The translations under genes and the position numbers were made by a program. A DNA stretch of 64,000 bases from Eutreptiella sp. 'Long Island Sound 2002' (Eukaryota > Protista > Euglenida), in assembly GCA_964036045.1 (NCBI GenBank), contig OZ038379.1, positions 10,664,001 through 10,728,000 on the forward strand. Reading direction: 5' to 3'. The notes beneath the pieces are model-generated. The model was not told the DNA's origin. It searched no databases and worked only from the letters and a program-made list of their open reading frames with translations. Below, piece by piece: positions 1-64,000 of this stretch (positions are counted from its first letter, which is position 1; every line of letters begins with the position of its first letter).

Positions 1-1157
1 CGCCCTTTATTTTATCAACCAAATATTTTCAAACAAGTTGATAGCCATGGCACCCCAAAATTTGTGAATGGGCTGGGGCATTTCACTATGTTGACAACTC
101 CATCATACTTTGGTACGCCTAGATGGCCCCCCGAAGCAAACCGCAAAGGTGTGCCATTGAAACTTTTCCTCAATTTCTGTTGCCTCCGGCAAGGCACCTC
201 AAAGAGAGTGCTAGAACACTCAGTCAATTAGGCTGACAGTCAGCCAATCAGTTAGGCAGGCAGGCAGGCAGGCATGCAGGCAGAAACGCGCAGTTTGGTT
301 TTTTTGATGGCAGCCTACATCTACAAGCGATGGTGAAACTCATCTGTGCAGGCAAAAACAGTGGTGGGGTGGACAAACAGTTGGCGGACGGGCGACCGAA
401 AGTAGGTTCGATTCCCATATCGGATAGCCAACCACGCCCCGGTTTGTCCCTCAGCCGTTCTGCAGACCAGGGTCGGAATCCCACTGAGCACAAACTGTTG
501 ACCCCCCCCCCCCCCCCAGCCCCCCCCCAAAAAAAGCGGTAGGGGGGGGGGTAGACAGCTCAAAATCGAAAAGCTCATTGGGGGGATCATTTTTTCCTTG
601 TAAACAGAGATTTTACGAGAGGTTAGACATCCAACATCATGCCTTGGGGTATGCTACACGAGCGACCCCCAAAAAGGGGGCCGTATGGCGTCCGCGCTTG
701 TGCTTGATCTAACAACCTCTCTTCAGGGATATTTCTGCAAGGAGCCAGGCCCTCCCATGTGAGAAAAGATTTTCCAATCAAACTGGGGAAGGAATGGCAA
801 CCACCTGCCCCCAATCAAAATGTGGTGAAATTTTGCCCTCTGGATTAAAGCCAAGAAGCCAAATGCACGCCGTGACGACCAGACTTATATTGGTTTTTGC
901 AAGGCGGTGTTACAGTCCCGTGTATGTTCAGGCAAAGGCAATTGAACACATTGGGCATCAGTTGTGGGGTGTATATTGTAGTCCCGAACGGTAAGCTGTA
1001 GATTGTATATTGTGGAGTAGATCCGTAGGTGCATTTTTGCTTCTGCCGTTACCTAGCACTGACAAGCTGTTGTATGAGCAATGTTTGGTCGGGGAATTTG
1101 AAGCGGAGGTCCCAAATGCAACATGATATTTTGGCGGAATTTGCACATGAAACCATT

Positions 1158-1680
1158 GGGAATGCTTTCCCTGCGGCGCTTGTGGCGCCTGCGGTGCGCC
1201 CTGCGGCGTGCCCTGCGGCGCGCAGTTTGGGTAATAATACCAGAATACAGGCGGAATAGTGCTGCATACATACACACATTTGTTACATACCCCCCCCCCC
1301 ACACCACTTTTTTTCTCCTTTGAGTGTACATTCCCCTTTTTGGGCCTCTATCTTTCACAAATGGTGCATTTGATTCCGTATGATGTTGATCTGTGATGGG
1401 CACTCTTTCATTCGAGGCCGTGGAGAGCATCCGTCTGCCCAATTGTACAATTGTGCTGTGTGCCGCGAGCCGTGCACCAAGTTGGTGATGAACTGGGAGG
1501 AGCGCATCCTACGACTCCATTGGATGGTCCATGCTGTGAATCGCATTTCATCAACAAGTGCAACGTCAAGTACAAGCCGTATGGTCCATGGGGTCATTTT
1601 CTTGGACAATATACACTAAAGCTAATTACCCTTTCCCTGTGGCGCTTGCGGCGCGGCTGCGGCGCTCAGGAAGCATTCCC
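1158..1680 (+). mobile_element. PIF/Harbinger-like non-autonomous element
   Basis: TSD ATT/ATT; TIRs GGGAATGCTTTCC / GGAAGCATTCCC; direct CTGCGGCG-type subterminal repeats at both ends; internal degenerate transposase C-terminus (NWEERILRLHWMV, KYKPYGPWGHF). Confidence 0.8.
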
Positions 1681-3288
1681 ATTGTTGCATCACAAAGGTC
1701 CATATTCCAGTGAAGTGGTCTGGGGCCCAAAAGTTCTATATTGAGCCTTTGAACCACCGAACCATTTTCAGCTTGACCCCCTAGTAAGAAGCCATCTTGA
1801 CTACGCAACAAATGCTTTTGCCTGAAGGACTTTTGCCTTGGGTAGAGAAGTGAAACTTGGCCAAACATTTCAAGCAGAGGGGTGAGGGGTCAGAGGGGGG
1901 CGGAGGGCGTGCACAGTGGCACCTTTGCACTGCACATGCAATGTGCCCTGCTTTTGGAACATACTTGCCCAAACCAGCCCCTAGTGCCCCGCCAAACTCT
2001 TGTTCTGATGCGCCCTTTGTATGCCATTAGTTTCTGAATGAGGTTTGGAACCTCCATTGTGCAATGCAGCATGACAGCCGTTGGTTGCTGAGTGGACACT
2101 TTTTTGGTTGCTTTTGGTGAAGGGGGCCGAAAAGGAATCTCTGTGAAATTTTAGGACAGCCCCCCTTCCAGCCTCCCTTGGACTCAACCAATGAAGAGGT
2201 TGAGCCTGGGGGGGGGGGGGCGACTCCGCGGCTCCTAGGACGCCAACTACCCCCCCCCCCCTTTCACCCCCTTTCACCCCCCTTCACCCTATTTGCAGCC
2301 ACCTTCAGCCCTTCTTGTCTTTTGTCGGTGGAGGTGGATTATGATGATGGGGAATCACGTTACAACTAGTACATTCATGACGCAGCTACCATGGCCATGT
2401 GCGGCCAGCTGGTTCATGCATGACAAGACTGATTGGTGGATTAAATATAGTGCTCTGGTAGGCATTGATATCAACACCGTGTGACGAAATATCTCTCAAC
2501 AGATCATGCAAGGGTGTAGAGCCTCCTTGCACATTTCGACACAACATATTTTTTCTAATTTTTTTTTGTGTTGCTACATTGTCGGAGGGTTTCTTATCTT
2601 GTGAACTTCACCAAATATGCACGGAGTGTGCATGTAGTGTCCATGCGCCTGTCCCAATTTTATCACTGACAAATCATGTGGGGTTGTGGTCTAAGCAAGT
2701 GCCCTCCCCCGCAAAACTGACGTCGACCAACGAGTAGGCCACAGAAAGGCATGGTAGTGGACACCGGTTGTGCTACATGGCACTTAACCATCATTGTGAA
2801 ACAACCCCCAAGTGAAAGTGTCGCAGTGGCATGGTGATTGGATTTTGTCCCTTGCTGCCACTAGCACATTTAAGGTGTCCCCGTGGCTTCATACCGACTG
2901 AATTGTTAAAATCTTAGGGCTAAATAATTCTGGGGAAGTTGTGTGTCTAAAGTTACTTGTGCGCGGAAAATAATTTATTGCGAAAAAAAATCAATTCCAC
3001 ACGAACGATCAAAAAAGAACACATAATGACGTGGAATTCAAAATATTCGCAAAAATTAAATTAATTGTTTGCATCATGTTGCATGTCATCTTGTCTAAAG
3101 GTTCATGGGTACCAGAAATTCTGTTGCATCCAATGTATTTGTGCCTCTTTTCCTCGCGACTTGTTATGACCTCCTGTCCAAGCTACGCACATGATGGATT
3201 GATTGGGCAATCCATGATTTGTCTTTATGTTGTATACAAATGTGGCGGCCGTATGAGTAGCAAAGCAAACCAACCACAGAGCTCCAAG

Positions 3289-3700
3289 AAATAACAGCAT
3301 CCAACCAGAGAGCACTAGGAAATAACAGCATCCAAACAGAGAGAACCAGGAAGTAACAACATGCAACCGGGGAGCACCCGGAAAAACCACAATCCATCCA
3401 CAGCACACTAAGAAATAACGGCATCCAACCAGAGAGCACCAAGAAGTAATAGCATGCAATCAGAGAGCACTAGGGAATGACAGCATCCAAACAGAGAGAA
3501 CCAGGAAGTAACAACATGCAACCGGGGAGCACCCGGAAAAACCACAATTCATCCACAGCACACTAAGAAATAACGGCATCCAACCAGAGAGCACCAAGAA
3601 GTAATAGCATGCAATCAGAGAGCACTAGGGAATGACAGCATCCATCCAGAGACCACCAGGAAATAGCAGCACCTATCTGGACACCACTAGGAAGTACCAG
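3289..3700 (+). repeat. 31-bp minisatellite with a 155-bp (5-unit) higher-order repeat
   Basis: Unit ~AAATAACAGCATCCAACCAGAGAGCACTAGG; TCCAAACAGAGAGAACCAGG recurs at 3331 and 3486. Confidence 0.9.
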
Positions 3701-4847
3701 TTCTCTATTTTGGTTGCAGCAACACAAAGCGCAAAAACAAATCGCTCAAAAAATTCGCAGAAATTGCATAGTTTTTGAACTTTGGATTTTGCGGAAATAC
3801 AAATTCCGCAGATTCTTACAATTCACTCAGCATTTCGCGGATATTTATATCAGCATTCTGGTCAAACTCTGCACAATGCAGAAATTTCATGTGCCCTGTA
3901 CCCAAGGGGGGCTTAGTCTGGGGATGCACCCATCCACCCCATTCCCTTCCGTTTTGACAGTGACTTTTTTGGGGGGCCCAAGAAGAGGGCACCAAAGGCG
4001 CCAGACAAAAAGTGTGGGGGCTCAATTGACTGGGCCCATTGCATCACAATGCACACTTTTCTTCTTTTTAGGGTGTGGCCCTGATACAAATAGCCCAAGC
4101 AACCAGTGCACTGCTTGAGTGGCACCATCCACATTGCAGATTGAAACCCCTCCCTATCCCTACCCCTTCCTGCATGCATGCCTGGGCCTATGTGAATGGA
4201 ACTATGCCGTCAACTGCCTATGTCATGACACGCCACATCTGTATCATAGTTCGATCTCAACGCTTGAACTGATGCAGTGTGGATGATGGTTGTGCCCTTC
4301 CTACTTCCTACCAATCTCCCTCACGCCCCCCACTCACCCCCCACCCCCCTAACCTCACATCCTCACCTTGATTCAGGTCCCCCCCCCCCATCCGATCGTT
4401 TTATCCGACACTAATGTATCAGGGTGTGTTGCAGCAGAACTGGTCCACCCCCTCCCCAGAGCCCTCAGAAATATGGTGGGGGGGGAAGGGGGATTTCGGG
4501 GGCAGTCAACTTCATGTGGGAAATTTCGCACTTCAAATTTGCCGCGAAATTTCCCACACAAATCCAGGGTCTTCCGCGAAATTGGCACCTGTGGCTAAGT
4601 TCCGATGAGCCTGCAAAGCCCTACGCACCACAACACTTCCGGGAGTGTCCACAAAATTTGCCACACAAAATCCAGGGGCTTCCGCCAGATTTCCCGTGGC
4701 GAAATTCACCACCGCGAATTTGACTTGGCACAACCTCCCCCCCCCCCCCCGCGCTGTATTGCACTTTCCCTTGCACTGCTCATGACCCGTGACATCAAAA
4801 CGCTTTTTAGGACCACTTTTTTTTTGCAGTCAGTACATATTTGAGCC

Positions 4848-5456
4848 ATGGACGCCACTGAATCCCGGTTGGAGACACTATATATGGAGCTGTCCGAAAT
4901 CTCCAGCGAGAGCTCTCAGCTGTCATCTCCAGAACGAACCCCGCGGGAGAGCGTACGGCACTGCGAGTATGACCAGCTCTTCAGTGAAGCGCACGTCCCG
5001 ACCGCCGTATGGGAACAGCTGGACAACGGCCAGTGGGCGTGTCATGTGAGCCGGATGGTGTTCGCCACCGCGGTGCAGTGCATCAACCACCAGCGGAAGT
5101 GGCAGTACCAATGCGACCTGGAGGCCTCGCACTTACGAGAGGACACGGCGGTTGTGAAGGCGTTGGAGCGGAAGGCCCAAGAGGAGAGGCACCAAAATGC
5201 AACTGTCAGGCAGGGGCGGAACACGCAATGTGACCTGACGACAGAGACCCAGCGTCTCATGGAGGCCAATCGTCAGCTTACGCAGGACTTGGCGGTGAAA
5301 CAGATGCGGTTGGATACAATGCGGAGACGCCACAGACGTGAGCTCCGGCGCATGCAGTGGAGTAGTCTTCGTCAAGTCGACGACCTTGCGGCGCTGCTGG
5401 AGGCCCCGAGAAAGAATGGCCACGGTGTGCGGGCGCAAGGACAGGCACGCCCCTGA
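4848..5456 (+). CDS. Intronless repeated ORF: degenerate C2H2-like finger plus coiled coil (copy 1)
   Basis: 202 aa; WACHVSRMVFATAVQCINHQRKW; E/R/Q/L-rich helical tail; homologous to 30403-31158. Confidence 0.6.
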   Translation: MDATESRLETLYMELSEISSESSQLSSPERTPRESVRHCEYDQLFSEAHVPTAVWEQLDNGQWACHVSRMVFATAVQCINHQRKWQYQCDLEASHLREDTAVVKALERKAQEERHQNATVRQGRNTQCDLTTETQRLMEANRQLTQDLAVKQMRLDTMRRRHRRELRRMQWSSLRQVDDLAALLEAPRKNGHGVRAQGQARP

Positions 5457-5911
5457 CCCCTTTGCCAACCCCCCCTTCTCTGCAGGGTGTTCTGGGAGTG
5501 CACAGGATGTGCCTGTTCTGCCACAAAATGTCCAGCCCAATCGCCAGCTGGCCCACAACCGCCGTTGGTTGGCTCAGAACGGCCGTTGGTCGGCCCACAA
5601 TCGCCATCCGTTGGCCAACAACCACCGGTGGTTGGCCCATGTAATGGCCTTCACTGGCCTTCACATGTCAATCGCCCCTGCCCCTGTGCCCTGTGCCACA
5701 ACCCTGTGCCTTGTGCCCCAAACCATGCCCATGCCGGCGCAGGCTGTCCACCCAGTATCACCATACACCCAAGCAGATTGCCCCCCTGGTGTTGCAAGAC
5801 CAAGACACCCAAAGCAATGCCTGGCTCAGCCAGGGGATCCTCACGAAGGCGCACGCCTCCGGGTGACCCTCACTACAAACCCGAGTTGATCTTCCCACAT
5901 GCATTGACAGT

Positions 5912-6190
5912 GCACGCCTGGAACGGTACGACAACAAATGGCAGGACGACTTCAGTTCCAAATTTCCCTATCTGCAACTCAATCATCCCCTCGCCACCAC
6001 ACTTGGGGTCCAGGTATTCAAGGTATTCATCGCATCCAGATTTATATGGACACTTTGTCTCGAAGGCCGTTCAATCCCCCCTTTTCAGCATTAGGTGATT
6101 TGCCCCTGGCCACATTTAACGCTCACAGTGTAGGCTCTCCAGACAGGTGCTTACAACAAGCAAGGCCAGTATTTCGTGGTTTCAGGTGCT
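5912..6190 (+). pseudogene. Penelope-like RT C-terminal remnant
   Basis: RYDNKWQDDFSSKFPYLQLNHPLATTLGVQVFKVFIASRF...C ... ALQTGAYNK resembles the PLE pattern YDKRDDF..FP.L.SN.P....GV.ISQLIR...C...L...GY; contains stops. Confidence 0.55.
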
Positions 6191-6371
6191 GCCTCATAGG
6201 AATCCCAGGAGATGAAGCCGGCAGTTTGAGCATGTGTGTCGAAGTGCCTTAGTTTGCCACCCTACCACACCATACCACACCACACCAGACCACACCACGC
6301 CGGAGTATGAAGTGTGGTCAGACCCAAAACATTCAGTGCAAGTGACAGTGGCAGTGCCTAGAGAATTTCAA

Positions 6372-6790
6372 TGATTGTTCACACAAACAGGCGTATGAGA
6401 GCAGCATGGCTTGTGATTCTGGTGGGCTTCCAGCATTCAAGCAACTGAGCTGTAAAATTGCAGATTTTGGGTGGGCTCTGGTGCACCTGAGCCGTAGGTA
6501 TTGCAGTCATATTTTCAAAGTCTCCGCATGATGTCTTTGCTCTTACATGCTTATCCCCAGATTGTATTATCCCAAGAGAGCCACCACAGGCATGCAGCCT
6601 TGGCATGTTTCCCTGCGATATGTGTCATCTTATTAGGCAACGGTCATTCAAAACTCTCAGGCAATTAGTAGCATTCGATCCAGAACGTTCCAAGAATTGG
6701 CAGCAGTAATCTAGAGCCGCAAGGAATTTACCTGTACTGCATCCTGCCGTAAGCTGCCCTAAGCCCCCATCCAGGAACAATTGTGTGCAA
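6372..6790 (+). pseudogene. Intronless protein-kinase remnant
   Basis: LSCKIADFGWALVH (DFG at 6463-6471), upstream IVH, downstream CSLGM and LVAFDPER in shifted frames. Confidence 0.55.
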
Positions 6791-7267
6791 ACAGCATTTT
6801 TATGGTCCAAACATTTTCTAGAATAGGGTTGTTCGACGAATATTTTAAACATTACATTTCAAGACCCGCTGCCTAAAGTTTCAGACCTGTCACCTCAAGT
6901 TTATGACCCGCCCCCTGAAGTCCACACATTGGTCTACAATCGCTGAAAGGGGCGCTCTTTGGGCACTGGCCCAAAGAGCCCACCTGGAAGGGGGGCTTTT
7001 TTGGCAACCTGCCCAAAGAGCCACTGCCACGATGCGATGCGGGGTCGGAACTGGGGCCCCTCTCCGCGACATATATTTTTGCATCCGCCCCTGCCTTCGC
7101 TCCTTCAGTGGATTATCAGACCCCCCCGCATTACTGCCCGTCGGCTGCATTCAGGACCATGGGCGCCCTGCTGCTTCTAGGCTACTGAGCCCCTTGTTGA
7201 GTAAACCATGCGCATGGCGTGCAGCGGTTTCCTCGCTGGCCCAAATTACACAGTAGCACATGCAATC

Positions 7268-7988
7268 TGTGTAATCCACAGTCGCGAAGTCATCACTCGA
7301 CGTCGCGAAATGGAGCCATTTGCCCCTTTGGGACGAAGCTGTTGCAGGCAGCCATAGATGTGATTCCTCCGTCACCCTGCGTATTGGTAACAGTATGCCC
7401 CACTGTTGTTGGTGCCAGGCACCACAGATAGGATTCCCTGTCCTCTTTTGCGTGTGGCTTTCTGATGACGCATGACCTCTCCCGCCCCCGTGTCCAACGA
7501 ATGCCTTGTCCAACGGACTCTCCCATTTGGACCGTACTTTTTTTGGACCCAATTAATTAGGTAGCGAGGTTAGGTATTGAATCAATTAGGTACCGAACGG
7601 CGTGTAAGATGAACACTCCTGTTCGGACCGTATTTTTTGAGGATTTTATTGTTCGTTGGACACGGGTTGCGGGCGGTACGTTGCATGGGATAACATCACC
7701 CAAAAATGGTATGGGTGGCTACAGTGCAATGCACCCTTTGCACTCGGATGGCAGACTTATCAGAAGTAACAACAGAGTTGTGGTGTCAGCAATTCAAACA
7801 TGTGCTGCTGTGTAATCCAAAGTCGCAAAGTAATCACTCGACGTCGGAAATGGAGCCATTTGCCCCTTTGGGACGAAGCTGTTGCAGGCAGCCATAGATG
7901 TGATTCCTCCGTCACCCTGCGTATTGGTAACAGTATGCCCCACTGTTGTTGGTGCCAGGTACCACAGATAGGATTCCCTGTCCTCCTT
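7268..7988 (+). repeat. ~180-bp direct duplication (7268-7449 and 7809-7988)
   Basis: Near-identical GGAGCCATTTGCCCCTTTGGGACGAAGCTG...GATAGGATTCCCTGTCCTC blocks. Confidence 0.85.
7481..7673. mobile_element. Short inverted-repeat element
   Basis: CCCGCCCCCGTGTCCAACGAA vs reverse complement CCCGCAACCCGTGTCCAACGAA; related AATTAGGTACC core at ~17545; no TSD seen. Confidence 0.5.
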
Positions 7989-8159
7989 TAACGTCATACG
8001 CAAGTCTGGATAGTCCCCTCTAGGCTGTTCTCAGGTGAGACCTTTTGTGGCAGTGGGCCAACCACTTGCCCTAGTTTCTTTTGTGAAACATTCTGTTGGG
8101 CGCTTTGGATTGCGAGACTGGGGAGGCAGGTCCCCGTGTCCCATCTGCTACTGCTGTAT

Positions 8160-11100
8160 TTTTTGGGCCGATTTTCATGATTCAGGCAAGCGAGACAGCA
8201 TAAAAAAGTACCAGCTCTTTTGTCGACCTGAAAACTGCCTTCTGAAAAGAAGATGTCTCTACCCACATTGCCAAGCTTAGTCAACAGTCTCAATATCAGA
8301 TCCCTACCCCAGCGCCCAATCCCGGCAGTCCCTCTGTGTATCGATCCTCTTGCAAGTGAGGCGAGCAATCGAACTGCTTGCTTGGTTGCACTTTTCCATT
8401 TACACCCTCTTGTCTGCATGCCTTGTGTATTCCGTGCAACAAGCATTTTACTGTTGGCATGGGTGTCCATGTGGCACGTTGCAGTATCACAGTGCCCAGC
8501 AAGTCCGTACAATTTCTCAAGCCTGCAGATTTGCAGGCTGGTGAGGCTGAGGGGGTATAGGGTAGTTTATGAATTTCTTGTTGGGAAACATTCTCGTTGG
8601 AGTATCTTTTTTTTGAAATATCCTCCACTGTTGTTGGTGCTAGACACCGCAGATCCAATTCCCTGTCCTCTTTTTCGGTCATATGCAAGTCTGGAAAGTC
8701 CCCTCTAGGGTTTTCTCAAGGACGCTTTTTGTGGCAGTGGGCCAACCAACTAGTTTCATTGTGAAACATCCTGTTGGGCGCTTTGGACTTTGAGACCGCT
8801 GCTGTTCCCTATCCTCGCTCTGCTGCTGCTGTAGCAGCTACTGCTACTGCTGGTGCTGCTGTTGGTTGTTGTTGTTATTTGTGTTGCTTTTGTTGTTACA
8901 TACAGATCCAACAAACTCTCTGTGAGCAATCTCCCCACAATCACATCATTCAGCCTCATGTCGGTCCAATCGCCCATCTCTTCCAATCCCACGATCCGAT
9001 CCAATGCAATCCAGTCTCATTTTCATAAGATTGTGCACTGATGCTGCCTGTGTCCTCAAGACCTGAGGCAACCTCATAGAAACAAATGTTGTCTGGTCCA
9101 TTACAGTTTGGTCAACAACTCATTGATATCAAAGAGAGCTATAATCCTGGAGCGAACATAACAAACCTGCGAGTTCCCAAAGGGAACGCCCCCTCGCCCC
9201 TAGCACAGACAGGCTCTGCTTCTTCTTTAATTAAAAGTTTTGTTAGCCCAATGGCTTAGCCCCATTATGGTGAGCAATGGTGCAGAAGAACCAAACCTGA
9301 TGGACCCCTAGCAGTGATGGATATAATGTTGGCGCCACTTGGGGAGTCCGGGTCCGGGGGGGGGGGGGGGTCACAGAAAAACTAAAGGGCCATAGTGGGA
9401 GAGTGCAAACCCCAAAAATATTGTGACTAAATAAGGTGTCTCCGGCAGAATGTCTCCTTTGCCTGCCTGTGCTGCAAATTTACTGTGACTGTGTCTACTT
9501 GCACTTGTGACTGTGTCTACTTGCACTGAAAATTGATTGTGACTGCTGGTATTTGTACACTGTGTGTGTATTCTGTTGTGACATGGAGCAAGCTCCTTGT
9601 CCTCCATTGCATCTATTAGTACAGGAGGGACAAGGATGCAGGTGCACACATGACAGGCACAGAGCCCTGTGGATGCAACGTTGCCAATGCCATTCAATTT
9701 CATTCAATGTCATTCACTGTCATCACTCACAGTGACAATATTGTCTTGCTCGCTGCAGGTACCACTACTTGACCTGTCATTATCACTGTCACTATTGCCG
9801 CCACTCCCACTGCCTGAAGATACCAGGCATTAGGGGTCCAGTGGTGGATATAACTGGGGGCTGGGGGGGGGGCGCGTCCAGCCCGCACCCCACCTCGCCC
9901 CTTGGTCACAAAAAGGTCACGATATTTGGTCTCAAAAACAGTGGCCTAAAACGGGCCGTTTTGGACAGCCCTCAGCCCGTACATGTACATGGGAGGGGGG
10001 GGGGGGTGATGCAACAACAGGGCAAGCGCAACAGGCAGAACAGGGGTGTTCCGAATTTCAGCAAGCAAATGAATATCAGCAACTGCTTGCTTATTATCCA
10101 GAGGGGTAATGGGTTTTTTGTTCTTGTCATTTGTTGGGCAATTTGGACTGTGAGACTTGGGAGGAAGGACCCCGTTCCCCATCCTCACTCGACACCGCTG
10201 CTGATGTTTTTTTGTTTGTTGACTGTCTTATGTATAGCCCTGAATTTCATGATTTGGGCAAGCAAACCAGCACGACAAAGTACTGGCTCTTTTGTGCACC
10301 CGGAACAGGCCTCCCGAGAAGGAGATGTATCTACCCACCTTGTCAAGGTTACCCCCCCCCCCCTGTGAAACCGGTTGGCCACGGTTGGGAAAGCGGTTGG
10401 GGAGCAGGAGGCGGCGGTTACAAGACCGTTGCACCTGCAGTTGGCGTTGGAAGGATACGTTTGGAGCGGAACCGACGGTTACTGTTGGGGGGTGTGGACG
10501 ACCAGGACGCCACGAGGAGGGATGGAGCAATTGGCCCCCCCCCCTTTGCCAATGGCCCCCTATGCCAATGGCCCCCCCACCTGGAATGATGAATCATGCC
10601 CCCCCCCCGTCAATGGCCCCACTTTCGGGAAAGAAGAATCTTGGCCCCCCGAAGGGTTTTTTGTTGAAAAATCCCTGTTGCCTGTACAGGAGGTGCCTCG
10701 GGATGTTGATAATTAGAGAGTGCTTTGTATGCATGACAGGTGAGTAGCCAAAAAATGGAACGAAGTGAGACCTACAACCATTCAAAAGATGTGCACCCTA
10801 GAAGGGATGCATCCAAACAATGCCTCAACAAGATGCACGGGCCAAAAAATGCTCACACGACGGTTTTTTTTAAACTTTTTGATAATACTCGGAGCCAATT
10901 GCCCTCCCTCCTACATGCCAATGCCCCCCCACCCAGAGAGAAGAATCATGGCCCCCCTTGCCAATGGCCCCCCTTTCGGGAAAGAAGAATCTTGGCCCGG
11001 GCCAGTGGCAAGTGGGGAGGATGGTAGTCAACCGTCCCAATGTTCGCCTTATATCAGCCCCAATCCTGGAAGTTCCGCTGCGTAATAATCCTCTTGCAAC

Positions 11101-11270
11101 TGCTTGCTTGGTTGCACTTTTCCATTTACACCCTCTTGTCTGCATGCCTTGTGTATTCCGTGCAACAAGCATTTGCCTGTTGGCATGGGTGTCCATGTGA
11201 CTCGTTGCAGTATTACAGTGCCCAGCAAGTCCGCACAATTTCTCAAGCTTGCAGGTTTGCAGGCTGGGGC
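8160..11270 (+). repeat. Repeated modules: 8160-8280 ~ 10235-10350; 8365-8540 ~ 11100-11270; GCCAATGGCCCCC blocks at 10525-10630 and 10890-11000
   Basis: Direct visual alignment of the blocks; element boundaries not resolved. Confidence 0.7.
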
Positions 11271-11770
11271 AGTTTATAGGGTATGTCACGATTTTTTGGA
11301 AAATTTCCTGTTGGAAAAATTCTGTGTTGGAAAAATTATGACCCAGTGCAGGAGTGTAAGATGGCCCGTGTAAATCATGTGTATGACTGTAGGACGATGT
11401 GTGACCTATGTTGCACTGGAACGTAGGTTAGGGTGAGGGACTATTGCTCCTTAAAATGATTTCCTTCCTACGTTGCACTGGAAAACATCTTTTGTTGCAG
11501 TTTCCTGGTAGGTTGCATTTGTTTCTTTGTGTAAGGCCCAGGGGGTTACATTAGTTCTGCTGTGCTGCAGCGGTGTTTCCGCACTGAGTCAGCCGACCAA
11601 ACGTTCATGAATCCGCCACATAAGTTTGGCAAGTTGCTCCGAAACATCACCCGAGTGGTATGAGTGGCCACAGTGCAATGTACCCTTTGCACTAGGATCC
11701 TGTTGTGAAAATTATCAGAAGTAACCAATAGAGATCCAAACAATAAGGAAAAAAGCGCTTTGTGGATACT

Positions 11771-12662
11771 GGGAATGCCATGCACGCAGTGCGCACGCAG
11801 TGCCCACGCAGTGCGCACGCAGTGCAAAGTTTTGTATGTCGGTAACTACCTGAACCCTAGTTTTGGCCCTTTTGCGGAGGTTTGTTGTTCAATAGTAGGA
11901 TTTTTTAAGCTTTTTATGCATTCATGATGACACGCTGACCTTGACCCCAAAGATGTGGCTTGGTGGATTGATCGGTGCTCCGTTGGGCGCTCCAAGGAGC
12001 CTTGGGAAGTATATTCACAACTCCATAAACATGTCAACCTCATTGGTGTTGATTGTGTTATAGCGGAGGAATTCTGCATGAAGTATGGCGCGGAAGGTTT
12101 GTTGTCCCAGCAGGACCTTCCAATACCTCTATTTTCTTCGGCAAATTCCAAGTTGGGACAACTGTGCCTATGTGTCTCGCTCAAATTGTTCGGATGATGT
12201 GTATATGTGATGTACTCTTAAATCCCAAGTACACAGGCCATGTTTATAAGGTAACGGTGGCCGTGGACAACCTTGGGAATATAGTGTGGATATGTGATCT
12301 TATGACGGGAAAGTCGGCGGATGTTATGATTTGGGATCAACGTGGTCCTTCGCGAATACACGGACGGTTCTTTGATTATGAAGTAGGTAATCACGATGGC
12401 GCTTACAAGGGTTACAGTGGTTGCAACTGCATAGTGGTACTCTACAACACTAAATGAGATGTTCATAGGTACATCAAAGTACCGGGTTGGTAGTGGTTCA
12501 ATGTGTGTCCTGTTGGCTTTGTTGCTTTGCAGTGTTATACAAAGGTGGCATGGGGTGGGTTTCACTGCAATGTGCACGCAGTGCCCACGCAGTGCGCACG
12601 CAGTGCCCACGCAGTGCACACGCAGTGCGCACGCAGTGCGCACGCAGTGCAAACACTTTGCC
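11771..12662 (+). mobile_element. PIF/Harbinger-like element with DDE_Tnp_4 transposase fragments
   Basis: TSD ACT/ACT; GCACGCAGTGC arrays at both ends; KVTVAVDNLGNIVWICDLMTGKSADVMIWD...HDGAYKG. Confidence 0.85.
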
Positions 12663-12863
12663 ACTGGCCCAGTGAGCCCCCTTGAAGGAACGGGGGCTGT
12701 TTCGGAAAGGGGGTTTTTGGGCAGCCTGTGCAAAGAGGGTGTGGTTTGGACATTTACTTTTTCGACCACCCATGCGATCAGATGTCTTGGTTTGTGTCCC
12801 CTTCGTCATCATGTCTGGTGTTCACAGTTTTGGGGCTAGTTTCTGGTTACCATTTGATGTTGC

Positions 12864-13064
12864 CTCAGTGGCGTGGCAGTCTCTGGTACTGCATGAGTGA
12901 GTGACAGACTACAGATGAGTTTCAAATATACGTCCCGCCACTAATGGTGGTATGCGACCCAGGAATCGCACGGGACAACATATGTTGTACTTACACTGTC
13001 ATTACTGATCCGGCCCGTCTGGCCGAGCACTTATGATGAACTTGTGAGTCTGAGTCAAAAAAAA
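12864..13064 (+). mobile_element. Short poly(A) retroposon with 26-bp TSD
   Basis: AGTTTCTGGTTACCATTTGATGTTGC at 12838-12863 and 13065-13090; insert ends ...GTCTGAGTC-poly(A). Confidence 0.85.
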
Positions 13065-13976
13065 AGTTTCTGGTTACCATTTGATGTTGCTTTTTTTTCA
13101 CTGTAGCTCCATTGTGTGTTTGCTGATCTTCACCTTGAGCACAGGCTACTGTGCCTCTGCTCTTTTCCCCCTTTCTTCTCTTTTTTGCAGGGCAGCCAGC
13201 TTCGGACTGCAAGGTTGGTCCATAAAAAGTTGCCAAGGGTGAAGAAACAAACCCCAGCCCCCTCTCATGTCTTTGTTCTCAAGACCAAGATCCTGTATGA
13301 CGAACCAAAGTGAGCTTTAAGGCTCATACCAAGCACAAGCACGCTCCCTGCAGCGTATATAAGTGTGTCATCCAACGAAAGTAGATTCCCACTGTGCTGC
13401 TGTTGCCCCCCCCCCCCCCCCTCCAACATACAGGCTCTGAGGGAGGGGGCCTATGTCGCCACATGAGCCGTGAGCTGTGGTGCAGCCAGACAGTCAATAC
13501 TCAACTTGATTGAGCAATGACCGTTCGGTAGCTAAATATCCGTTGCTTCGTGCCCCCCCACTCCAACATACATATCAGAAACATATACTTCATTGTTGTG
13601 TTTTCTCGTTTGCTGTTACCTTCTCTTCCCTACTGTTTGACTAATCGGTCCACCAACACGGTCAGGCAGAATGAGTGCCAGCTTTGTGCCATGAGGGTGG
13701 TTCAGTTCTTTGTGTTGTTTTTCGGAATGAGTCGAATTCAGGTCTCGGACAGATTGCTCCTTTGGAGGATCATGTGTACATTCACTGTGCGACTGCATAA
13801 TGATGCATTGTTTTGAAGATGTACATGGATGGTGGAGTATCCCAAGGAGGGGACACGTGTGAACTTGGCTTCAGCAAACAATCTGGACTAATGGCTGAAA
13901 GTGTCTACTGTGGGACCTTCAGTTGGTCAGAACCGACCATTGCTCCCCCCAACATACAGCTTGTGCAAGGTATGTA

Positions 13977-14819
13977 CAGGGGGGCTCGGGATTTCGCGAC
14001 GGGAGTATTTCGTTGTGGGAAATTTCACATTTCAAATGTGTGCGAAATTTCCAGCTCAGTTTTCAGGCCGCTGTGCGAAATCGTGTCGAATTTTAGCCAC
14101 CCGCCGGCGCTTCTTCAATTCATCAATGATCCGCAATGCATGGCCGTGCTCGAGCCAAAGCGGGGGCATAGTTGCTTGTACCCAAGGGTGCCACAATATC
14201 TGCACCTGCACTGGAGACACACTGCTTGGTCTTTTTTGCAGCAGGCTCACTGTCACTGCCACTTGCAGACATGGAGGCAGAAACAGGTGCAGAAACAGAT
14301 ACAGGAATAGATGCAACAGATGAGCTGTCGTTGGAGATTGCTGGGGACGGAGAAGGAGCGCGATCAGTTTCAGAACCTGGAGGGGAGTGTCAGCAATTTG
14401 TGCTCTCAGTTGCATGTTTGCAAACAATTTTTGATGGGATTCCTGTGTGCATTCGTCTTCTTGTGGCTTTGTTTCGTGCATGAAAACAAGAGTTTCTTCA
14501 TGAAGCTGCTGGGTCATTGGTTTGGGGTTGCCAGGAATTGAATCCAGGAATTTTCTGCTGACAGACCACTGCACATCCACTAGAGAAGGCCTGTCACTGA
14601 CATATGCCAGCTGAAGGACCATTTACAGACCGAAGGACGGATTTTTCAAAATTTGAGCACTCTGGCTGCACAGCAACCAAAAGGAAGGTGTGCTTGGGGC
14701 CTGGGATTGAGATCCAAGTCATGCAGCAACCTCCTGGGGTAAAAAATCCTGGAAGCATGCGAAATTTTCCACTGAATTTGCTCGTGTGAAAAATTCCCGG
14801 TGCAACCCCCCACCCCCTG
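13977..14819. mobile_element. TA-flanked TIR element (Tc1/mariner-like signature), non-autonomous
   Basis: TA|CAGGGGG ... CCCCCTG|TA; GCGAAATTT-type subterminal motifs also seen at 4500-4730. Confidence 0.6.
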
Positions 14820-15775
14820 TACTGTATCAATCGGTGGCACACAGGAGAGGACTAAGAAAGAAGCAAGAGCACAAGCACGGTTACGGCGCGCTGGGGAGTG
14901 GCATTCCACACCTGTGGGGGGGGGGGGTATAGAAAGGGGAGGATGCCACAGGAGGGCCAACCTGCCAAGGGTTTGTGAAAAAATCGTAACTGGCACGCAG
15001 CCGACACCACCGACAAGTGTAAGGATCAGGTGTCAAGTGTCAAGTGTGTAGAGGGTTAGGACATTTTCTTCCAGGGGCCTGGCTACTCTGTCACTGCAAC
15101 CCTGATTTTGGCGGGTTTGGGGAGGTGCGGAGCACGCAGGTGTGCAGGTGTGTCTCACTCTGGGGGTTTTGGGGGAGCGCGGGGCATGTGAACTTGTTTT
15201 GGTTTGCAGTTCGTGGAGTCGCAGGGTTGTGAACGCTTTTTGAAGTGATGTACTGTGGCTGCGGCATCCCGGAATAGTGACCAATTGTACCTGAATGTCA
15301 TCCCCCTCCCTCTCCGTGCTGATAGTGTATGAAATACAACCCACTGATTCATCTCAGCCTTCAGTCTTCACACCGCTGTCTTTTTCAGCCTACAGTCTTT
15401 GTGCCTCGTGCACACTGGGAAGCCTATGGGTGTAGCAGTCTCCCACTGCATACCCTGGTTTCAGACTCAGCTCACTATGGTACTACGGTACGTGTCAGAT
15501 CCGCTACCACGCCATTTTGGGATCATCGCAGCACCGGAGAGCTCTGAACCTTGATTCCGAGAAGTTATCTCGAGTACTGTGAAGTGAGCAGGCAATGCCA
15601 GCTCATCTTAGTCTGAACCCCCCCCCCCCAAAAGAAACCAAAAACAGAGTTGTACATTGTGCAATCTTCTGGCTCACAAAGGTACTCTGCTGTTCATGTT
15701 GCTTTCGTGGCCTGTTCATGTATCCTTTGTGGCCTGTTCAAAAATACGAAATGTATTGATTTTGATCGGATTGAT

Positions 15776-16814
15776 TACTCTTCCTCGTCAGGGAGGTGCC
15801 TGCTGTGCGGTACGCGCAGTGCCCAGGTGCATCAGGGTGTGCGCGGTTGATTGCATCCGTGACCCGTGTTGCATGTGGGTCCTGCAAGCCACCACGTCTC
15901 TCCGTCTCAAGTCCCGGGCTCATGCTCAGGACACTTGAAGTACACAGTGTACGTGGTGCGCGTGGGCATGGGTGGGCTCTGAGCCCAGACAGCTGTCCCT
16001 GTGGCGTTCAATGTGGCTGAGGACCACCGCCCCGGAGATTACCTGTTGTACCTCAGCTGCGCTCTACGGCCAAGGATCCAGCATACTTTGGTACTGATAT
16101 CTTTTTCTTTCACCTCCACGCACAGTGCACTCACATTTCAATGTGCACATGTTGGAGATGCAGTGTCATGCCATGCCTGTGGATGGATCAGTCTGGCGCT
16201 GGACACTGGTATTGCTCGATGCGACAACCTAAAAAAAGCCAGGGGTGCTGCAATTCTGATTGCAAGCTGCTCAGCCATCCTCTATGTTTTTGTTTGATCG
16301 GGGGCTCATGCCTTTCGAATTTCTTTTTGTGTATAGGTGCCGCTGGTGCATACACTGCAGGTGATCTGTCTCTGGCCTACATAGCTATAGAGATGCTGAG
16401 TTTCTTGTCGATCTTTCCACGCAGTGGCCTCACGGCGTGACAGCTTAAGCTGTACTTGATTCTGCCTACCTTCTGAACAGGCAAGTGGCAATGCGCCCGC
16501 TGCTGCAGAGCCCTCATCACACTTTTGGGTGTGTGCATGCCATGTTGTGCAAAAAATGCTTTTCATTCCGGGGCATTTCCTGAGTGCTTTCATTCCTTTA
16601 TAAAAACAGTTGAACAGTCAAAGATTTCGCAAGTCAGTCTCAAAAAAGATGAAGCATGCAATGGTCACTCAACATTGTCTTGTTGTTGCTCAAGCATTGG
16701 TGCTCGTGTTTGGGGAAAGGGGTTCTAGGTGGTAGAGTGGTAGTGCGCTGGGTGCGTGCCCGGCATCTTTTTTTTCTTTTTACCATTCCCCACCCATGCC
16801 TGTTTTTGCCCCCC
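15776..16814 (+). repeat. ~1.04-kb dispersed repeat, copy 1
   Basis: Near-identical by eye to 49292-50331; diverged partial copy at ~40090-40240. Confidence 0.9.
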
Positions 16815-17746
16815 TTTGATTGGAAAAAGAGGGCACCATGGGGGAAAACTTGAATGACCCTCATGAAGTGGTGACCTGCAAAAGCTTTAGTTTCCTCTGC
16901 TGAATGCCGCACAATTATAGTGCAAATATTCCGGCGCCCCATCTTTAAAGGCTGCCCCCCTCGCCTGCTTCAATAGTCAGGTTGTGGTGGTTGGCACAGA
17001 CTTGACTTGTCAAGCACAAGTTGCTTATTTTTTTTTTGTTGTAGGTCGTATGTAATTTTTGTTTTAGCGTAAGTTGCACGTGGAAAAAATAGGCCATAAA
17101 TGCTGAGGCTACACGACCTACAGCCCCAAAAAGTACATGATTTGTGCGACGTACATCCAAAAAAAAGTGCATGTGATGCACACTTTTTTTTTTAGCAATC
17201 TACACTGCATTAAAAGTATACGCGGCCTACATCCAAAAAAGAATGCACGTGAACTACGCTAGAAAATGAAATGAACGCTGTCAACCTTTCTCTGTTTTTA
17301 GAGGGCTTTGCGGCCACTTTGAATCCTCCCCGCTCTAGGGACGCCGAGACGGCATAGATTTTGTAGCCACTTGGATTTCTTCCTCCTTTTTTGGGGTCCC
17401 CGAGATGGTAGAGGTCATGTAGCCACTATGCCGTCATTCGGGCCCCCAAGACGGTAGGTGTTATGCCCGACCCCACCCCTTGTGCGCCGCGAACGGCTTG
17501 TCCAACGAACACTTGGTGTTTGGGCTGTATTACTTTGGTACCCAAATAAATTAGGTACCGAGTTCCAGAGACCATGATTTAAGCTAGACGATTGGGGAAA
17601 TGAGGGGTGTTGTGGTGTGTTTTGCAATGATGCTTATACAATTTGTGAAACGGAATGCAAGGTACTAGTAACCCTCAACGGTAGGACCTCTATTGCCCAC
17701 CATGCCGGGAGGTGCTATATGAGCATTGCCACACCCGTGAGCTAGA

Positions 17747-18144
17747 GAGAGTACGTTAGCGCGCCGGGCTCGCGCCAGGTGCGCCGGGCAAAGTTTTCCC
17801 ACGCTTTGGTGTGGCCCCTCGAGTTGGGGTTAAGGATTCCCACTCTTCACCGTGGCCACTTGAGTGGTCCGTCACGCACAAGAGGGGGATTCTTTGATTT
17901 TGAGGTGGGTTGCCATGATGGGGCCTACAAGGGTAGGGTGCATGTGATTGTTCCATTTGTTGGGCGAAAAAATAACAATTAAATTGACCGCCAAGGGCTA
18001 GACAATGTACTTGTGCGGAGGGTTCCCAGGCTAGAGGAGGGAGTGATGTTTGAGGGTAAGGCATTGTGATAGATGGCCTGAACATTCTTCTGGATGCTGG
18101 GAGCGCCGGCCCGCACTGGGCGCGCGCCGGGCAAATGTACCCTC
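17747..18144 (+). mobile_element. PIF/Harbinger-like deletion derivative
   Basis: TIR GAGAGTACGTT / AATGTACCCTC, flanks AGA/AAA; GCGCGCCGGGC repeats; FFDFEVGCHDGAYKGRVHVIVPFVGRK; homologous along its length to 61612-61975. Confidence 0.75.
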
Positions 18145-18429
18145 AAAACCCACAATTCTTTAGCTTACCATGCAAGGAGATGGGTTTTGTACGCTTGAAG
18201 TATTCAAGGAATGGGTGGGATTATGAGAATCTAGCAGCCTCTCTTAGTGCTTGGCGGCCCGCTCTACACTAGGGTGGGTATCTTGTGCTTACGGAGGTGC
18301 TATGTAAGTTATGCAATGTCGCACACACACTAAATGGCTTTTCCAACCAACACTCCGTCTTCAAGTTCGGTTCGGAGTGAATTATTTGGGGACTTTATGG
18401 TTCGCTAGACATGGGGGGGGGGGGGGGTT

Positions 18430-18990
18430 AGCCTATAATTTCGTCCCCGCGGGGGTGATGTAGCAATCTTGCCTACATGTGGGGCACAACACAGCAGGGG
18501 TTATATCGCTATTTTGATTTGCTCTCCACATTGGGGCCCGCGAGACGGCAATGACTATGTAGCCATTTTGAATTAATCCCCACATTGCACACTGGGGACC
18601 CCCAAGATGACAGGGGTTGTGTATCCATTTTGCCCACATGTGGGACCCTTAAGTAGGGGGGCTATATAGCCACTTCTGATTTTGTCCCCACAGTGGGGAC
18701 CTCCAAGATGGGGGTTATGTTGTCTTTTTTCCCACATGTGGGCCCTCAAGACGGCAAGGGTTCGATAGCCAGGTTGACTTTGTCGGCCCTAAGACAATAG
18801 TATGTAGCCAGCTTGGCCACATGTGGGCCCCCAAGATGGCAAAGGTTATGAAGCCATCTTGCCCACACGTGGGTATGATTTTGTCCCCTCATTGTGAACC
18901 CCCAGGGGTTATGTAGCCATTTTGCCCACATGTGGGCCCCCACAATGGCAGGGGTTGTGTAGCCATTTCTGATTTCATCCCCCTTTTGGG
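18430..18990 (+). repeat. Degenerate ~45-50-bp tandem array with palindromic cores
   Basis: CCCACATGTGGG / GGGGACCCCCAAGA / GGGGTTATGTAGCCATT units; same motif at ~17365-17450, 43180-43250, 45300-45450, 55655-55720. Confidence 0.75.
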
Positions 18991-19549
18991 GGGACTGGTT
19001 TTTGTTCTCCACTTTTCTATTATATTTGATTGTGTGTTGACGTGGTTTCCGTTGTGGTCGTTCCAATCGCGGTTGCCTTTGCGGCAATTTGTGCGCGCTG
19101 ACCGGTGGCATGATTTGCACTGCGATTTGAGTTTTGCCGTGAGATTTGCCCTCCGATTTGCATTGCGATTTGCGCTTTTAGGCTTCAAAGAATCATCGAA
19201 ATGCATCGGTTAGTTCAACTAGGGTGGGTATGCCCGTGTTTACACGCGCATCTGCACTTGCACTGTAATTTGCAATGTGATTTGCCATTTAGGCCTTCAA
19301 GAAAGCATCAGAATGCATTAGTGGTTTCAACTGCGGTAGGTATGCCCGCATTTACACGGGTATCTGCCCTAGTGTTTCTTTTTTGTATTGCTACACGACT
19401 TACATCCCAAAAACAATGCATGCAACCTAAACCCACAAAAAAAAGTGCACCCGACCTACATCCCAAAGAATTATACAGGCAAATGACATGTCAGAAAATT
19501 TGTGTTGTGTTTCTTCTCGCAGAAGGGGAAAGAGGGTATTGAATGCATG

Positions 19550-20050
19550 TATGCCGACTTTGATAGATATGGGGTGCCCATGTATGCCGGTCACGTTCAT
19601 GTGCATAGTAATAAATTTTGCATATTGTGTTTGCAAAAGTTAGCCAAAGACGGACAAACAAAGCCACTCCCTCGACGCATGCACTCCATGTCGGACACCG
19701 TACGCATACATGCACACTTGTTACCCGCAGGTGCATTCTCGGTCTCCGACACACTGCCGCATCCTGATGTGTTCGCGCACACAAAGGGTCCCACATTCGG
19801 GCGCCACACGCTACACCATACACGTTTGTGCACTGCGAATGATCTAGTAGATGCTCGTTTTCTGAATGACATGCACATCACCTCCACATCGATCGATAGC
19901 CAGATAGGCGTGGCGGACCGTCTGCAGTACTGCGTGAAGGAGCCACACATGTCATGCCAGCATGCTACATGGATGTCTGGTCTGCTCAGTTTTTGAGTGC
20001 ACCTGTGTTGTATAGAAGTGGACCTTCAGCTTCCCGGGGTTCTCCGGAGT
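19550..20050 (-). pseudogene. Possible Penelope-like RT remnant
   Basis: HFYTTQVHSK, WLSIDVEVM and GSGFVCPSLANF occur in RT motif order and spacing; heavily degenerate. Confidence 0.35.
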
Positions 20051-20890
20051 ACACTCAATGACACCTTGGGCGCTAGGAACCAAAAAAGACGAAGCCACTC
20101 CCTTGACGCACCGGAGGTGGTCGCAAGTTATGTTCGGTTGGCAGTGCAACGATCGGTGCCGGAGAAGCGATGTGGACACTACCTGATCCGTGTCGCACGA
20201 CAACTGAAAGGCCTCCTTCACGATTGTGAAGCGGAAGTTCCAGATGCGGGACCAAGCCGAGCGGCCCAGGACAAGCACCCGTCCATCTCAGCAATGAAAC
20301 TGTCAAGGTCCAAGTGGGCAAGACCAGGCCCAAGATCGTGGTGACCACACTCAACGGAAAAGGGTGCACCAAAAATTTTTGCTGCAAGTGACCGTGCAGC
20401 TGATTGCCCTTATTAAGGTATGGGCCATATTGGGGACGAACGGGTCCCTCAACCCCATCACCACGTACCGCGAGGATGAAGCATGCCACCGGGGCCCGAC
20501 GGAACCCTCCCAGGTGCCTAGTGTGGACCACGAGTCCCCGAGCTCAGAAGCCCAATCCAGCACTGTGGCCGGAAACAAGAGTCGGGATTCGGAAGCAAGC
20601 CCTAAACATGCGGAAACCGACGAGACCTCGGAGGGGACCCACGGGGAGTTGCAAGCGGAAAGTTCCAGTGACGGAAGCTGATGCACAATTCCAACTCGCA
20701 GCCGAGTAGAACCGCCAAAATGTGGGCCCGGACGTGTACCTTGTGTAGGTGTCGGTGCTGTTGGTGCTATTGATGCACCACTTGCGGTCTAAGGCAAATC
20801 ACAACGGGACCGGACATTTCCGAAGGGTATGCAACGCGTTTAGCTTCACCTTTCGGAGATGACTGGGACACAACCGTTGCCCGCAAGATC

Positions 20891-21011
20891 TGGAACACAT
20901 GCCAAATGTGGAGCACTCGTTTGTACTATATGCCCTACTTCTTGAACCAGGCGGTTGCCTGAGAGCTCACATTACACTCTTTGAACTTGTTGAGCCTGAG
21001 AAGAAAAAAAA
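20891..21011 (+). mobile_element. Short poly(A) retroposon with 21-bp TSD
   Basis: ACAACCGTTGCCCGCAAGATC at 20870-20890 and 21012-21032; insert ends GAACTTGTTGAGCCTGAG + A-rich tail. Confidence 0.8.
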
Positions 21012-21889
21012 ACAACCGTTGCCCGCAAGATCACATCCATCTCACCAGCCGAGTGGGGTCTCAACGCTGAGGCACGGCAGCATGCAAGCTGGGTCACAGC
21101 CACCCACCTCCATGGCAAGGGCCTGGGATCCCATAGAGCGTGCTGAGCCCATACCACGCCCCACACCGTATTGGAGGCCCCTAGGGTAGGCTCAACACGT
21201 CTATACGAGGGACGCCGTCCACAAGCCGAACCCACCCCACAAACTAGACACCCCCCTCGCCGGGCGCCGACCGGGACGCCAAGGCACCAGGGCACCGCTA
21301 GTGCATCCACTTCATCCCCATATGCGAATATGGGAATGTGATGCTCGGGAGACGACAACCGCATGCGGTGGACCGGGACGGCGGCGTGCGCCCAGTGTTA
21401 CGGGGAGATGCTGCGTAAGCCGTCGGAGCCTGACGGGCCGAGGAGGTGGGTACCCGGACACTAGGCCACAACGGCACAACCCTCCCCACCGCCGTATGCT
21501 GCGACACGGCGAGCGCGTCCATCTTTGCCGCCGCCGCTAGACCTTACCCCGCAGGAAAGCGCCACCCACTTTCTCATAGTGACAACCGTCCCCCCGAGCG
21601 TTGCTTGAGTCCGCTGCTATACACTGCAGCTCCCCCACCATCCCACATGGTACCGCAACCAGCTGACTTGGTGCGTTTGGAGAGGTGGGTCCGGACATGC
21701 CACCAAAACATCCAGTGGCAAATCCGCAACCGCGGTGTTTCGTCGGACACAACAGCTAATCCAAAGCGCGAGCGCCCGACCCCCACGGGGGCCGCCGCCG
21801 ACCGGCCTGTTTAGAGTGGGCCGCCACCAGATTGACCTATTGGGGCGGCACGAGGTGACACGGATGCATACCGCATGCTGTGCTCAGGC

Positions 21890-22070
21890 GGGGCCGCCGC
21901 CTTTTGTGGGATATATTGAATCACCCACAATCCATTCTCGAACCCCTCCAGGCCATCCGCGTGCTAGTGGTTAGCATACCAGACACTCCCGGCTTACGAA
22001 GCCCCTGCACGCCCCACAACAATGGGCACGTCAACGCACTTGGGTCTACCCCCTGTCCTAGTAGTTGGAG
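21890..22070 (-). pseudogene. Second, degenerate RNase H C-terminal remnant
   Basis: GVDPSALTCPLLWGVQGLRK...MLTTSTRMAWRG resembles GDNMGALAQLLWGRAGAGK...ILRRIAHRLRWTG at 54.6 kb. Confidence 0.4.
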
Positions 22071-22299
22071 CGGCCGTGTGTGGAGTCACAGAGTAGGCTA
22101 CATGCGCCATTGGATGGATATGGGGACGGGCGGACTTCCCATCACCGTGAGACCCACAATAGCCTCAGTCTCCGGAAGGGGGAGGATATTGATAGGGGGT
22201 GATGTGTGAGCACAGTGGAACCCCCCTAAAGGCACCACCTCCCTCTTCTCTGTTCATTTACTCGCAACCGTCCATGACACACTCATGTAAGAGCTCTCG

Positions 22300-23005
22300 C
22301 CTGAGGTCTTGCAGTTGGTGGGGTAGTCTCCGTTGTACTGTGATAGCCTGGGCAACATTGCCAGAGCGCACACATTTTGCACTGGGTGTGTGTCCCGAGT
22401 ATACTTGCGTGGCAGCCTTGGTTATAGTGTGCCTAGATGAGCCACACTCTGTCATGTCCCTAATGCTTGTATATCGGTTGCTCTACTAGGCCCCCGCCAT
22501 CCGGTGCGAAGGGGTCCATCTTCATGTGCCCCCAGGGGCCGTCTTGGCTGGAGGAGCGGATTGCACGGGCGCTCGCGGGAACCGAGTACGAGGAGCACGG
22601 GTGGCATTGCTGGTGCAGGGGCGGCACTGCCCTGCTCAAGTGGATGGGGGTGCCCATCGACATCGGTCAGTGGTGGGGCAGGTGGGGGTCCCGCCGTGTT
22701 GCAGCGGACTACACCCCCCCCCCCCCCGACTTCCCAGACAACCTGAGAACTTTCAATAGCCACCTGGAGTGGCGAATGCAAGGCAACATTCGGCACTGAT
22801 CTAGTTTGCGCTGCAGGGCAACAAGGCAAAACATTGAACTGAGTGTGGTGATGACCATGTGCATGTGACACGGGGGCGTATGCGAGCGTAGTATCCGTTG
22901 CCTCATGCCCCCCCCCCCCCCCGACTTCATCTTCACCCGGGAGTGCGCACTGCCATGGCCGTTCGGGTACACCAAGGTCAAAAGGAAGGCAATCACCCCT
23001 TTTGA
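22300..23005 (+). pseudogene. Degenerate tyrosine recombinase of a third VIPER/TATE-like element
   Basis: LAGTEYEEHGWHCWCRGG...GRWGSRRVAADYTPPPPDF and, after a ~190-bp interruption, PPPDFIFTRECALPWP match the 51.7-kb YR; first Arg of HxxR is Cys. Confidence 0.75.
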
Positions 23006-23890
23006 TTTGTCATTAAAAGCTACCAAATTCACAATAAAACATGCTTTCTCCCGATTTTTGGGTACCGGGAAAAAGGACCCGTGAGGGCCCAAGTTTGGCT
23101 CACGGACCGGTGTCAGAACTCCCTGCCCAATGAGTGCCCGTGCCATAATATTTCCCTCTTCGCTCGCTGGTCTCAGCCGGCTGAAGGATCCCTGCGAGGT
23201 GCCAAGGAAAGAAGTCAACCGCTGCCATATACTGATGGGTATGTGTATACAACCTACCGGACCCAACCCACGGCCCAGGATATCGACCGTTAAACCAACA
23301 AGTAGAAGCCTGGGGCCCGTGCTGTCGTGCAAGAAACATGCCCAGACCTCCACAGTGAAGGAGTCTATAGCCACACAAAACAAACCCAAAAAATTGGGCA
23401 AACCAAAATCGCGTGCCGGCAGCCAACCCCTCACCAAAAACAGCAATAAACGGATTTCAAGCAAACCCCGAGCCCTGGGACCACAACCCAGGACGGGTAC
23501 AACGTTTTCAATCCAACGGACCCATGATTGCCAACTCCTTCCCACGTCCGTCTCCGCAAGCTCCTGAAACGGCGTTGCTTTTCTGGCATCAAGTGGTCCT
23601 CCGAACGTCCGCTCCAGTTTTGATAGCATGCCAACCAGCAGGGGCCTCGACTCTGGCCCTCTTTGATCCGACGCTCGGTCCCAGTCCCCCGGGAGGGGGG
23701 AGTTCTCTGGTGAATTACTCCAAGCCACAACAGTCATTAGTGAGCCTACTCCAAGGATCTGCAGGATTATACTCACTGGGCACCCAACATAGAAACAGGG
23801 ACGTGCAAGCAGCTGACCAATTGAAGACCAACCTTCTGAGTACACGCGTCTGCGTAGATATCCGTGCGTTCTAAGCCTCCACCTTTGCAA
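23000..23890 (-). pseudogene. RT N-terminal half, on the minus strand
   Basis: GSFFPVPKNREKACFIVNLVAFND aligns with VFVKWKSERKCALIVNMKMFN of the 53-kb RT. Confidence 0.75.
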
Positions 23891-24047
23891 ATCCCCTCGG
23901 TGGAGTTGGCAGCTATTTTAATGCTGGTGCAAGTTCGGGTAATGTGAATCGCCTGCCGCCGGGGGTGAGGGGCGACTCCGACCCGCACATCGCTGTGGTG
24001 TGGGAGATGCTTTCTTTGCATGCCTCGGGGGGGGGGGGGGGGGGGGC

Positions 24048-25100
24048 TACTCGCTTGTCATGTTGATACAAGTAATTGTTTGTGGAGTTTGGTCGTGCCT
24101 CCACAGTACCGCCAGTCTTTCCGTATACGTGTTGATGACACGGTGTATGCCTTCAAAGCGTTACCTTTCAGTTGGGCTTATAGCCCGCTGATATGCGAGG
24201 AAGTCTTAACCGATATTGTCCGGAGAGCGCCGGTGCGCGACATTGTCGTACTTGTCTATTATGACGATATATTGGTGATTGGATTTGGAAACGCGCGTGT
24301 CCAACCTCCGGCGGACGCCATTGTGGCCCTTTTGATTTCCGAAGGCGCTCTGGTGAGCCCCAAGAGCAAATTAGCTCCCTTGAGCTGTATTGACTGGATC
24401 GGTAAGCAATTCCGTTTCGGGGAGGGAATCATCTCCGGTTCCACTACCAAGTGGTCGGCGTTGCTGGCGCGGTGGCTTCTTTTCAGCGTGAGCTATTGCT
24501 TACGAAAGGATTTGTTACGGCTAGTAGGGCGCATCTTGTCGGGGACCAGACCATCTTGGGGAATTCTGCCTTTTCTTGCATCCACGTGGGCGCACATTCT
24601 GTGGGCCGCCATATGTTTGAATCACACGCCGCTGAAACTGCTCCACGCTTTGGTAACGCCCATTGTGATGGCGGCAAGGAGCTGGGTTGTCCCCATAATA
24701 CGGTCGCCATCCACGAGGCGGCCCACGCACGTCTTTTTCGACAGAGGTCCAGATGGAGGTGGCTGGAGGGTGGGCCTGTGGGCGCCCGGGTTGGAGGGGC
24801 GTTCGGTATTGGTCCCAGGCTCTTTTTGCAACCAGCAAGTAGTCGAGCCAAGAGCTCTGGAGTTCACCACGAACTTCTTCCGGGTGGTGGGTTGGACGGC
24901 TACGTTGGTGGTGGGTGATAACTCGGCGGTTCTGCACATGTTTGCGAATGCAAAGGCGGGGGTGGGGCGATGAGGCCCTGGCTGCCGTGTGTTCGGAGAC
25001 AATTTATGGTCGACTGCAGAATTTAGGATCTCATGCTGTAAAGCATGTTTGGACCATAGGTCTGCCACGGGCTAAACCGGTGCGATTGGCTGCCTGGGGT
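24048..25100 (+). pseudogene. RT C-terminal half plus RNase H
   Basis: VDTSNCLWSL, YAFKALPFSW, YYDD, HVFFD, QQVVE, VGDNS; stop at 24971-24973 inside RNase H. Confidence 0.85.
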
Positions 25101-26051
25101 GCTGTGGAACAGGCGGTAGGGACATATGGCCTTTGAGACGCAGAGCGGGTACGTGGTTGGGGTTGGAGCTATCAGCCCGGCTTGGAGGAATGAGGGGCTC
25201 GAAGGCCGATCCCGCGCAGCTTCAGTGGACCGCTACGGTGGGGTACCCTGGTGCACCCAACAAAACACAGCGGGGGACTCCGCCCGAACCAGGGGCTCCA
25301 TTGCGGCGGTGCCACGGTTGCGGCGTGGGTGACGCCGTCGGGCCCCTCTACCTTGGGTTGGTTGTGACCGGCCTGATCCCGCTAGCGACATGCAGCATCG
25401 TGGCATTCGTGATTGCACGTCCTGGCTGATGCATGGGGCCACTGCAGTGGTCTTTGCGCGAGAGTTTGGCTGCCTGGGGTGTAGTGGTATGGGTGGTTTA
25501 AACGTGCAATTGTTCCTATGTCGCGCCACCACCTGATGTAGTAGCCTCGTCTACTAGTACAGTCGGTCATGCACTCGTCCAGTGAAACAATAGTCCCTGG
25601 TTCCAATCCCGTAGCCTCTTGGGAGTCGTCCACGATAATCCTCCACCAAGGGGTCCAATATAGCAAGGAGCCCTTTTTCCTCTCCGTATCCTCTACCGCC
25701 TTTTGCAGTAATCCTAAAGGTGGTGATAGGTGGGTTAACTTGCCGACTGTTGTGCGTGTGGGAGTGTGTATCCCTGCCAGGGATGTTCCATGTTTTTTTA
25801 TCAGCCATCGTCCTTGTAATGCCGAGACCGGTTACGCTGCGGTTGTTCCACCCGATGCCTCCTGCTGCCCCGCTTCACCTGGGACGCCAACGCCGCCAGC
25901 ATGACTGGGGCTAGTGGGACCAAGGGATTCGCCTTTAGGCGAATCACAGGATTCACCCCATAATGCCACTCATATGCTCTTTCACTATAGAATCTTTTAA
26001 AGATTTTTGGGTTCTCAGGCCCGTCAGGCCACGTAAGGAGATCCATACAAA

Positions 26052-27221
26052 ATGTCCGCTATCAGCAGGGTGTCCCTCACCTTCAAAGACTTCGTCTCTA
26101 AGGGCCAGTTCGAGGTCTACAAGAGCACCCTCCCCGCGGACCACTTGGCGAGAGCGGCGGTGGAAATCATGCAGCGCATCAGAGACGCGGGGGTGGACCA
26201 CGACAAATGGCTGCAGGACCTCAAGGTGGCCTCTGGCTGGGAAGAAGATCCGCTCAAACTCCTCCACGCCATTGCTGGTTATGAGAGCTGCTGTCGATGC
26301 ACAATTGAAGTCCAAACAGGAGAATTCATAGCGAAAAAGGAGACGGAGCTGGCAATTACCGAGGAGATCAGGGCGCGCATCAAGTCGTTTTTGGAATCGC
26401 AATGGACCACTTTTGAAAAACTCTGCTCCAGCGCCGAAATCGCGAAGGCAAGCATGGCAGTGGCACAGCTGGCAGCAAAGCACCGCTTGGCCATCCGAGA
26501 GCTTGCTGAGGGCATCCCAGAGACCCGGAAGGCGGAAGACCCCGAATTCGTGCTCAGGGCAATGGGGGTGCTGGCCCTCTTCGACAATTTCAAGTGGATA
26601 ATCATTCGGGAAGGCCACAAGCTGAACCTGGTGACGGCCGATGCGTCAGATGGCGGGAAACCAGACGCACCTGTGGACCTAGAGGAGCAGGAGATCTCAA
26701 AACAGATGGAAGCACTCAAAGTGAGACTGGAGCACAAGAGGAGGGCAAAAATCGTGCGACCCGTGACCCCTGCAGCGCTGGACGAGTTTGTTGAAGCCCC
26801 GGGATATGCCAAATGGATGTGTGAAGCGACTGCTTCTTTGAAGAAGTTCCTGGAGTCCAACAAGGGGGACAAAGGGGAAACACTGGCAAAGGAACTGTGT
26901 GAGGTGATGCTGGTCTCCAAGGACAGCTACAAGGAGAAATACCCCAGCGGGGGCCACAGTGTGACTGGTGGCTCACACAAGGGCACCGGGAAACAACCCC
27001 AATCCCGAGTTACGGCAAGATCTGTCCAGGAGTTGGAAAGATTGGGAGCCCGAACGTGGATTGAAGCGACCCGAAAAGGGAGATTCAGGTTCGCGGAATG
27101 GGAGAACATTACCTACTACTGCACTACGAGAGGCGACAACGCGTATGACGTGGCAAAGGGCCCCCCAGGACCTTGTGGAGAATGTGGCGACAACCACTGG
27201 ATATGGGACTGCGAAAGCTGA
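26052..27221 (+). CDS. gag: gag-like protein (389 aa)
   Basis: C-terminal AYDVAKGPPGPCGECGDNHWIWDC parallels TYDATGPPPYPCFRCGRNHW of the 50.5-kb gag. Confidence 0.8.
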   Translation: MSAISRVSLTFKDFVSKGQFEVYKSTLPADHLARAAVEIMQRIRDAGVDHDKWLQDLKVASGWEEDPLKLLHAIAGYESCCRCTIEVQTGEFIAKKETELAITEEIRARIKSFLESQWTTFEKLCSSAEIAKASMAVAQLAAKHRLAIRELAEGIPETRKAEDPEFVLRAMGVLALFDNFKWIIIREGHKLNLVTADASDGGKPDAPVDLEEQEISKQMEALKVRLEHKRRAKIVRPVTPAALDEFVEAPGYAKWMCEATASLKKFLESNKGDKGETLAKELCEVMLVSKDSYKEKYPSGGHSVTGGSHKGTGKQPQSRVTARSVQELERLGARTWIEATRKGRFRFAEWENITYYCTTRGDNAYDVAKGPPGPCGECGDNHWIWDCES

Positions 27222-27251
27222 CTCCCCCCGGAAGGAGGGGGAGGGGGGGGC

Positions 27252-28436
27252 ATGGCAGAGGGCACCCCAAACCGGTTCGTTGGGGATGACGGAGAAGTGG
27301 AGGTGGAAAGTGAAGAGGACGAGATTCCCAGGGAGTGGCCTGCATACAGACGGGCATATGCTGCATTGTGTCGAGCCCAGGCGGACAACAAGGACGGGAT
27401 CCTGGGAAGCAACTGGCAAGTCCTCGCAAGCTCCTGTGGCACAACATCGCTGGGTACGTACAAGACGGGCATGCGAAAACTCCGACAGACGCATATGGCC
27501 AGGCCGGAGTGGGGACCATATAAGGTCGTGGAACAAGTCGTGTGTGATGCCATTCGAGAGGGAAAAGGCAAGAGCTCAGTCAAAACAATCCTCAATGCAG
27601 CTGCCATGGCATACACAATGGGGATGGTCGGCGAACCAGTTCCAAAAAGACTGTGGAAGGCGTTCAAGGCGGCACAACGACTGGAAGAGAAGTCCACACA
27701 GGAGTGGGGCAGTCTTGAGGCACTGCAGATCATGGCACACCAGGCGGATTCAGAGCTGGAGTGGTGTGTGGTGGGACTCGCGGTACTTTCAACGCTGTTG
27801 GGCCTCAGAGTCGGTGAGGCGGCCAGCATCAGCTTCCACAGGTTGGGGGTTCTGGCAGGAACGGCGGAGTTCTATGACCGCAAAGTCCACAGGGCTTGGA
27901 CTACCCGTACGGTTTCAGGAGTGGCCCTCAAATGGTTGCAGTTCTGCGTCTGGATTGCGCAAAGATGCTGGAACCTCGACAAGTTCCAGCGGCTGGTCTC
28001 TGAGGACAAACTGCAAAACGTCACGGCAAACCTCTTGCGTGGATCCAAGTGGAAGGATCTCAGATGGCATGCATGGCGACACCTGGGTCCAGGGACCATG
28101 TACAAGGCTGGGGGAAAGCTCCCAAGCATCAAGGCATGGTTCAGGTGGAGGAGCACAAGGACGGCAATGGCCTACATCAACTGCCCGCACCCAGGGCGCA
28201 TCCGACACCCGTTCAAGGCACCTACCCCCCCCGGTTACCTCAAGGGGAAACCATGGATTGCGGGAACAACAACCAGGCGATGCACGGAATTCTGGGCACC
28301 TGAGGCCTACTATATCCCTGAGGGGGACACCCCGGAGAGCGACTCTGGGGATTCCACATGCACTGGGTCATCCTCGGACAGCCCCTCACCTCGGAAGAGC
28401 GACGGCAGGAGGGGTAAGAGGAGACGCAGCACGTGA
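27252..28436 (+). CDS. Tyrosine recombinase (394 aa), apparently intact
   Basis: GLRVGEA, WHAWRH, FRW, AMAY motifs; uninterrupted ORF. Confidence 0.9.
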   Translation: MAEGTPNRFVGDDGEVEVESEEDEIPREWPAYRRAYAALCRAQADNKDGILGSNWQVLASSCGTTSLGTYKTGMRKLRQTHMARPEWGPYKVVEQVVCDAIREGKGKSSVKTILNAAAMAYTMGMVGEPVPKRLWKAFKAAQRLEEKSTQEWGSLEALQIMAHQADSELEWCVVGLAVLSTLLGLRVGEAASISFHRLGVLAGTAEFYDRKVHRAWTTRTVSGVALKWLQFCVWIAQRCWNLDKFQRLVSEDKLQNVTANLLRGSKWKDLRWHAWRHLGPGTMYKAGGKLPSIKAWFRWRSTRTAMAYINCPHPGRIRHPFKAPTPPGYLKGKPWIAGTTTRRCTEFWAPEAYYIPEGDTPESDSGDSTCTGSSSDSPSPRKSDGRRGKRRRST

Positions 28437-30402
28437 AGAGGCAGATGGCCGGACGGGCTATGGGGCAGTTGGGGAGGGCAGGGAGTCGGTGCGTGTATTA
28501 CCAGGAAACAAGGTAGATGGACAACACAAACCAAGAAGGATGAAATCGCTCATGGGTGTTGGAGAAGGGCGTGTAGCAGGAGCGTGGGTAACATACAAAC
28601 GGGCGCGGTCATGTGCGTGGTCGGCATCGAGACGGGTTGAGCAGGTTTCTGATATCCCGCGGAATGAGCTTTTCCGGGCCACGCTTGCGGTAATCCTCCG
28701 AGCGCGGGAGCGCCTCAGAGATGTGGAAGGTGGGCAGGCGCACCTGGAAAGAGTCTTGAGTCACATGGATGCTCTGCATAAGCTCAAATGGGACTTACCG
28801 CGTCAGCACTACGACGGGTATGATGGAGATGGCCCGTCAGGAGGCATCTCGGAAGGAAGTGAAGGAGCAAGCATCAGTGTTGGTTTTGTGTTTGTGTATG
28901 TATGAGCTGTGGATGTCAGGAGGTAAGGGGGGAATCAGCAAGGGCGCCAACTGCGGGCGCGGGCGGACCTAGTACTGGTGCTACGCGAGTGGGCCCGCGC
29001 CCTGTGCGCCGCCATTCCCGGGCCGCGGTCCTGGGACCGTGTATGTGTTGTTGCCTGCGTGCTGTGCGGAGTGTGCATGTTGTTCCGTGGCGTCGTGGAC
29101 CTGGTGCCCCTGTTCGTTGGGGAATTCGAGCTCTACGTGGGCACCGGAGCGGCCAACTCTGGAGTGGCCATCCAACGAACAGCAGCTGGCTTGGCCGTGG
29201 CGCCGTCGGCGGTTAGGGAAGCGCTACGGTGGCGGTACGGCCTCATGGAGGGCGCCCAGACTCCACTATGGTCACGGCGCCAGGCTAGATGTGATAAGGG
29301 ACTTCATTGGCGCCCTTTGGGACCAATCACAGCCTCGCGTCCGGGGGGATCAGCAAAATGTACCTACTGTTTGGTGGGCTAACCCACAAAGTAGGCTTAT
29401 TCCAGATGGGGTTCAATGCATGCTAAAAGCGAAAACACGAGCCGCATGCATACACATCACACCGGTCACGGGCAGTGCTCAGGAGCGTCTAATAGCCTAC
29501 CCACGGGCGTTCTCCTGGCGTACCAGTCCTCGACGATGGCCACGGTTGCCCTATACAGACGCTCCCAGGCCACCGCCGGGTGCCGTTGTACCAAGGGTGG
29601 AACACAGGCCACGTGGAGGTGGCAGGGAAAAGTACCAAACCTCCAACACATCCGGGAGGCTCTGCATCACTACTGCGGCTGCTGCGTTTGCATCCCTTCC
29701 TATATGCATGTGGCCACGTCTCGCGCACGCTAACCAACCTGAGGCAGAATAACCGACTGCGTGTCCACCTTCACAAGCTAACATGCTTGGGCAACACCCG
29801 ACAAAAAGCATATGCTGTGATGCTTTTGTGCATGCTGTGTTCTTGAGGCAAAACTGAAGTTTGACACACTCAAACTGAAGTTTTGCACCGTGTATATTCT
29901 CCGCTGTCAGTTTGTTATTTTCTTTACATACACAACGGACCCACCCACCCACCCGGTGCACGTCAATCTCAAGATCTGAACCGCTTCTGGAGACCCATCT
30001 AGAATGCTGTGACGCATTTGCTTTTGTGCATGCTGTGTTCTTGAGGCAATCCATGAAGTTTGCGCTTTTTGTCCTTGGACATCAGAGCTATTGATATTGT
30101 TTTACATGGTTCATAGGTGATTTTGGTGGCAGGGTGTACTTGACAAGGGAGCAGGTGGATGATTCATGCATTCTGGCCTTCCTCTTTGCCCCACAGCCTG
30201 CCCCAAAGCCGGCCCGTGTGCTCTTGTACTAGTCTTGTAGGGACATTAGGGGGGGGGGGGTTTGCAAGGGGGGCGGGGGGGGTTAATTAGGTAAACCATA
30301 CACCAAAGCATGAGTGTCCCTGCACTTGGTCCATGGCGTTCTGCTGCTTACAATCTGTAAAATCTCCCCTTTTCAGAGGCATTTTGAGAAGCATCTTGAG
30401 CC

Positions 30403-31158
30403 ATGGACACCGTACAACCCCAAATCGAGACACTAGACATGGAGCTGTGCGAAATCTCCAGCGAGAGCTCTTGGGAGTCACCCCCAGAACAGACCCCAAG
30501 GGTCAGAATTTGGCGCCGCAAGTACGACGAGCTGTTCAGTGAAACGCACGTGCCGACTGCCGCATGGGAACAGCTGGACAACGGCCAGTGGGCGTGTCAT
30601 GTGAGCCGGATGGTGTTCGCCACCGCGGTGCAGAGCATCAACCACCAGCGGAAGTGGCAGTACCAATGCGACCTTGCGGTCTCATACTTGAGAGAGGATG
30701 GGATGTTGCTGACAGCGTTGGAGCAGAAGGCCCAAGAAGAGAAACAGCGGCAAAAGTCGACGGCGTCAGCAGCTAAGGCATCTGTCAAGCGCAAGAACAC
30801 GGAGCACATTCTGCAGCTGGAGGCCCGCCGCCTCCTTCGGGCCAACCGGCGACTGGAGCGGGAGGTGGCTGAGATGCAGTTGAAGTTGGCAAAGATGCCG
30901 GGACAACATCAACGCCAGCTTCGGCGCATCAAGTGGAACTGCCAACGTAAAGCCACTGAACTTGCAGCGCTGCTGGAGGCTCCACGGAAGGGCAATGGCC
31001 AAGAAGATGCAGACAAGCCAGGCATGCCGCCTGACCGCCTCACAGCCTGGCACTGGGCAGATGATTTCGGATGGAGAAATCTTGAGCATGCAACCAGGAC
31101 AGAGGATGCCCGGCGGGATTGCAGAGCATGGCCCAACTTAGCCACCAATTCCAATTAG
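30403..31158 (+). CDS. Same ORF family (copy 2; ATG at 30403)
   Basis: 251 aa; shared TTGAGCCATGGAC start context and LAALLEAPRK near the end. Confidence 0.6.
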   Translation: MDTVQPQIETLDMELCEISSESSWESPPEQTPRVRIWRRKYDELFSETHVPTAAWEQLDNGQWACHVSRMVFATAVQSINHQRKWQYQCDLAVSYLREDGMLLTALEQKAQEEKQRQKSTASAAKASVKRKNTEHILQLEARRLLRANRRLEREVAEMQLKLAKMPGQHQRQLRRIKWNCQRKATELAALLEAPRKGNGQEDADKPGMPPDRLTAWHWADDFGWRNLEHATRTEDARRDCRAWPNLATNSN

Positions 31159-31329
31159 ATACATGATGGTAAGAGTGACAATCATGCATGTCAAACGTGC
31201 ACACAGTGCCCACGCAGTGCCCACGCAGTAGCCCTCCCCCACCCCCGGGCCCCACAGGTCTGTTTGTTGTGCCGCTAGTTGCCGTGTGACCAGATGGAAA
31301 GGTCAACTGTTGAGGTACGTGTGTTTGAA

Positions 31330-31870
31330 GTATGGACATCGCTGATCAGCACTATCATCCTCTTCATTGCTTTTCTCCAAACCCGTTCCCTGTCCAAAGC
31401 GCGGCACACATCGCAGACATCATTGGAAGGCTACAGGCCTTAAGGAGGAACCCCCCTCCGCCCTGCACTTCAGTTCAATTGTTCAGAGGGCATCTCGTTA
31501 ACATGGCAGATGTATCATTCATCATCATGCCTTTTTTTTTATTCATTCTTTGATTCATTCAAAACCACATGCAAAGCATAGGGACCATATCCTCCCTCAA
31601 CTTTACTTTCAATGCAAACAACCCCATGGACACCCCGCCCACACTCACAGACAAACCCTGACACACCACGCCACACCACACCCCGCATTGCTGACCATGG
31701 AAATCCAACATGCGCTTGGAAAATCAAAACACCTTTGAATGCAAGGATTTGTTGTCAATTGTGACCATGGTAAAATGGCTTGGCTAATTCCTTGGCAATA
31801 CCGTCTGCAAGGGCAAAGCAAATTTCGGATTTCGCCCACCAGTTCTAGCAGACAAGGGGTCAGGGAAGAA
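31330..31870 (+). pseudogene. Penelope-like RT N-terminal/core remnant
   Basis: HIADIIGRLQAL...HLVNMADVSF and FAHQF*QTRG resemble PLE motifs (DT.DFL.KL, LV..DV.SLY, F....YQQ..G). Confidence 0.4.
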
Positions 31871-31992
31871 GGTCAAATTGTATACCAGGAAAATTTTCTA
31901 GTCCATTTTGGTTCCACAAACCCTGGGGCCTCAGACCCCCCCCCCCGCCCGCCCGCCTGCTCCTGCCCCTGCCCAGCCTCATGGTATTGCAG

Positions 31993-32517
31993 ATGTCCGC
32001 CCAGCAACAGCCCAAGGCATCCCGTCGCTGCAGACGCAAGTTGAGCGCCCCAGAGGCATTTCGCCCCCGCCCCGCTTGGAGCACCACCCGGGGGTCAGCC
32101 CGATCACTACCGAAGAAGGCACAAGAGCAGATGGTGCTCCTCATGGCAACTCCTCTCTGCACCCGCCCCCTGACCACCCGACAGGCGGTGCGAGACCGAG
32201 ACGCTTGGACCAGTACCTCACGGTCCCCCCGATCGAGATGCCTGACGGCGCAAGCAAAGGGAGTCCTGCGTCAGGGACGCCTCCTGGCGACGACTTTGAG
32301 GGCCGGCTGCGCCTCTGGGACCGTCCAGAGGACGCGCTTGTGGGTCTGCAGAGCCTCCGCCTCGCCGAAGCCCCCTGGCAAGAGCCCCCCTCCTGCGCCA
32401 GGCCTGCGGTCCCGGAGCACGCGGGGCAGGTGTTCCCGCACCCGCAGGCGCCCCTTCAGCCGTGCCCGACGTCGAGCCTCCAGTACTGCAGCCCCGCAGC
32501 AGCCCGGGGTGCCCCAT
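31993..32517 (+). CDS. Probable internal host exon, Pro-rich protein of unknown function
   Basis: TTGCAG| acceptor and |GTGAGC donor bound a 525-bp (symmetric, phase 1) open frame with high GC3 (...DDFEGRLRLWDRPEDALVGLQSLRL...). No domain recognised. Confidence 0.5.
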
Positions 32518-35500
32518 GTGAGCCATGCCTCCCCTGACGCGGCGGCGTCCGGTTTGATGAAGTCACGCATGATGTGCGTTGGTGGGACGGGACGGACCGG
32601 ACATGGGCTCGGCGGGCGCACCGGGTCGGGGGACGGTGCGGCGGGAGAGGCCGGCCGTCCCCGGGGTCCGGTCGGACACGACTTCAGCCGCCCCGATTCC
32701 GTCCGCCAGGAGCCGTGTCCGGTCGCTTGGCATGTGACTTGGGGGACATGGCATGGGCGGCGAGGGCAGCATCCCAAAAGGGCACGTGCAGTCCAGGGCC
32801 GCCCAGGGCCTCGGGGGCGGAGATGGGCCCCCAAAGGGACGAAGCCGCTGTCTGGCATGTACAGTGCTACAGGTCACAATGGAGGCCCTGGGCCCTCCGG
32901 TGGCGGGGTGAAGGGGATGTTGGGCCCAGTTCGTAGACGTGGACCCCCTCCCCACCGCTGCTCTTCTCTGTGAGAAACAGTTGCTCAGTGGCGACCACGA
33001 AAAGATCACGAGAAGACTTCGGCGCCGGAAATTATCTTTTGGGCGCCCCCCAGCCCCCCTTAGAAAATTATGTGCGGTGGAGGCCCTCTGAAGGCGGGCG
33101 CGGCTGAAGCACAGTAGCGGGTCCCCAGAACCTCATTCCCCGGCAAACATCTCATAATTTTGAGCCATGATGCATGAGGAGAGGCATGATGAGCGCAGTG
33201 GCGTGCTCAGCGCAAGGCCACAGGCCTACGCGGTGGCCGGGTGAGGCGTGGACAGAACAATACACCCCCTCAACACGTGGCAGCCCTGTTGCCTCGGCAG
33301 TTGTAACACAGGTCTGCGGTCCGCAGGGTCCCCAAGAATACTCACCTGCCTTAATTGCAGAAAGGACCGCCCGAATTGCCCTCTTCCCGCCGTCAGTTGA
33401 CCCTCCAAAGGCTGCCAGCGGCCGTTGGCTCCCCTGCAACCGCCGGGCTGGTAGTGACGGACGCCCGCAATTGCCGGGACCTTGCACAGCCCGTGGCGCT
33501 ATTCTTCGAAGATGGTCGCTCTTCATGAGGTGGCGGGGTCCTTCGGTGTACGTCTTGACATCTTGACGTCTTGACGACCCCATGCGTGTCCCCGAGACTC
33601 AAAAGAAGATCCTCTTCCTGCACTGTTGTGCTGAACTCCCGTTTCCCTGCCCCCGCTTGTGCCCCTGCCCCTGAATGATTGGCCCGTGGATGTCCGCATT
33701 GCCAAGCCGATGCTGGCCGCCCGTGTGCACCCCACCTGCCGTTCCATGCCGCTCCCTCCCTCCGGTGCTCCCAGGAGGCATTGAAGGCTCCTGGGCACGT
33801 TTACGCAGAGTGCGTTGGGGTAGCGGTGGCTGGTAAAGGACTGCGCCGGACGGGGGCTGCCTGGACAGGCGCACTTCCAGTCAGCTCGTGTATGGCACAC
33901 CTTTCCCAGCCTCTGCGGTGACCCATGACCCACGTTTGCCCCAATATTCAAAAGCCTGAGTTCTCAGTTCGTGGGGCGAGCCCCCTGATTGGGGTGGTCG
34001 TCTGTGGCATGCTGCAGGGATACGGAGGTGTGGAACAATTGTTCTCATTCCTGACGCCACCGCAAGGGGGTAGGAAGCTGCTGAACTTCAGACAGGGTGT
34101 TCACAGTCTTTCTTTTCTTTTTTTTTGGGCATCAAGGACCGCCCTCAACCGCTCTAGTGACCGTCAACCTGCCGTCGCTTACCCTCCAACCGTTGAGTTG
34201 GGTTTGAGGAGGCCAGCAGTCTTTTTCCTTGCTTTTCGGGACCGCCCTGAGTTCAAATGGCAGGTGATTTGTATATAAACAAGTGCGCAGGGCTGCGGCC
34301 CATGACTACTTCTCCAGCGGCTGCCGTGCTCCCGCACTCTCTCCCAATCACCGAGTGTCACCGCTGCAGAACAGGGGCTGTGCAATGACCCGCTCTGAGG
34401 GGAGGACTGGTCGGCGCAGGGCTGGGCAACATGCAGGAGGGGGCTGCAGGACGCACGCATCCGCCGTGCGCTTTGACCTTCCCACCCCACCCCCTCCAGA
34501 GCCAGCCCCATGTCCTGCCCTAAGGTCTGGATCAGCTGAGCTCCTGGGGTCGGGCGGGACTGATCTGTTTTTTTGTCCTGCAATGCCTGTCCATATCAGT
34601 AGAGTTGGCCGGTGCAGGTTCAGGGCAGGTCAGAGAAAGATCTTATCCATAGGTGTTGCCCACGCCAGTCCGATTTAGCAGCGCAATGCACATATCCCCA
34701 GGAAATACAGCCCCGGAGCATAGTCCCTCTGCATTGAACCCTAGTGCACCGCGCTGGTGCAACAGCTCCCTTTTGTTGAGCCTGATGCAGGATCGGCGGG
34801 CCGAGGAGAAGTATGGTACGTACAGGCCCGCTCTCAATCCTCTCAGCCCTGCCTCTGCATGCATTGCTCACTCAAGAAGTCTGCACCCTCCTACACCTGC
34901 GCGAACAGTTCGTTTGTCAAAACAGCTTGAGGTGCTGATTCCGCAACTGTCGGAATCATGGAATTTGACAGTCCCGTTTTCTGGACGTCCGTGACAAGCA
35001 AAGTTTTTCCATGATTTGGGGCTGGGTGATGCTGCCACTTGTTGCCCTCACTTGCATATCCCTTGCCCCTTCTGCTCCTTACTTCGCTTGCTCAGTTTTG
35101 CTATCACTACTTGTGTCTTCCCAGTGCACACATCACAACGCCCCTGTCAGAACAGCAGGAGGTCCCGTCGTGTTTAGTTTTACCGCTGTTCCACAGTCGG
35201 GGGGGGGTTAAGAGTATCCTCAAAAACCATTTGCAGCAGGATGTTTGATGCACAGTTTGTGCCAGAGCTGAGCCCACCTCAGGCTTGCTGGACCTTCCAT
35301 TCTGAACCAAGTTGGGTGTACCCCCCTCCCCTTTGTTCAGCCCCCCCCCCCCCCCTTGTCCAGCCAGCGTTCGGGGGCAGCAAGGTTGTCCGGACACTGA
35401 TGGTATTGCGATTGGACTGAGGCAGTCTTGCATAGGGTCAGGGCCATGCTGGTCAATTGAAAATCTGGCATCATGCCCCTCACTTTGTGAAGTCCAAGCT

Positions 35501-38241
35501 TACGCAGGGCTGTAGAGCAAATATTCCCTGGGCATTCAGTTCGTTTGTTTGTTGTGTCCTGAGGTGCTGAAATCTGCACATCCTTGGGACCCCTTGTTCC
35601 AAGGAGGAAGGGTTGCAGCGCTACAGCATGCACCCAGTCTTGCCACACGCGAACCCCCATCCATTCTCTGGCCTTCGGCCACACTTAGTTGCCCAAGGTA
35701 GAGGAGGTTGGGCCTGAGGCGACCAATTGCGCTGGAGGGAAATTCTGTCAATGGTGCCGCCCCAAGTACCAGCCAGCACACTGACTCAGCCTTTATGGCA
35801 ACCTCCCCCACCCCACCCCAAACATGGGTACCTCACAATGATGGGATACATACATGGCGATCAGTTTGAGGTATGATATGTTGTGATCCACCCAGAGCCC
35901 CTGTGCCCCCTTTCTTTTACTGCTGGGTTAGCTGCGGCTCAGACCGAGCCCCCCCCCTCCCCCCCTGGTGCACTTGGAAAAACCAGTGCATGCACTGCAA
36001 ACCAATCTGTTGATTTGATAGGAATTCCAATGTCCCGCGGCTTGCCACGCAAAATGCATTGCTTGCCGAGGGCTTACATTTGACATGGTATTATGTGGAC
36101 CGCGGTGCGCGTGTGGATGCATGTGGCAGGTTGTGTGCGTACATGCAACCGCTCATGTTCCCACGTGAACCTTCCCGGGCCGGCAGTACAGAGCGCGTGT
36201 GTTCAGTCGGTTCACATTTCCTGTGGGCCTCCAGAGCGGCTCTTTGCCACACCGCACACAGGAGTGCACCGCTTAGAGCAGCACACACGGCGCGCAGAGC
36301 AGCACACACTGTGCGTATAGTGGCACACACTGCGCGTAGAGCGGCACACACACAGCGCGCAGAACATTGCGTTCCGCATGCGCGTGCATATGCTCGACTA
36401 CACACACCTGTTCGCCAGTAAGTCGTATCGTTGCTATGCCCGATGCATGGCAATAGGGATCCCCCGGCCTTTGAAGCCGCTGCATCTTCCAAAGGCACAC
36501 AAGCACTTTGCGAAGCTCCCTGAGCTGCATGTGTATTGTTGGCCAGCAGTGATGAGCTGAGCTTCAGGCCTGGGAGCGCTGGCCACTGAGTGTCAGGTCA
36601 TTGGCTCTCGTCCTCGTCCTATCACACTTCGGGTGCTTCACGAAAGTGGTGATGAGTACTGGTATCCCGAGAAATTGTTCCCATCCCCGCTTCTTTAAGG
36701 GCCATTGGCGACATGTCAGCTCTGCTGAATTGCTTGCCTTTCTTTTTGCTTTTCTTTGCTTTATTTTAAGTACCCTCCCCCGCCCCTGCGAGAGCAATGC
36801 CCTTGTCAGAGCAACGGTACGTGTTGTTTCCGTCAAATTTTGGGACTTCCGTGTTTCTCTCGCAAGGGAGGGGGCCACCACATGGCTAATTTTCTTCCTC
36901 TTGTTCGCACCTTCCTAAATCATGGGTGGGCAGCAGACTGGATTTCAATGGCTACTTTTGCTATTCAGCCAATTTTGATCAGCGACTTTAGCCACCTGCG
37001 AATGTGCACCATCTGGCCGCTTGCAGACAGATATGCACGCAGGGGTGTAACCCCCAGCCCCGGGGCCAAAAGGCGGATTGGGATGCGGAATGGAGAGCTC
37101 CTTTTGATTGGGGGACTGGGGATCACCACCCCCCGAACCAGTGAAAAGTGGTCCCCAGTCCCCCGAGACTCATGTGATGACGATTCCCTCGCCGGTTGAA
37201 GCACCCCCCCCACCAAATCCACCGGGGAGGGGAAGAGTGGGCCGGCGAGGGGATTGTTGGGAGTGAGGGTTTTTCGGGGGGGGTTTCTTTTGTACGGCGA
37301 CCCGGTGTAGAGTGGCAGGATTGGCGTGAACCAACAACGACCACAGTTGCTGGTCGACCTGTGCTGTCTTTGATTCCAGGTGCACTGCAGCCCCAGCAAT
37401 GTCCTTTTGAAATGGTAGAGTAATAAGCTCTGATGTTGATCCACGTGCTGCAACACTGCTTCCCATAATTGTACATATGATACGGGTCCAGCCCCTGGCC
37501 TTCCACTTACGTGCCCTTGCGGTAGTACCTTTGAAGTCCCATGCTGAATCGGTGATGCTTGCCAAATTGGCTGGGGAACATAGACAGGGCCGTGATCATG
37601 ACCAGAAATACAGCAGTTTGATTCGTTTGGCTGAGCTGTGGAGGTGCACACGGTGCAAGGTCCAGCTATCTATGCATATCTATGCACAGGGGTCCGCAGA
37701 CTCTTCCAAGCCGTGTTTCACGATACATGGCACCACCGGTCACGACCGGCAATGCCTGATTTCGTTTTCCGCGGGGCACGGTCGCACGTCCTGCGCCACT
37801 CCAACACAATGCGCCTCACGAACCCTCAGATCCGTTTGAAACTCTTTGGGAACCCAAGGAATGGACAGCACTGAGCACGCGCGACCAGTGCTCACCGCGA
37901 CCAGCCCAGTATTTTCGGCGTATGGTGCCTGGCGCCCAGCGGGACGCGCTATTCTCTGCATTTGGGTGTGTGCTGCCTCTCAGCAGTGCAATCTTCAGAA
38001 CCGCATGGGTGTGCAGCAATGAGCAACGTCCAATTGATTCAGCTGCGTACCAATCATCTCTGGCTGACGTAGTGGGACAGAAATCTGAGACCACGCACCA
38101 CATTCACTGCCACCCTTCATGGCATCGCTTTTCACAGCCACACCGCTGCTGATGGGCGCATTTAATTCACGACCCCTTGTCATTTCCATGAAATGCCCTG
38201 TCCACCACAAACAAACGTTTGGACTGCCATGCGTACTAGTA

Positions 38242-38419
38242 CACCCCCCCCCCCCCCCGGCGAGAGCAACGCCCTTGTCAGAATGATAGCAGGTGTTGTT
38301 TCCGCAATTTTTGGAGCCATGTCCTGCTTTCCCCTTCATAAACACCCCCCACGTCAGAACAACACTCGGTGTTGTTTCCGTTAAATTTTGGGACTTGCTG
38401 CTCTCGCAAGGGCGGGGGT
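38242..38419. mobile_element. Small MITE family member (related copy ~36770-36875)
   Basis: CCCC...GCGAGAG / CTCTCGCAAGGGCGGGGG ends; shared GCCCTTGTCAGA and GTGTTGTTTCCGT.AAATTTTGGGACTT. Confidence 0.5.
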
Positions 38420-39063
38420 TACCCTTTGCCTGCCCTTCCACCTGTCGCAGTTTGCATGTCCATGTTTGTGAGGTGTGAGTGAGATGTGCATCTGGACGGC
38501 CACACCTCTGCTGTGTGTGTCATTGCCGTGGCTTAGGTGCATGCACTGCAAAGTGTACATGAGGGGTACCAGCAGCAGACGATTGGAGCCAGGTCAGCAG
38601 CCACATCCTGTTCCCCCACCCCGGACACTCTCTCCTCCTCTTTTGATTCCCATACGGTCTGGAAAGTGCCCTCTAGGGTTTCTGTAGAAAAGCTGTCTGC
38701 GGCGTTTAACATTTGCCCGGGCTTCTCTTCTGAAATTTTCTCTTGGGCCCTTTGGATTGTACAATCTTGGAGGAGGGGCCCCCTTCACTCTTGGCTCTTA
38801 TTCACCCCGCCTTGAGTCTTCCCCTTGCTGCAATCCCCTGATTCCTTCCCTGTGGCAGCCTACCGCCCGCAGGCTGCACACAACTGAAAGTGGCATGAGC
38901 GCTCGGACTGCGACTTTGTTGCTGATGTACTTCCTCGGCTGCTGGCACCACCACACATTGCAGTCCTTTGATGCAGGCGAAGGCTTGAAAATGCCAAAAC
39001 GTGATGAAGTGTGTACCCCTCGGGGCATCGTTTTGCAAGGAGAACCTTCACGTGCGGCTCAAA

Positions 39064-39959
39064 GGGGGAACGTTAGCGCGCCGGGCATCTTTTGTGACCC
39101 GTGCCCTACCGGTGGACTGTTGCCGTTGATATGTTGGGCAACATTATATGGATTTGCCCCTTGGCCCCCGGGACATCAGCAGATGTTTTGATTTGGGATG
39201 GGTATGGACCTTCTCGTACCGGAGGTGATTTCTTTGATTTCAAAGTTGGGGGCCCTGATGGTGCTTATAAGGGCCGGATTCATGTCATTGTGCCATTCAT
39301 TGGAAGAAAGAATGGCACTTTGACAGCCTGCCAACAATGTTACAATGACGTGCACGGGTGGTATAGGGCACGCATTGAGCAGCTGTTTGCTCGGTTGTGG
39401 CACGCAAGATGAGGCAGAGGATGAGGCAGAAGTGTGTGTGTTGTGTTGCCAAGACGCTCCACCGTCGCAGTTTGTGATGAGTGTAAAGAGCACTATTGTA
39501 CTGAATGTATTGACACCCACACTTGTGGGACCAATGTTATGATGCAGCTCTACTGTTCGCGATACCTCAATAACGCCTATCGCTTCTACTGGAGATCGAT
39601 GCGGTTGTGCTATCCTAACCCCCCATTCTCCCAACTTGCTAAGGTGTTGACCAAGATCGCCCTTAAAGGAGCGAGAGTGGTACTGTGTACCCCAGTTTGC
39701 AAGGTGAGTCTGGGGGCTGGAATGGGCAGAAGCCCCATGGACTATTGGTGAGTCTGGGGGCTGGAATGGGCAGAAGCCCCATGGACTATTGCTCCTTAAT
39801 ATGATTTCCTTCCTGTACCCCAGTTTGCAACTTTCTTGAGCTGGGGCAGTTTGGGTCACCTAATTCTAAGGGTGTTTCCAAGGGGTGTGCTTGGGGGCTC
39901 TTGGGGGGAACATAGTCTAAAAGTAGCGCGCCGGGCGCGCGCCGGGCAAACATTCCCCC
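39064..39959 (+). mobile_element. PIF/Harbinger-like element carrying transposase, B-box-like and methyltransferase fragments
   Basis: TSD AAA/AAA; TIR GGGGGAACGTT / AACATTCCCCC; 39101-39412 WTVAVDMLGNIIWIC...DGAYKG...YRARIEQLFARL. Confidence 0.88.
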
Positions 39960-41359
39960 AAAGACCGTCCCATGTGGTTTACAGGACCAGCTTGCCCTGC
40001 ACCAATGCCTGGGTGCCAGCCAGATGCATGCTACACAAAGGTGCCTCCAACCTGAAGCCGAGACCCAAGCTGAAGCCCAAGGATGGTGTCGCCCGCGCGG
40101 TGCGCGTGGTGCGCACCGTGCATCAGGGTGTGGGCAGTCGTGTGCCTCCGTGACCCCTGTTGCAGGTGGACGCTGCAAGCCACCGTGTCCCTGCGTTTCA
40201 AGTCCTGGGGCCATGTCCTGCAGCAGGGCCCACAGCCCAGGATGCTTGAAATCTGCAGGACGCACGGTGCGCGGGAGGCAGCCGCCATGTCCTCTGGTTT
40301 CCCATGAAACATGACAGCCGCAACGATGCTAACTCTGAATGGCTGCAACTCTGCACCTCTGCATCAGTGCAAAGTTCGGTTTATTTGTGGCTCTGGAGAA
40401 AGGGACACCATGCTTGCGATGCTATGGCTCACAGTTGCGCTTGTATTGTCAATGCTGTACGGGCTGTCCGTCAGCTGCGCCACAGGGGGCGTAGGGACCG
40501 TATTGATCTTGGACCTGAGCATAGCTAGGACAAGGAGGGGGGGCGTACACACACAATCAGTCTTTGCTCCGTGGATTGCCACAGAGCCTTGCCATTTATC
40601 TGAAGGCCTTTCAAGCCTTTTGCCGGGTTGAACGGAGTACCCCTGCCCCTGTTCAAGACACAGAGGGTGTATGTACTGTATGAATGCTGGTCCTGGTTTG
40701 TTGTAGTTGTTTCCCACTGCATAATCTGGTATCGGCCACCACAGCCATTCGTGGGATCATTGTAGAATTGGGCAGCTCTGAACCTTGATCCCGAGAAGTT
40801 ACCATGCAGTGAGCAGGCGACACCAGCTCATCTTGGCCCCCCCCCCCCGAAAAAAAGGCGGTCCCGGTTTGTTCAGGTGGGCGATGACCAGGGCGATGGT
40901 GCTCGGTTTGTGTGCAGTTCCAGTTGTTTTGCTGACTCACAATGGCCCTGTTGTGAGTTGGCAATCCTCCACCCTTGGCCCCCATCCAATTTGTTTTGGG
41001 ATCCAGCATGGCAGCCAGTGGGTTGTTTTGTTCAGGTGCCTTGATGGTACAGGTTTGGCCGCCGCGCACTGGATACGTCCTGTCAAAGATACAGGGCCAT
41101 ATTAATATATATTTGTACGTGCCATATTAATTGGAACTGGTCGTATCTGCAGCGGGTGGTATGAGTACTCATGACAACACAATCCATTGTCATCTTGCAT
41201 CAGAAACAAGGGTCACTGCGGTCTTGCTGGTCCCGAAAGTATGTGGAATGTGATAGATCAGTCGAAGGTGACAGCGCCACCTTCCTTCTGCCCAAACGTC
41301 TCCATGTCCGCACCGGAGCAGCGTGATGTAAGCCGGCATGGGCCTCCACGCAATCCGCA

Positions 41360-41640
41360 TTGCATGGAATGGTGTTGTCGGATGAGAATGCTTGCAGCGG
41401 CATTTGTTCCGTATTTTGTGTGTGCGGCGGTGTCTTTACAAGCGGCACCTGCCGAGCACACATTAATATTCTTCGATGCTTGCGTAATAGGCTCTTGTTG
41501 CTCTTCACCCCTGTGTCTGGGCATTCTGTGCCTGTTGTCTCCCTTGTTCTGAGCAACAACTCTTGGGCACTAATATTGTGGCAAGGAAGCTCTTATTCTA
41601 CCTGCTGTGCGTCCTTGGCACACGTCCTCCCCACAGGACT
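41360..41640 (+). pseudogene. Possible DIRS-type RNase H remnant
   Basis: GVFTSGT..AHINILR.L..LLLLF...ILWQGS resembles ASGTW..HIN.LEL.A..L.F...INRQGG. Confidence 0.3.
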
Positions 41641-43046
41641 CTGTTTGGCTTTGTGGCACTCAGGAACCCGATGTGCAGGTAGAATGGGGGGCATTGGGTT
41701 CAATTTTTGTCTTCCTCCCTTCTTCATATGGACGGTATTTGATCCAGACAAAAGGTGTCCTACCTCTTTTGAGCGGTAGACTGTATGGACTGCTCATGCT
41801 AACGTATGTTAAGGGGGAGGGGGGGGGAGGGGTAAGACATGATGATGCTCAGACCTGAGGCCCGTACACATTATGTATTGCGGCTGATTCTGCATGCATA
41901 CACAGTTGGATACACGAGCTCTTACATGCCCTCGACAGCCCATCGTGACACAGGTGCACCAGGCAGGTATGAGCACGCATGAAAAGGCAACTGGAAACGC
42001 TCCTTGCCATACGGTTGTGCGTGCTCAATGTATCCTCACTGAAGCAACAAGTGGAAATGGCAGGAAAGATCTCAGGATAAACCGGAATTACTGCCGGCGT
42101 TTGGAGTCCAGAGAGGACTGGGCGGTGGTGCTTTTCCCTTTACTTGTAATTTGCACATCTGTTTCTCATCATAAGCCCCACCCGTCAATGCTCCCAGATG
42201 CCTCCCCCTTAGGTCAGCTACGGTCTTGTCTAAGCTGCAGTGGGCGTAGGGACAGTATTAATTTGGCTTATTTGGGACCAAATTTAATTCGGTACCAAAT
42301 GTAGTGCAGCCACATAAGACATGGGTTTGGTGATGGATTTGCCAGTTACGTAGAGTCATGGACACATTTTTTGGGAGTGTTTGCCCCCTTGAACCCGCAT
42401 AGCTCTGATTTTAGGGATATTTCTGCATCATATTCCCCTTACTCATGTGTGTGTCGGTAGTTGTATGTGGTAGGGCCTTGTCTAGGCTACAGTAGGTTGA
42501 GGGTGTGGAGAACGATATCCCACTGTAGCCCCCCCCCCCCCCGTCAAAGCCGCGGGGACATTCAGTCTATAAGAACTGACCGTTGATCCCCTCCAAGCTA
42601 CACCTCAAGAGTTCGGGGTAAGATGATTCGGGCTACAGTACCGAGCTGAGTGATACCCGAAAGCACTGCTGGAGCCTGGCACCAGGAGTGACACGGAGGA
42701 CCAGCAATCATGAAGACGGCATGAGCCGGCAGCAGCACCAAACGGTGCTCATGAACAAGTTGGACACTTCTGAGGAATCGTATGCGCCCAACAGTGCCTT
42801 GTGGGCAACTGGAAGCACCGGCTGACGCCTTGTGGGCACAATACATGAAAAGGACACAGGAGTGATTCTGGGGGGTGAGAACCATTGTCGTTGGGTGGCC
42901 AAGCTGCGCCCGGTCTCAGCCACATGATCTGCGGGGATTTGTGGTGCAATTCTGTGGCGTGGTCATGGTGCTGGTGTTGGGCGTTGGTGTTGCTTGCACC
43001 ATTTCCATAATTATTATGCCAAGGTGTCCCTGTGAGGTGTGTCTAA

Positions 43047-43794
43047 GGGGGCGCCTCAAGCGCAGTGCGCGCGCAGTGCAACTATTTGGGCGTCTGGCCG
43101 TACTAGAGACCCATACTTTGAGATACTAGGGGCCCCTAGGGGCATCATGGTGACCCCTAGTGGAGGTTTTGACTTCTGAATTTGTCCCCCTTTGTTTGGG
43201 GACCCCCGAGAATGCAAGGGTGACGTAGCATTTCCGCCCTCTTTTGGGCCCCAACCTTCCGGTGCTATTGAGGAAAGTGAAGGGACATTGTATGGATTAT
43301 GAGATTGGCTCCATGGATGGTGCATACAAGGGGTGCCTCCATGTGGCATGGCCATTTATCAGTCGAAAGACGTTGACCGAGCGGCAAAAGGAGTACAATG
43401 ATGTTCATGGTTTCTATAGGGCACGCATTGAGCACTTGTTTGCACGCATGTGGCACTGGGGCATCGTAAGGAACATATGGAGGGGATCCGGTACGGAGTT
43501 GCATGAGTACGTGTGTGTACTCTTGCATTTGCAGCAATTTTTGATTCGAAGACAGGTGGAACAGAAAGACAGTTCTGTGTTCTTGAGGGTGGCGACCAAT
43601 GCGCTGTTCATGGCTTTTCCAGTTGTGCATGATGTGTGTTATGTGAAGGGAAGGTAGTTTGCAGCTTTCTTGAGCTAGGGCAGCTTGGGTCACCTAATTC
43701 TAAGGGCGTTTCCAAGGGGTTTGCTTGGGGGCTCTTCGGGGGGAACATAGTCTAAAAGTAGCGCGCAGTGCGCGCGCAGTGCAAAGACTCCCCC
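43047..43794 (+). mobile_element. PIF/Harbinger-like element with transposase C-terminal part
   Basis: TSD TAA/TAA; ends GGGGGCGCC / GACTCCCCC; 43244-43657 DGAYKG...YNDVHGFYRARIEHLFARMWHW. Confidence 0.88.
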
Positions 43795-43889
43795 TAAGAT
43801 ACACCCTCGATGGGGATGCTTTTGCCCGCGGTCCGCCCACCGTGCAAAGTTTTCGTATTCTAGAGATCCCGCGCCACTGTTTTCAACCA

Positions 43890-44900
43890 TGTGCCAGAGT
43901 ATGCTGCACACCCAGCTGACCGCTTTCCCTTTTGGGCACACGAGGAGGAATGCGGCTTTGGTCTGCGGCACTGGCGCAGATACCAGGCCCACTGCCCGAG
44001 AGCCGATCTGCTCCTTTGCGTGGGCCTGATGTTAAAAAACAAAAGGAAGGAACCATCAGTGTGTGGGAAGGCGGTTGTGTTCTACCTGAAGGACACATGA
44101 CTCCATCTTGATTATGAGGCCCCTTTGCAGTGCCCCAGTCTGCCACCCCTGAAGGATCTGAGGACAGCCTCGATCGGCCCCCTGCACACCGAAGTAGAGT
44201 GAGTGGACCTCCAAAGTGTGCATGTACATGTGCTGTCGTTTCGACTCTCTTGCCAATACCGATGGCTTGCATCTTCGGTTGTGGCTGCGCGTTTGGCATT
44301 GCCTTGATCGCAGGCTTCAATCACAGCTGTATGCCACGGCGGTGGCGCAAGTGCCATCAGCGCTTGTGTGTGCGTCGGGCACACTTGGGTGCCTGCGTGT
44401 CACATGGTCGCCGACGGTCCCAGCGAACAGCATACATTGCATGCGAGGAAATCTGTGCTGAATGTGGGAATGCTGTTGAAGCTGATTGGCTGGTCTTCTC
44501 AAGTCAGAAGTGTTTTTCTCTCTTCCTATGACCCTGCTACGGGCAGGTTGGCAGTTGATAGGCAAACGACAGCGGTGGATAGACAACCGATGGCGGTTGG
44601 CGATGGTGCTGCACTACCATACACCCCAGTAACCTGCAGGCCCAATTTTTTGCTTCCTTTTGGGGAACACACATACTTGCGTGGCATTACTGCGCCCTGC
44701 AGCACTGGTGCAGAGACCGGGCAGTTGGCGAGTCACCTACGGCTTGACAGTCTTAAGAATGCTTGGGATTTCCAGTGCCAACTTTGTGGTTGGAATGCGG
44801 GTGTGCTGGACAGGCATGAAACCATCATGATTGGCTGCACCCACCTCGACACTTCACGCTTCAGTGGGCACAGTAACGTGGTCAGCAGACTTGCATCGTC
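43890..44900 (+). pseudogene. Cys/His-rich degenerate coding remnants (TRAF-finger-like)
   Basis: CIFGCGCAF...HSC, CEEICAEC, CQLCGW in several frames with stops. Confidence 0.25.
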
Positions 44901-45032
44901 GTGTAGGTCACTCTGACTGCGCTTCTGATGGAAAGAAAGCATTCACCTTGGCGCCCTCAGTGGAGGCAATGATTCATAGTGGCATGACAGTGGCCCAACC
45001 AGGTGCATTCTGCCTTGTAATTCGATGGTATT

Positions 45033-45768
45033 GGGGGAGCGTTAGTGCGCCGGGCATCTTTTTTGACCCGTGCCCCACCGGTGACCTTATGGGGGGTGCA
45101 CTAAGCGCAGTGTGCGCGCCGGGCAACTATTTGGACATGAAGCCGTCCTAGAACCCCATACTTTGTGATACTATGGGCATTATTGTTGTTTGACAACGGG
45201 TATTTTGATGCTTCTTTCACATTCGGGATATGGTATATTTGGATTCTCACCCAGTTTCACCCATTTTTTGCTCCTTTCCACCACATCCACTCCTTACTAG
45301 GTTGATTTCTCCCCACCATGGGGACCCCAAGAAAGCAGGGGTGATGTAGCCATATTGATTTCTCCCCACCATGGGGACCCCAAGAAGGCGGGGTGATGCA
45401 GCCATTCCGCCTGACTTTGGGCCCCTGACAAGGCAGGGGTAATGTAGCCAATGCTGAGTTTGCGCATCGTTCTTGTGACGTGAGGCAGAAACGCCGTCCA
45501 AACCGCTTGCGGCTTGGGGACTCATTACCATAGCGAAATCTATGGGAAAGGTAAAGGCAAAGTACCGTTTGTTAAGTACAATACACATTACATTTGGAGT
45601 TGTTGAATTCACAGCTATTGCCTAATTATGCAACGTGCTTTGTAGGGAAGGTGCGCAGTCCATCATGGTCTATTTGCGGGGCCTTCTCCATCAGAGGGCA
45701 TGGGGCTGAAGTCGGGATAGTTAATAGAAAGGTAGCGTGCCGGGCGCGCGCCGGGCAAACATTCCCCC
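45033..45768 (+). mobile_element. PIF/Harbinger-like non-autonomous element (second left end at ~45091)
   Basis: TSD ATT/ATT; ends GGGGGAGCGTT / AACATTCCCCC; start matches the 39064 element. Confidence 0.8.
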
Positions 45769-46587
45769 ATTGGCACACACACGACACCCGTTTATCCCCC
45801 AAACGCCCAAGGGCCTGCTGCATGCATTCCGTCCTCTAGTTTTTCTTCAAATGGACTACATTTCGGCAAGTGGGGCTGAACAGCTGGGCAGTTCCCAAAT
45901 TACTGCAACAAACAACATTTTGAAAGTAGTCAAAATGAGAAACCTTTGACAGGAAAGTAAAGATTTGGAGACTATTGTCAGGGTATGATGTCGTCTCTCA
46001 GAGGGGCACTGATACGATGCTTTTGGTGTCCAAACTCTTGCTGATCCATGTTGCCCTTTTCTATCATGGCCACTGGACCTTCAAAGGTTGCAACAGTCCT
46101 TGGTGCGTGGTCCCAGTTCAGCGGGTTCCTCAGGGTCCACCGATACAAACCCAGGGATGGAGTCACGCCGAATTTCTCGTGAAGGCAGGACCACGCATGG
46201 ACTGGGAATTCAATGGATGCAGAAGGTGACGCAAAGCATGCCACAATGCTGGAGGCAGGCAGTGCACAGGACAAGGAACAAGAATCAGGCCCCCCAGGGA
46301 AGAGAAAGCCGCAATGCATCTGTGTCGTTTGTTCCTTTCTTAAGACAGTCTTGTGACCTTGAGTGTGAGTGTCGTGGTTCATCCTTGTTGATTTGCTTTG
46401 ATGTGTTTGTTTTTACTTCCAGAGTGCCACCTCACGGACCTTGCTTTGTGGTGCCCAGACCTACACTTTGTGTGCGGTCGTGGCCGGTGATGGAATGCCC
46501 TGCTGATCAATGTAACCTGGGAGCGGGAATGGAAGTTATACTTGCAATCCCAGTCCCATTCTCAACACAGTGACACTGTGGGGACTC

Positions 46588-46861
46588 AGCTCGGCCTTCA
46601 ATCTTCACTCCGCTGTCTTTTTCAGCCTACAGTCATTGTGCCTCACGCACACTGGGAAGCCTACGGGCGTGGCAGTCTCCCACTGCATAACCTGGTTTCA
46701 GACTCAGCTCATCCTCACTACGTGTCAGATCCGCTACCACAGTCAATTGTGGGATCATCGTAGCACTGGACAGCTCTGAACCTTGATCCCGAGGGGTCAC
46801 CTCGAGTACTGTGAAGTGAGCAGGCTACGCCAGCTCATCTTGGTCTGAGCCAAAAAAAAAA
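46588..46861 (+). mobile_element. SINE-like element with poly(A) and 24-bp TSD (other copies ~15350-15630 and 3' part ~40720-40855)
   Basis: AACACAGTGACACTGTGGGGACTC at 46564-46587 and 46862-46885; ends GGTCTGAGCC-poly(A). Confidence 0.85.
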
Positions 46862-47917
46862 AACACAGTGACACTGTGGGGACTCGCCATTGTCAGGCCT
46901 CGGATACACTTGATTCCAGGGTTGTTCCTGAGCACTTTCACCCCATTTCATGCCAGTCTGGCCTGAATCGCACACTCCGAAAGTCGAGCAAAAACAAAGG
47001 ATCAATCTAACCTTGGAACGCGAATGGAAGTTATACTTGTAATGTAGTCCTCGACAAACTGAGATATTGGATCATGACTTCCCATGGCTCAGCCATGATT
47101 CTGCTCCCTTTCGAGGTTGTATTGTCTGGCGAAGGGACTACAAAGGCACCAAGGGGGGCGCATAACCTCGCCCCCCCATTAATATCACACGCGTGATATT
47201 ATTTTGGTGCGCGGTATTATTTCGTGTGATTTTATTACCAGAGGGGCAGAATGCAGAGGGTTACAATTGGATTGCAGTCTTCGTTATGACCAATTCAGTC
47301 AGGGCGGGCTCCATTTCTCCATGCAGAATCAAGTGTGGCACGGAACCTTTTGTAAGCCACCCCTAATTGGACAATGACCATCAGGCTCTACCACAATTGT
47401 GCCCCCCCCCCCCCCCAAAAGGGGGACCATGTGTGTGTGACATGTACGAGGTACCGTGTGTGTTGCCTGCAAAGGCCCGACTTTTTCCTAAGAAAATGGT
47501 CCACGCACGTTGCCTTGGCAGTTGGGGTGTGGCTATGCAGACCAGGGCAACACGGTGCGAGCATTGTCCACTTGCCGGTTTGGTGGTGAGACTTTGCCTG
47601 ATCGCTGGGTCTTGCAATGACGTTGAGTAAGTTGCCGTTATGCAAGATCTTGGGGTTGTCTGCACTGCATGTGCCATACCGCACACACCTTTTAGTCCGC
47701 TGCCAGCCCATGGCATCCTCAGACAATTTGGCATCTGGTTGCGGCATGGTAAGCAATCCCATGCACTGCCCGTCGGCATTCGTTGCTGTAATGCACGATG
47801 CTGCCGGCCGGACTGTGTCATGTGTTAAGTACTGTCCCTCCCCGTTGTGCAAAGCACTGCTTTGTCCAAGTGTATGATCCTGTGAGACGATGTCTTTTTT
47901 ACTCTCCATCATTCTAG

Positions 47918-47984
47918 ATCTGTTTGCCCCCCTATGCTCAGAAGGCGTGGTGTCCACCAGCCGCCCATTGTGCTCTGCCAGGCC
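47918..47984 (+). CDS. Candidate 67-bp exon
   Basis: Pyrimidine tract TCTTTTTTACTCTCCATCATTCTAG| and donor |GTAAGC; splice signals only, frame unknown. Confidence 0.2.
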
Positions 47985-48099
47985 GTAAGCCTGTTCATTG
48001 ATGTATGGCTCAAGAGTATCGGTTCTCGTTCTGGTGACATTTCATTCAGCTGCACACATAGAACAGCAAGCTGAGACCAAAGGCTGCAAAGAGCGGAAC

Positions 48100-48103
<4 letters not shown>

Positions 48104-48150
<47 letters not shown>
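48104..48150. repeat. (TC)n microsatellite
   Basis: Uninterrupted TC run. Confidence 0.95.
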
Positions 48151-48154
<4 letters not shown>

Positions 48155-48891
48155 CGCTCACTCGCTCTTTGACTCACACACTCTGTCACTCTCTCTCGCT
48201 GCAGAAGCAATCAGCAGTGCGGGCATGAAGTAGTAACAACCGGCCAATGCACAGTGCGTTCCAGCCTCAATTGGCTGTCCAACCCCTGACCCCTTTGTTC
48301 AACGAACAGTAGGGGTAAATGGTGCCTGGGGACTATCTGTGACAAAGTGTGTTGGCGCATGCAGCGCCCTATCTGCGCTGCCATCTGTGTTGGGCCTTTG
48401 CTGCCCTGCAGAGGTTCCAACACGTGACGGCCGTTGTCAGTCTCATGGCCACATGCAATGATTGTCCAAGGAACAGGCCCACAGGTGGTGTATGAACGGT
48501 ATGAGTTTGGCACCAGTCTGGTCTACATTCTCGGGTCTCTCATTTCACGCGCAACGTACGCCCTGTTTCAGATACGCGCGGGCGTATGGACCGTATGTAT
48601 TGGGGATCTGGCCATACCTTGGACATTGGTGAGCGGTGCAAACAGCAGTTTGCCTCTGGCTGCAGGAAGGAAGTGCGAGGGATCAACTTACTACAACTTT
48701 AGATGTCAACTGAACGCCAGTCTCTTCAGTTTTATCTTCTTTGGGGTGTAGGCCTGGAAGCTTCCCGCCGCATTTTCCAGATTGGGCTTGGTAGCATACA
48801 AATGACCGAGACCGGTACTGACGATATGCTAAGCAATTGATGCGTGCACCAGGAGGGATTCGCCGTAAACACGACTCTGTGGAGCGATCCC

Positions 48892-48989
48892 GGGATAATA
48901 TATGTTGTACTTTAGCTGCCACACAGAACTGCTCCATCTGACCGAGCACTTACGAGGCAAACGTGAATCTGGGCAAAAAAACAACAACA
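48892..48989 (+). mobile_element. 5'-truncated copy of the 12864 retroposon
   Basis: GGGATAATATATGTTGTACTT...CCGAGCACTTA...CTGGGC-poly(A) matches 12970-13064; imperfect ~26-bp flanking duplication TAAAC(A/G)CGACTCT(G/A)TGGAGCGAT. Confidence 0.65.
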
Positions 48990-49291
48990 TAAACGCGACT
49001 CTATGGAGCGATTCCTGTGTCAAGTCACCCCCAGTTTCTCTCCAGAGCTTGCCAGGCACTTGCAGGCCAGAAAGAAAACAGATGACGAGTTTTCTGATCC
49101 AGACGAACACTTCCACAGCTCATGCGTTTCATGTTCATGTGTGCAGCACCAATCATGTAGTATCTCATATGTACGATCTTTTTCTTTTGCCCGAGCACTT
49201 GTACAGGACAGGTCCGATTCCTGAGGGAAAACAGAGCAAGTGCAAAGGCCGATGTACAAATTTGATGTTTCGATGTTTTTCATTCGAGCTG

Positions 49292-50331
49292 TACTCTTCC
49301 TCGTCAGGGAGGTGCCTGCTGTGCGGTACGCGCAGTGCCCAGGTGCATCAGGGTGTGTGCGGTTGGTTGCATCCGTGACCCGTGTTGCATGTGGGTCCTG
49401 CAAGCCACCACGTCTCTCCGTCTCAAGTCCCGGGCTCATGCTCAGGACACTTGAAGTACACAGTGTACGTGGTGAGCGTGGGCATGGGTGGGCTCTGAGC
49501 CCAGACAGCTGTCCCTGTTGCGTTCAATGTGGCTGAGGACCACCGCCCCGGAGATGACCTGTTGTACCTCAGCTGCGCTCTACGGCCAAGGATCCAGCAT
49601 ACTTTGGTACTGATATCTTTTTCTTTCACCTCCGCGCACAGTGCACTCACATTTCAATGTGCACATGTCGGAAATGCAGTGTCATGCTATGCCTGTGGAT
49701 GGATCAGTCTGGCGCTGGACACTGGTATTGCTCGATGCGACAACCTAAAAAAAGCCAGGGGTGCTGCAATTCTGATTGCAAGCTGCTCAGCCATCCTCTA
49801 TGTTTTTGTTTGATCGGGGGCTCATGCCTTTCGAATTTCTTTTTGTGTATAGGCGCCGCTGGTGCATACACTGCAGGTGATCTGTCCCTGGCCTACATAG
49901 CTGTAGAGATGCTGAGTTTCTTGTCGATCTTTCCACGCAGTGGCCTCACGGCGTGACAGCTTAAGCTGTACTTGATTCTGCCTACCTTCTGAACAGGCAA
50001 GTGGCAATGCGCCCGCTGCTGCAGAGCCCTCATCACACTTTTGGGTGTGTGCATGCCATGTTGCGCGAAAAATGCTTTTCATTCCGGGGCATTTCCTGAG
50101 TGCTTTCATTCCTTTATAAAAACAGTTGAACAGTCAAAGATTTCGCAAGTCAGTCTCAAAAAAGATGAAGCATGCAATGGTCACTCAACATTGTCTTGTT
50201 GTTGCTCAAGCATTGGTGCTCGTGTTTGGGGAAAGGGGTGCTAGGTGGTAAAGTGGTAGTGCGCTGGGTGCGTGCCCGGCATCTTTTTTTTTCTTTTTAC
50301 CATTCCCCACCCATGCCTGTTTTTGCCCCCC
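49292..50331 (+). repeat. ~1.04-kb dispersed repeat, copy 2
   Basis: Same as above; ends 5 bp before repeat A1 of the YR element. Confidence 0.9.
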
Positions 50332-50485
50332 CCTCACAAAACCGAAGTTTTCCATAAAAACTGAGGTTTTGGGAGGGGGGGGGTACAGTGGCAGAGGCAG
50401 AGACTGAGGCTGACCACCCCCCCCCCCCCCTGTACTTTTCAGTTGATGCTTTTCTTCTGACTGTGCTTTCGGGGGGACTACAAGC

Positions 50486-51625
50486 ATGCCGGGGGGTACA
50501 TCGAATGGGTCATCGGACGCGGCTAGTGGGGAGAGCCGCGGGGCAAAGCGGGCCAGGCTGGCCTTCAACCAGGACGACATGGACCTGGACCCCGTCAAGA
50601 CCCCCGAGTACGCACGCTGGGAGCGGTGGCGAGATCACGCAGCGGCTACCGCGTACGGGTTCCTGGACAGCGCGGACGCCGGCATCATGGCTGCCCGGTA
50701 CCAGGAGCGGCTGATGGAGGATGGCCTGTCCGTGGCGGGCGTTGATCGGGCAGTGGAGTGGGCCGGCGGCGGGCTTGACGCCCCGACGGCCCTGATATAC
50801 ATGGCCCTCTTTGAGCGATCAACGGACCTGCGGCTCGACGTCGAGGTGGCTGCGTGGAAGGCGGTGCCGCAGCCCAGCCCGCCTGCCCGGGAGCAGGCAG
50901 AGGAGACGCCGCAAGACCAGCCGCGGGAGCCGCAGGAGTCCCCGGAGCAGGCGGAGATACGACGGCTGGAGGCTCGCATCCGGGAGCTCCAGCTACCTAA
51001 GGTACCACCCCTATCCGAGGGAGAGCTAGCCAAGATAGCCGCGGGGCAACTTCCCTGGCTCTGGCAGCAGGAGCTCGTCCAGGCCTTGAGCACCTGGCTC
51101 AAAACGGAAGACCCCGTTGGGAGGGGCAATGCGGTTGTGGAAACGCTGTGGAAGGTGGTCTACAGGGACTGCCAGCCTACGCCCACCCACCCTGCTGGGG
51201 CGGCGGCGCGGCCAGCGCCACAGGGATGGTACGCCCAAGCCCAGCAGCCTACGCCGAGTCAGACCCAGGCTCCGGCGCCGGCTCAGGCGCAGGCCCCGGC
51301 CCCTGCCCCCCCTGGGGCATGCTTCCGCTGTGGCTTGCACGGACACTGGGCCAGGGACTGTGCCAGTGGTACCCAGGGGCGGGTCCCCTCCGTCGCCGGT
51401 TCCGTCGCAGGCTCGTACCGGGGGGGGTTCAGTACCGTGGGTAGCCAGAGCCTGTACACAGCGCACAGCACGGGCCGCACCTATGACGCGACTGGACCCC
51501 CCCCGTACCCATGTTTTCGGTGTGGCCGCAACCACTGGGCCGTGGGCGGCCCGTGCCCGGCGCCGCCTGCCCAGGCCCCCCAGCCCTTTCCGGCCGGGCC
51601 GGCCCCAGCGCCGGCCAGCTGCTGA
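50486..51625 (+). CDS. gag: gag-like protein (379 aa) with zinc knuckles
   Basis: CFRCGLHGHWARDC (CX2CX4HX4C) and CFRCGRNHW...C; first ORF after repeat A1. Confidence 0.85.
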   Translation: MPGGTSNGSSDAASGESRGAKRARLAFNQDDMDLDPVKTPEYARWERWRDHAAATAYGFLDSADAGIMAARYQERLMEDGLSVAGVDRAVEWAGGGLDAPTALIYMALFERSTDLRLDVEVAAWKAVPQPSPPAREQAEETPQDQPREPQESPEQAEIRRLEARIRELQLPKVPPLSEGELAKIAAGQLPWLWQQELVQALSTWLKTEDPVGRGNAVVETLWKVVYRDCQPTPTHPAGAAARPAPQGWYAQAQQPTPSQTQAPAPAQAQAPAPAPPGACFRCGLHGHWARDCASGTQGRVPSVAGSVAGSYRGGFSTVGSQSLYTAHSTGRTYDATGPPPYPCFRCGRNHWAVGGPCPAPPAQAPQPFPAGPAPAPASC

Positions 51626-51749
51626 AGAACCTGGCGCCAGCGCCAGGGATGGGCCCGCCGGCGACGGGGGCGCCGATGACGAGGGGGGCGGGGCACTCAA
51701 CCTCCGATACGCGGGGTCGGCAGTGGACAGCTTATGGTGGGGCAACTAC

Positions 51750-52700
51750 ATGGAGGAGCCCCTCGCGCTGGCCATCCGGCGGTGGTCCCCTGGAACCGTG
51801 GAGCGGTGGACGGCAATCCTCAGGGATGTGGGCCGGTTCGCGGCGCACTGGCCCGAGCTGGACGCGGCGGGGGCACTGTCCCAGTACCTCGTCCGACGCG
51901 CCGCCATGGGCCAGCAGCCTGGGACGCTACGAGGCGTCATATCCGCCCTTCGCCTGGCGGAGAAGCTGGGATGCATACGACCCACGGTACGGCCCGTGCA
52001 CTGGCTCATGGCACGGGGTGCCGCCACCACCACTGCCGCGCCACGACCCACTCAAGTATGGGCCGAGCTGGTCACCCTCCGACTCATGGCGCGGAGCATC
52101 AGGACCACCCTCGACTGGTTCTGCCTGGGCCTTGCCGTCATCTCCTTCGCCACTCTCCTCAGGGTGGGTGAAGCAGCCAGCGTACGGCCCGTGGACTTGC
52201 GGAAGCGGTGCGTGCTGGGGTTCTCCGATGACAAGAAGGACGACGACTGGGTCACGGTACGGCTGGGAGCGTGGCCCGATGCATGGCGCGCGGCGATGGC
52301 AGCCCACCCGTGGGTGTCCAGCAGGCCCGCGTCAGTGTCGCTTATGGCTGCCGCGTTCGACCTCCAAGCGGCGATCCATGGCTTGCTGGCTGCCACGGGG
52401 TGGGAATCCATGGGGTGGCACGCGTGGAGACGCGGAGGAGCTGCGGCCATGCGGGCGTTCGGGGCCGCCATCGCCAGCATCGCGGTGGCTGGCCGATGGG
52501 ACAACGAGGCGGAGGCGCACAGGTATGCCAGCGCGCCCCCTGGATGGGAGTTCTTCCTGCCCGACAATGTGCCTTGGCCCACGCCGGGATTTGGGGTCGA
52601 GATCCGGCCGGTCCACGCGTACCAGCTCTGGGCGCTCGGCACGCTTGGGCCCCGTGGCCCCGACGGGACGGGCGCCGCCCCTGCCCCACCCGATGTCCGC
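51750..52700 (+). CDS. Tyrosine recombinase (3' end approximate)
   Basis: From MEEPLALAIRRW; catalytic-type motifs LLRVGEA, HAWRRGG, GRW, AHRY (R-H-R-W-Y). Confidence 0.9.
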
Positions 52701-53089
52701 GCTGGGAACCATGGCGGCCAAGGGACCGCCTGCGTGGCGATTCCGACATGCAGGAGACCATCGTACTGGGCTCCTCCAGTGACGAGTCGCCTGGCACGGT
52801 GGCACGCAGGGCCGCCAGGCACCCCCGCGAAGGCCAGCGCAAAGCCTACGTGCACCGAGCCGTGGCCCGCGGCCGGTCGGCACCCGCAGCGTGGGCAACG
52901 CGGGCTGAGCCCGCCCCGAAGCCCCGAGCCAAGCAGACCGCAGATGGAGCGGCCGACCGCCGAGCCGCAGCCCCCCGTTCCGCGGCTGTGCCCCGGGTCA
53001 CGCCGGCAAGGGCAAGCACCAGAGGCACCCAGGCACCCGGGGGGGCGCCGGCGAGACGGCGCAGCGGAGCGGCTGGGGATGCAGCTGGC

Positions 53090-54963
53090 GGCTGCCCGGT
53101 GCGCCAGGTGCGGCCTCGACTGGAACGACCACCTGGAGGCGGCGGCGCGCCACATGGGGCGCAGCCTGAGGGCCCCTGCTGACGATGTCCTGTCCCTCTT
53201 GCAGGCGTGGTGGGCGGAGTTCATCAAGTGGGCTGTGGATCGCCCCGCGTGGAAGGAGAGGGCAGCGGCCGCGGACCTGGCGCTGGCGGAGGAGGCACTG
53301 CACCTCCTGGCGGGGGGCGAAATCCCGCTCGATGGGGGCTCCTCGACCCGCCTGAACGACCAGTCGCGCGTCACTGTGGAGCTCGCGGCGCGTGGGCTGG
53401 GGGACGCGGGCCGCGTACACGTCCCGCCGCACGTCTGGAAGGACTGGGCTGACCCCGAGTTTGGCAGGGCGGGGGGGCGTGTCCATCCCCTCCCCCCTTC
53501 CTGCTGCCCACGGGTGGCAGCCCTCCTCTCCACCCTCGCGTCCCAGGGCCTGGTCAGCGTGGTGGGGGGGGATGCGAATGCGGAGGTGTTCGTCAAGTGG
53601 AAATCAGAGCGCAAATGCGCCCTGATTGTGAACATGAAGATGTTCAACCGGGGGTGCAAGTACAAGGCCCGCCCCTTCAAGCTGCCGTCGCTGGAGGGCC
53701 TGGCCATCCTTCTCAGGGACCTGGGGGGAAGGGTGGGTGGGGCAGGGGGGGGGGGGCTGTGGGGCACCAAGCTGGACATAGCGAACTGCTATTGGAGTGT
53801 GGAGCCCCCCCCCCCCCCTGGCGAACACCATCCGGGTAGCGGCCCAGGGGCACACATATGCTTTTCTGCGAGTGCCCTTTGGCTGGCACCAGGCGCCTGG
53901 GCTGGTCCAGGCCCTTATTTCCGACCTGCTGCGGGACCTGGGGAAGGGGGGGGTGGTGGTGGTACAGTACCTGGATGACGTACTCTTTGTCGGTCATGAT
54001 CCGGGGGAGGTGGCCACTGTCACCGACAGTGCGGCACGCCTCCTACGACAGGCGGGCTTCCTCATCAGTGAGAAGTCCGTCTTCACGCCGCAGCGCTCCT
54101 TGCGGTGGATGGGCAAGGATGTGGACCTGGCAGGGTGCAGGGTGGCGCCGGCGGCCTCGGCGGTGGCGGCGGTGGTGGCGGCGTGGGTGAAGCTGGCCCT
54201 CAGGCCATACACCTATGTCGCCCTGAGGCGGCTACTGGGGAAGATCGGGTGGTTGGGGCGCCCAGGGAACCTGGGGGGGTGCTTTCTGGCGGGTGCCCGG
54301 TCCTGGCTGCGCTGGGGCCCGCGCTGGGCCTGGCGCACACCGGCAGCAGTGGTGCGCGGTCTCTGCGAAGCCATAGCCCAGTGCTACCGGGGCTGGGAGC
54401 CGGACACTACCGGGGGGGGGCCGGCAGTGCGCGTGTTTGTGGACGCGGCCAGGTGTGCCCTTACCACGGGGACTGACCCCTCCTACTGCGTCGGCTCTTG
54501 GGGACCGGGGGGGGCGGATCTGTCGCTGTGCCCGGCGTGGGTGACCACCCAGCAGGCGGCTGAGCTGTGGGGGACGCTGGTGGCGCTGGACGATGCGCAG
54601 GCGCGACGAGCGCGGCGCCTGGTGCTCGTGGGGGACAACATGGGGGCGCTGGCCCAGCTCCTTTGGGGGAGGGCGGGGGCAGGCAAGGTCCAGCAGCAGC
54701 GCATCCTGCGGAGGATAGCCCACCGCCTCCGCTGGACGGGGCTGCAACTGACCCTCTGCTGGGTACAGTCCGCACTAAATCCAGCGGACTCCATCAGCCG
54801 AGCATGGGACGGGAGGGGGGGCAGGGCAGCAGTGATCGAGGCAGCGGCGAAAGAGCGCCTGTGGGTGAGCTCGCCGCAATGGGCAGCGTGGGGGGCTATT
54901 GCAGACCGCGACAAGGCGGTACGACCGTGCACGGTTCCCCTTCCTGTCTGGATGGGAGGATGA
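53090..54963 (+). CDS. Reverse transcriptase/RNase H (frameshift in the poly-C run near 53805-53818; 5' end approximate)
   Basis: VFVKWK..KCALIVNM, KLDIANCYW, then in the next frame YAFLRVPFGW, YLDD, RNase H VFVDA, QQAAE, VGDN, NPADSISR. Confidence 0.9.
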
Positions 54964-55520
54964 CAGTCAAAATTTTTATCCCAGGGGGCCTGCAAATACA
55001 GTAGCTGGTTGGAGAGTCGATGTCCAGTGCGCAGTGCAGAGGGGTGCAGGGCGGTGCAGGGCAGGGCGTGCACATGCCAAAACCGAAGTTTTCCATAAAA
55101 ACTGAGGTTTTGGGAGGGGGGGGGGTACAGTGGCAGAGGCAGAGACTGAGGCTGACCACCCCCCCCCCCCTGTACTTTTCAGTTGATGCTTTTCTTCTGA
55201 CTGTGCTTTCGGGGGGACTACTCGCCCGGGAGGTGAGGTACAATGCACTATGTGGCGCTATACGCGCGGCCAAAGGCCATCATCGTGCCCCCAGGGGGCC
55301 TGCAAATACAGTAGCTGGTTGGAGAGTCGATGTCCAGTGCGCAGTGCAGAGGGGTGCAGGGCAGTGCAGGGCGGTGCAGGGCAGGGCGTGCACATGCCAA
55401 AACAACCGGGCCAATTTTGGTTAACCTCTTGCGGCAGCTTTGTCCTATAATGTGCATGTGGTAGGCAATGATGCGTGTTTTTGCAACTGTGCTTGGTCTC
55501 ACATTTGTGAGGACTCCCTT

Positions 55521-56945
55521 GGGGGAGCCTTAAGCGCAATGCGCGCGCAGTGCAACTTTTTGGGCGTCTGGCCGTACTAGAGACCCATACTTTGAGATAC
55601 TAGGGGCCCCTAGGGGCATCATGGTGACCCGTAGCGGAGGTTTTGAGTTCTGATTTTGTCCCCCTTTGTTTGGGAATCCCCGAGAATGCAGGGGTGACGT
55701 AGCATTTCCGCCCTCTTTTGGGCCCCAACCTTCCGGTGCTATTGAGGAAAGCAACCCGATGAACCCCGAACATTCACCAAGGAGGAGGTGGCAAAAATGA
55801 ACAAACAAACGGAAGACAAGATCCTGGAGATGTTGCTCCATGTACATCAGAAAAGCACCGGAGCTCACCCTCTTGACCCCCAAAAAGATGGTGTTCAGTG
55901 GTGGATTAAGCGTTGTGGCGGAACTCGGCCCTTAAGGACGCAAATCGGTTATATGGGTGTTGATGCCTACTCTGCCGAGGAGTTTTGGCTAAAGTATGGG
56001 CATGATGATTTATTTCCACGCGAGCATTTGTTCCACTTCTTTTTCTTCCTCAAGCACACTCCACCTCATAGGTGTGATCATCTCCTCTCTGGAGCAACAG
56101 GGTGCTATGCGGAGGCTTGTGATGTGAAGGGAAGGTAGTTTGCAACTTTGGGAATGCCATGCACGCAGTGCGCACGCAGTGCGAAGTTTTGGATGTCGGC
56201 AAATGCTCGAACCCTAGTTTTGGCCCCTTTTCACAAGTTTTTGGTTCCGTACCAGGGTTTTTTTGGCTTTTCAAGCATTTAGGATGTGGCATATTTGAAT
56301 TGTCAACCATTTCCCCCTAGAAGAGGCCCATCGACAAAGTGTACACAGTCGACACGACCCGGATCTCGACGTCGTCATTGCCGACACTGCAGCGAGCCTC
56401 GTATCCGTAGAGGCGGTTCGATTCGCCCTGCAGAGTACTCTTCCCGACAGATAGTGCGTGCACCAAAACCTTGGTCGACTTCAAGGCGATTCTCGAACCG
56501 AGATGCTCAAGATCATCGATCGGTATGGCCACGTCCACAACTGCAAAGAAGTCAACGTGGTCATCGTCGCTCGAAGGCTCTCGATCGCCGATACTCGATG
56601 GTGGCGAGTCGACACCAAGACCGGACAGTTCTTCTTCGACGATGCTGTTGGTTATAACTACAACCAGAAGTATCGATGGACACTTGGCCAACCCTATGGT
56701 ATTGACACCTTTCAGTCTTCCCTCTAGTAAACAGGTGACAGGTATTCTTAGGTGAGTATCCTAGCCTCTGCGTGCGCAATATGCACGCAGTGCGCACGCA
56801 GTGCGAGATCTTGGCCTTTCTTGAGCTGGGGCAGTTTGGGTCACCTAATTCTAAGGGCGTTTCCAAGGGGTGTGCTTGGGGGCTCTTCGGGGGGAACATA
56901 GTCTAAAAGTAGCGCGCGGTGCGCGCGCGGTACAAAGATTCCCCC
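55521..56945 (+). mobile_element. PIF/Harbinger-like element with putative transposase N-terminal part and a nested insertion
   Basis: TSD CTT/CTT; left ~230 bp and right arm shared with 43047-43794; ORF 55788-56138 (WWIKRC...EEFWLKYG) resembles WWIDRC...EEFCMKYG at 11955. Confidence 0.82.
56150..56816 (+). mobile_element. Nested Harbinger-like cargo element, copy 1
   Basis: TSD TTT/TTT splitting the host element's GCAACTTT|CTTGAG; left end GGGAATGCCATGC as at 11771; GCACGCAGTGC arrays; cargo frame 56299-56727. Confidence 0.82.
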
Positions 56946-57014
56946 CTTGTCCCAGAAAAGGCACAATTCTGTAAATTTTGGAGGTGTCTTGTCCTGCCCT
57001 GCATGTCTTCTATT

Positions 57015-57703
57015 GGGAATGCCATGCACGCAGTGCGCACGCAGTGCGAAGTTTTGGATGTCGGCAAATGCTCGAACCCTAGTTTTGGCCCCTTTTCACA
57101 AGTTTTTGGTTCCGTACCAGGGTTTTTTTGGCTTTTCAAGCATTTAGGATGTGGCATATTTGAATTGTCAACCATTTCCCCCTAGAAGAGGCCCATCGAC
57201 AAAGTGTACACAGTCAACACGGCCCGGATCTCGACGTCGTCATTGCCGACACTGCAGCGAGCCTCGTATCCGTAGAGGCGGTCCAATTCGCCCTGCAAAG
57301 TACTCTTCCCGACAGATAGTACGTGCACCAAAACCTTGGTCGACTTCAAGGTGATTCTCGAACCGAGATGCTCAAGATCATCGACCGGTATGGCCACGTC
57401 CACAACTGCAGAGAAGTCAAAGTGGTCATCGTCGCTCGAAGGCTCTCGACCGCCGATACTCGATGGTGGCGAGTCGACACCAAGACCGGACAGTTCTTCT
57501 TCGACGATGCTGTTGGTTATAACTACAACCAGAAGTATCGATGGACACTTGGCCAACCCTATGGTATTGACACCTTTCAGTCTTCCCTCTAGTAAACAGG
57601 TGACAGGTATTCTTAGGTGAGTATCCTAGCCTCTGCGTGCGCAATATGCACGCAGTGCGCACGCAGTGCACACGCAGTGCGCACGCAGTGCAAACACTTA
57701 GCC
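57015..57703 (+). mobile_element. Harbinger-like cargo element, copy 2
   Basis: TSD ATT/ATT; near-identical to 56150-56816 but a different TSD, so a separate insertion; right end matches 12662. Confidence 0.85.
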
Positions 57704-58840
57704 ATTGAGCGGACGTGGTCACATTACACTCGGCCGAGAGCAAGACCATGGAAGCTAGGGGGGCGAGTGCCATTAGCAGTCATTGCCGCAGCCCCTCAAC
57801 GAGACCGCGGTCACCGGTGCTGAGGTGTTGGCCGGCGCATCGCCGACACGGGGACGCCCGCGCTTGGGGCAGCAGCCGGGGATGCCATCGCGGGACATGG
57901 ATGACAAGCCGTCTTGGTCTGAAGACGGCGAGGCCATGAACGAGAGGGGAGGCAACAAGGGAAGCAAGCTGCACATCGACCTTAGGGAGTGTGCGTTCTG
58001 TAGCAACTCCTCCAATGTGGGGAAATGTGCCACTTTTGCTATAGCCTGCATGAAGAGTGCCAGTTCCTGTGCATGCGGGCACTGGGCGAAGCCTGGCACC
58101 GTGGGGGACCGTTGGTGCAGTGCGGGGATGCGTGCTAACCGCACTCTGGGAGACGCATGCCGGAGGAGATGCCTCCTTTGGGGTGCGGTGGCATCGCCAA
58201 GGGGGCCCAGGGGGTGTATGTGGGGGCACCACAATGGGTACAAGGGTCGCCAAGGCCTCAAGGGGAGAGCAGGGTTCAATAGTGGCGTCCCAAAGGGTGA
58301 AGGAGTCAGCGGGGCTGTAGAGGGATGGATGGAGGGTGCCCGGACGAGAGCACGGGAGGGCACCCAGGGAAGTGACCTGAACCATTGGTGGGTCCTTCTC
58401 TGGCGCCGTGTATGTACATTAAGGGGAAGGCATACGGAGGTGGCATGCAGGCGAGGCTTGCTCCTGCCTCTACGAGAACCCTAGTATGCACAGTGTGCAG
58501 GACCTAAAATGGGCTGACCTGATTCTGTATTTTTGGAACAATGGAATTTGGTGGCGTTCCATTTTCTTCCATCCACTTCCATTGTCCAGTTCAAATTAGG
58601 TCCCAAAGTAACACGCTCATTACACCTGCTGAGCTTGGACAAGACCGTAGCTTGGCCCAAGGAGGGGTACCGACAAGGGCATTTTTTACAGGCACCCCGA
58701 GAAGACACAAGTGGCAAAAGCACCTTAATTGCCCAAGGATGGGCTCACAAAATATTCAAATGCACAATTCTAATCTTGCCCAAGGGTGGGTCCATTGACA
58801 GCCCACTGAGCCCCAGATCAGAGGAAAAAAAACCTTAGTA

Positions 58841-59359
58841 CCCTCCCCCCCCCTTGTCGTTCCCCACCCCTTGTCGTTCCCCGGGGGGGGTTGGGGGACC
58901 GTCACTTGGTCAACCCAAAATTTTTCGTTGCGGCTTATTGTGTTGTTGTTGGGTGACTGTGTTGTGGGGCACTACCACTTGCATACCTTGCACTCATGGC
59001 AGGCCATTTTGCTCACTTTCGCTGAAATGGAACTTGATAGCACAACCATGTTTCCCCCTGGGACAAGTGTGATGTTCATCCGCTCCACGGAGGAACCTGT
59101 TTTGGTGCAGGTCGTTGGACATTCAGAGCACGGTGATGCATATCGCCGCATCACTTATGACCATGATGGCAAGACCGTCTTGCACGACCGTGCGTCTGTT
59201 CGGCGCCTCTCACTGCCACGTGCTTCCTCTCCGCCCCGCCCTGCCCTGGGGGTTTGGTCCCCCAGGGGGGGGTGGGGGACCGTCACTTGGTGACCATCCC
59301 CCAGGGGGTGGTGGGGGACCGTCTTCCCTGGGGTGGGGAACGACAAGGGGGGGGGAGGG
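58841..59359 (+). mobile_element. TA-flanked MITE with ~30-bp TIRs carrying a small ORF (59027-59293)
   Basis: TA|CCCTCCCCCCCCCTTGTCGTTCCCCACCCC ... GGGGTGGGGAACGACAAGGGGGGGGGAGGG|TA. Confidence 0.85.
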
Positions 59360-59894
59360 TACCAATTTTGCTGCAACCACACAAGACAAGGGTTTGGGGT
59401 TAAATTGGTACGGACATTTGAATTGTTCTTGTTTGCCCAAGGGTGCTCACAAATGTTCATTTGAGGGGCCCTGGGCACTACTGCAAGCCTTTCTTGCACC
59501 ACTGCAACATTTCCCATTTCCATGTGCGCATGCTACAGCCTAGTCTAAGTTACAGTAGGCATAGGGACCGAATTAATATGGGTCTTTTTCGTAGATTGGA
59601 CAAAAGGGGGGGGCTAACATCAGGAGCCGTTGTTGTTTCTGTCATTTTCAGTGCTTTTACTGTTGTTCTTGCAAGGGGTACATATCATCATTACTATTGC
59701 ACTCTTGTACTGCAATGCACTGCACTGCGAATTGCCCTCAACCCTTGATGGCCTCCTGCAATCTTCAATCATCCACTCTCCGCCCAACACTATTCTTGTT
59801 GCCGCAGCATGGCAAACTGAGGCGCTGTTTGCTGTGTCTTGACCACCGCATCCATGTCGGGGTGGATTGGATGTGACCACATGATTTGGCCCAA

Positions 59895-60323
59895 ATGGCA
59901 AGCAGTAGCGAACTCTTGGACATTGGCGCATTGCAGCAGCCTTACCTACTGAAGCATGAATACATCGTTAACAAGGTCAACCAAAACACGTTTGGCGGGT
60001 TGTTCAAGTCCAAGAAGACGAAGTGGATCGTCGACCTGTACAACAGGACCATCGTGTACCTTTCCACTGCAGGCAGCCTGAGACATGAGTTCCAGGGGAG
60101 CCTTGTCACTTCAGTGGAACCAGATTTCACCAACCAGTTACAGCTTACCATCGGCTTCAAGGACCTGAGCCATGGTAGTAAAGAGCAACTGTACGTGCTG
60201 CAGTTTGAGTCGCCGCAGCACCGAGAGGCGTTTCATGAATCCATCCGCGCCATGCAGGACATCCCTTTGTGGTGCCCCCCTTTGTGCAAGGCAGGGCAGC
60301 CTCAGAGTACTATCACCCTTCAG
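59895..60323 (+). CDS. Host gene exon 1: N-terminal beta-rich (PH-like?) domain of an inositol polyphosphate 5-phosphatase-fold protein
   Basis: Open frame MASSSELLD...STITLQ with coding-like codon use; ends at CAG|GTGTGC donor (60324, phase 0). In-frame TGA shortly upstream favours ATG 59895 as the start. PH-like label is an impression only. Confidence 0.75.
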
Positions 60324-60829
60324 GTGTGCTGTGGTACGGTTATGTCATCCCTCGGAGACCCATGAGAGGGGCCTTAGACGGTGTATTTCAGCTGGTTGAG
60401 TGGGTGGTTGGTGGTGCCGGCGCCTTGGTAGAGTGGCTTGTCCATGTGTTGCGGCGTGGTAGACAGTCCCTGCACCACACGGCTCTGGCTTTTTGCAACG
60501 GGCCGAACGATCACCCTCCCTGCCACCGGCAGACCACGCAATGCAGAACAAACGCAGGCGGCAATCAGTCCCTGAGAGCCTGAGTGACAGCTCTGATTGT
60601 ACACACATGAACAAATAACGTCTCCTGAGAGACCCTCGGGGCACATTACTATTGGCCCTTGCCCCAGGTGCAGCTAGTGTCTGGACCGTATTCCCTTAGA
60701 ACCGAATGTTGTCGGTACCAAGTGTTTTGCAGCGCTTGTGCCAAGGTCGGTGTGCGGTGGGGTCGTGTTGCGCTGTGGTTGCCCCTCGGGCTGTGTCGGG
60801 GCCCTGCGCCCAACCCCATCCCCTTCCAG

Positions 60830-61525
60830 GGCTCCGCCGCGACCAACTGCGGTGAGGCCGGCGGCAGCATTCGGCTGCACTGTGTCCGTTACCCCCACGT
60901 CCCCACGGGGGTTTGGTGCGGCACCTACGACACCGCCGGCCGATCGGAGCTCCCCGGCATCGACACCCTCCAGCGGTGGCTGGCCAGCGACACGGCCCCG
61001 CAGCCCGCGCTCTACGTCGTGTGCCTGCAAAACTGTCGCCCGGGGGGCGCCAAGTTGTGGGGCCTGCAGCTGCTCAGTTCCCTCAACTCCCGATCCTTCC
61101 GGCTGCTGTCGTCCACGGTCTCGGGGACTCTCGCGCTCCTCATCTTCATAGCCCAGAGCTGCGACGTCCACTGCTCCCAAGTCCAGGCCTTCCCCGCACA
61201 AGCGAAGGCTCAGACCTCCATCTTCGTGGGCCTGAAGCTGCACGACACGTACATCGGGTTTCTGGGGTCTAACGTCCAACAGACCGCCGCAGACACGCCG
61301 GACCAGCTGGCGGGGCTGCTGGAGGTCGTTCTGCAGGCGCCGCGCTACGGGTCCCATCGCCTGCCCATCATCCACCAGGTCGACTTCCTGTTCTGGCTCG
61401 GCAGCTTCGCGTCGCGCATCCCTGCGAGTGGCACCGAGGCCGCCCATGCGCTGCTGCAGAGGGGCGACTACGAGAGACTGGTGACGCTGTTGGATCCGCT
61501 GCGAAATCTGAAAACCCAGAAGCGG
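60830..61525 (+). CDS. Host gene exon 2: 5-phosphatase (IPPc/EEP-fold) domain, N-terminal part
   Basis: Acceptor CCCCATCCCCTTCCAG| (phase 0), donor CGG|GTATGA. Peptides VWCGTYD, LYVVCLQN, LALLIFI, VGLKLHDTYIGFLGSNV, DFLFWLGSFASRI follow the IPPc motif order; strong GC3 bias. Confidence 0.85.
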
Positions 61526-61611
61526 GTATGAGGCTTGGCAAGAGTTTGATGGAGAGCGTGGCGTGTTGATGTGGGATGTAGAGGATTGGCGAAGGATGTC
61601 ACGGGCTCATA

Positions 61612-61975
61612 GAGAGTACGTTAGCGCGCTGGGCACGCGCCGGGCAAGTTTTCCCACGCTTTGGTGTGGCCCCTCAAGTTGGGGTTAAGGACTCCCACTC
61701 TTCGGTGTGGCCACTTGAGTGGTCCGGCACGCACAAGAGGGGGATGCTTTGAGTTTGAGGTGGCTTGGCCATGATCGGGCCTACAAGGGTAGGGTGCATA
61801 TGATCGTCCCTTTTGTTGGGCGAAACAATGGGAGTTTAATTGATCGCCAACAGTCATACAATGTGCTTGTGCTTAGGGTTCCTGGGCTAGAGGAGGGAGG
61901 GATGTTTGTGGGGAAAGCATTGTGATAGATGGCCGGAACATTCATTTGGATGCCGGGCGCGCCGGGCAAACGTAC
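61612..61975 (+). mobile_element. Intronic PIF/Harbinger-like derivative
   Basis: Flanks ATA/ATA; GAGAGTACGTT left, AACGTAC right (4 nt short); transposase remnant DRAYKGRVHMIVPFVGRNN. Confidence 0.75.
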
Positions 61976-63346
61976 ATAGAGGTTGTCAAGGGGTGATTGC
62001 AGGTGTAGAGCCGTTCTCAATGTTGCGTTGTTGTGTGCGTGTGCAGACATTCCATTCCTCTTGCACTTTGGGGATGTCTCCTTAGGAATGGTCGCCAGGC
62101 CCTGCAGTGGCCACACTTTTGCTCGTGTAAAGGACAGGGAGGGGCCAGAATTCAGAGCAGCAACAATTCATTTGGAAAGAACTCGAAGTTCCCTGTTGTT
62201 TCAAACGCCTCCGCCAATTGAAGGGATTTCGGTTCGATGTTCTCAGTCGACTGCTGTTGAGGGGCTGGGGGCTCAATGAGTCAGTCTTGAAGACATCTGT
62301 ACCGTCAACCATTTGGTTTCCCTTGGGGACAGATTTTTTTGGCATTGACTGTTTTAGCATGTCTTGTGTGTTGTTCATCTGCGATGGATCGGATGAGGAT
62401 GGGAACAGTCATTGGCTTCTGTGCAGTGGTGAGCACGAATGACAGAGGCAAGCAATTTTGAGATATGTTTGACATTTTTCCTTTGCTTTTCGGCCGAGAA
62501 TGTTGGAATGCCCTCCCAAAAGGACATCCGTGCAGTTTGGCCTCCTTCTGTAGATTGATTGAGCCCCCGTATCCGCCGAAAGGACGGAAGAACTCAACTT
62601 GTGTTGCCACCTTCGCAAGCCCCTCATTCACGGGTATGGCCACTTCCTGGAAGCGAGTGCGCAAGGTGCCCACGTTTCTGTGTTGCAAAGTGTAGGTGCA
62701 GTCGTGGACAAGATCCATATGCCTGTCATTCACGTCGTCATACAGGCAGCACGCAGTGGGGCCAGCCCCCTGTCCAAAGCATTCCGCCGGCGTAGTGGTG
62801 TGATCTGTCACAAATACAAACAAACGAGGGTGCCTGACGGCGGCTTCTACACGATGCGGTTCATCTGATGCAAAATGGGCTTTGCGCCGCGTTCAATTCC
62901 TCCCAGTGCGCCACCGCCCCACCACACCAAGTTCACTTCCAGTGATGCCATGGGGGATGCCTTTGCACGCAGCAGAAAGTTTTTGCACTGCTGGAAATAC
63001 CGGGCTTTCCGACCCCAAACCGTGTCGCTTCAACGGTCACGTGCAGCCAAACCGCCTGACCGTCATCAGACCCCAGTTAGCGACAGCAACGCTACGTATA
63101 CACCAGACGATGGGTGTGTGGATTGAGGTTGGGAGAGGCATTGGGAGGGGGGGCTCACACTAAACCGTCTGCATTTGGTGCTCTCAGGAGTTCATAGTTT
63201 TTCTTTTTCTTTTTCATGGATACATGGTCTGGGCGCTCGCAACAAATGTACCTGCAGTGCGCACGGAATGCAAAGTCATTTCCACGAGCGGCACAATGAC
63301 AGCGGCCCAGAGTGCACCTGGCCACAATTTTCGTCCTACGTGTTTC

Positions 63347-63621
63347 CACGGGGGGGACGCCGGGACCGGACCCTTTGCGCCGACTCCCCCCCCCCCCCCC
63401 TCCCTGCCGGGTTTTGGCTGGAAAGTGCCGGACCATGGGCGCCGAAGGCGCCCTAAGGAAATTTTGGGGTCATTTTAAGCCAGATGTTGGGGTCCGGGTG
63501 TCCCCTTCAGCCGGCCCCAGACCCCCCCCAGACCCAGCCCCCCCCCCCCCCCCCCCGCCCTGAGATTGGCTGGAAAGTGGGAGGGAGTCGGCGTATGGCC
63601 CGTTGCTACGTCCCCCCCGTG
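63347..63621. mobile_element. Intronic 275-bp MITE with 8-bp TSD (hAT-like signature)
   Basis: TSD CGTGTTTC at 63339-63346 and 63622-63629; TIR CACGGGGGGGACG / CGTCCCCCCCGTG. Confidence 0.85.
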
Positions 63622-63731
63622 CGTGTTTCATCAGCTCATGGCTCAAATTCACTGGAGGTGTTGAGGACCATCTTAGCCCAGGGGCCGTTGCAATTCACAC
63701 GCATTTCACACACAACTCACATCAATTTCAG

Positions 63732-64000
63732 GCGCTGCAAGCGTTCGACGAGATGGTCGTCACTTTCCCACCCACAAACGCCGCGGCCGACGCCGCTCAG
63801 CCCGCCTCCTACACCGACCGCGTGTTCTACTGTGCGCATGCCCCTGAGCATTGCCTGCCCCTCGGCTACGGGGCCATCGCGCTGTCGCACAGCCCTGCCG
63901 TCACGCGCTCGGCAGTCTTCGCCCGCTTCCTCGTGGACGCGCGGCTGCCCCCGTTCATGCTTCTGGAGGACCCACTGCTGACCACCGCAGCCCCATGGCT
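63732..64000 (+). CDS. Host gene exon 3 (runs off window): 5-phosphatase domain C-terminal part
   Basis: Acceptor AATTTCAG| phase 0 matches exon 2; reads ALQAFDEMVVTFPPT...PASYTDRVFY..., equivalent to IPPc F.EGPITFPPTYK and P(S/A)W(C/T)DR(I/V)L. Not in the supplied ORF list because it has no ATG. Confidence 0.85.

Follow-up and report, generated by a model that had tools for sequence, protein, structure and literature searches.

The PIF/Harbinger group in the strict sense has a target site duplication (TSD) of 5'-TWA-3', and the PIF/Harbinger-type (PHIS) group NuwaII inserts at 5'-C|TNA|G-3', with terminal inverted repeats (TIRs) that start with GG and autonomous elements that average about 4.7 kb and carry two ORFs, one of them with Myb/SANT (PMC4482050). 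The elements described here share with NuwaII a 3-bp TSD placed between C and G, GG-starting TIRs and a DDE transposase of the same superfamily, but TNA describes only 10 of their 37 TSDs, the three bases between C and G being simply A/T-rich, and their parents have one recognisable ORF in 2.3-3.0 kb rather than two in about 4.7 kb. With Ping/mPing and Tourist-like MITEs they have in common a DDE_Tnp_4 transposase, TIRs and a 3-bp TSD, as well as short copies that keep both ends plus slices of a parent and appear to have been amplified in trans. They differ from the Ping/mPing type in their target (C|WWW|G, not TWA), in their termini (GGGGG...CCCCC or GGGAATGC), in parents that show one recognisable ORF, encoding a Cys-rich finger at its C-terminus, but no Myb/SANT helper, and in their host, a euglenid. 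A full-text search combining Euglena and Harbinger returned no paper that by title and abstract dealt with such elements in Euglena.

The window, i.e., the whole 64,000-nt stretch of Eutreptiella sp. contig OZ038379.1 that was analysed, had been predicted to hold a Pack-type family of ten elements that shuffle cargo between shared arms. Our main reading, with a probability of roughly 0.85, is that these are ten non-autonomous copies from the sister lineages A, B, C and E of one abundant PIF/Harbinger-type clan and that their interiors differ mainly through internal deletion. All ten predicted elements were found, at most a few bases away from the expected positions, each with TIRs and 3-bp flanks (Table 1); for A45, the predicted ATT was recovered on the right, whereas the left flank is ATG. 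The GGGAATGCCA termini occurred exactly three times. When a parent ORF was used as a tblastn query, colinear, same-strand transposase remnants were detected in 7 of the 10 elements, the colinearity of B11, A39, E1, E3 and E10 being judged against the A-type protein (39-70% identity) rather than their own parents, and a complete D-D-E triad was kept in none of the ten. The predicted PIF/Harbinger-type assignment holds, given that the transposase fragments match DDE_Tnp_4 and the TSDs are 3 bp long: the window elements are non-autonomous PHIS elements.

Table 1. Non-autonomous elements in the window, with positions counted from its first nucleotide
Element	Position	Strand	Description	Flanks (left/right)
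E1	1158..1680	+	non-autonomous, 523 bp	ATT/ATT
B11	11771..12662	+	892-bp deletion derivative, B-type	ACT/ACT
E3	17747..18144	+	398-bp derivative	AGA/AAA, imperfect
A39	39064..39959	+	896-bp chimeric derivative, C lineage	AAA/AAA
A43	43047..43794	+	748-bp double-deletion derivative, A-type parent	TAA/TAA
A45	45092..45768	+	677-bp non-coding derivative	ATG/ATT, imperfect
A55	55521..56945	+	A-type deletion derivative, 755 bp minus nested insert	CTT/CTT
B56	56150..56816	+	667-bp B57-type element nested in A55	TTT/TTT (56147-56149, 56817-56819)
B57	57015..57703	+	689 bp	ATT/ATT
E10	61612..61975	+	364-bp E3 relative; right tip short by 4 nt	ATA/ATA

Among genomic copies fetched for the target-site analysis, 37 of 46 end pairs had identical 3-bp flanks (p about 1e-58), a duplication far beyond chance. 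Across these 37 copies the consensus target was C|WWW|G, with C at -1 in 24 (p 9e-7), G at +1 in 29 (p 6e-11) and W at about 85% at every TSD position. As predicted, the TSDs are not limited to TAA and TTA, which together account for 7 of the 37; 19 different trinucleotides were seen, and the 37 TSDs do not follow the TWA rule of the strict-sense PIF/Harbinger group. The target C|WWW|G has no exact counterpart among the six PHIS groups that are defined by TSD. In the mechanism that we propose, the transposase would make 3-nt staggered cuts at this loosely palindromic site, and the 3-bp duplications would follow from these cuts. That the likenesses between copies are due to chance or to assembly artefacts, e.g., collapsed repeats or mis-joins, has next to no probability; nothing specific speaks for it, although the genome is highly repetitive, and dozens of copies lie at separate loci with flanks of their own. 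The statistics of the perfect TSDs together with an empty site for B56, which reads ...GCAAC TTT CTTGAG... in two paralogous copies (L052 and L053), already refute it.

Full-length parents with one long ORF each, encoding a DDE_Tnp_4 transposase, occur in the same genome. The termini of the A-type parents are GGGGG...CCCCC. Their imperfect TIRs, about 40 bp long, are made up of 11-bp GCGC-rich units, tandem subterminal repeats lie at the 5' side, and their ORF consists of an N-terminal extension, the DDE_Tnp_4 domain and a C-terminal Cys-rich finger. Pfam PF13359 scored 31.4-31.9 bits on the parent ORFs against a cut-off of 24.8 bits, and an alignment of 19 transposases from this genome shows D428, D503 and E541 to be conserved. 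Full-length copies carry the perfect TSDs TGA, TAT and ATG. No Myb/SANT helper gene was recognisable in the 2,973-bp full copy L060, in which DDE_Tnp_4 was the only domain identified among eight ORFs of 86-540 aa; a helper might still exist in spliced or unrecognisable form, or act in trans. We regard these single-ORF parents, the A-type copies L059 and L060 among them, as the putative autonomous elements whose existence the original prediction had proposed to look for.

The arms and contents of A43 and A55 can be read directly against these parents. The left arms (43047-43277 and 55521-55751) are 95% identical over 231 nt, and the right arms (43665-43794, 56816-56945 and, in A39, 39831-39959) are 94-95% identical over 130 nt, in agreement with the prediction of common arms; the predicted shared switch point at GAGGAAAG is likewise real. 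In A43, transposase aa 488-583 stand between the left arm (1-230) and the right arm. In A55, which is interrupted by B56, the left arm is followed by aa 263-385, and these by the final ~30 nt that precede the right arm and by the right arm itself. The C-terminal and putative N-terminal transposase pieces noted in the two copies are not cargo, as both are colinear in one parent. L059 and L060 contain, in order, the left arm, arm-unit repeats, the A55 content (parent coordinates 1498-1871), the A43 content (2185-2462), a 293-bp stretch that is absent from A43, and the right arm (2755-2992), and the N-terminal peptide of A55 was found within open frames of 500-686 aa. Colinearity within one element was the very finding that the original prediction had named as refuting capture; cargo capture by these two copies is thereby contradicted, and a Pack-type view of the A family is largely refuted. 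Genome-wide, 40 scored A43 copies (97-100% identity; 4,430 first-look candidates) were all full-length or nearly full-length matches, and the A55 deletion type occurs in two further copies at other loci, with TSDs CAA and TAG and without the B56 insert. The A-family copies thus have the properties of non-autonomous deletion derivatives or MITEs, being colinear with a same-ended parent and amplified after deletion.

Abortive gap repair yields the internal-deletion derivatives of Ac/Ds and P elements, which show junction microhomologies, occasional filler DNA and template switches and retain the cis-acting ends. The elements described here resemble these derivatives in all of these features, with microhomologies of 1-6 nt at all four breakpoints of A43 and A55; the difference is that the mechanism proposed here draws on these four junctions only. 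The left breakpoint common to both copies lies in GAGGAAA and pairs with downstream AAGGAA and GAAAAGGAG; this microhomology makes an identical left breakpoint in two independent deletions plausible, though it does not prove it, and in other derivative types the break falls at arm position 102, 178 or 184. On our main reading, the short copies arose through internal deletion of full-length parents, most likely, to judge from the microhomologies, during interrupted or template-switching repair of excision gaps, so that their interiors would be different surviving slices of one transposase gene. Both ends being retained, the copies would then have been mobilised in trans and amplified; mobility after deletion is indicated by the three A55-type copies with different TSDs and by the empty site of B56.

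Each derivative that was searched genome-wide gave at least 40 near-identical copies, and most of the remaining interiors also trace to the transposase gene. B11, with GGGAATGCCA ends and 11-bp CACGCAGTGCG repeats at both of them, retains two transposase segments, aa 304-356 and 439-508, and its 134-aa frame recurs in more than 80 genomic copies. E1, with a TIR of GGGAATGCTT... and CCCTGCGGCGC-type subterminal repeats, retains from the transposase a short tail piece, KYKPYGPWGH, at about aa 575-593 of the parent (tblastn E 0.007 in a small database), and at least 40 copies of it were found at 87-92% identity (1,201 first-look candidates). E3, with tips GAGAGTACG.../...GTACCCTC, keeps aa 485-521 (E 3.5e-12) and is 87% identical to 61637-61965 of its relative E10, which keeps aa 503-530 (E 6e-7). 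A45 keeps non-coding parent sequence only. The element carries subterminal GGGGACCCC...GTAGCCA repeats and a left arm with about 82% similarity to the A arm; its right-hand portion corresponds to the 3' end of a C-lineage element in L028, and a 60-nt fragment like the left end of A39 (about 45030-45091) adjoins it.

The predicted GGGAATGCCA-ended subfamily shares its tip, 33 nt of which are identical between B11 and B56/B57, but its subterminal arm of about 125 nt is just 80% alike, so that these elements form two sister families rather than one. B56 is 98.3% identical to 57013-57669, and 40 scored genomic copies of B57 (2,765 first-look candidates) were full-length or nearly so at 96-100% identity. 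As had been suspected, the interior of this family is unrelated to the transposase: positions 57173-57556 of B57 contain a plus-strand fragment of 128 codons, about 50% identical to residues 92-219 of the repeated protein P0010, with one TAG where relatives carry Gln, and tblastn with P0010 and its relatives connected the B56 interior to the same proteins. Judged by sequence comparison, the B56/B57 interior is a pseudogene fragment. The orphan ORF family from which it comes is highly repeated, comprises more than 100 full copies (83-100% identity) with open frames of up to 1,025 aa and has no Pfam or PDB match.

This fragment could instead be the remnant of a second gene in an unseen autonomous B57-type element, in which case B56 and B57 would be ordinary deletion derivatives as well. 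A second ORF is a feature of most PHIS groups (PMC4482050). The fragment and the transposase of the sister element B11 share one strand, and nearer relatives of B57 than P0010, namely P0008 (64%) and P0020, place its donor in a lineage other than the abundant P0010 one. In addition, a B57-like match is located on the same strand as a B-type DDE match and about 2 kb downstream of it (C9:12143545 and 12145814), a neighbour pair that could mean that some B-type parent itself carries the orphan ORF. However, none of 119 P0010-family places lay within 10 kb of the roughly 60 listed B-type transposase places when compared by eye. Moreover, the open frames of B-type parents (78-86% identity) reach only about 500 aa (no more than 502 aa), the orphan-family ORFs of 813-820 aa or more show no DNA-binding or other Pfam domain, and in the A-type full copy a second gene was not recognisable. 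We therefore consider the second-gene origin unlikely and favour foreign DNA copied in during repair, by which the B56/B57 family would have gained its orphan-ORF piece.

A39 is the other family with a foreign piece. It starts with a C-type left TIR, after which come two transposase segments (aa 453-549 and 610-654) with the Cys-rich finger among them, some 60 codons of a Dam-like NPPF fragment and a short tandem duplication; an A-type patch of the right subterminal arm, about 97 nt long, then leads into the C-type right TIR. The Dam match is weak (Pfam Dam E 0.004-0.007, below cut-off); the A-type arm patch is about 95% identical and the coding part about 80%. The NPPF piece is absent from the longer C-lineage element in L028 (TSD ACT), where the finger runs directly into the 3' end seen in A45, and nearly all of 16,421 first-look candidates for A39 have the same 122-aa frame. 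The Dam-like piece and the arm patch would have been gained during repair, and both chimeras, A39 and B56/B57, would afterwards have been amplified as units.

These two families bear on whether the clan is a Pack-type system that routinely captures unrelated gene fragments and exchanges them between conserved arms. As non-autonomous TIR elements that spread unrelated gene fragments, B56/B57 and A39 are like Pack-MULEs and other Pack-type elements; both hold non-transposase coding fragments, A39 joins C-type TIRs to an A-type arm, and arms look patchwork-like between the sister lineages. To this extent the idea of capture stands, for the foreign interior of B56/B57 and weakly for part of A39. 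Against a Pack-type system, the interior is a colinear remnant of the transposase in seven of the ten elements and non-coding parent sequence in A45, the A43 and A55 contents sit in order within a single parent, and the donor of the B57 fragment is a repeat family in its own right rather than a demonstrated host gene. Unlike in Pack-MULEs, most interiors come from the element's own transposase gene, donors look like other repeats (the orphan ORF family and possibly a retroelement Dam domain), and there is no sign of copy-by-copy cargo diversity: the same ends with different captured genes were not seen among the 40 scored B57 copies, the 40 A43 copies or the A39 122-aa frames. Because each chimeric family is one structure in many near-identical copies, its foreign piece looks like a single acquisition that was then amplified, not like swappable cargo. 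Routine capture and exchange is thus very improbable, and the finding as originally posed is mostly ordinary, since internal deletion gives differing interiors between common ends and the proving parent is present in the same genome.

Judged by 1,201-16,421 first-look candidates per query, a Harbinger-like clan is present in great numbers in this 2.28-Gb euglenid genome; its descriptive value lies in the C|WWW|G target, the one recognisable gene in its parents and the two families that spread unrelated ORF fragments. For annotation, this means thousands of short transposase-like and orphan-ORF-like pseudogenes that would otherwise be called genes. The clan also bears on the question of whether Harbinger-type transposases work without a Myb-like partner. 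We suggest tentatively, at somewhat less than even odds, that the clan may be a distinct, unnamed euglenid PHIS group, with a single-ORF Cys-finger transposase, no Myb/SANT and a C|WWW|G target, whose derivatives occasionally transduplicate pieces of other genes. If true, the B57 orphan-ORF and A39 Dam-like families would be examples of genuine Pack-type behaviour outside plants.

The original prediction described ten elements flanked by 3-bp sequences, and reading of the sequence confirmed them at every place, each with inverted termini. The copies (see the table) come from sister lineages (A, B, C, and E) of one PIF/Harbinger-type (PHIS) transposon clan. In a self-comparison of the window, A43 and A55 had a common arm of 231 nt at 95% identity, the right arms of A39, A43, and A55 had 130 nt in common at 94-95%, and B56 and B57 were 98.3% identical across 657 nt. 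The ends of the B-type elements are GGGAATGCCA-type; a 33-nt tip is identical in B11, B56, and B57, whereas the adjoining 125 nt are only 80% alike.

Window elements, segments of an A-type parent locus (L059), and examples of the orphan P0010 family (proteins P0010, P0032, and P0080; contigs C4, C7, and C15 of the same assembly)
Feature	Sequence	Position	Flanks	A-parent residues kept	Remark
E1	window	1158-1680	ATT	575-593	weak, E 0.007
B11	window	11771-12662	ACT	304-356 and 439-508	
E3	window	17747-18144	AGA/AAA	485-521	flanks imperfect
A39	window	39064-39959	AAA	453-549 and 610-654	
A43	window	43047-43794	TAA	488-583	
A45	window	45092-45768	ATG/ATT		flanks imperfect
A55	window	55521-56945	CTT	263-385	
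B56	window	56150-56816	TTT		nested in A55
B57	window	57015-57703	ATT		
E10	window	61612-61975	ATA	503-530	right tip 4 nt short
Left arm	L059	346-574			
Additional tandem copies of arm unit 93-230	L059	609-995			
A55 interior	L059	1498-1871			
A43 interior	L059	2185-2462			
293 bp missing in A43	L059	2463-2754			
Right arm	L059	2755-2992			
P0010-family example	C7	3638446-3639459			
P0010-family example	C4	10792459			intact copy
P0010-family example	C15	9921617			intact copy

The window is rich in repeats, with a G+C content of 48-66%, in an assembly of 2.28 Gb. Directly upstream of A55 lies a retroelement (50337-55221) bracketed by 145-bp direct repeats that are 98% identical (50337-50481 and 55078-55221). 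It encodes a Gag-type zinc knuckle (ORF 50486-51622) as well as a reverse transcriptase (ORF 53797-54960); a 953-aa ORF at 51117-53975, in a region of up to ~66% G+C, had no Pfam match. A 1040-bp repeat occurs at 15776-16814 and 49292-50331 with 98.4% identity, and a third copy, partial and diverged, lies at 40097-40209. A tandem array at 3239-3734 consists of ~16 units with a period of 31 bp and 63-94% identity.

A genome-wide query with the peptide that the A55 interior encodes placed it inside open frames of 500-686 aa at numerous loci, and the window elements were then compared by BLAST with the loci carrying it. For the A family, the proposed Pack-type capture of cargo does not hold: the cargoes of A43 and A55 are colinear in a single parent, carried by the loci L059 and L060, an outcome that the original prediction itself had named as refuting capture. 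Four full A-type copies measured 2258-2973 bp; three had perfect target site duplications (TSDs), i.e., TGA, TAT, and ATG, and the flanks of the copy at L059 are mismatched (TGG/TGA). The parental ORF exceeds the Pfam cut-off for DDE_Tnp_4, and D428 (VDSMP), D503 (DGAY), and E541 (RxxxE) were conserved when it was aligned with 17 further Harbinger-type transposases from the same genome; its C-terminal end is a Cys-rich finger, CALCC...CDKC...CTDCIDTHTC. No Myb, SANT, or MADF domain was detected among eight scanned ORFs of L060. The twenty best DDE_Tnp_4 loci (L001-L020) have no DNA in common with the window elements and belong to other lineages.

Remnants of this transposase were mapped by tblastn of the A-type parent protein against the window elements, and every fragment was in order and on the plus strand of its element. 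Because D428, D503, and E541 occur together in no window copy, all of these copies are non-autonomous. A45 yielded no coding remnant in this search; it is built from arm sequence and subterminal repeats, and its 3' part matches the corresponding end of a longer element of the C lineage at another locus, L028. Abutting the left end of A45 is a 60-nt fragment (45030-45091) of the A39 left-end type (…CGTTAGTGCGCCGGGCATCTTTT…); no matching right end was seen downstream, and this fragment represents either an outer element that has been broken or a composite.

Comparison of four junctions of A43 and A55 with L060 revealed microhomology of 1-6 nt at each. The predicted common switch point of these two copies was located inside GAGGAAA, where the arm unit ends; its downstream partner is AAGGAA|GCAACCC in A55 and GAAAAGGAGCAAGGG in A43. 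Other derivative types among the retrieved loci have their breaks at position 102, 178, or 184 of the arm, and these differing breakpoints indicate many independent deletions. An intron as the explanation for the 293 bp missing in A43 was rejected, since the junction is incompatible with GT...AG removal. The junction microhomologies and independent breakpoints suggest that these deletions would have arisen during interrupted or template-switching gap repair. The A55-type deletion was found at three loci with different TSDs (CTT, CAA, and TAG), showing that it moved after forming. A55 paralogues lacking B56 display the empty site of B56, GCAAC-TTT-CTTGAG, which proves that B56 inserted with duplication of 3 bp and defines the ends of B-type elements.

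The description of shared arms and swappable ends proved accurate. A39 joins C-type terminal inverted repeats (TIRs; CCGGGC units at both ends) to ~97 nt of an A-type right arm at ~95% identity, whereas the coding part of A39 is only ~80% alike to A. This patchwork would reflect either template switching among sister elements or the conservation of a region that acts in cis. Beyond the finger (…CIDTHTCGTN), the A39 frame continues into YWRSMRLCYPNPPFSQLAKVLTKIALKGARVVL, a Dam-like stretch (the NPPF piece) whose match to Pfam Dam is sub-threshold (E 0.004-0.007, 16-17 bits; cut-off 28). The C-lineage element of L028, 1785 bp long once a nested A43 copy is removed and flanked by the TSD ACT, has the same finger followed directly by the 3' sequence common to A45; it lacks the NPPF piece, which is therefore an addition in A39. 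A 2026 preprint (10.64898/2026.05.21.726589) describes Dam-bearing DIRS/LTR retroelements in Euglena gracilis, and by analogy a retroelement of this kind would be a plausible donor. The NPPF piece (window 39587-39658) also aligned weakly with aa 103-126 of the N-terminal extension of the A-type parent (L054, FWRKERPKYPEQPVTGVPKVIEQI) at E 0.023, with 9 of 24 residues identical; Pfam gave no support for this link. Judged from this resemblance, the extension itself may represent the degenerate remnant of an ancient Dam-like sequence.

Further features were seen at other loci. At L057 and L058, in copies without the usual left arm, a 196-aa ORF lies directly upstream of the A-type transposase frame; at L057 (2781-3368, minus strand) it starts MDLNLGDRVFYTRSNGVRVPATVVG... 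and has a weak SH3-like match (Pfam SH3_12, E 0.006). A 48-bp unit, which reads STLCCVAPRVGVRDSQ in one frame, forms long tandem arrays at L079:2-1309 and 2788-3297 and is also present within the C-lineage element of L028. As such arrays both flank and sit inside transposon copies, the 5' subterminal repeat appears to grow into satellite-like arrays.

The interior of B56 and B57 exhibits codon periodicity. In B57, codon-position composition did not separate sense from antisense, and the ESM Atlas recognition score was higher for the plus frame (2276 vs 1207), with no usable match for B57 frames in that atlas. A 90-aa piece of the plus frame had 26 relatives among 1.84 billion representatives searched, and by tblastn 57173-57556 aligned with residues 92-219 of one related protein, P0010, at ~50%, with one in-frame TAG at a site that is Gln in the relatives. 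P0010 is encoded by the same genome (100% match), in which its highly repeated family includes no fewer than 119 full matches (83-100% identity); the open frames are typically 813-820 aa long and reach up to 1025 aa. The family is nameless in its source database and had no match in a PDB sequence search; Pfam matched neither the B57 frames nor P0009-P0014, P0032, P0039, and P0080. On sequence similarity, the P0010 family is the putative donor of the B56/B57 interior. Comparison by eye of the listed places found none of this family within 10 kb of a B-type transposase, and the fragment is thus foreign to the transposase gene. Examples of B-type transposase places are C8:47242695, C1:27222065, and C17:15510275. 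One observation hints at the opposite: at C9:12143545-12145936, a B57-like orphan-ORF match (C9:12145814) follows a B-type DDE match on the same strand at a distance of 2 kb downstream, and this region is either a two-gene B-type parent or a pair of chance neighbours. Most likely, the foreign fragment was copied in once and amplified afterwards.

Genome-wide queries returned at least 40 scored copies each for A43 (97-100% identity), B57 (96-100%), and E1 (87-100%) and more than 80 for the B11 type; the corresponding candidate numbers of 4430, 2765, 1201, and 6736, like the 16421 for the 71-aa NPPF-piece peptide of A39 (nearly all with the same 122-aa frame), are uncurated first-look search numbers and not copy numbers. 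Each derivative queried is a family.

When left and right termini were paired across all retrieved sequence, 37 of 46 elements had identical 3-bp flanks. Nineteen different triplets were found, most commonly TAA (5), TTT (4), TAG (4), and ATA (4), with TWA in only 7 of 37, consistent with the prediction that TSDs extend beyond TAA/TTA. The preceding base was C in 24/37 (p 9e-7), the following base was G in 29/37 (p 6e-11), and A/T made up ~85% at every triplet position, giving a target of roughly C|WWW|G. Among the TSD-defined PHIS groups of Han et al. (PMC4482050), which include PIF/Harbinger (TWA), Pangu (ANT), NuwaI (CWG), and NuwaII (C|TNA|G), NuwaII is nearest, although the fit is loose.

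By domain, TIRs, and 3-bp TSD, the window elements belong within the PHIS superfamily; unlike the strict PIF/Harbinger group, they have neither the TWA target nor a recognisable Myb/SANT second ORF. A full-text literature search, judged by title and abstract, found no paper on such elements in Euglena. The elements do not form the Pack-type system that was proposed; B57 and A39 are single Pack-like cases. As a whole, the elements would work like Ping/mPing-type Harbinger derivatives.
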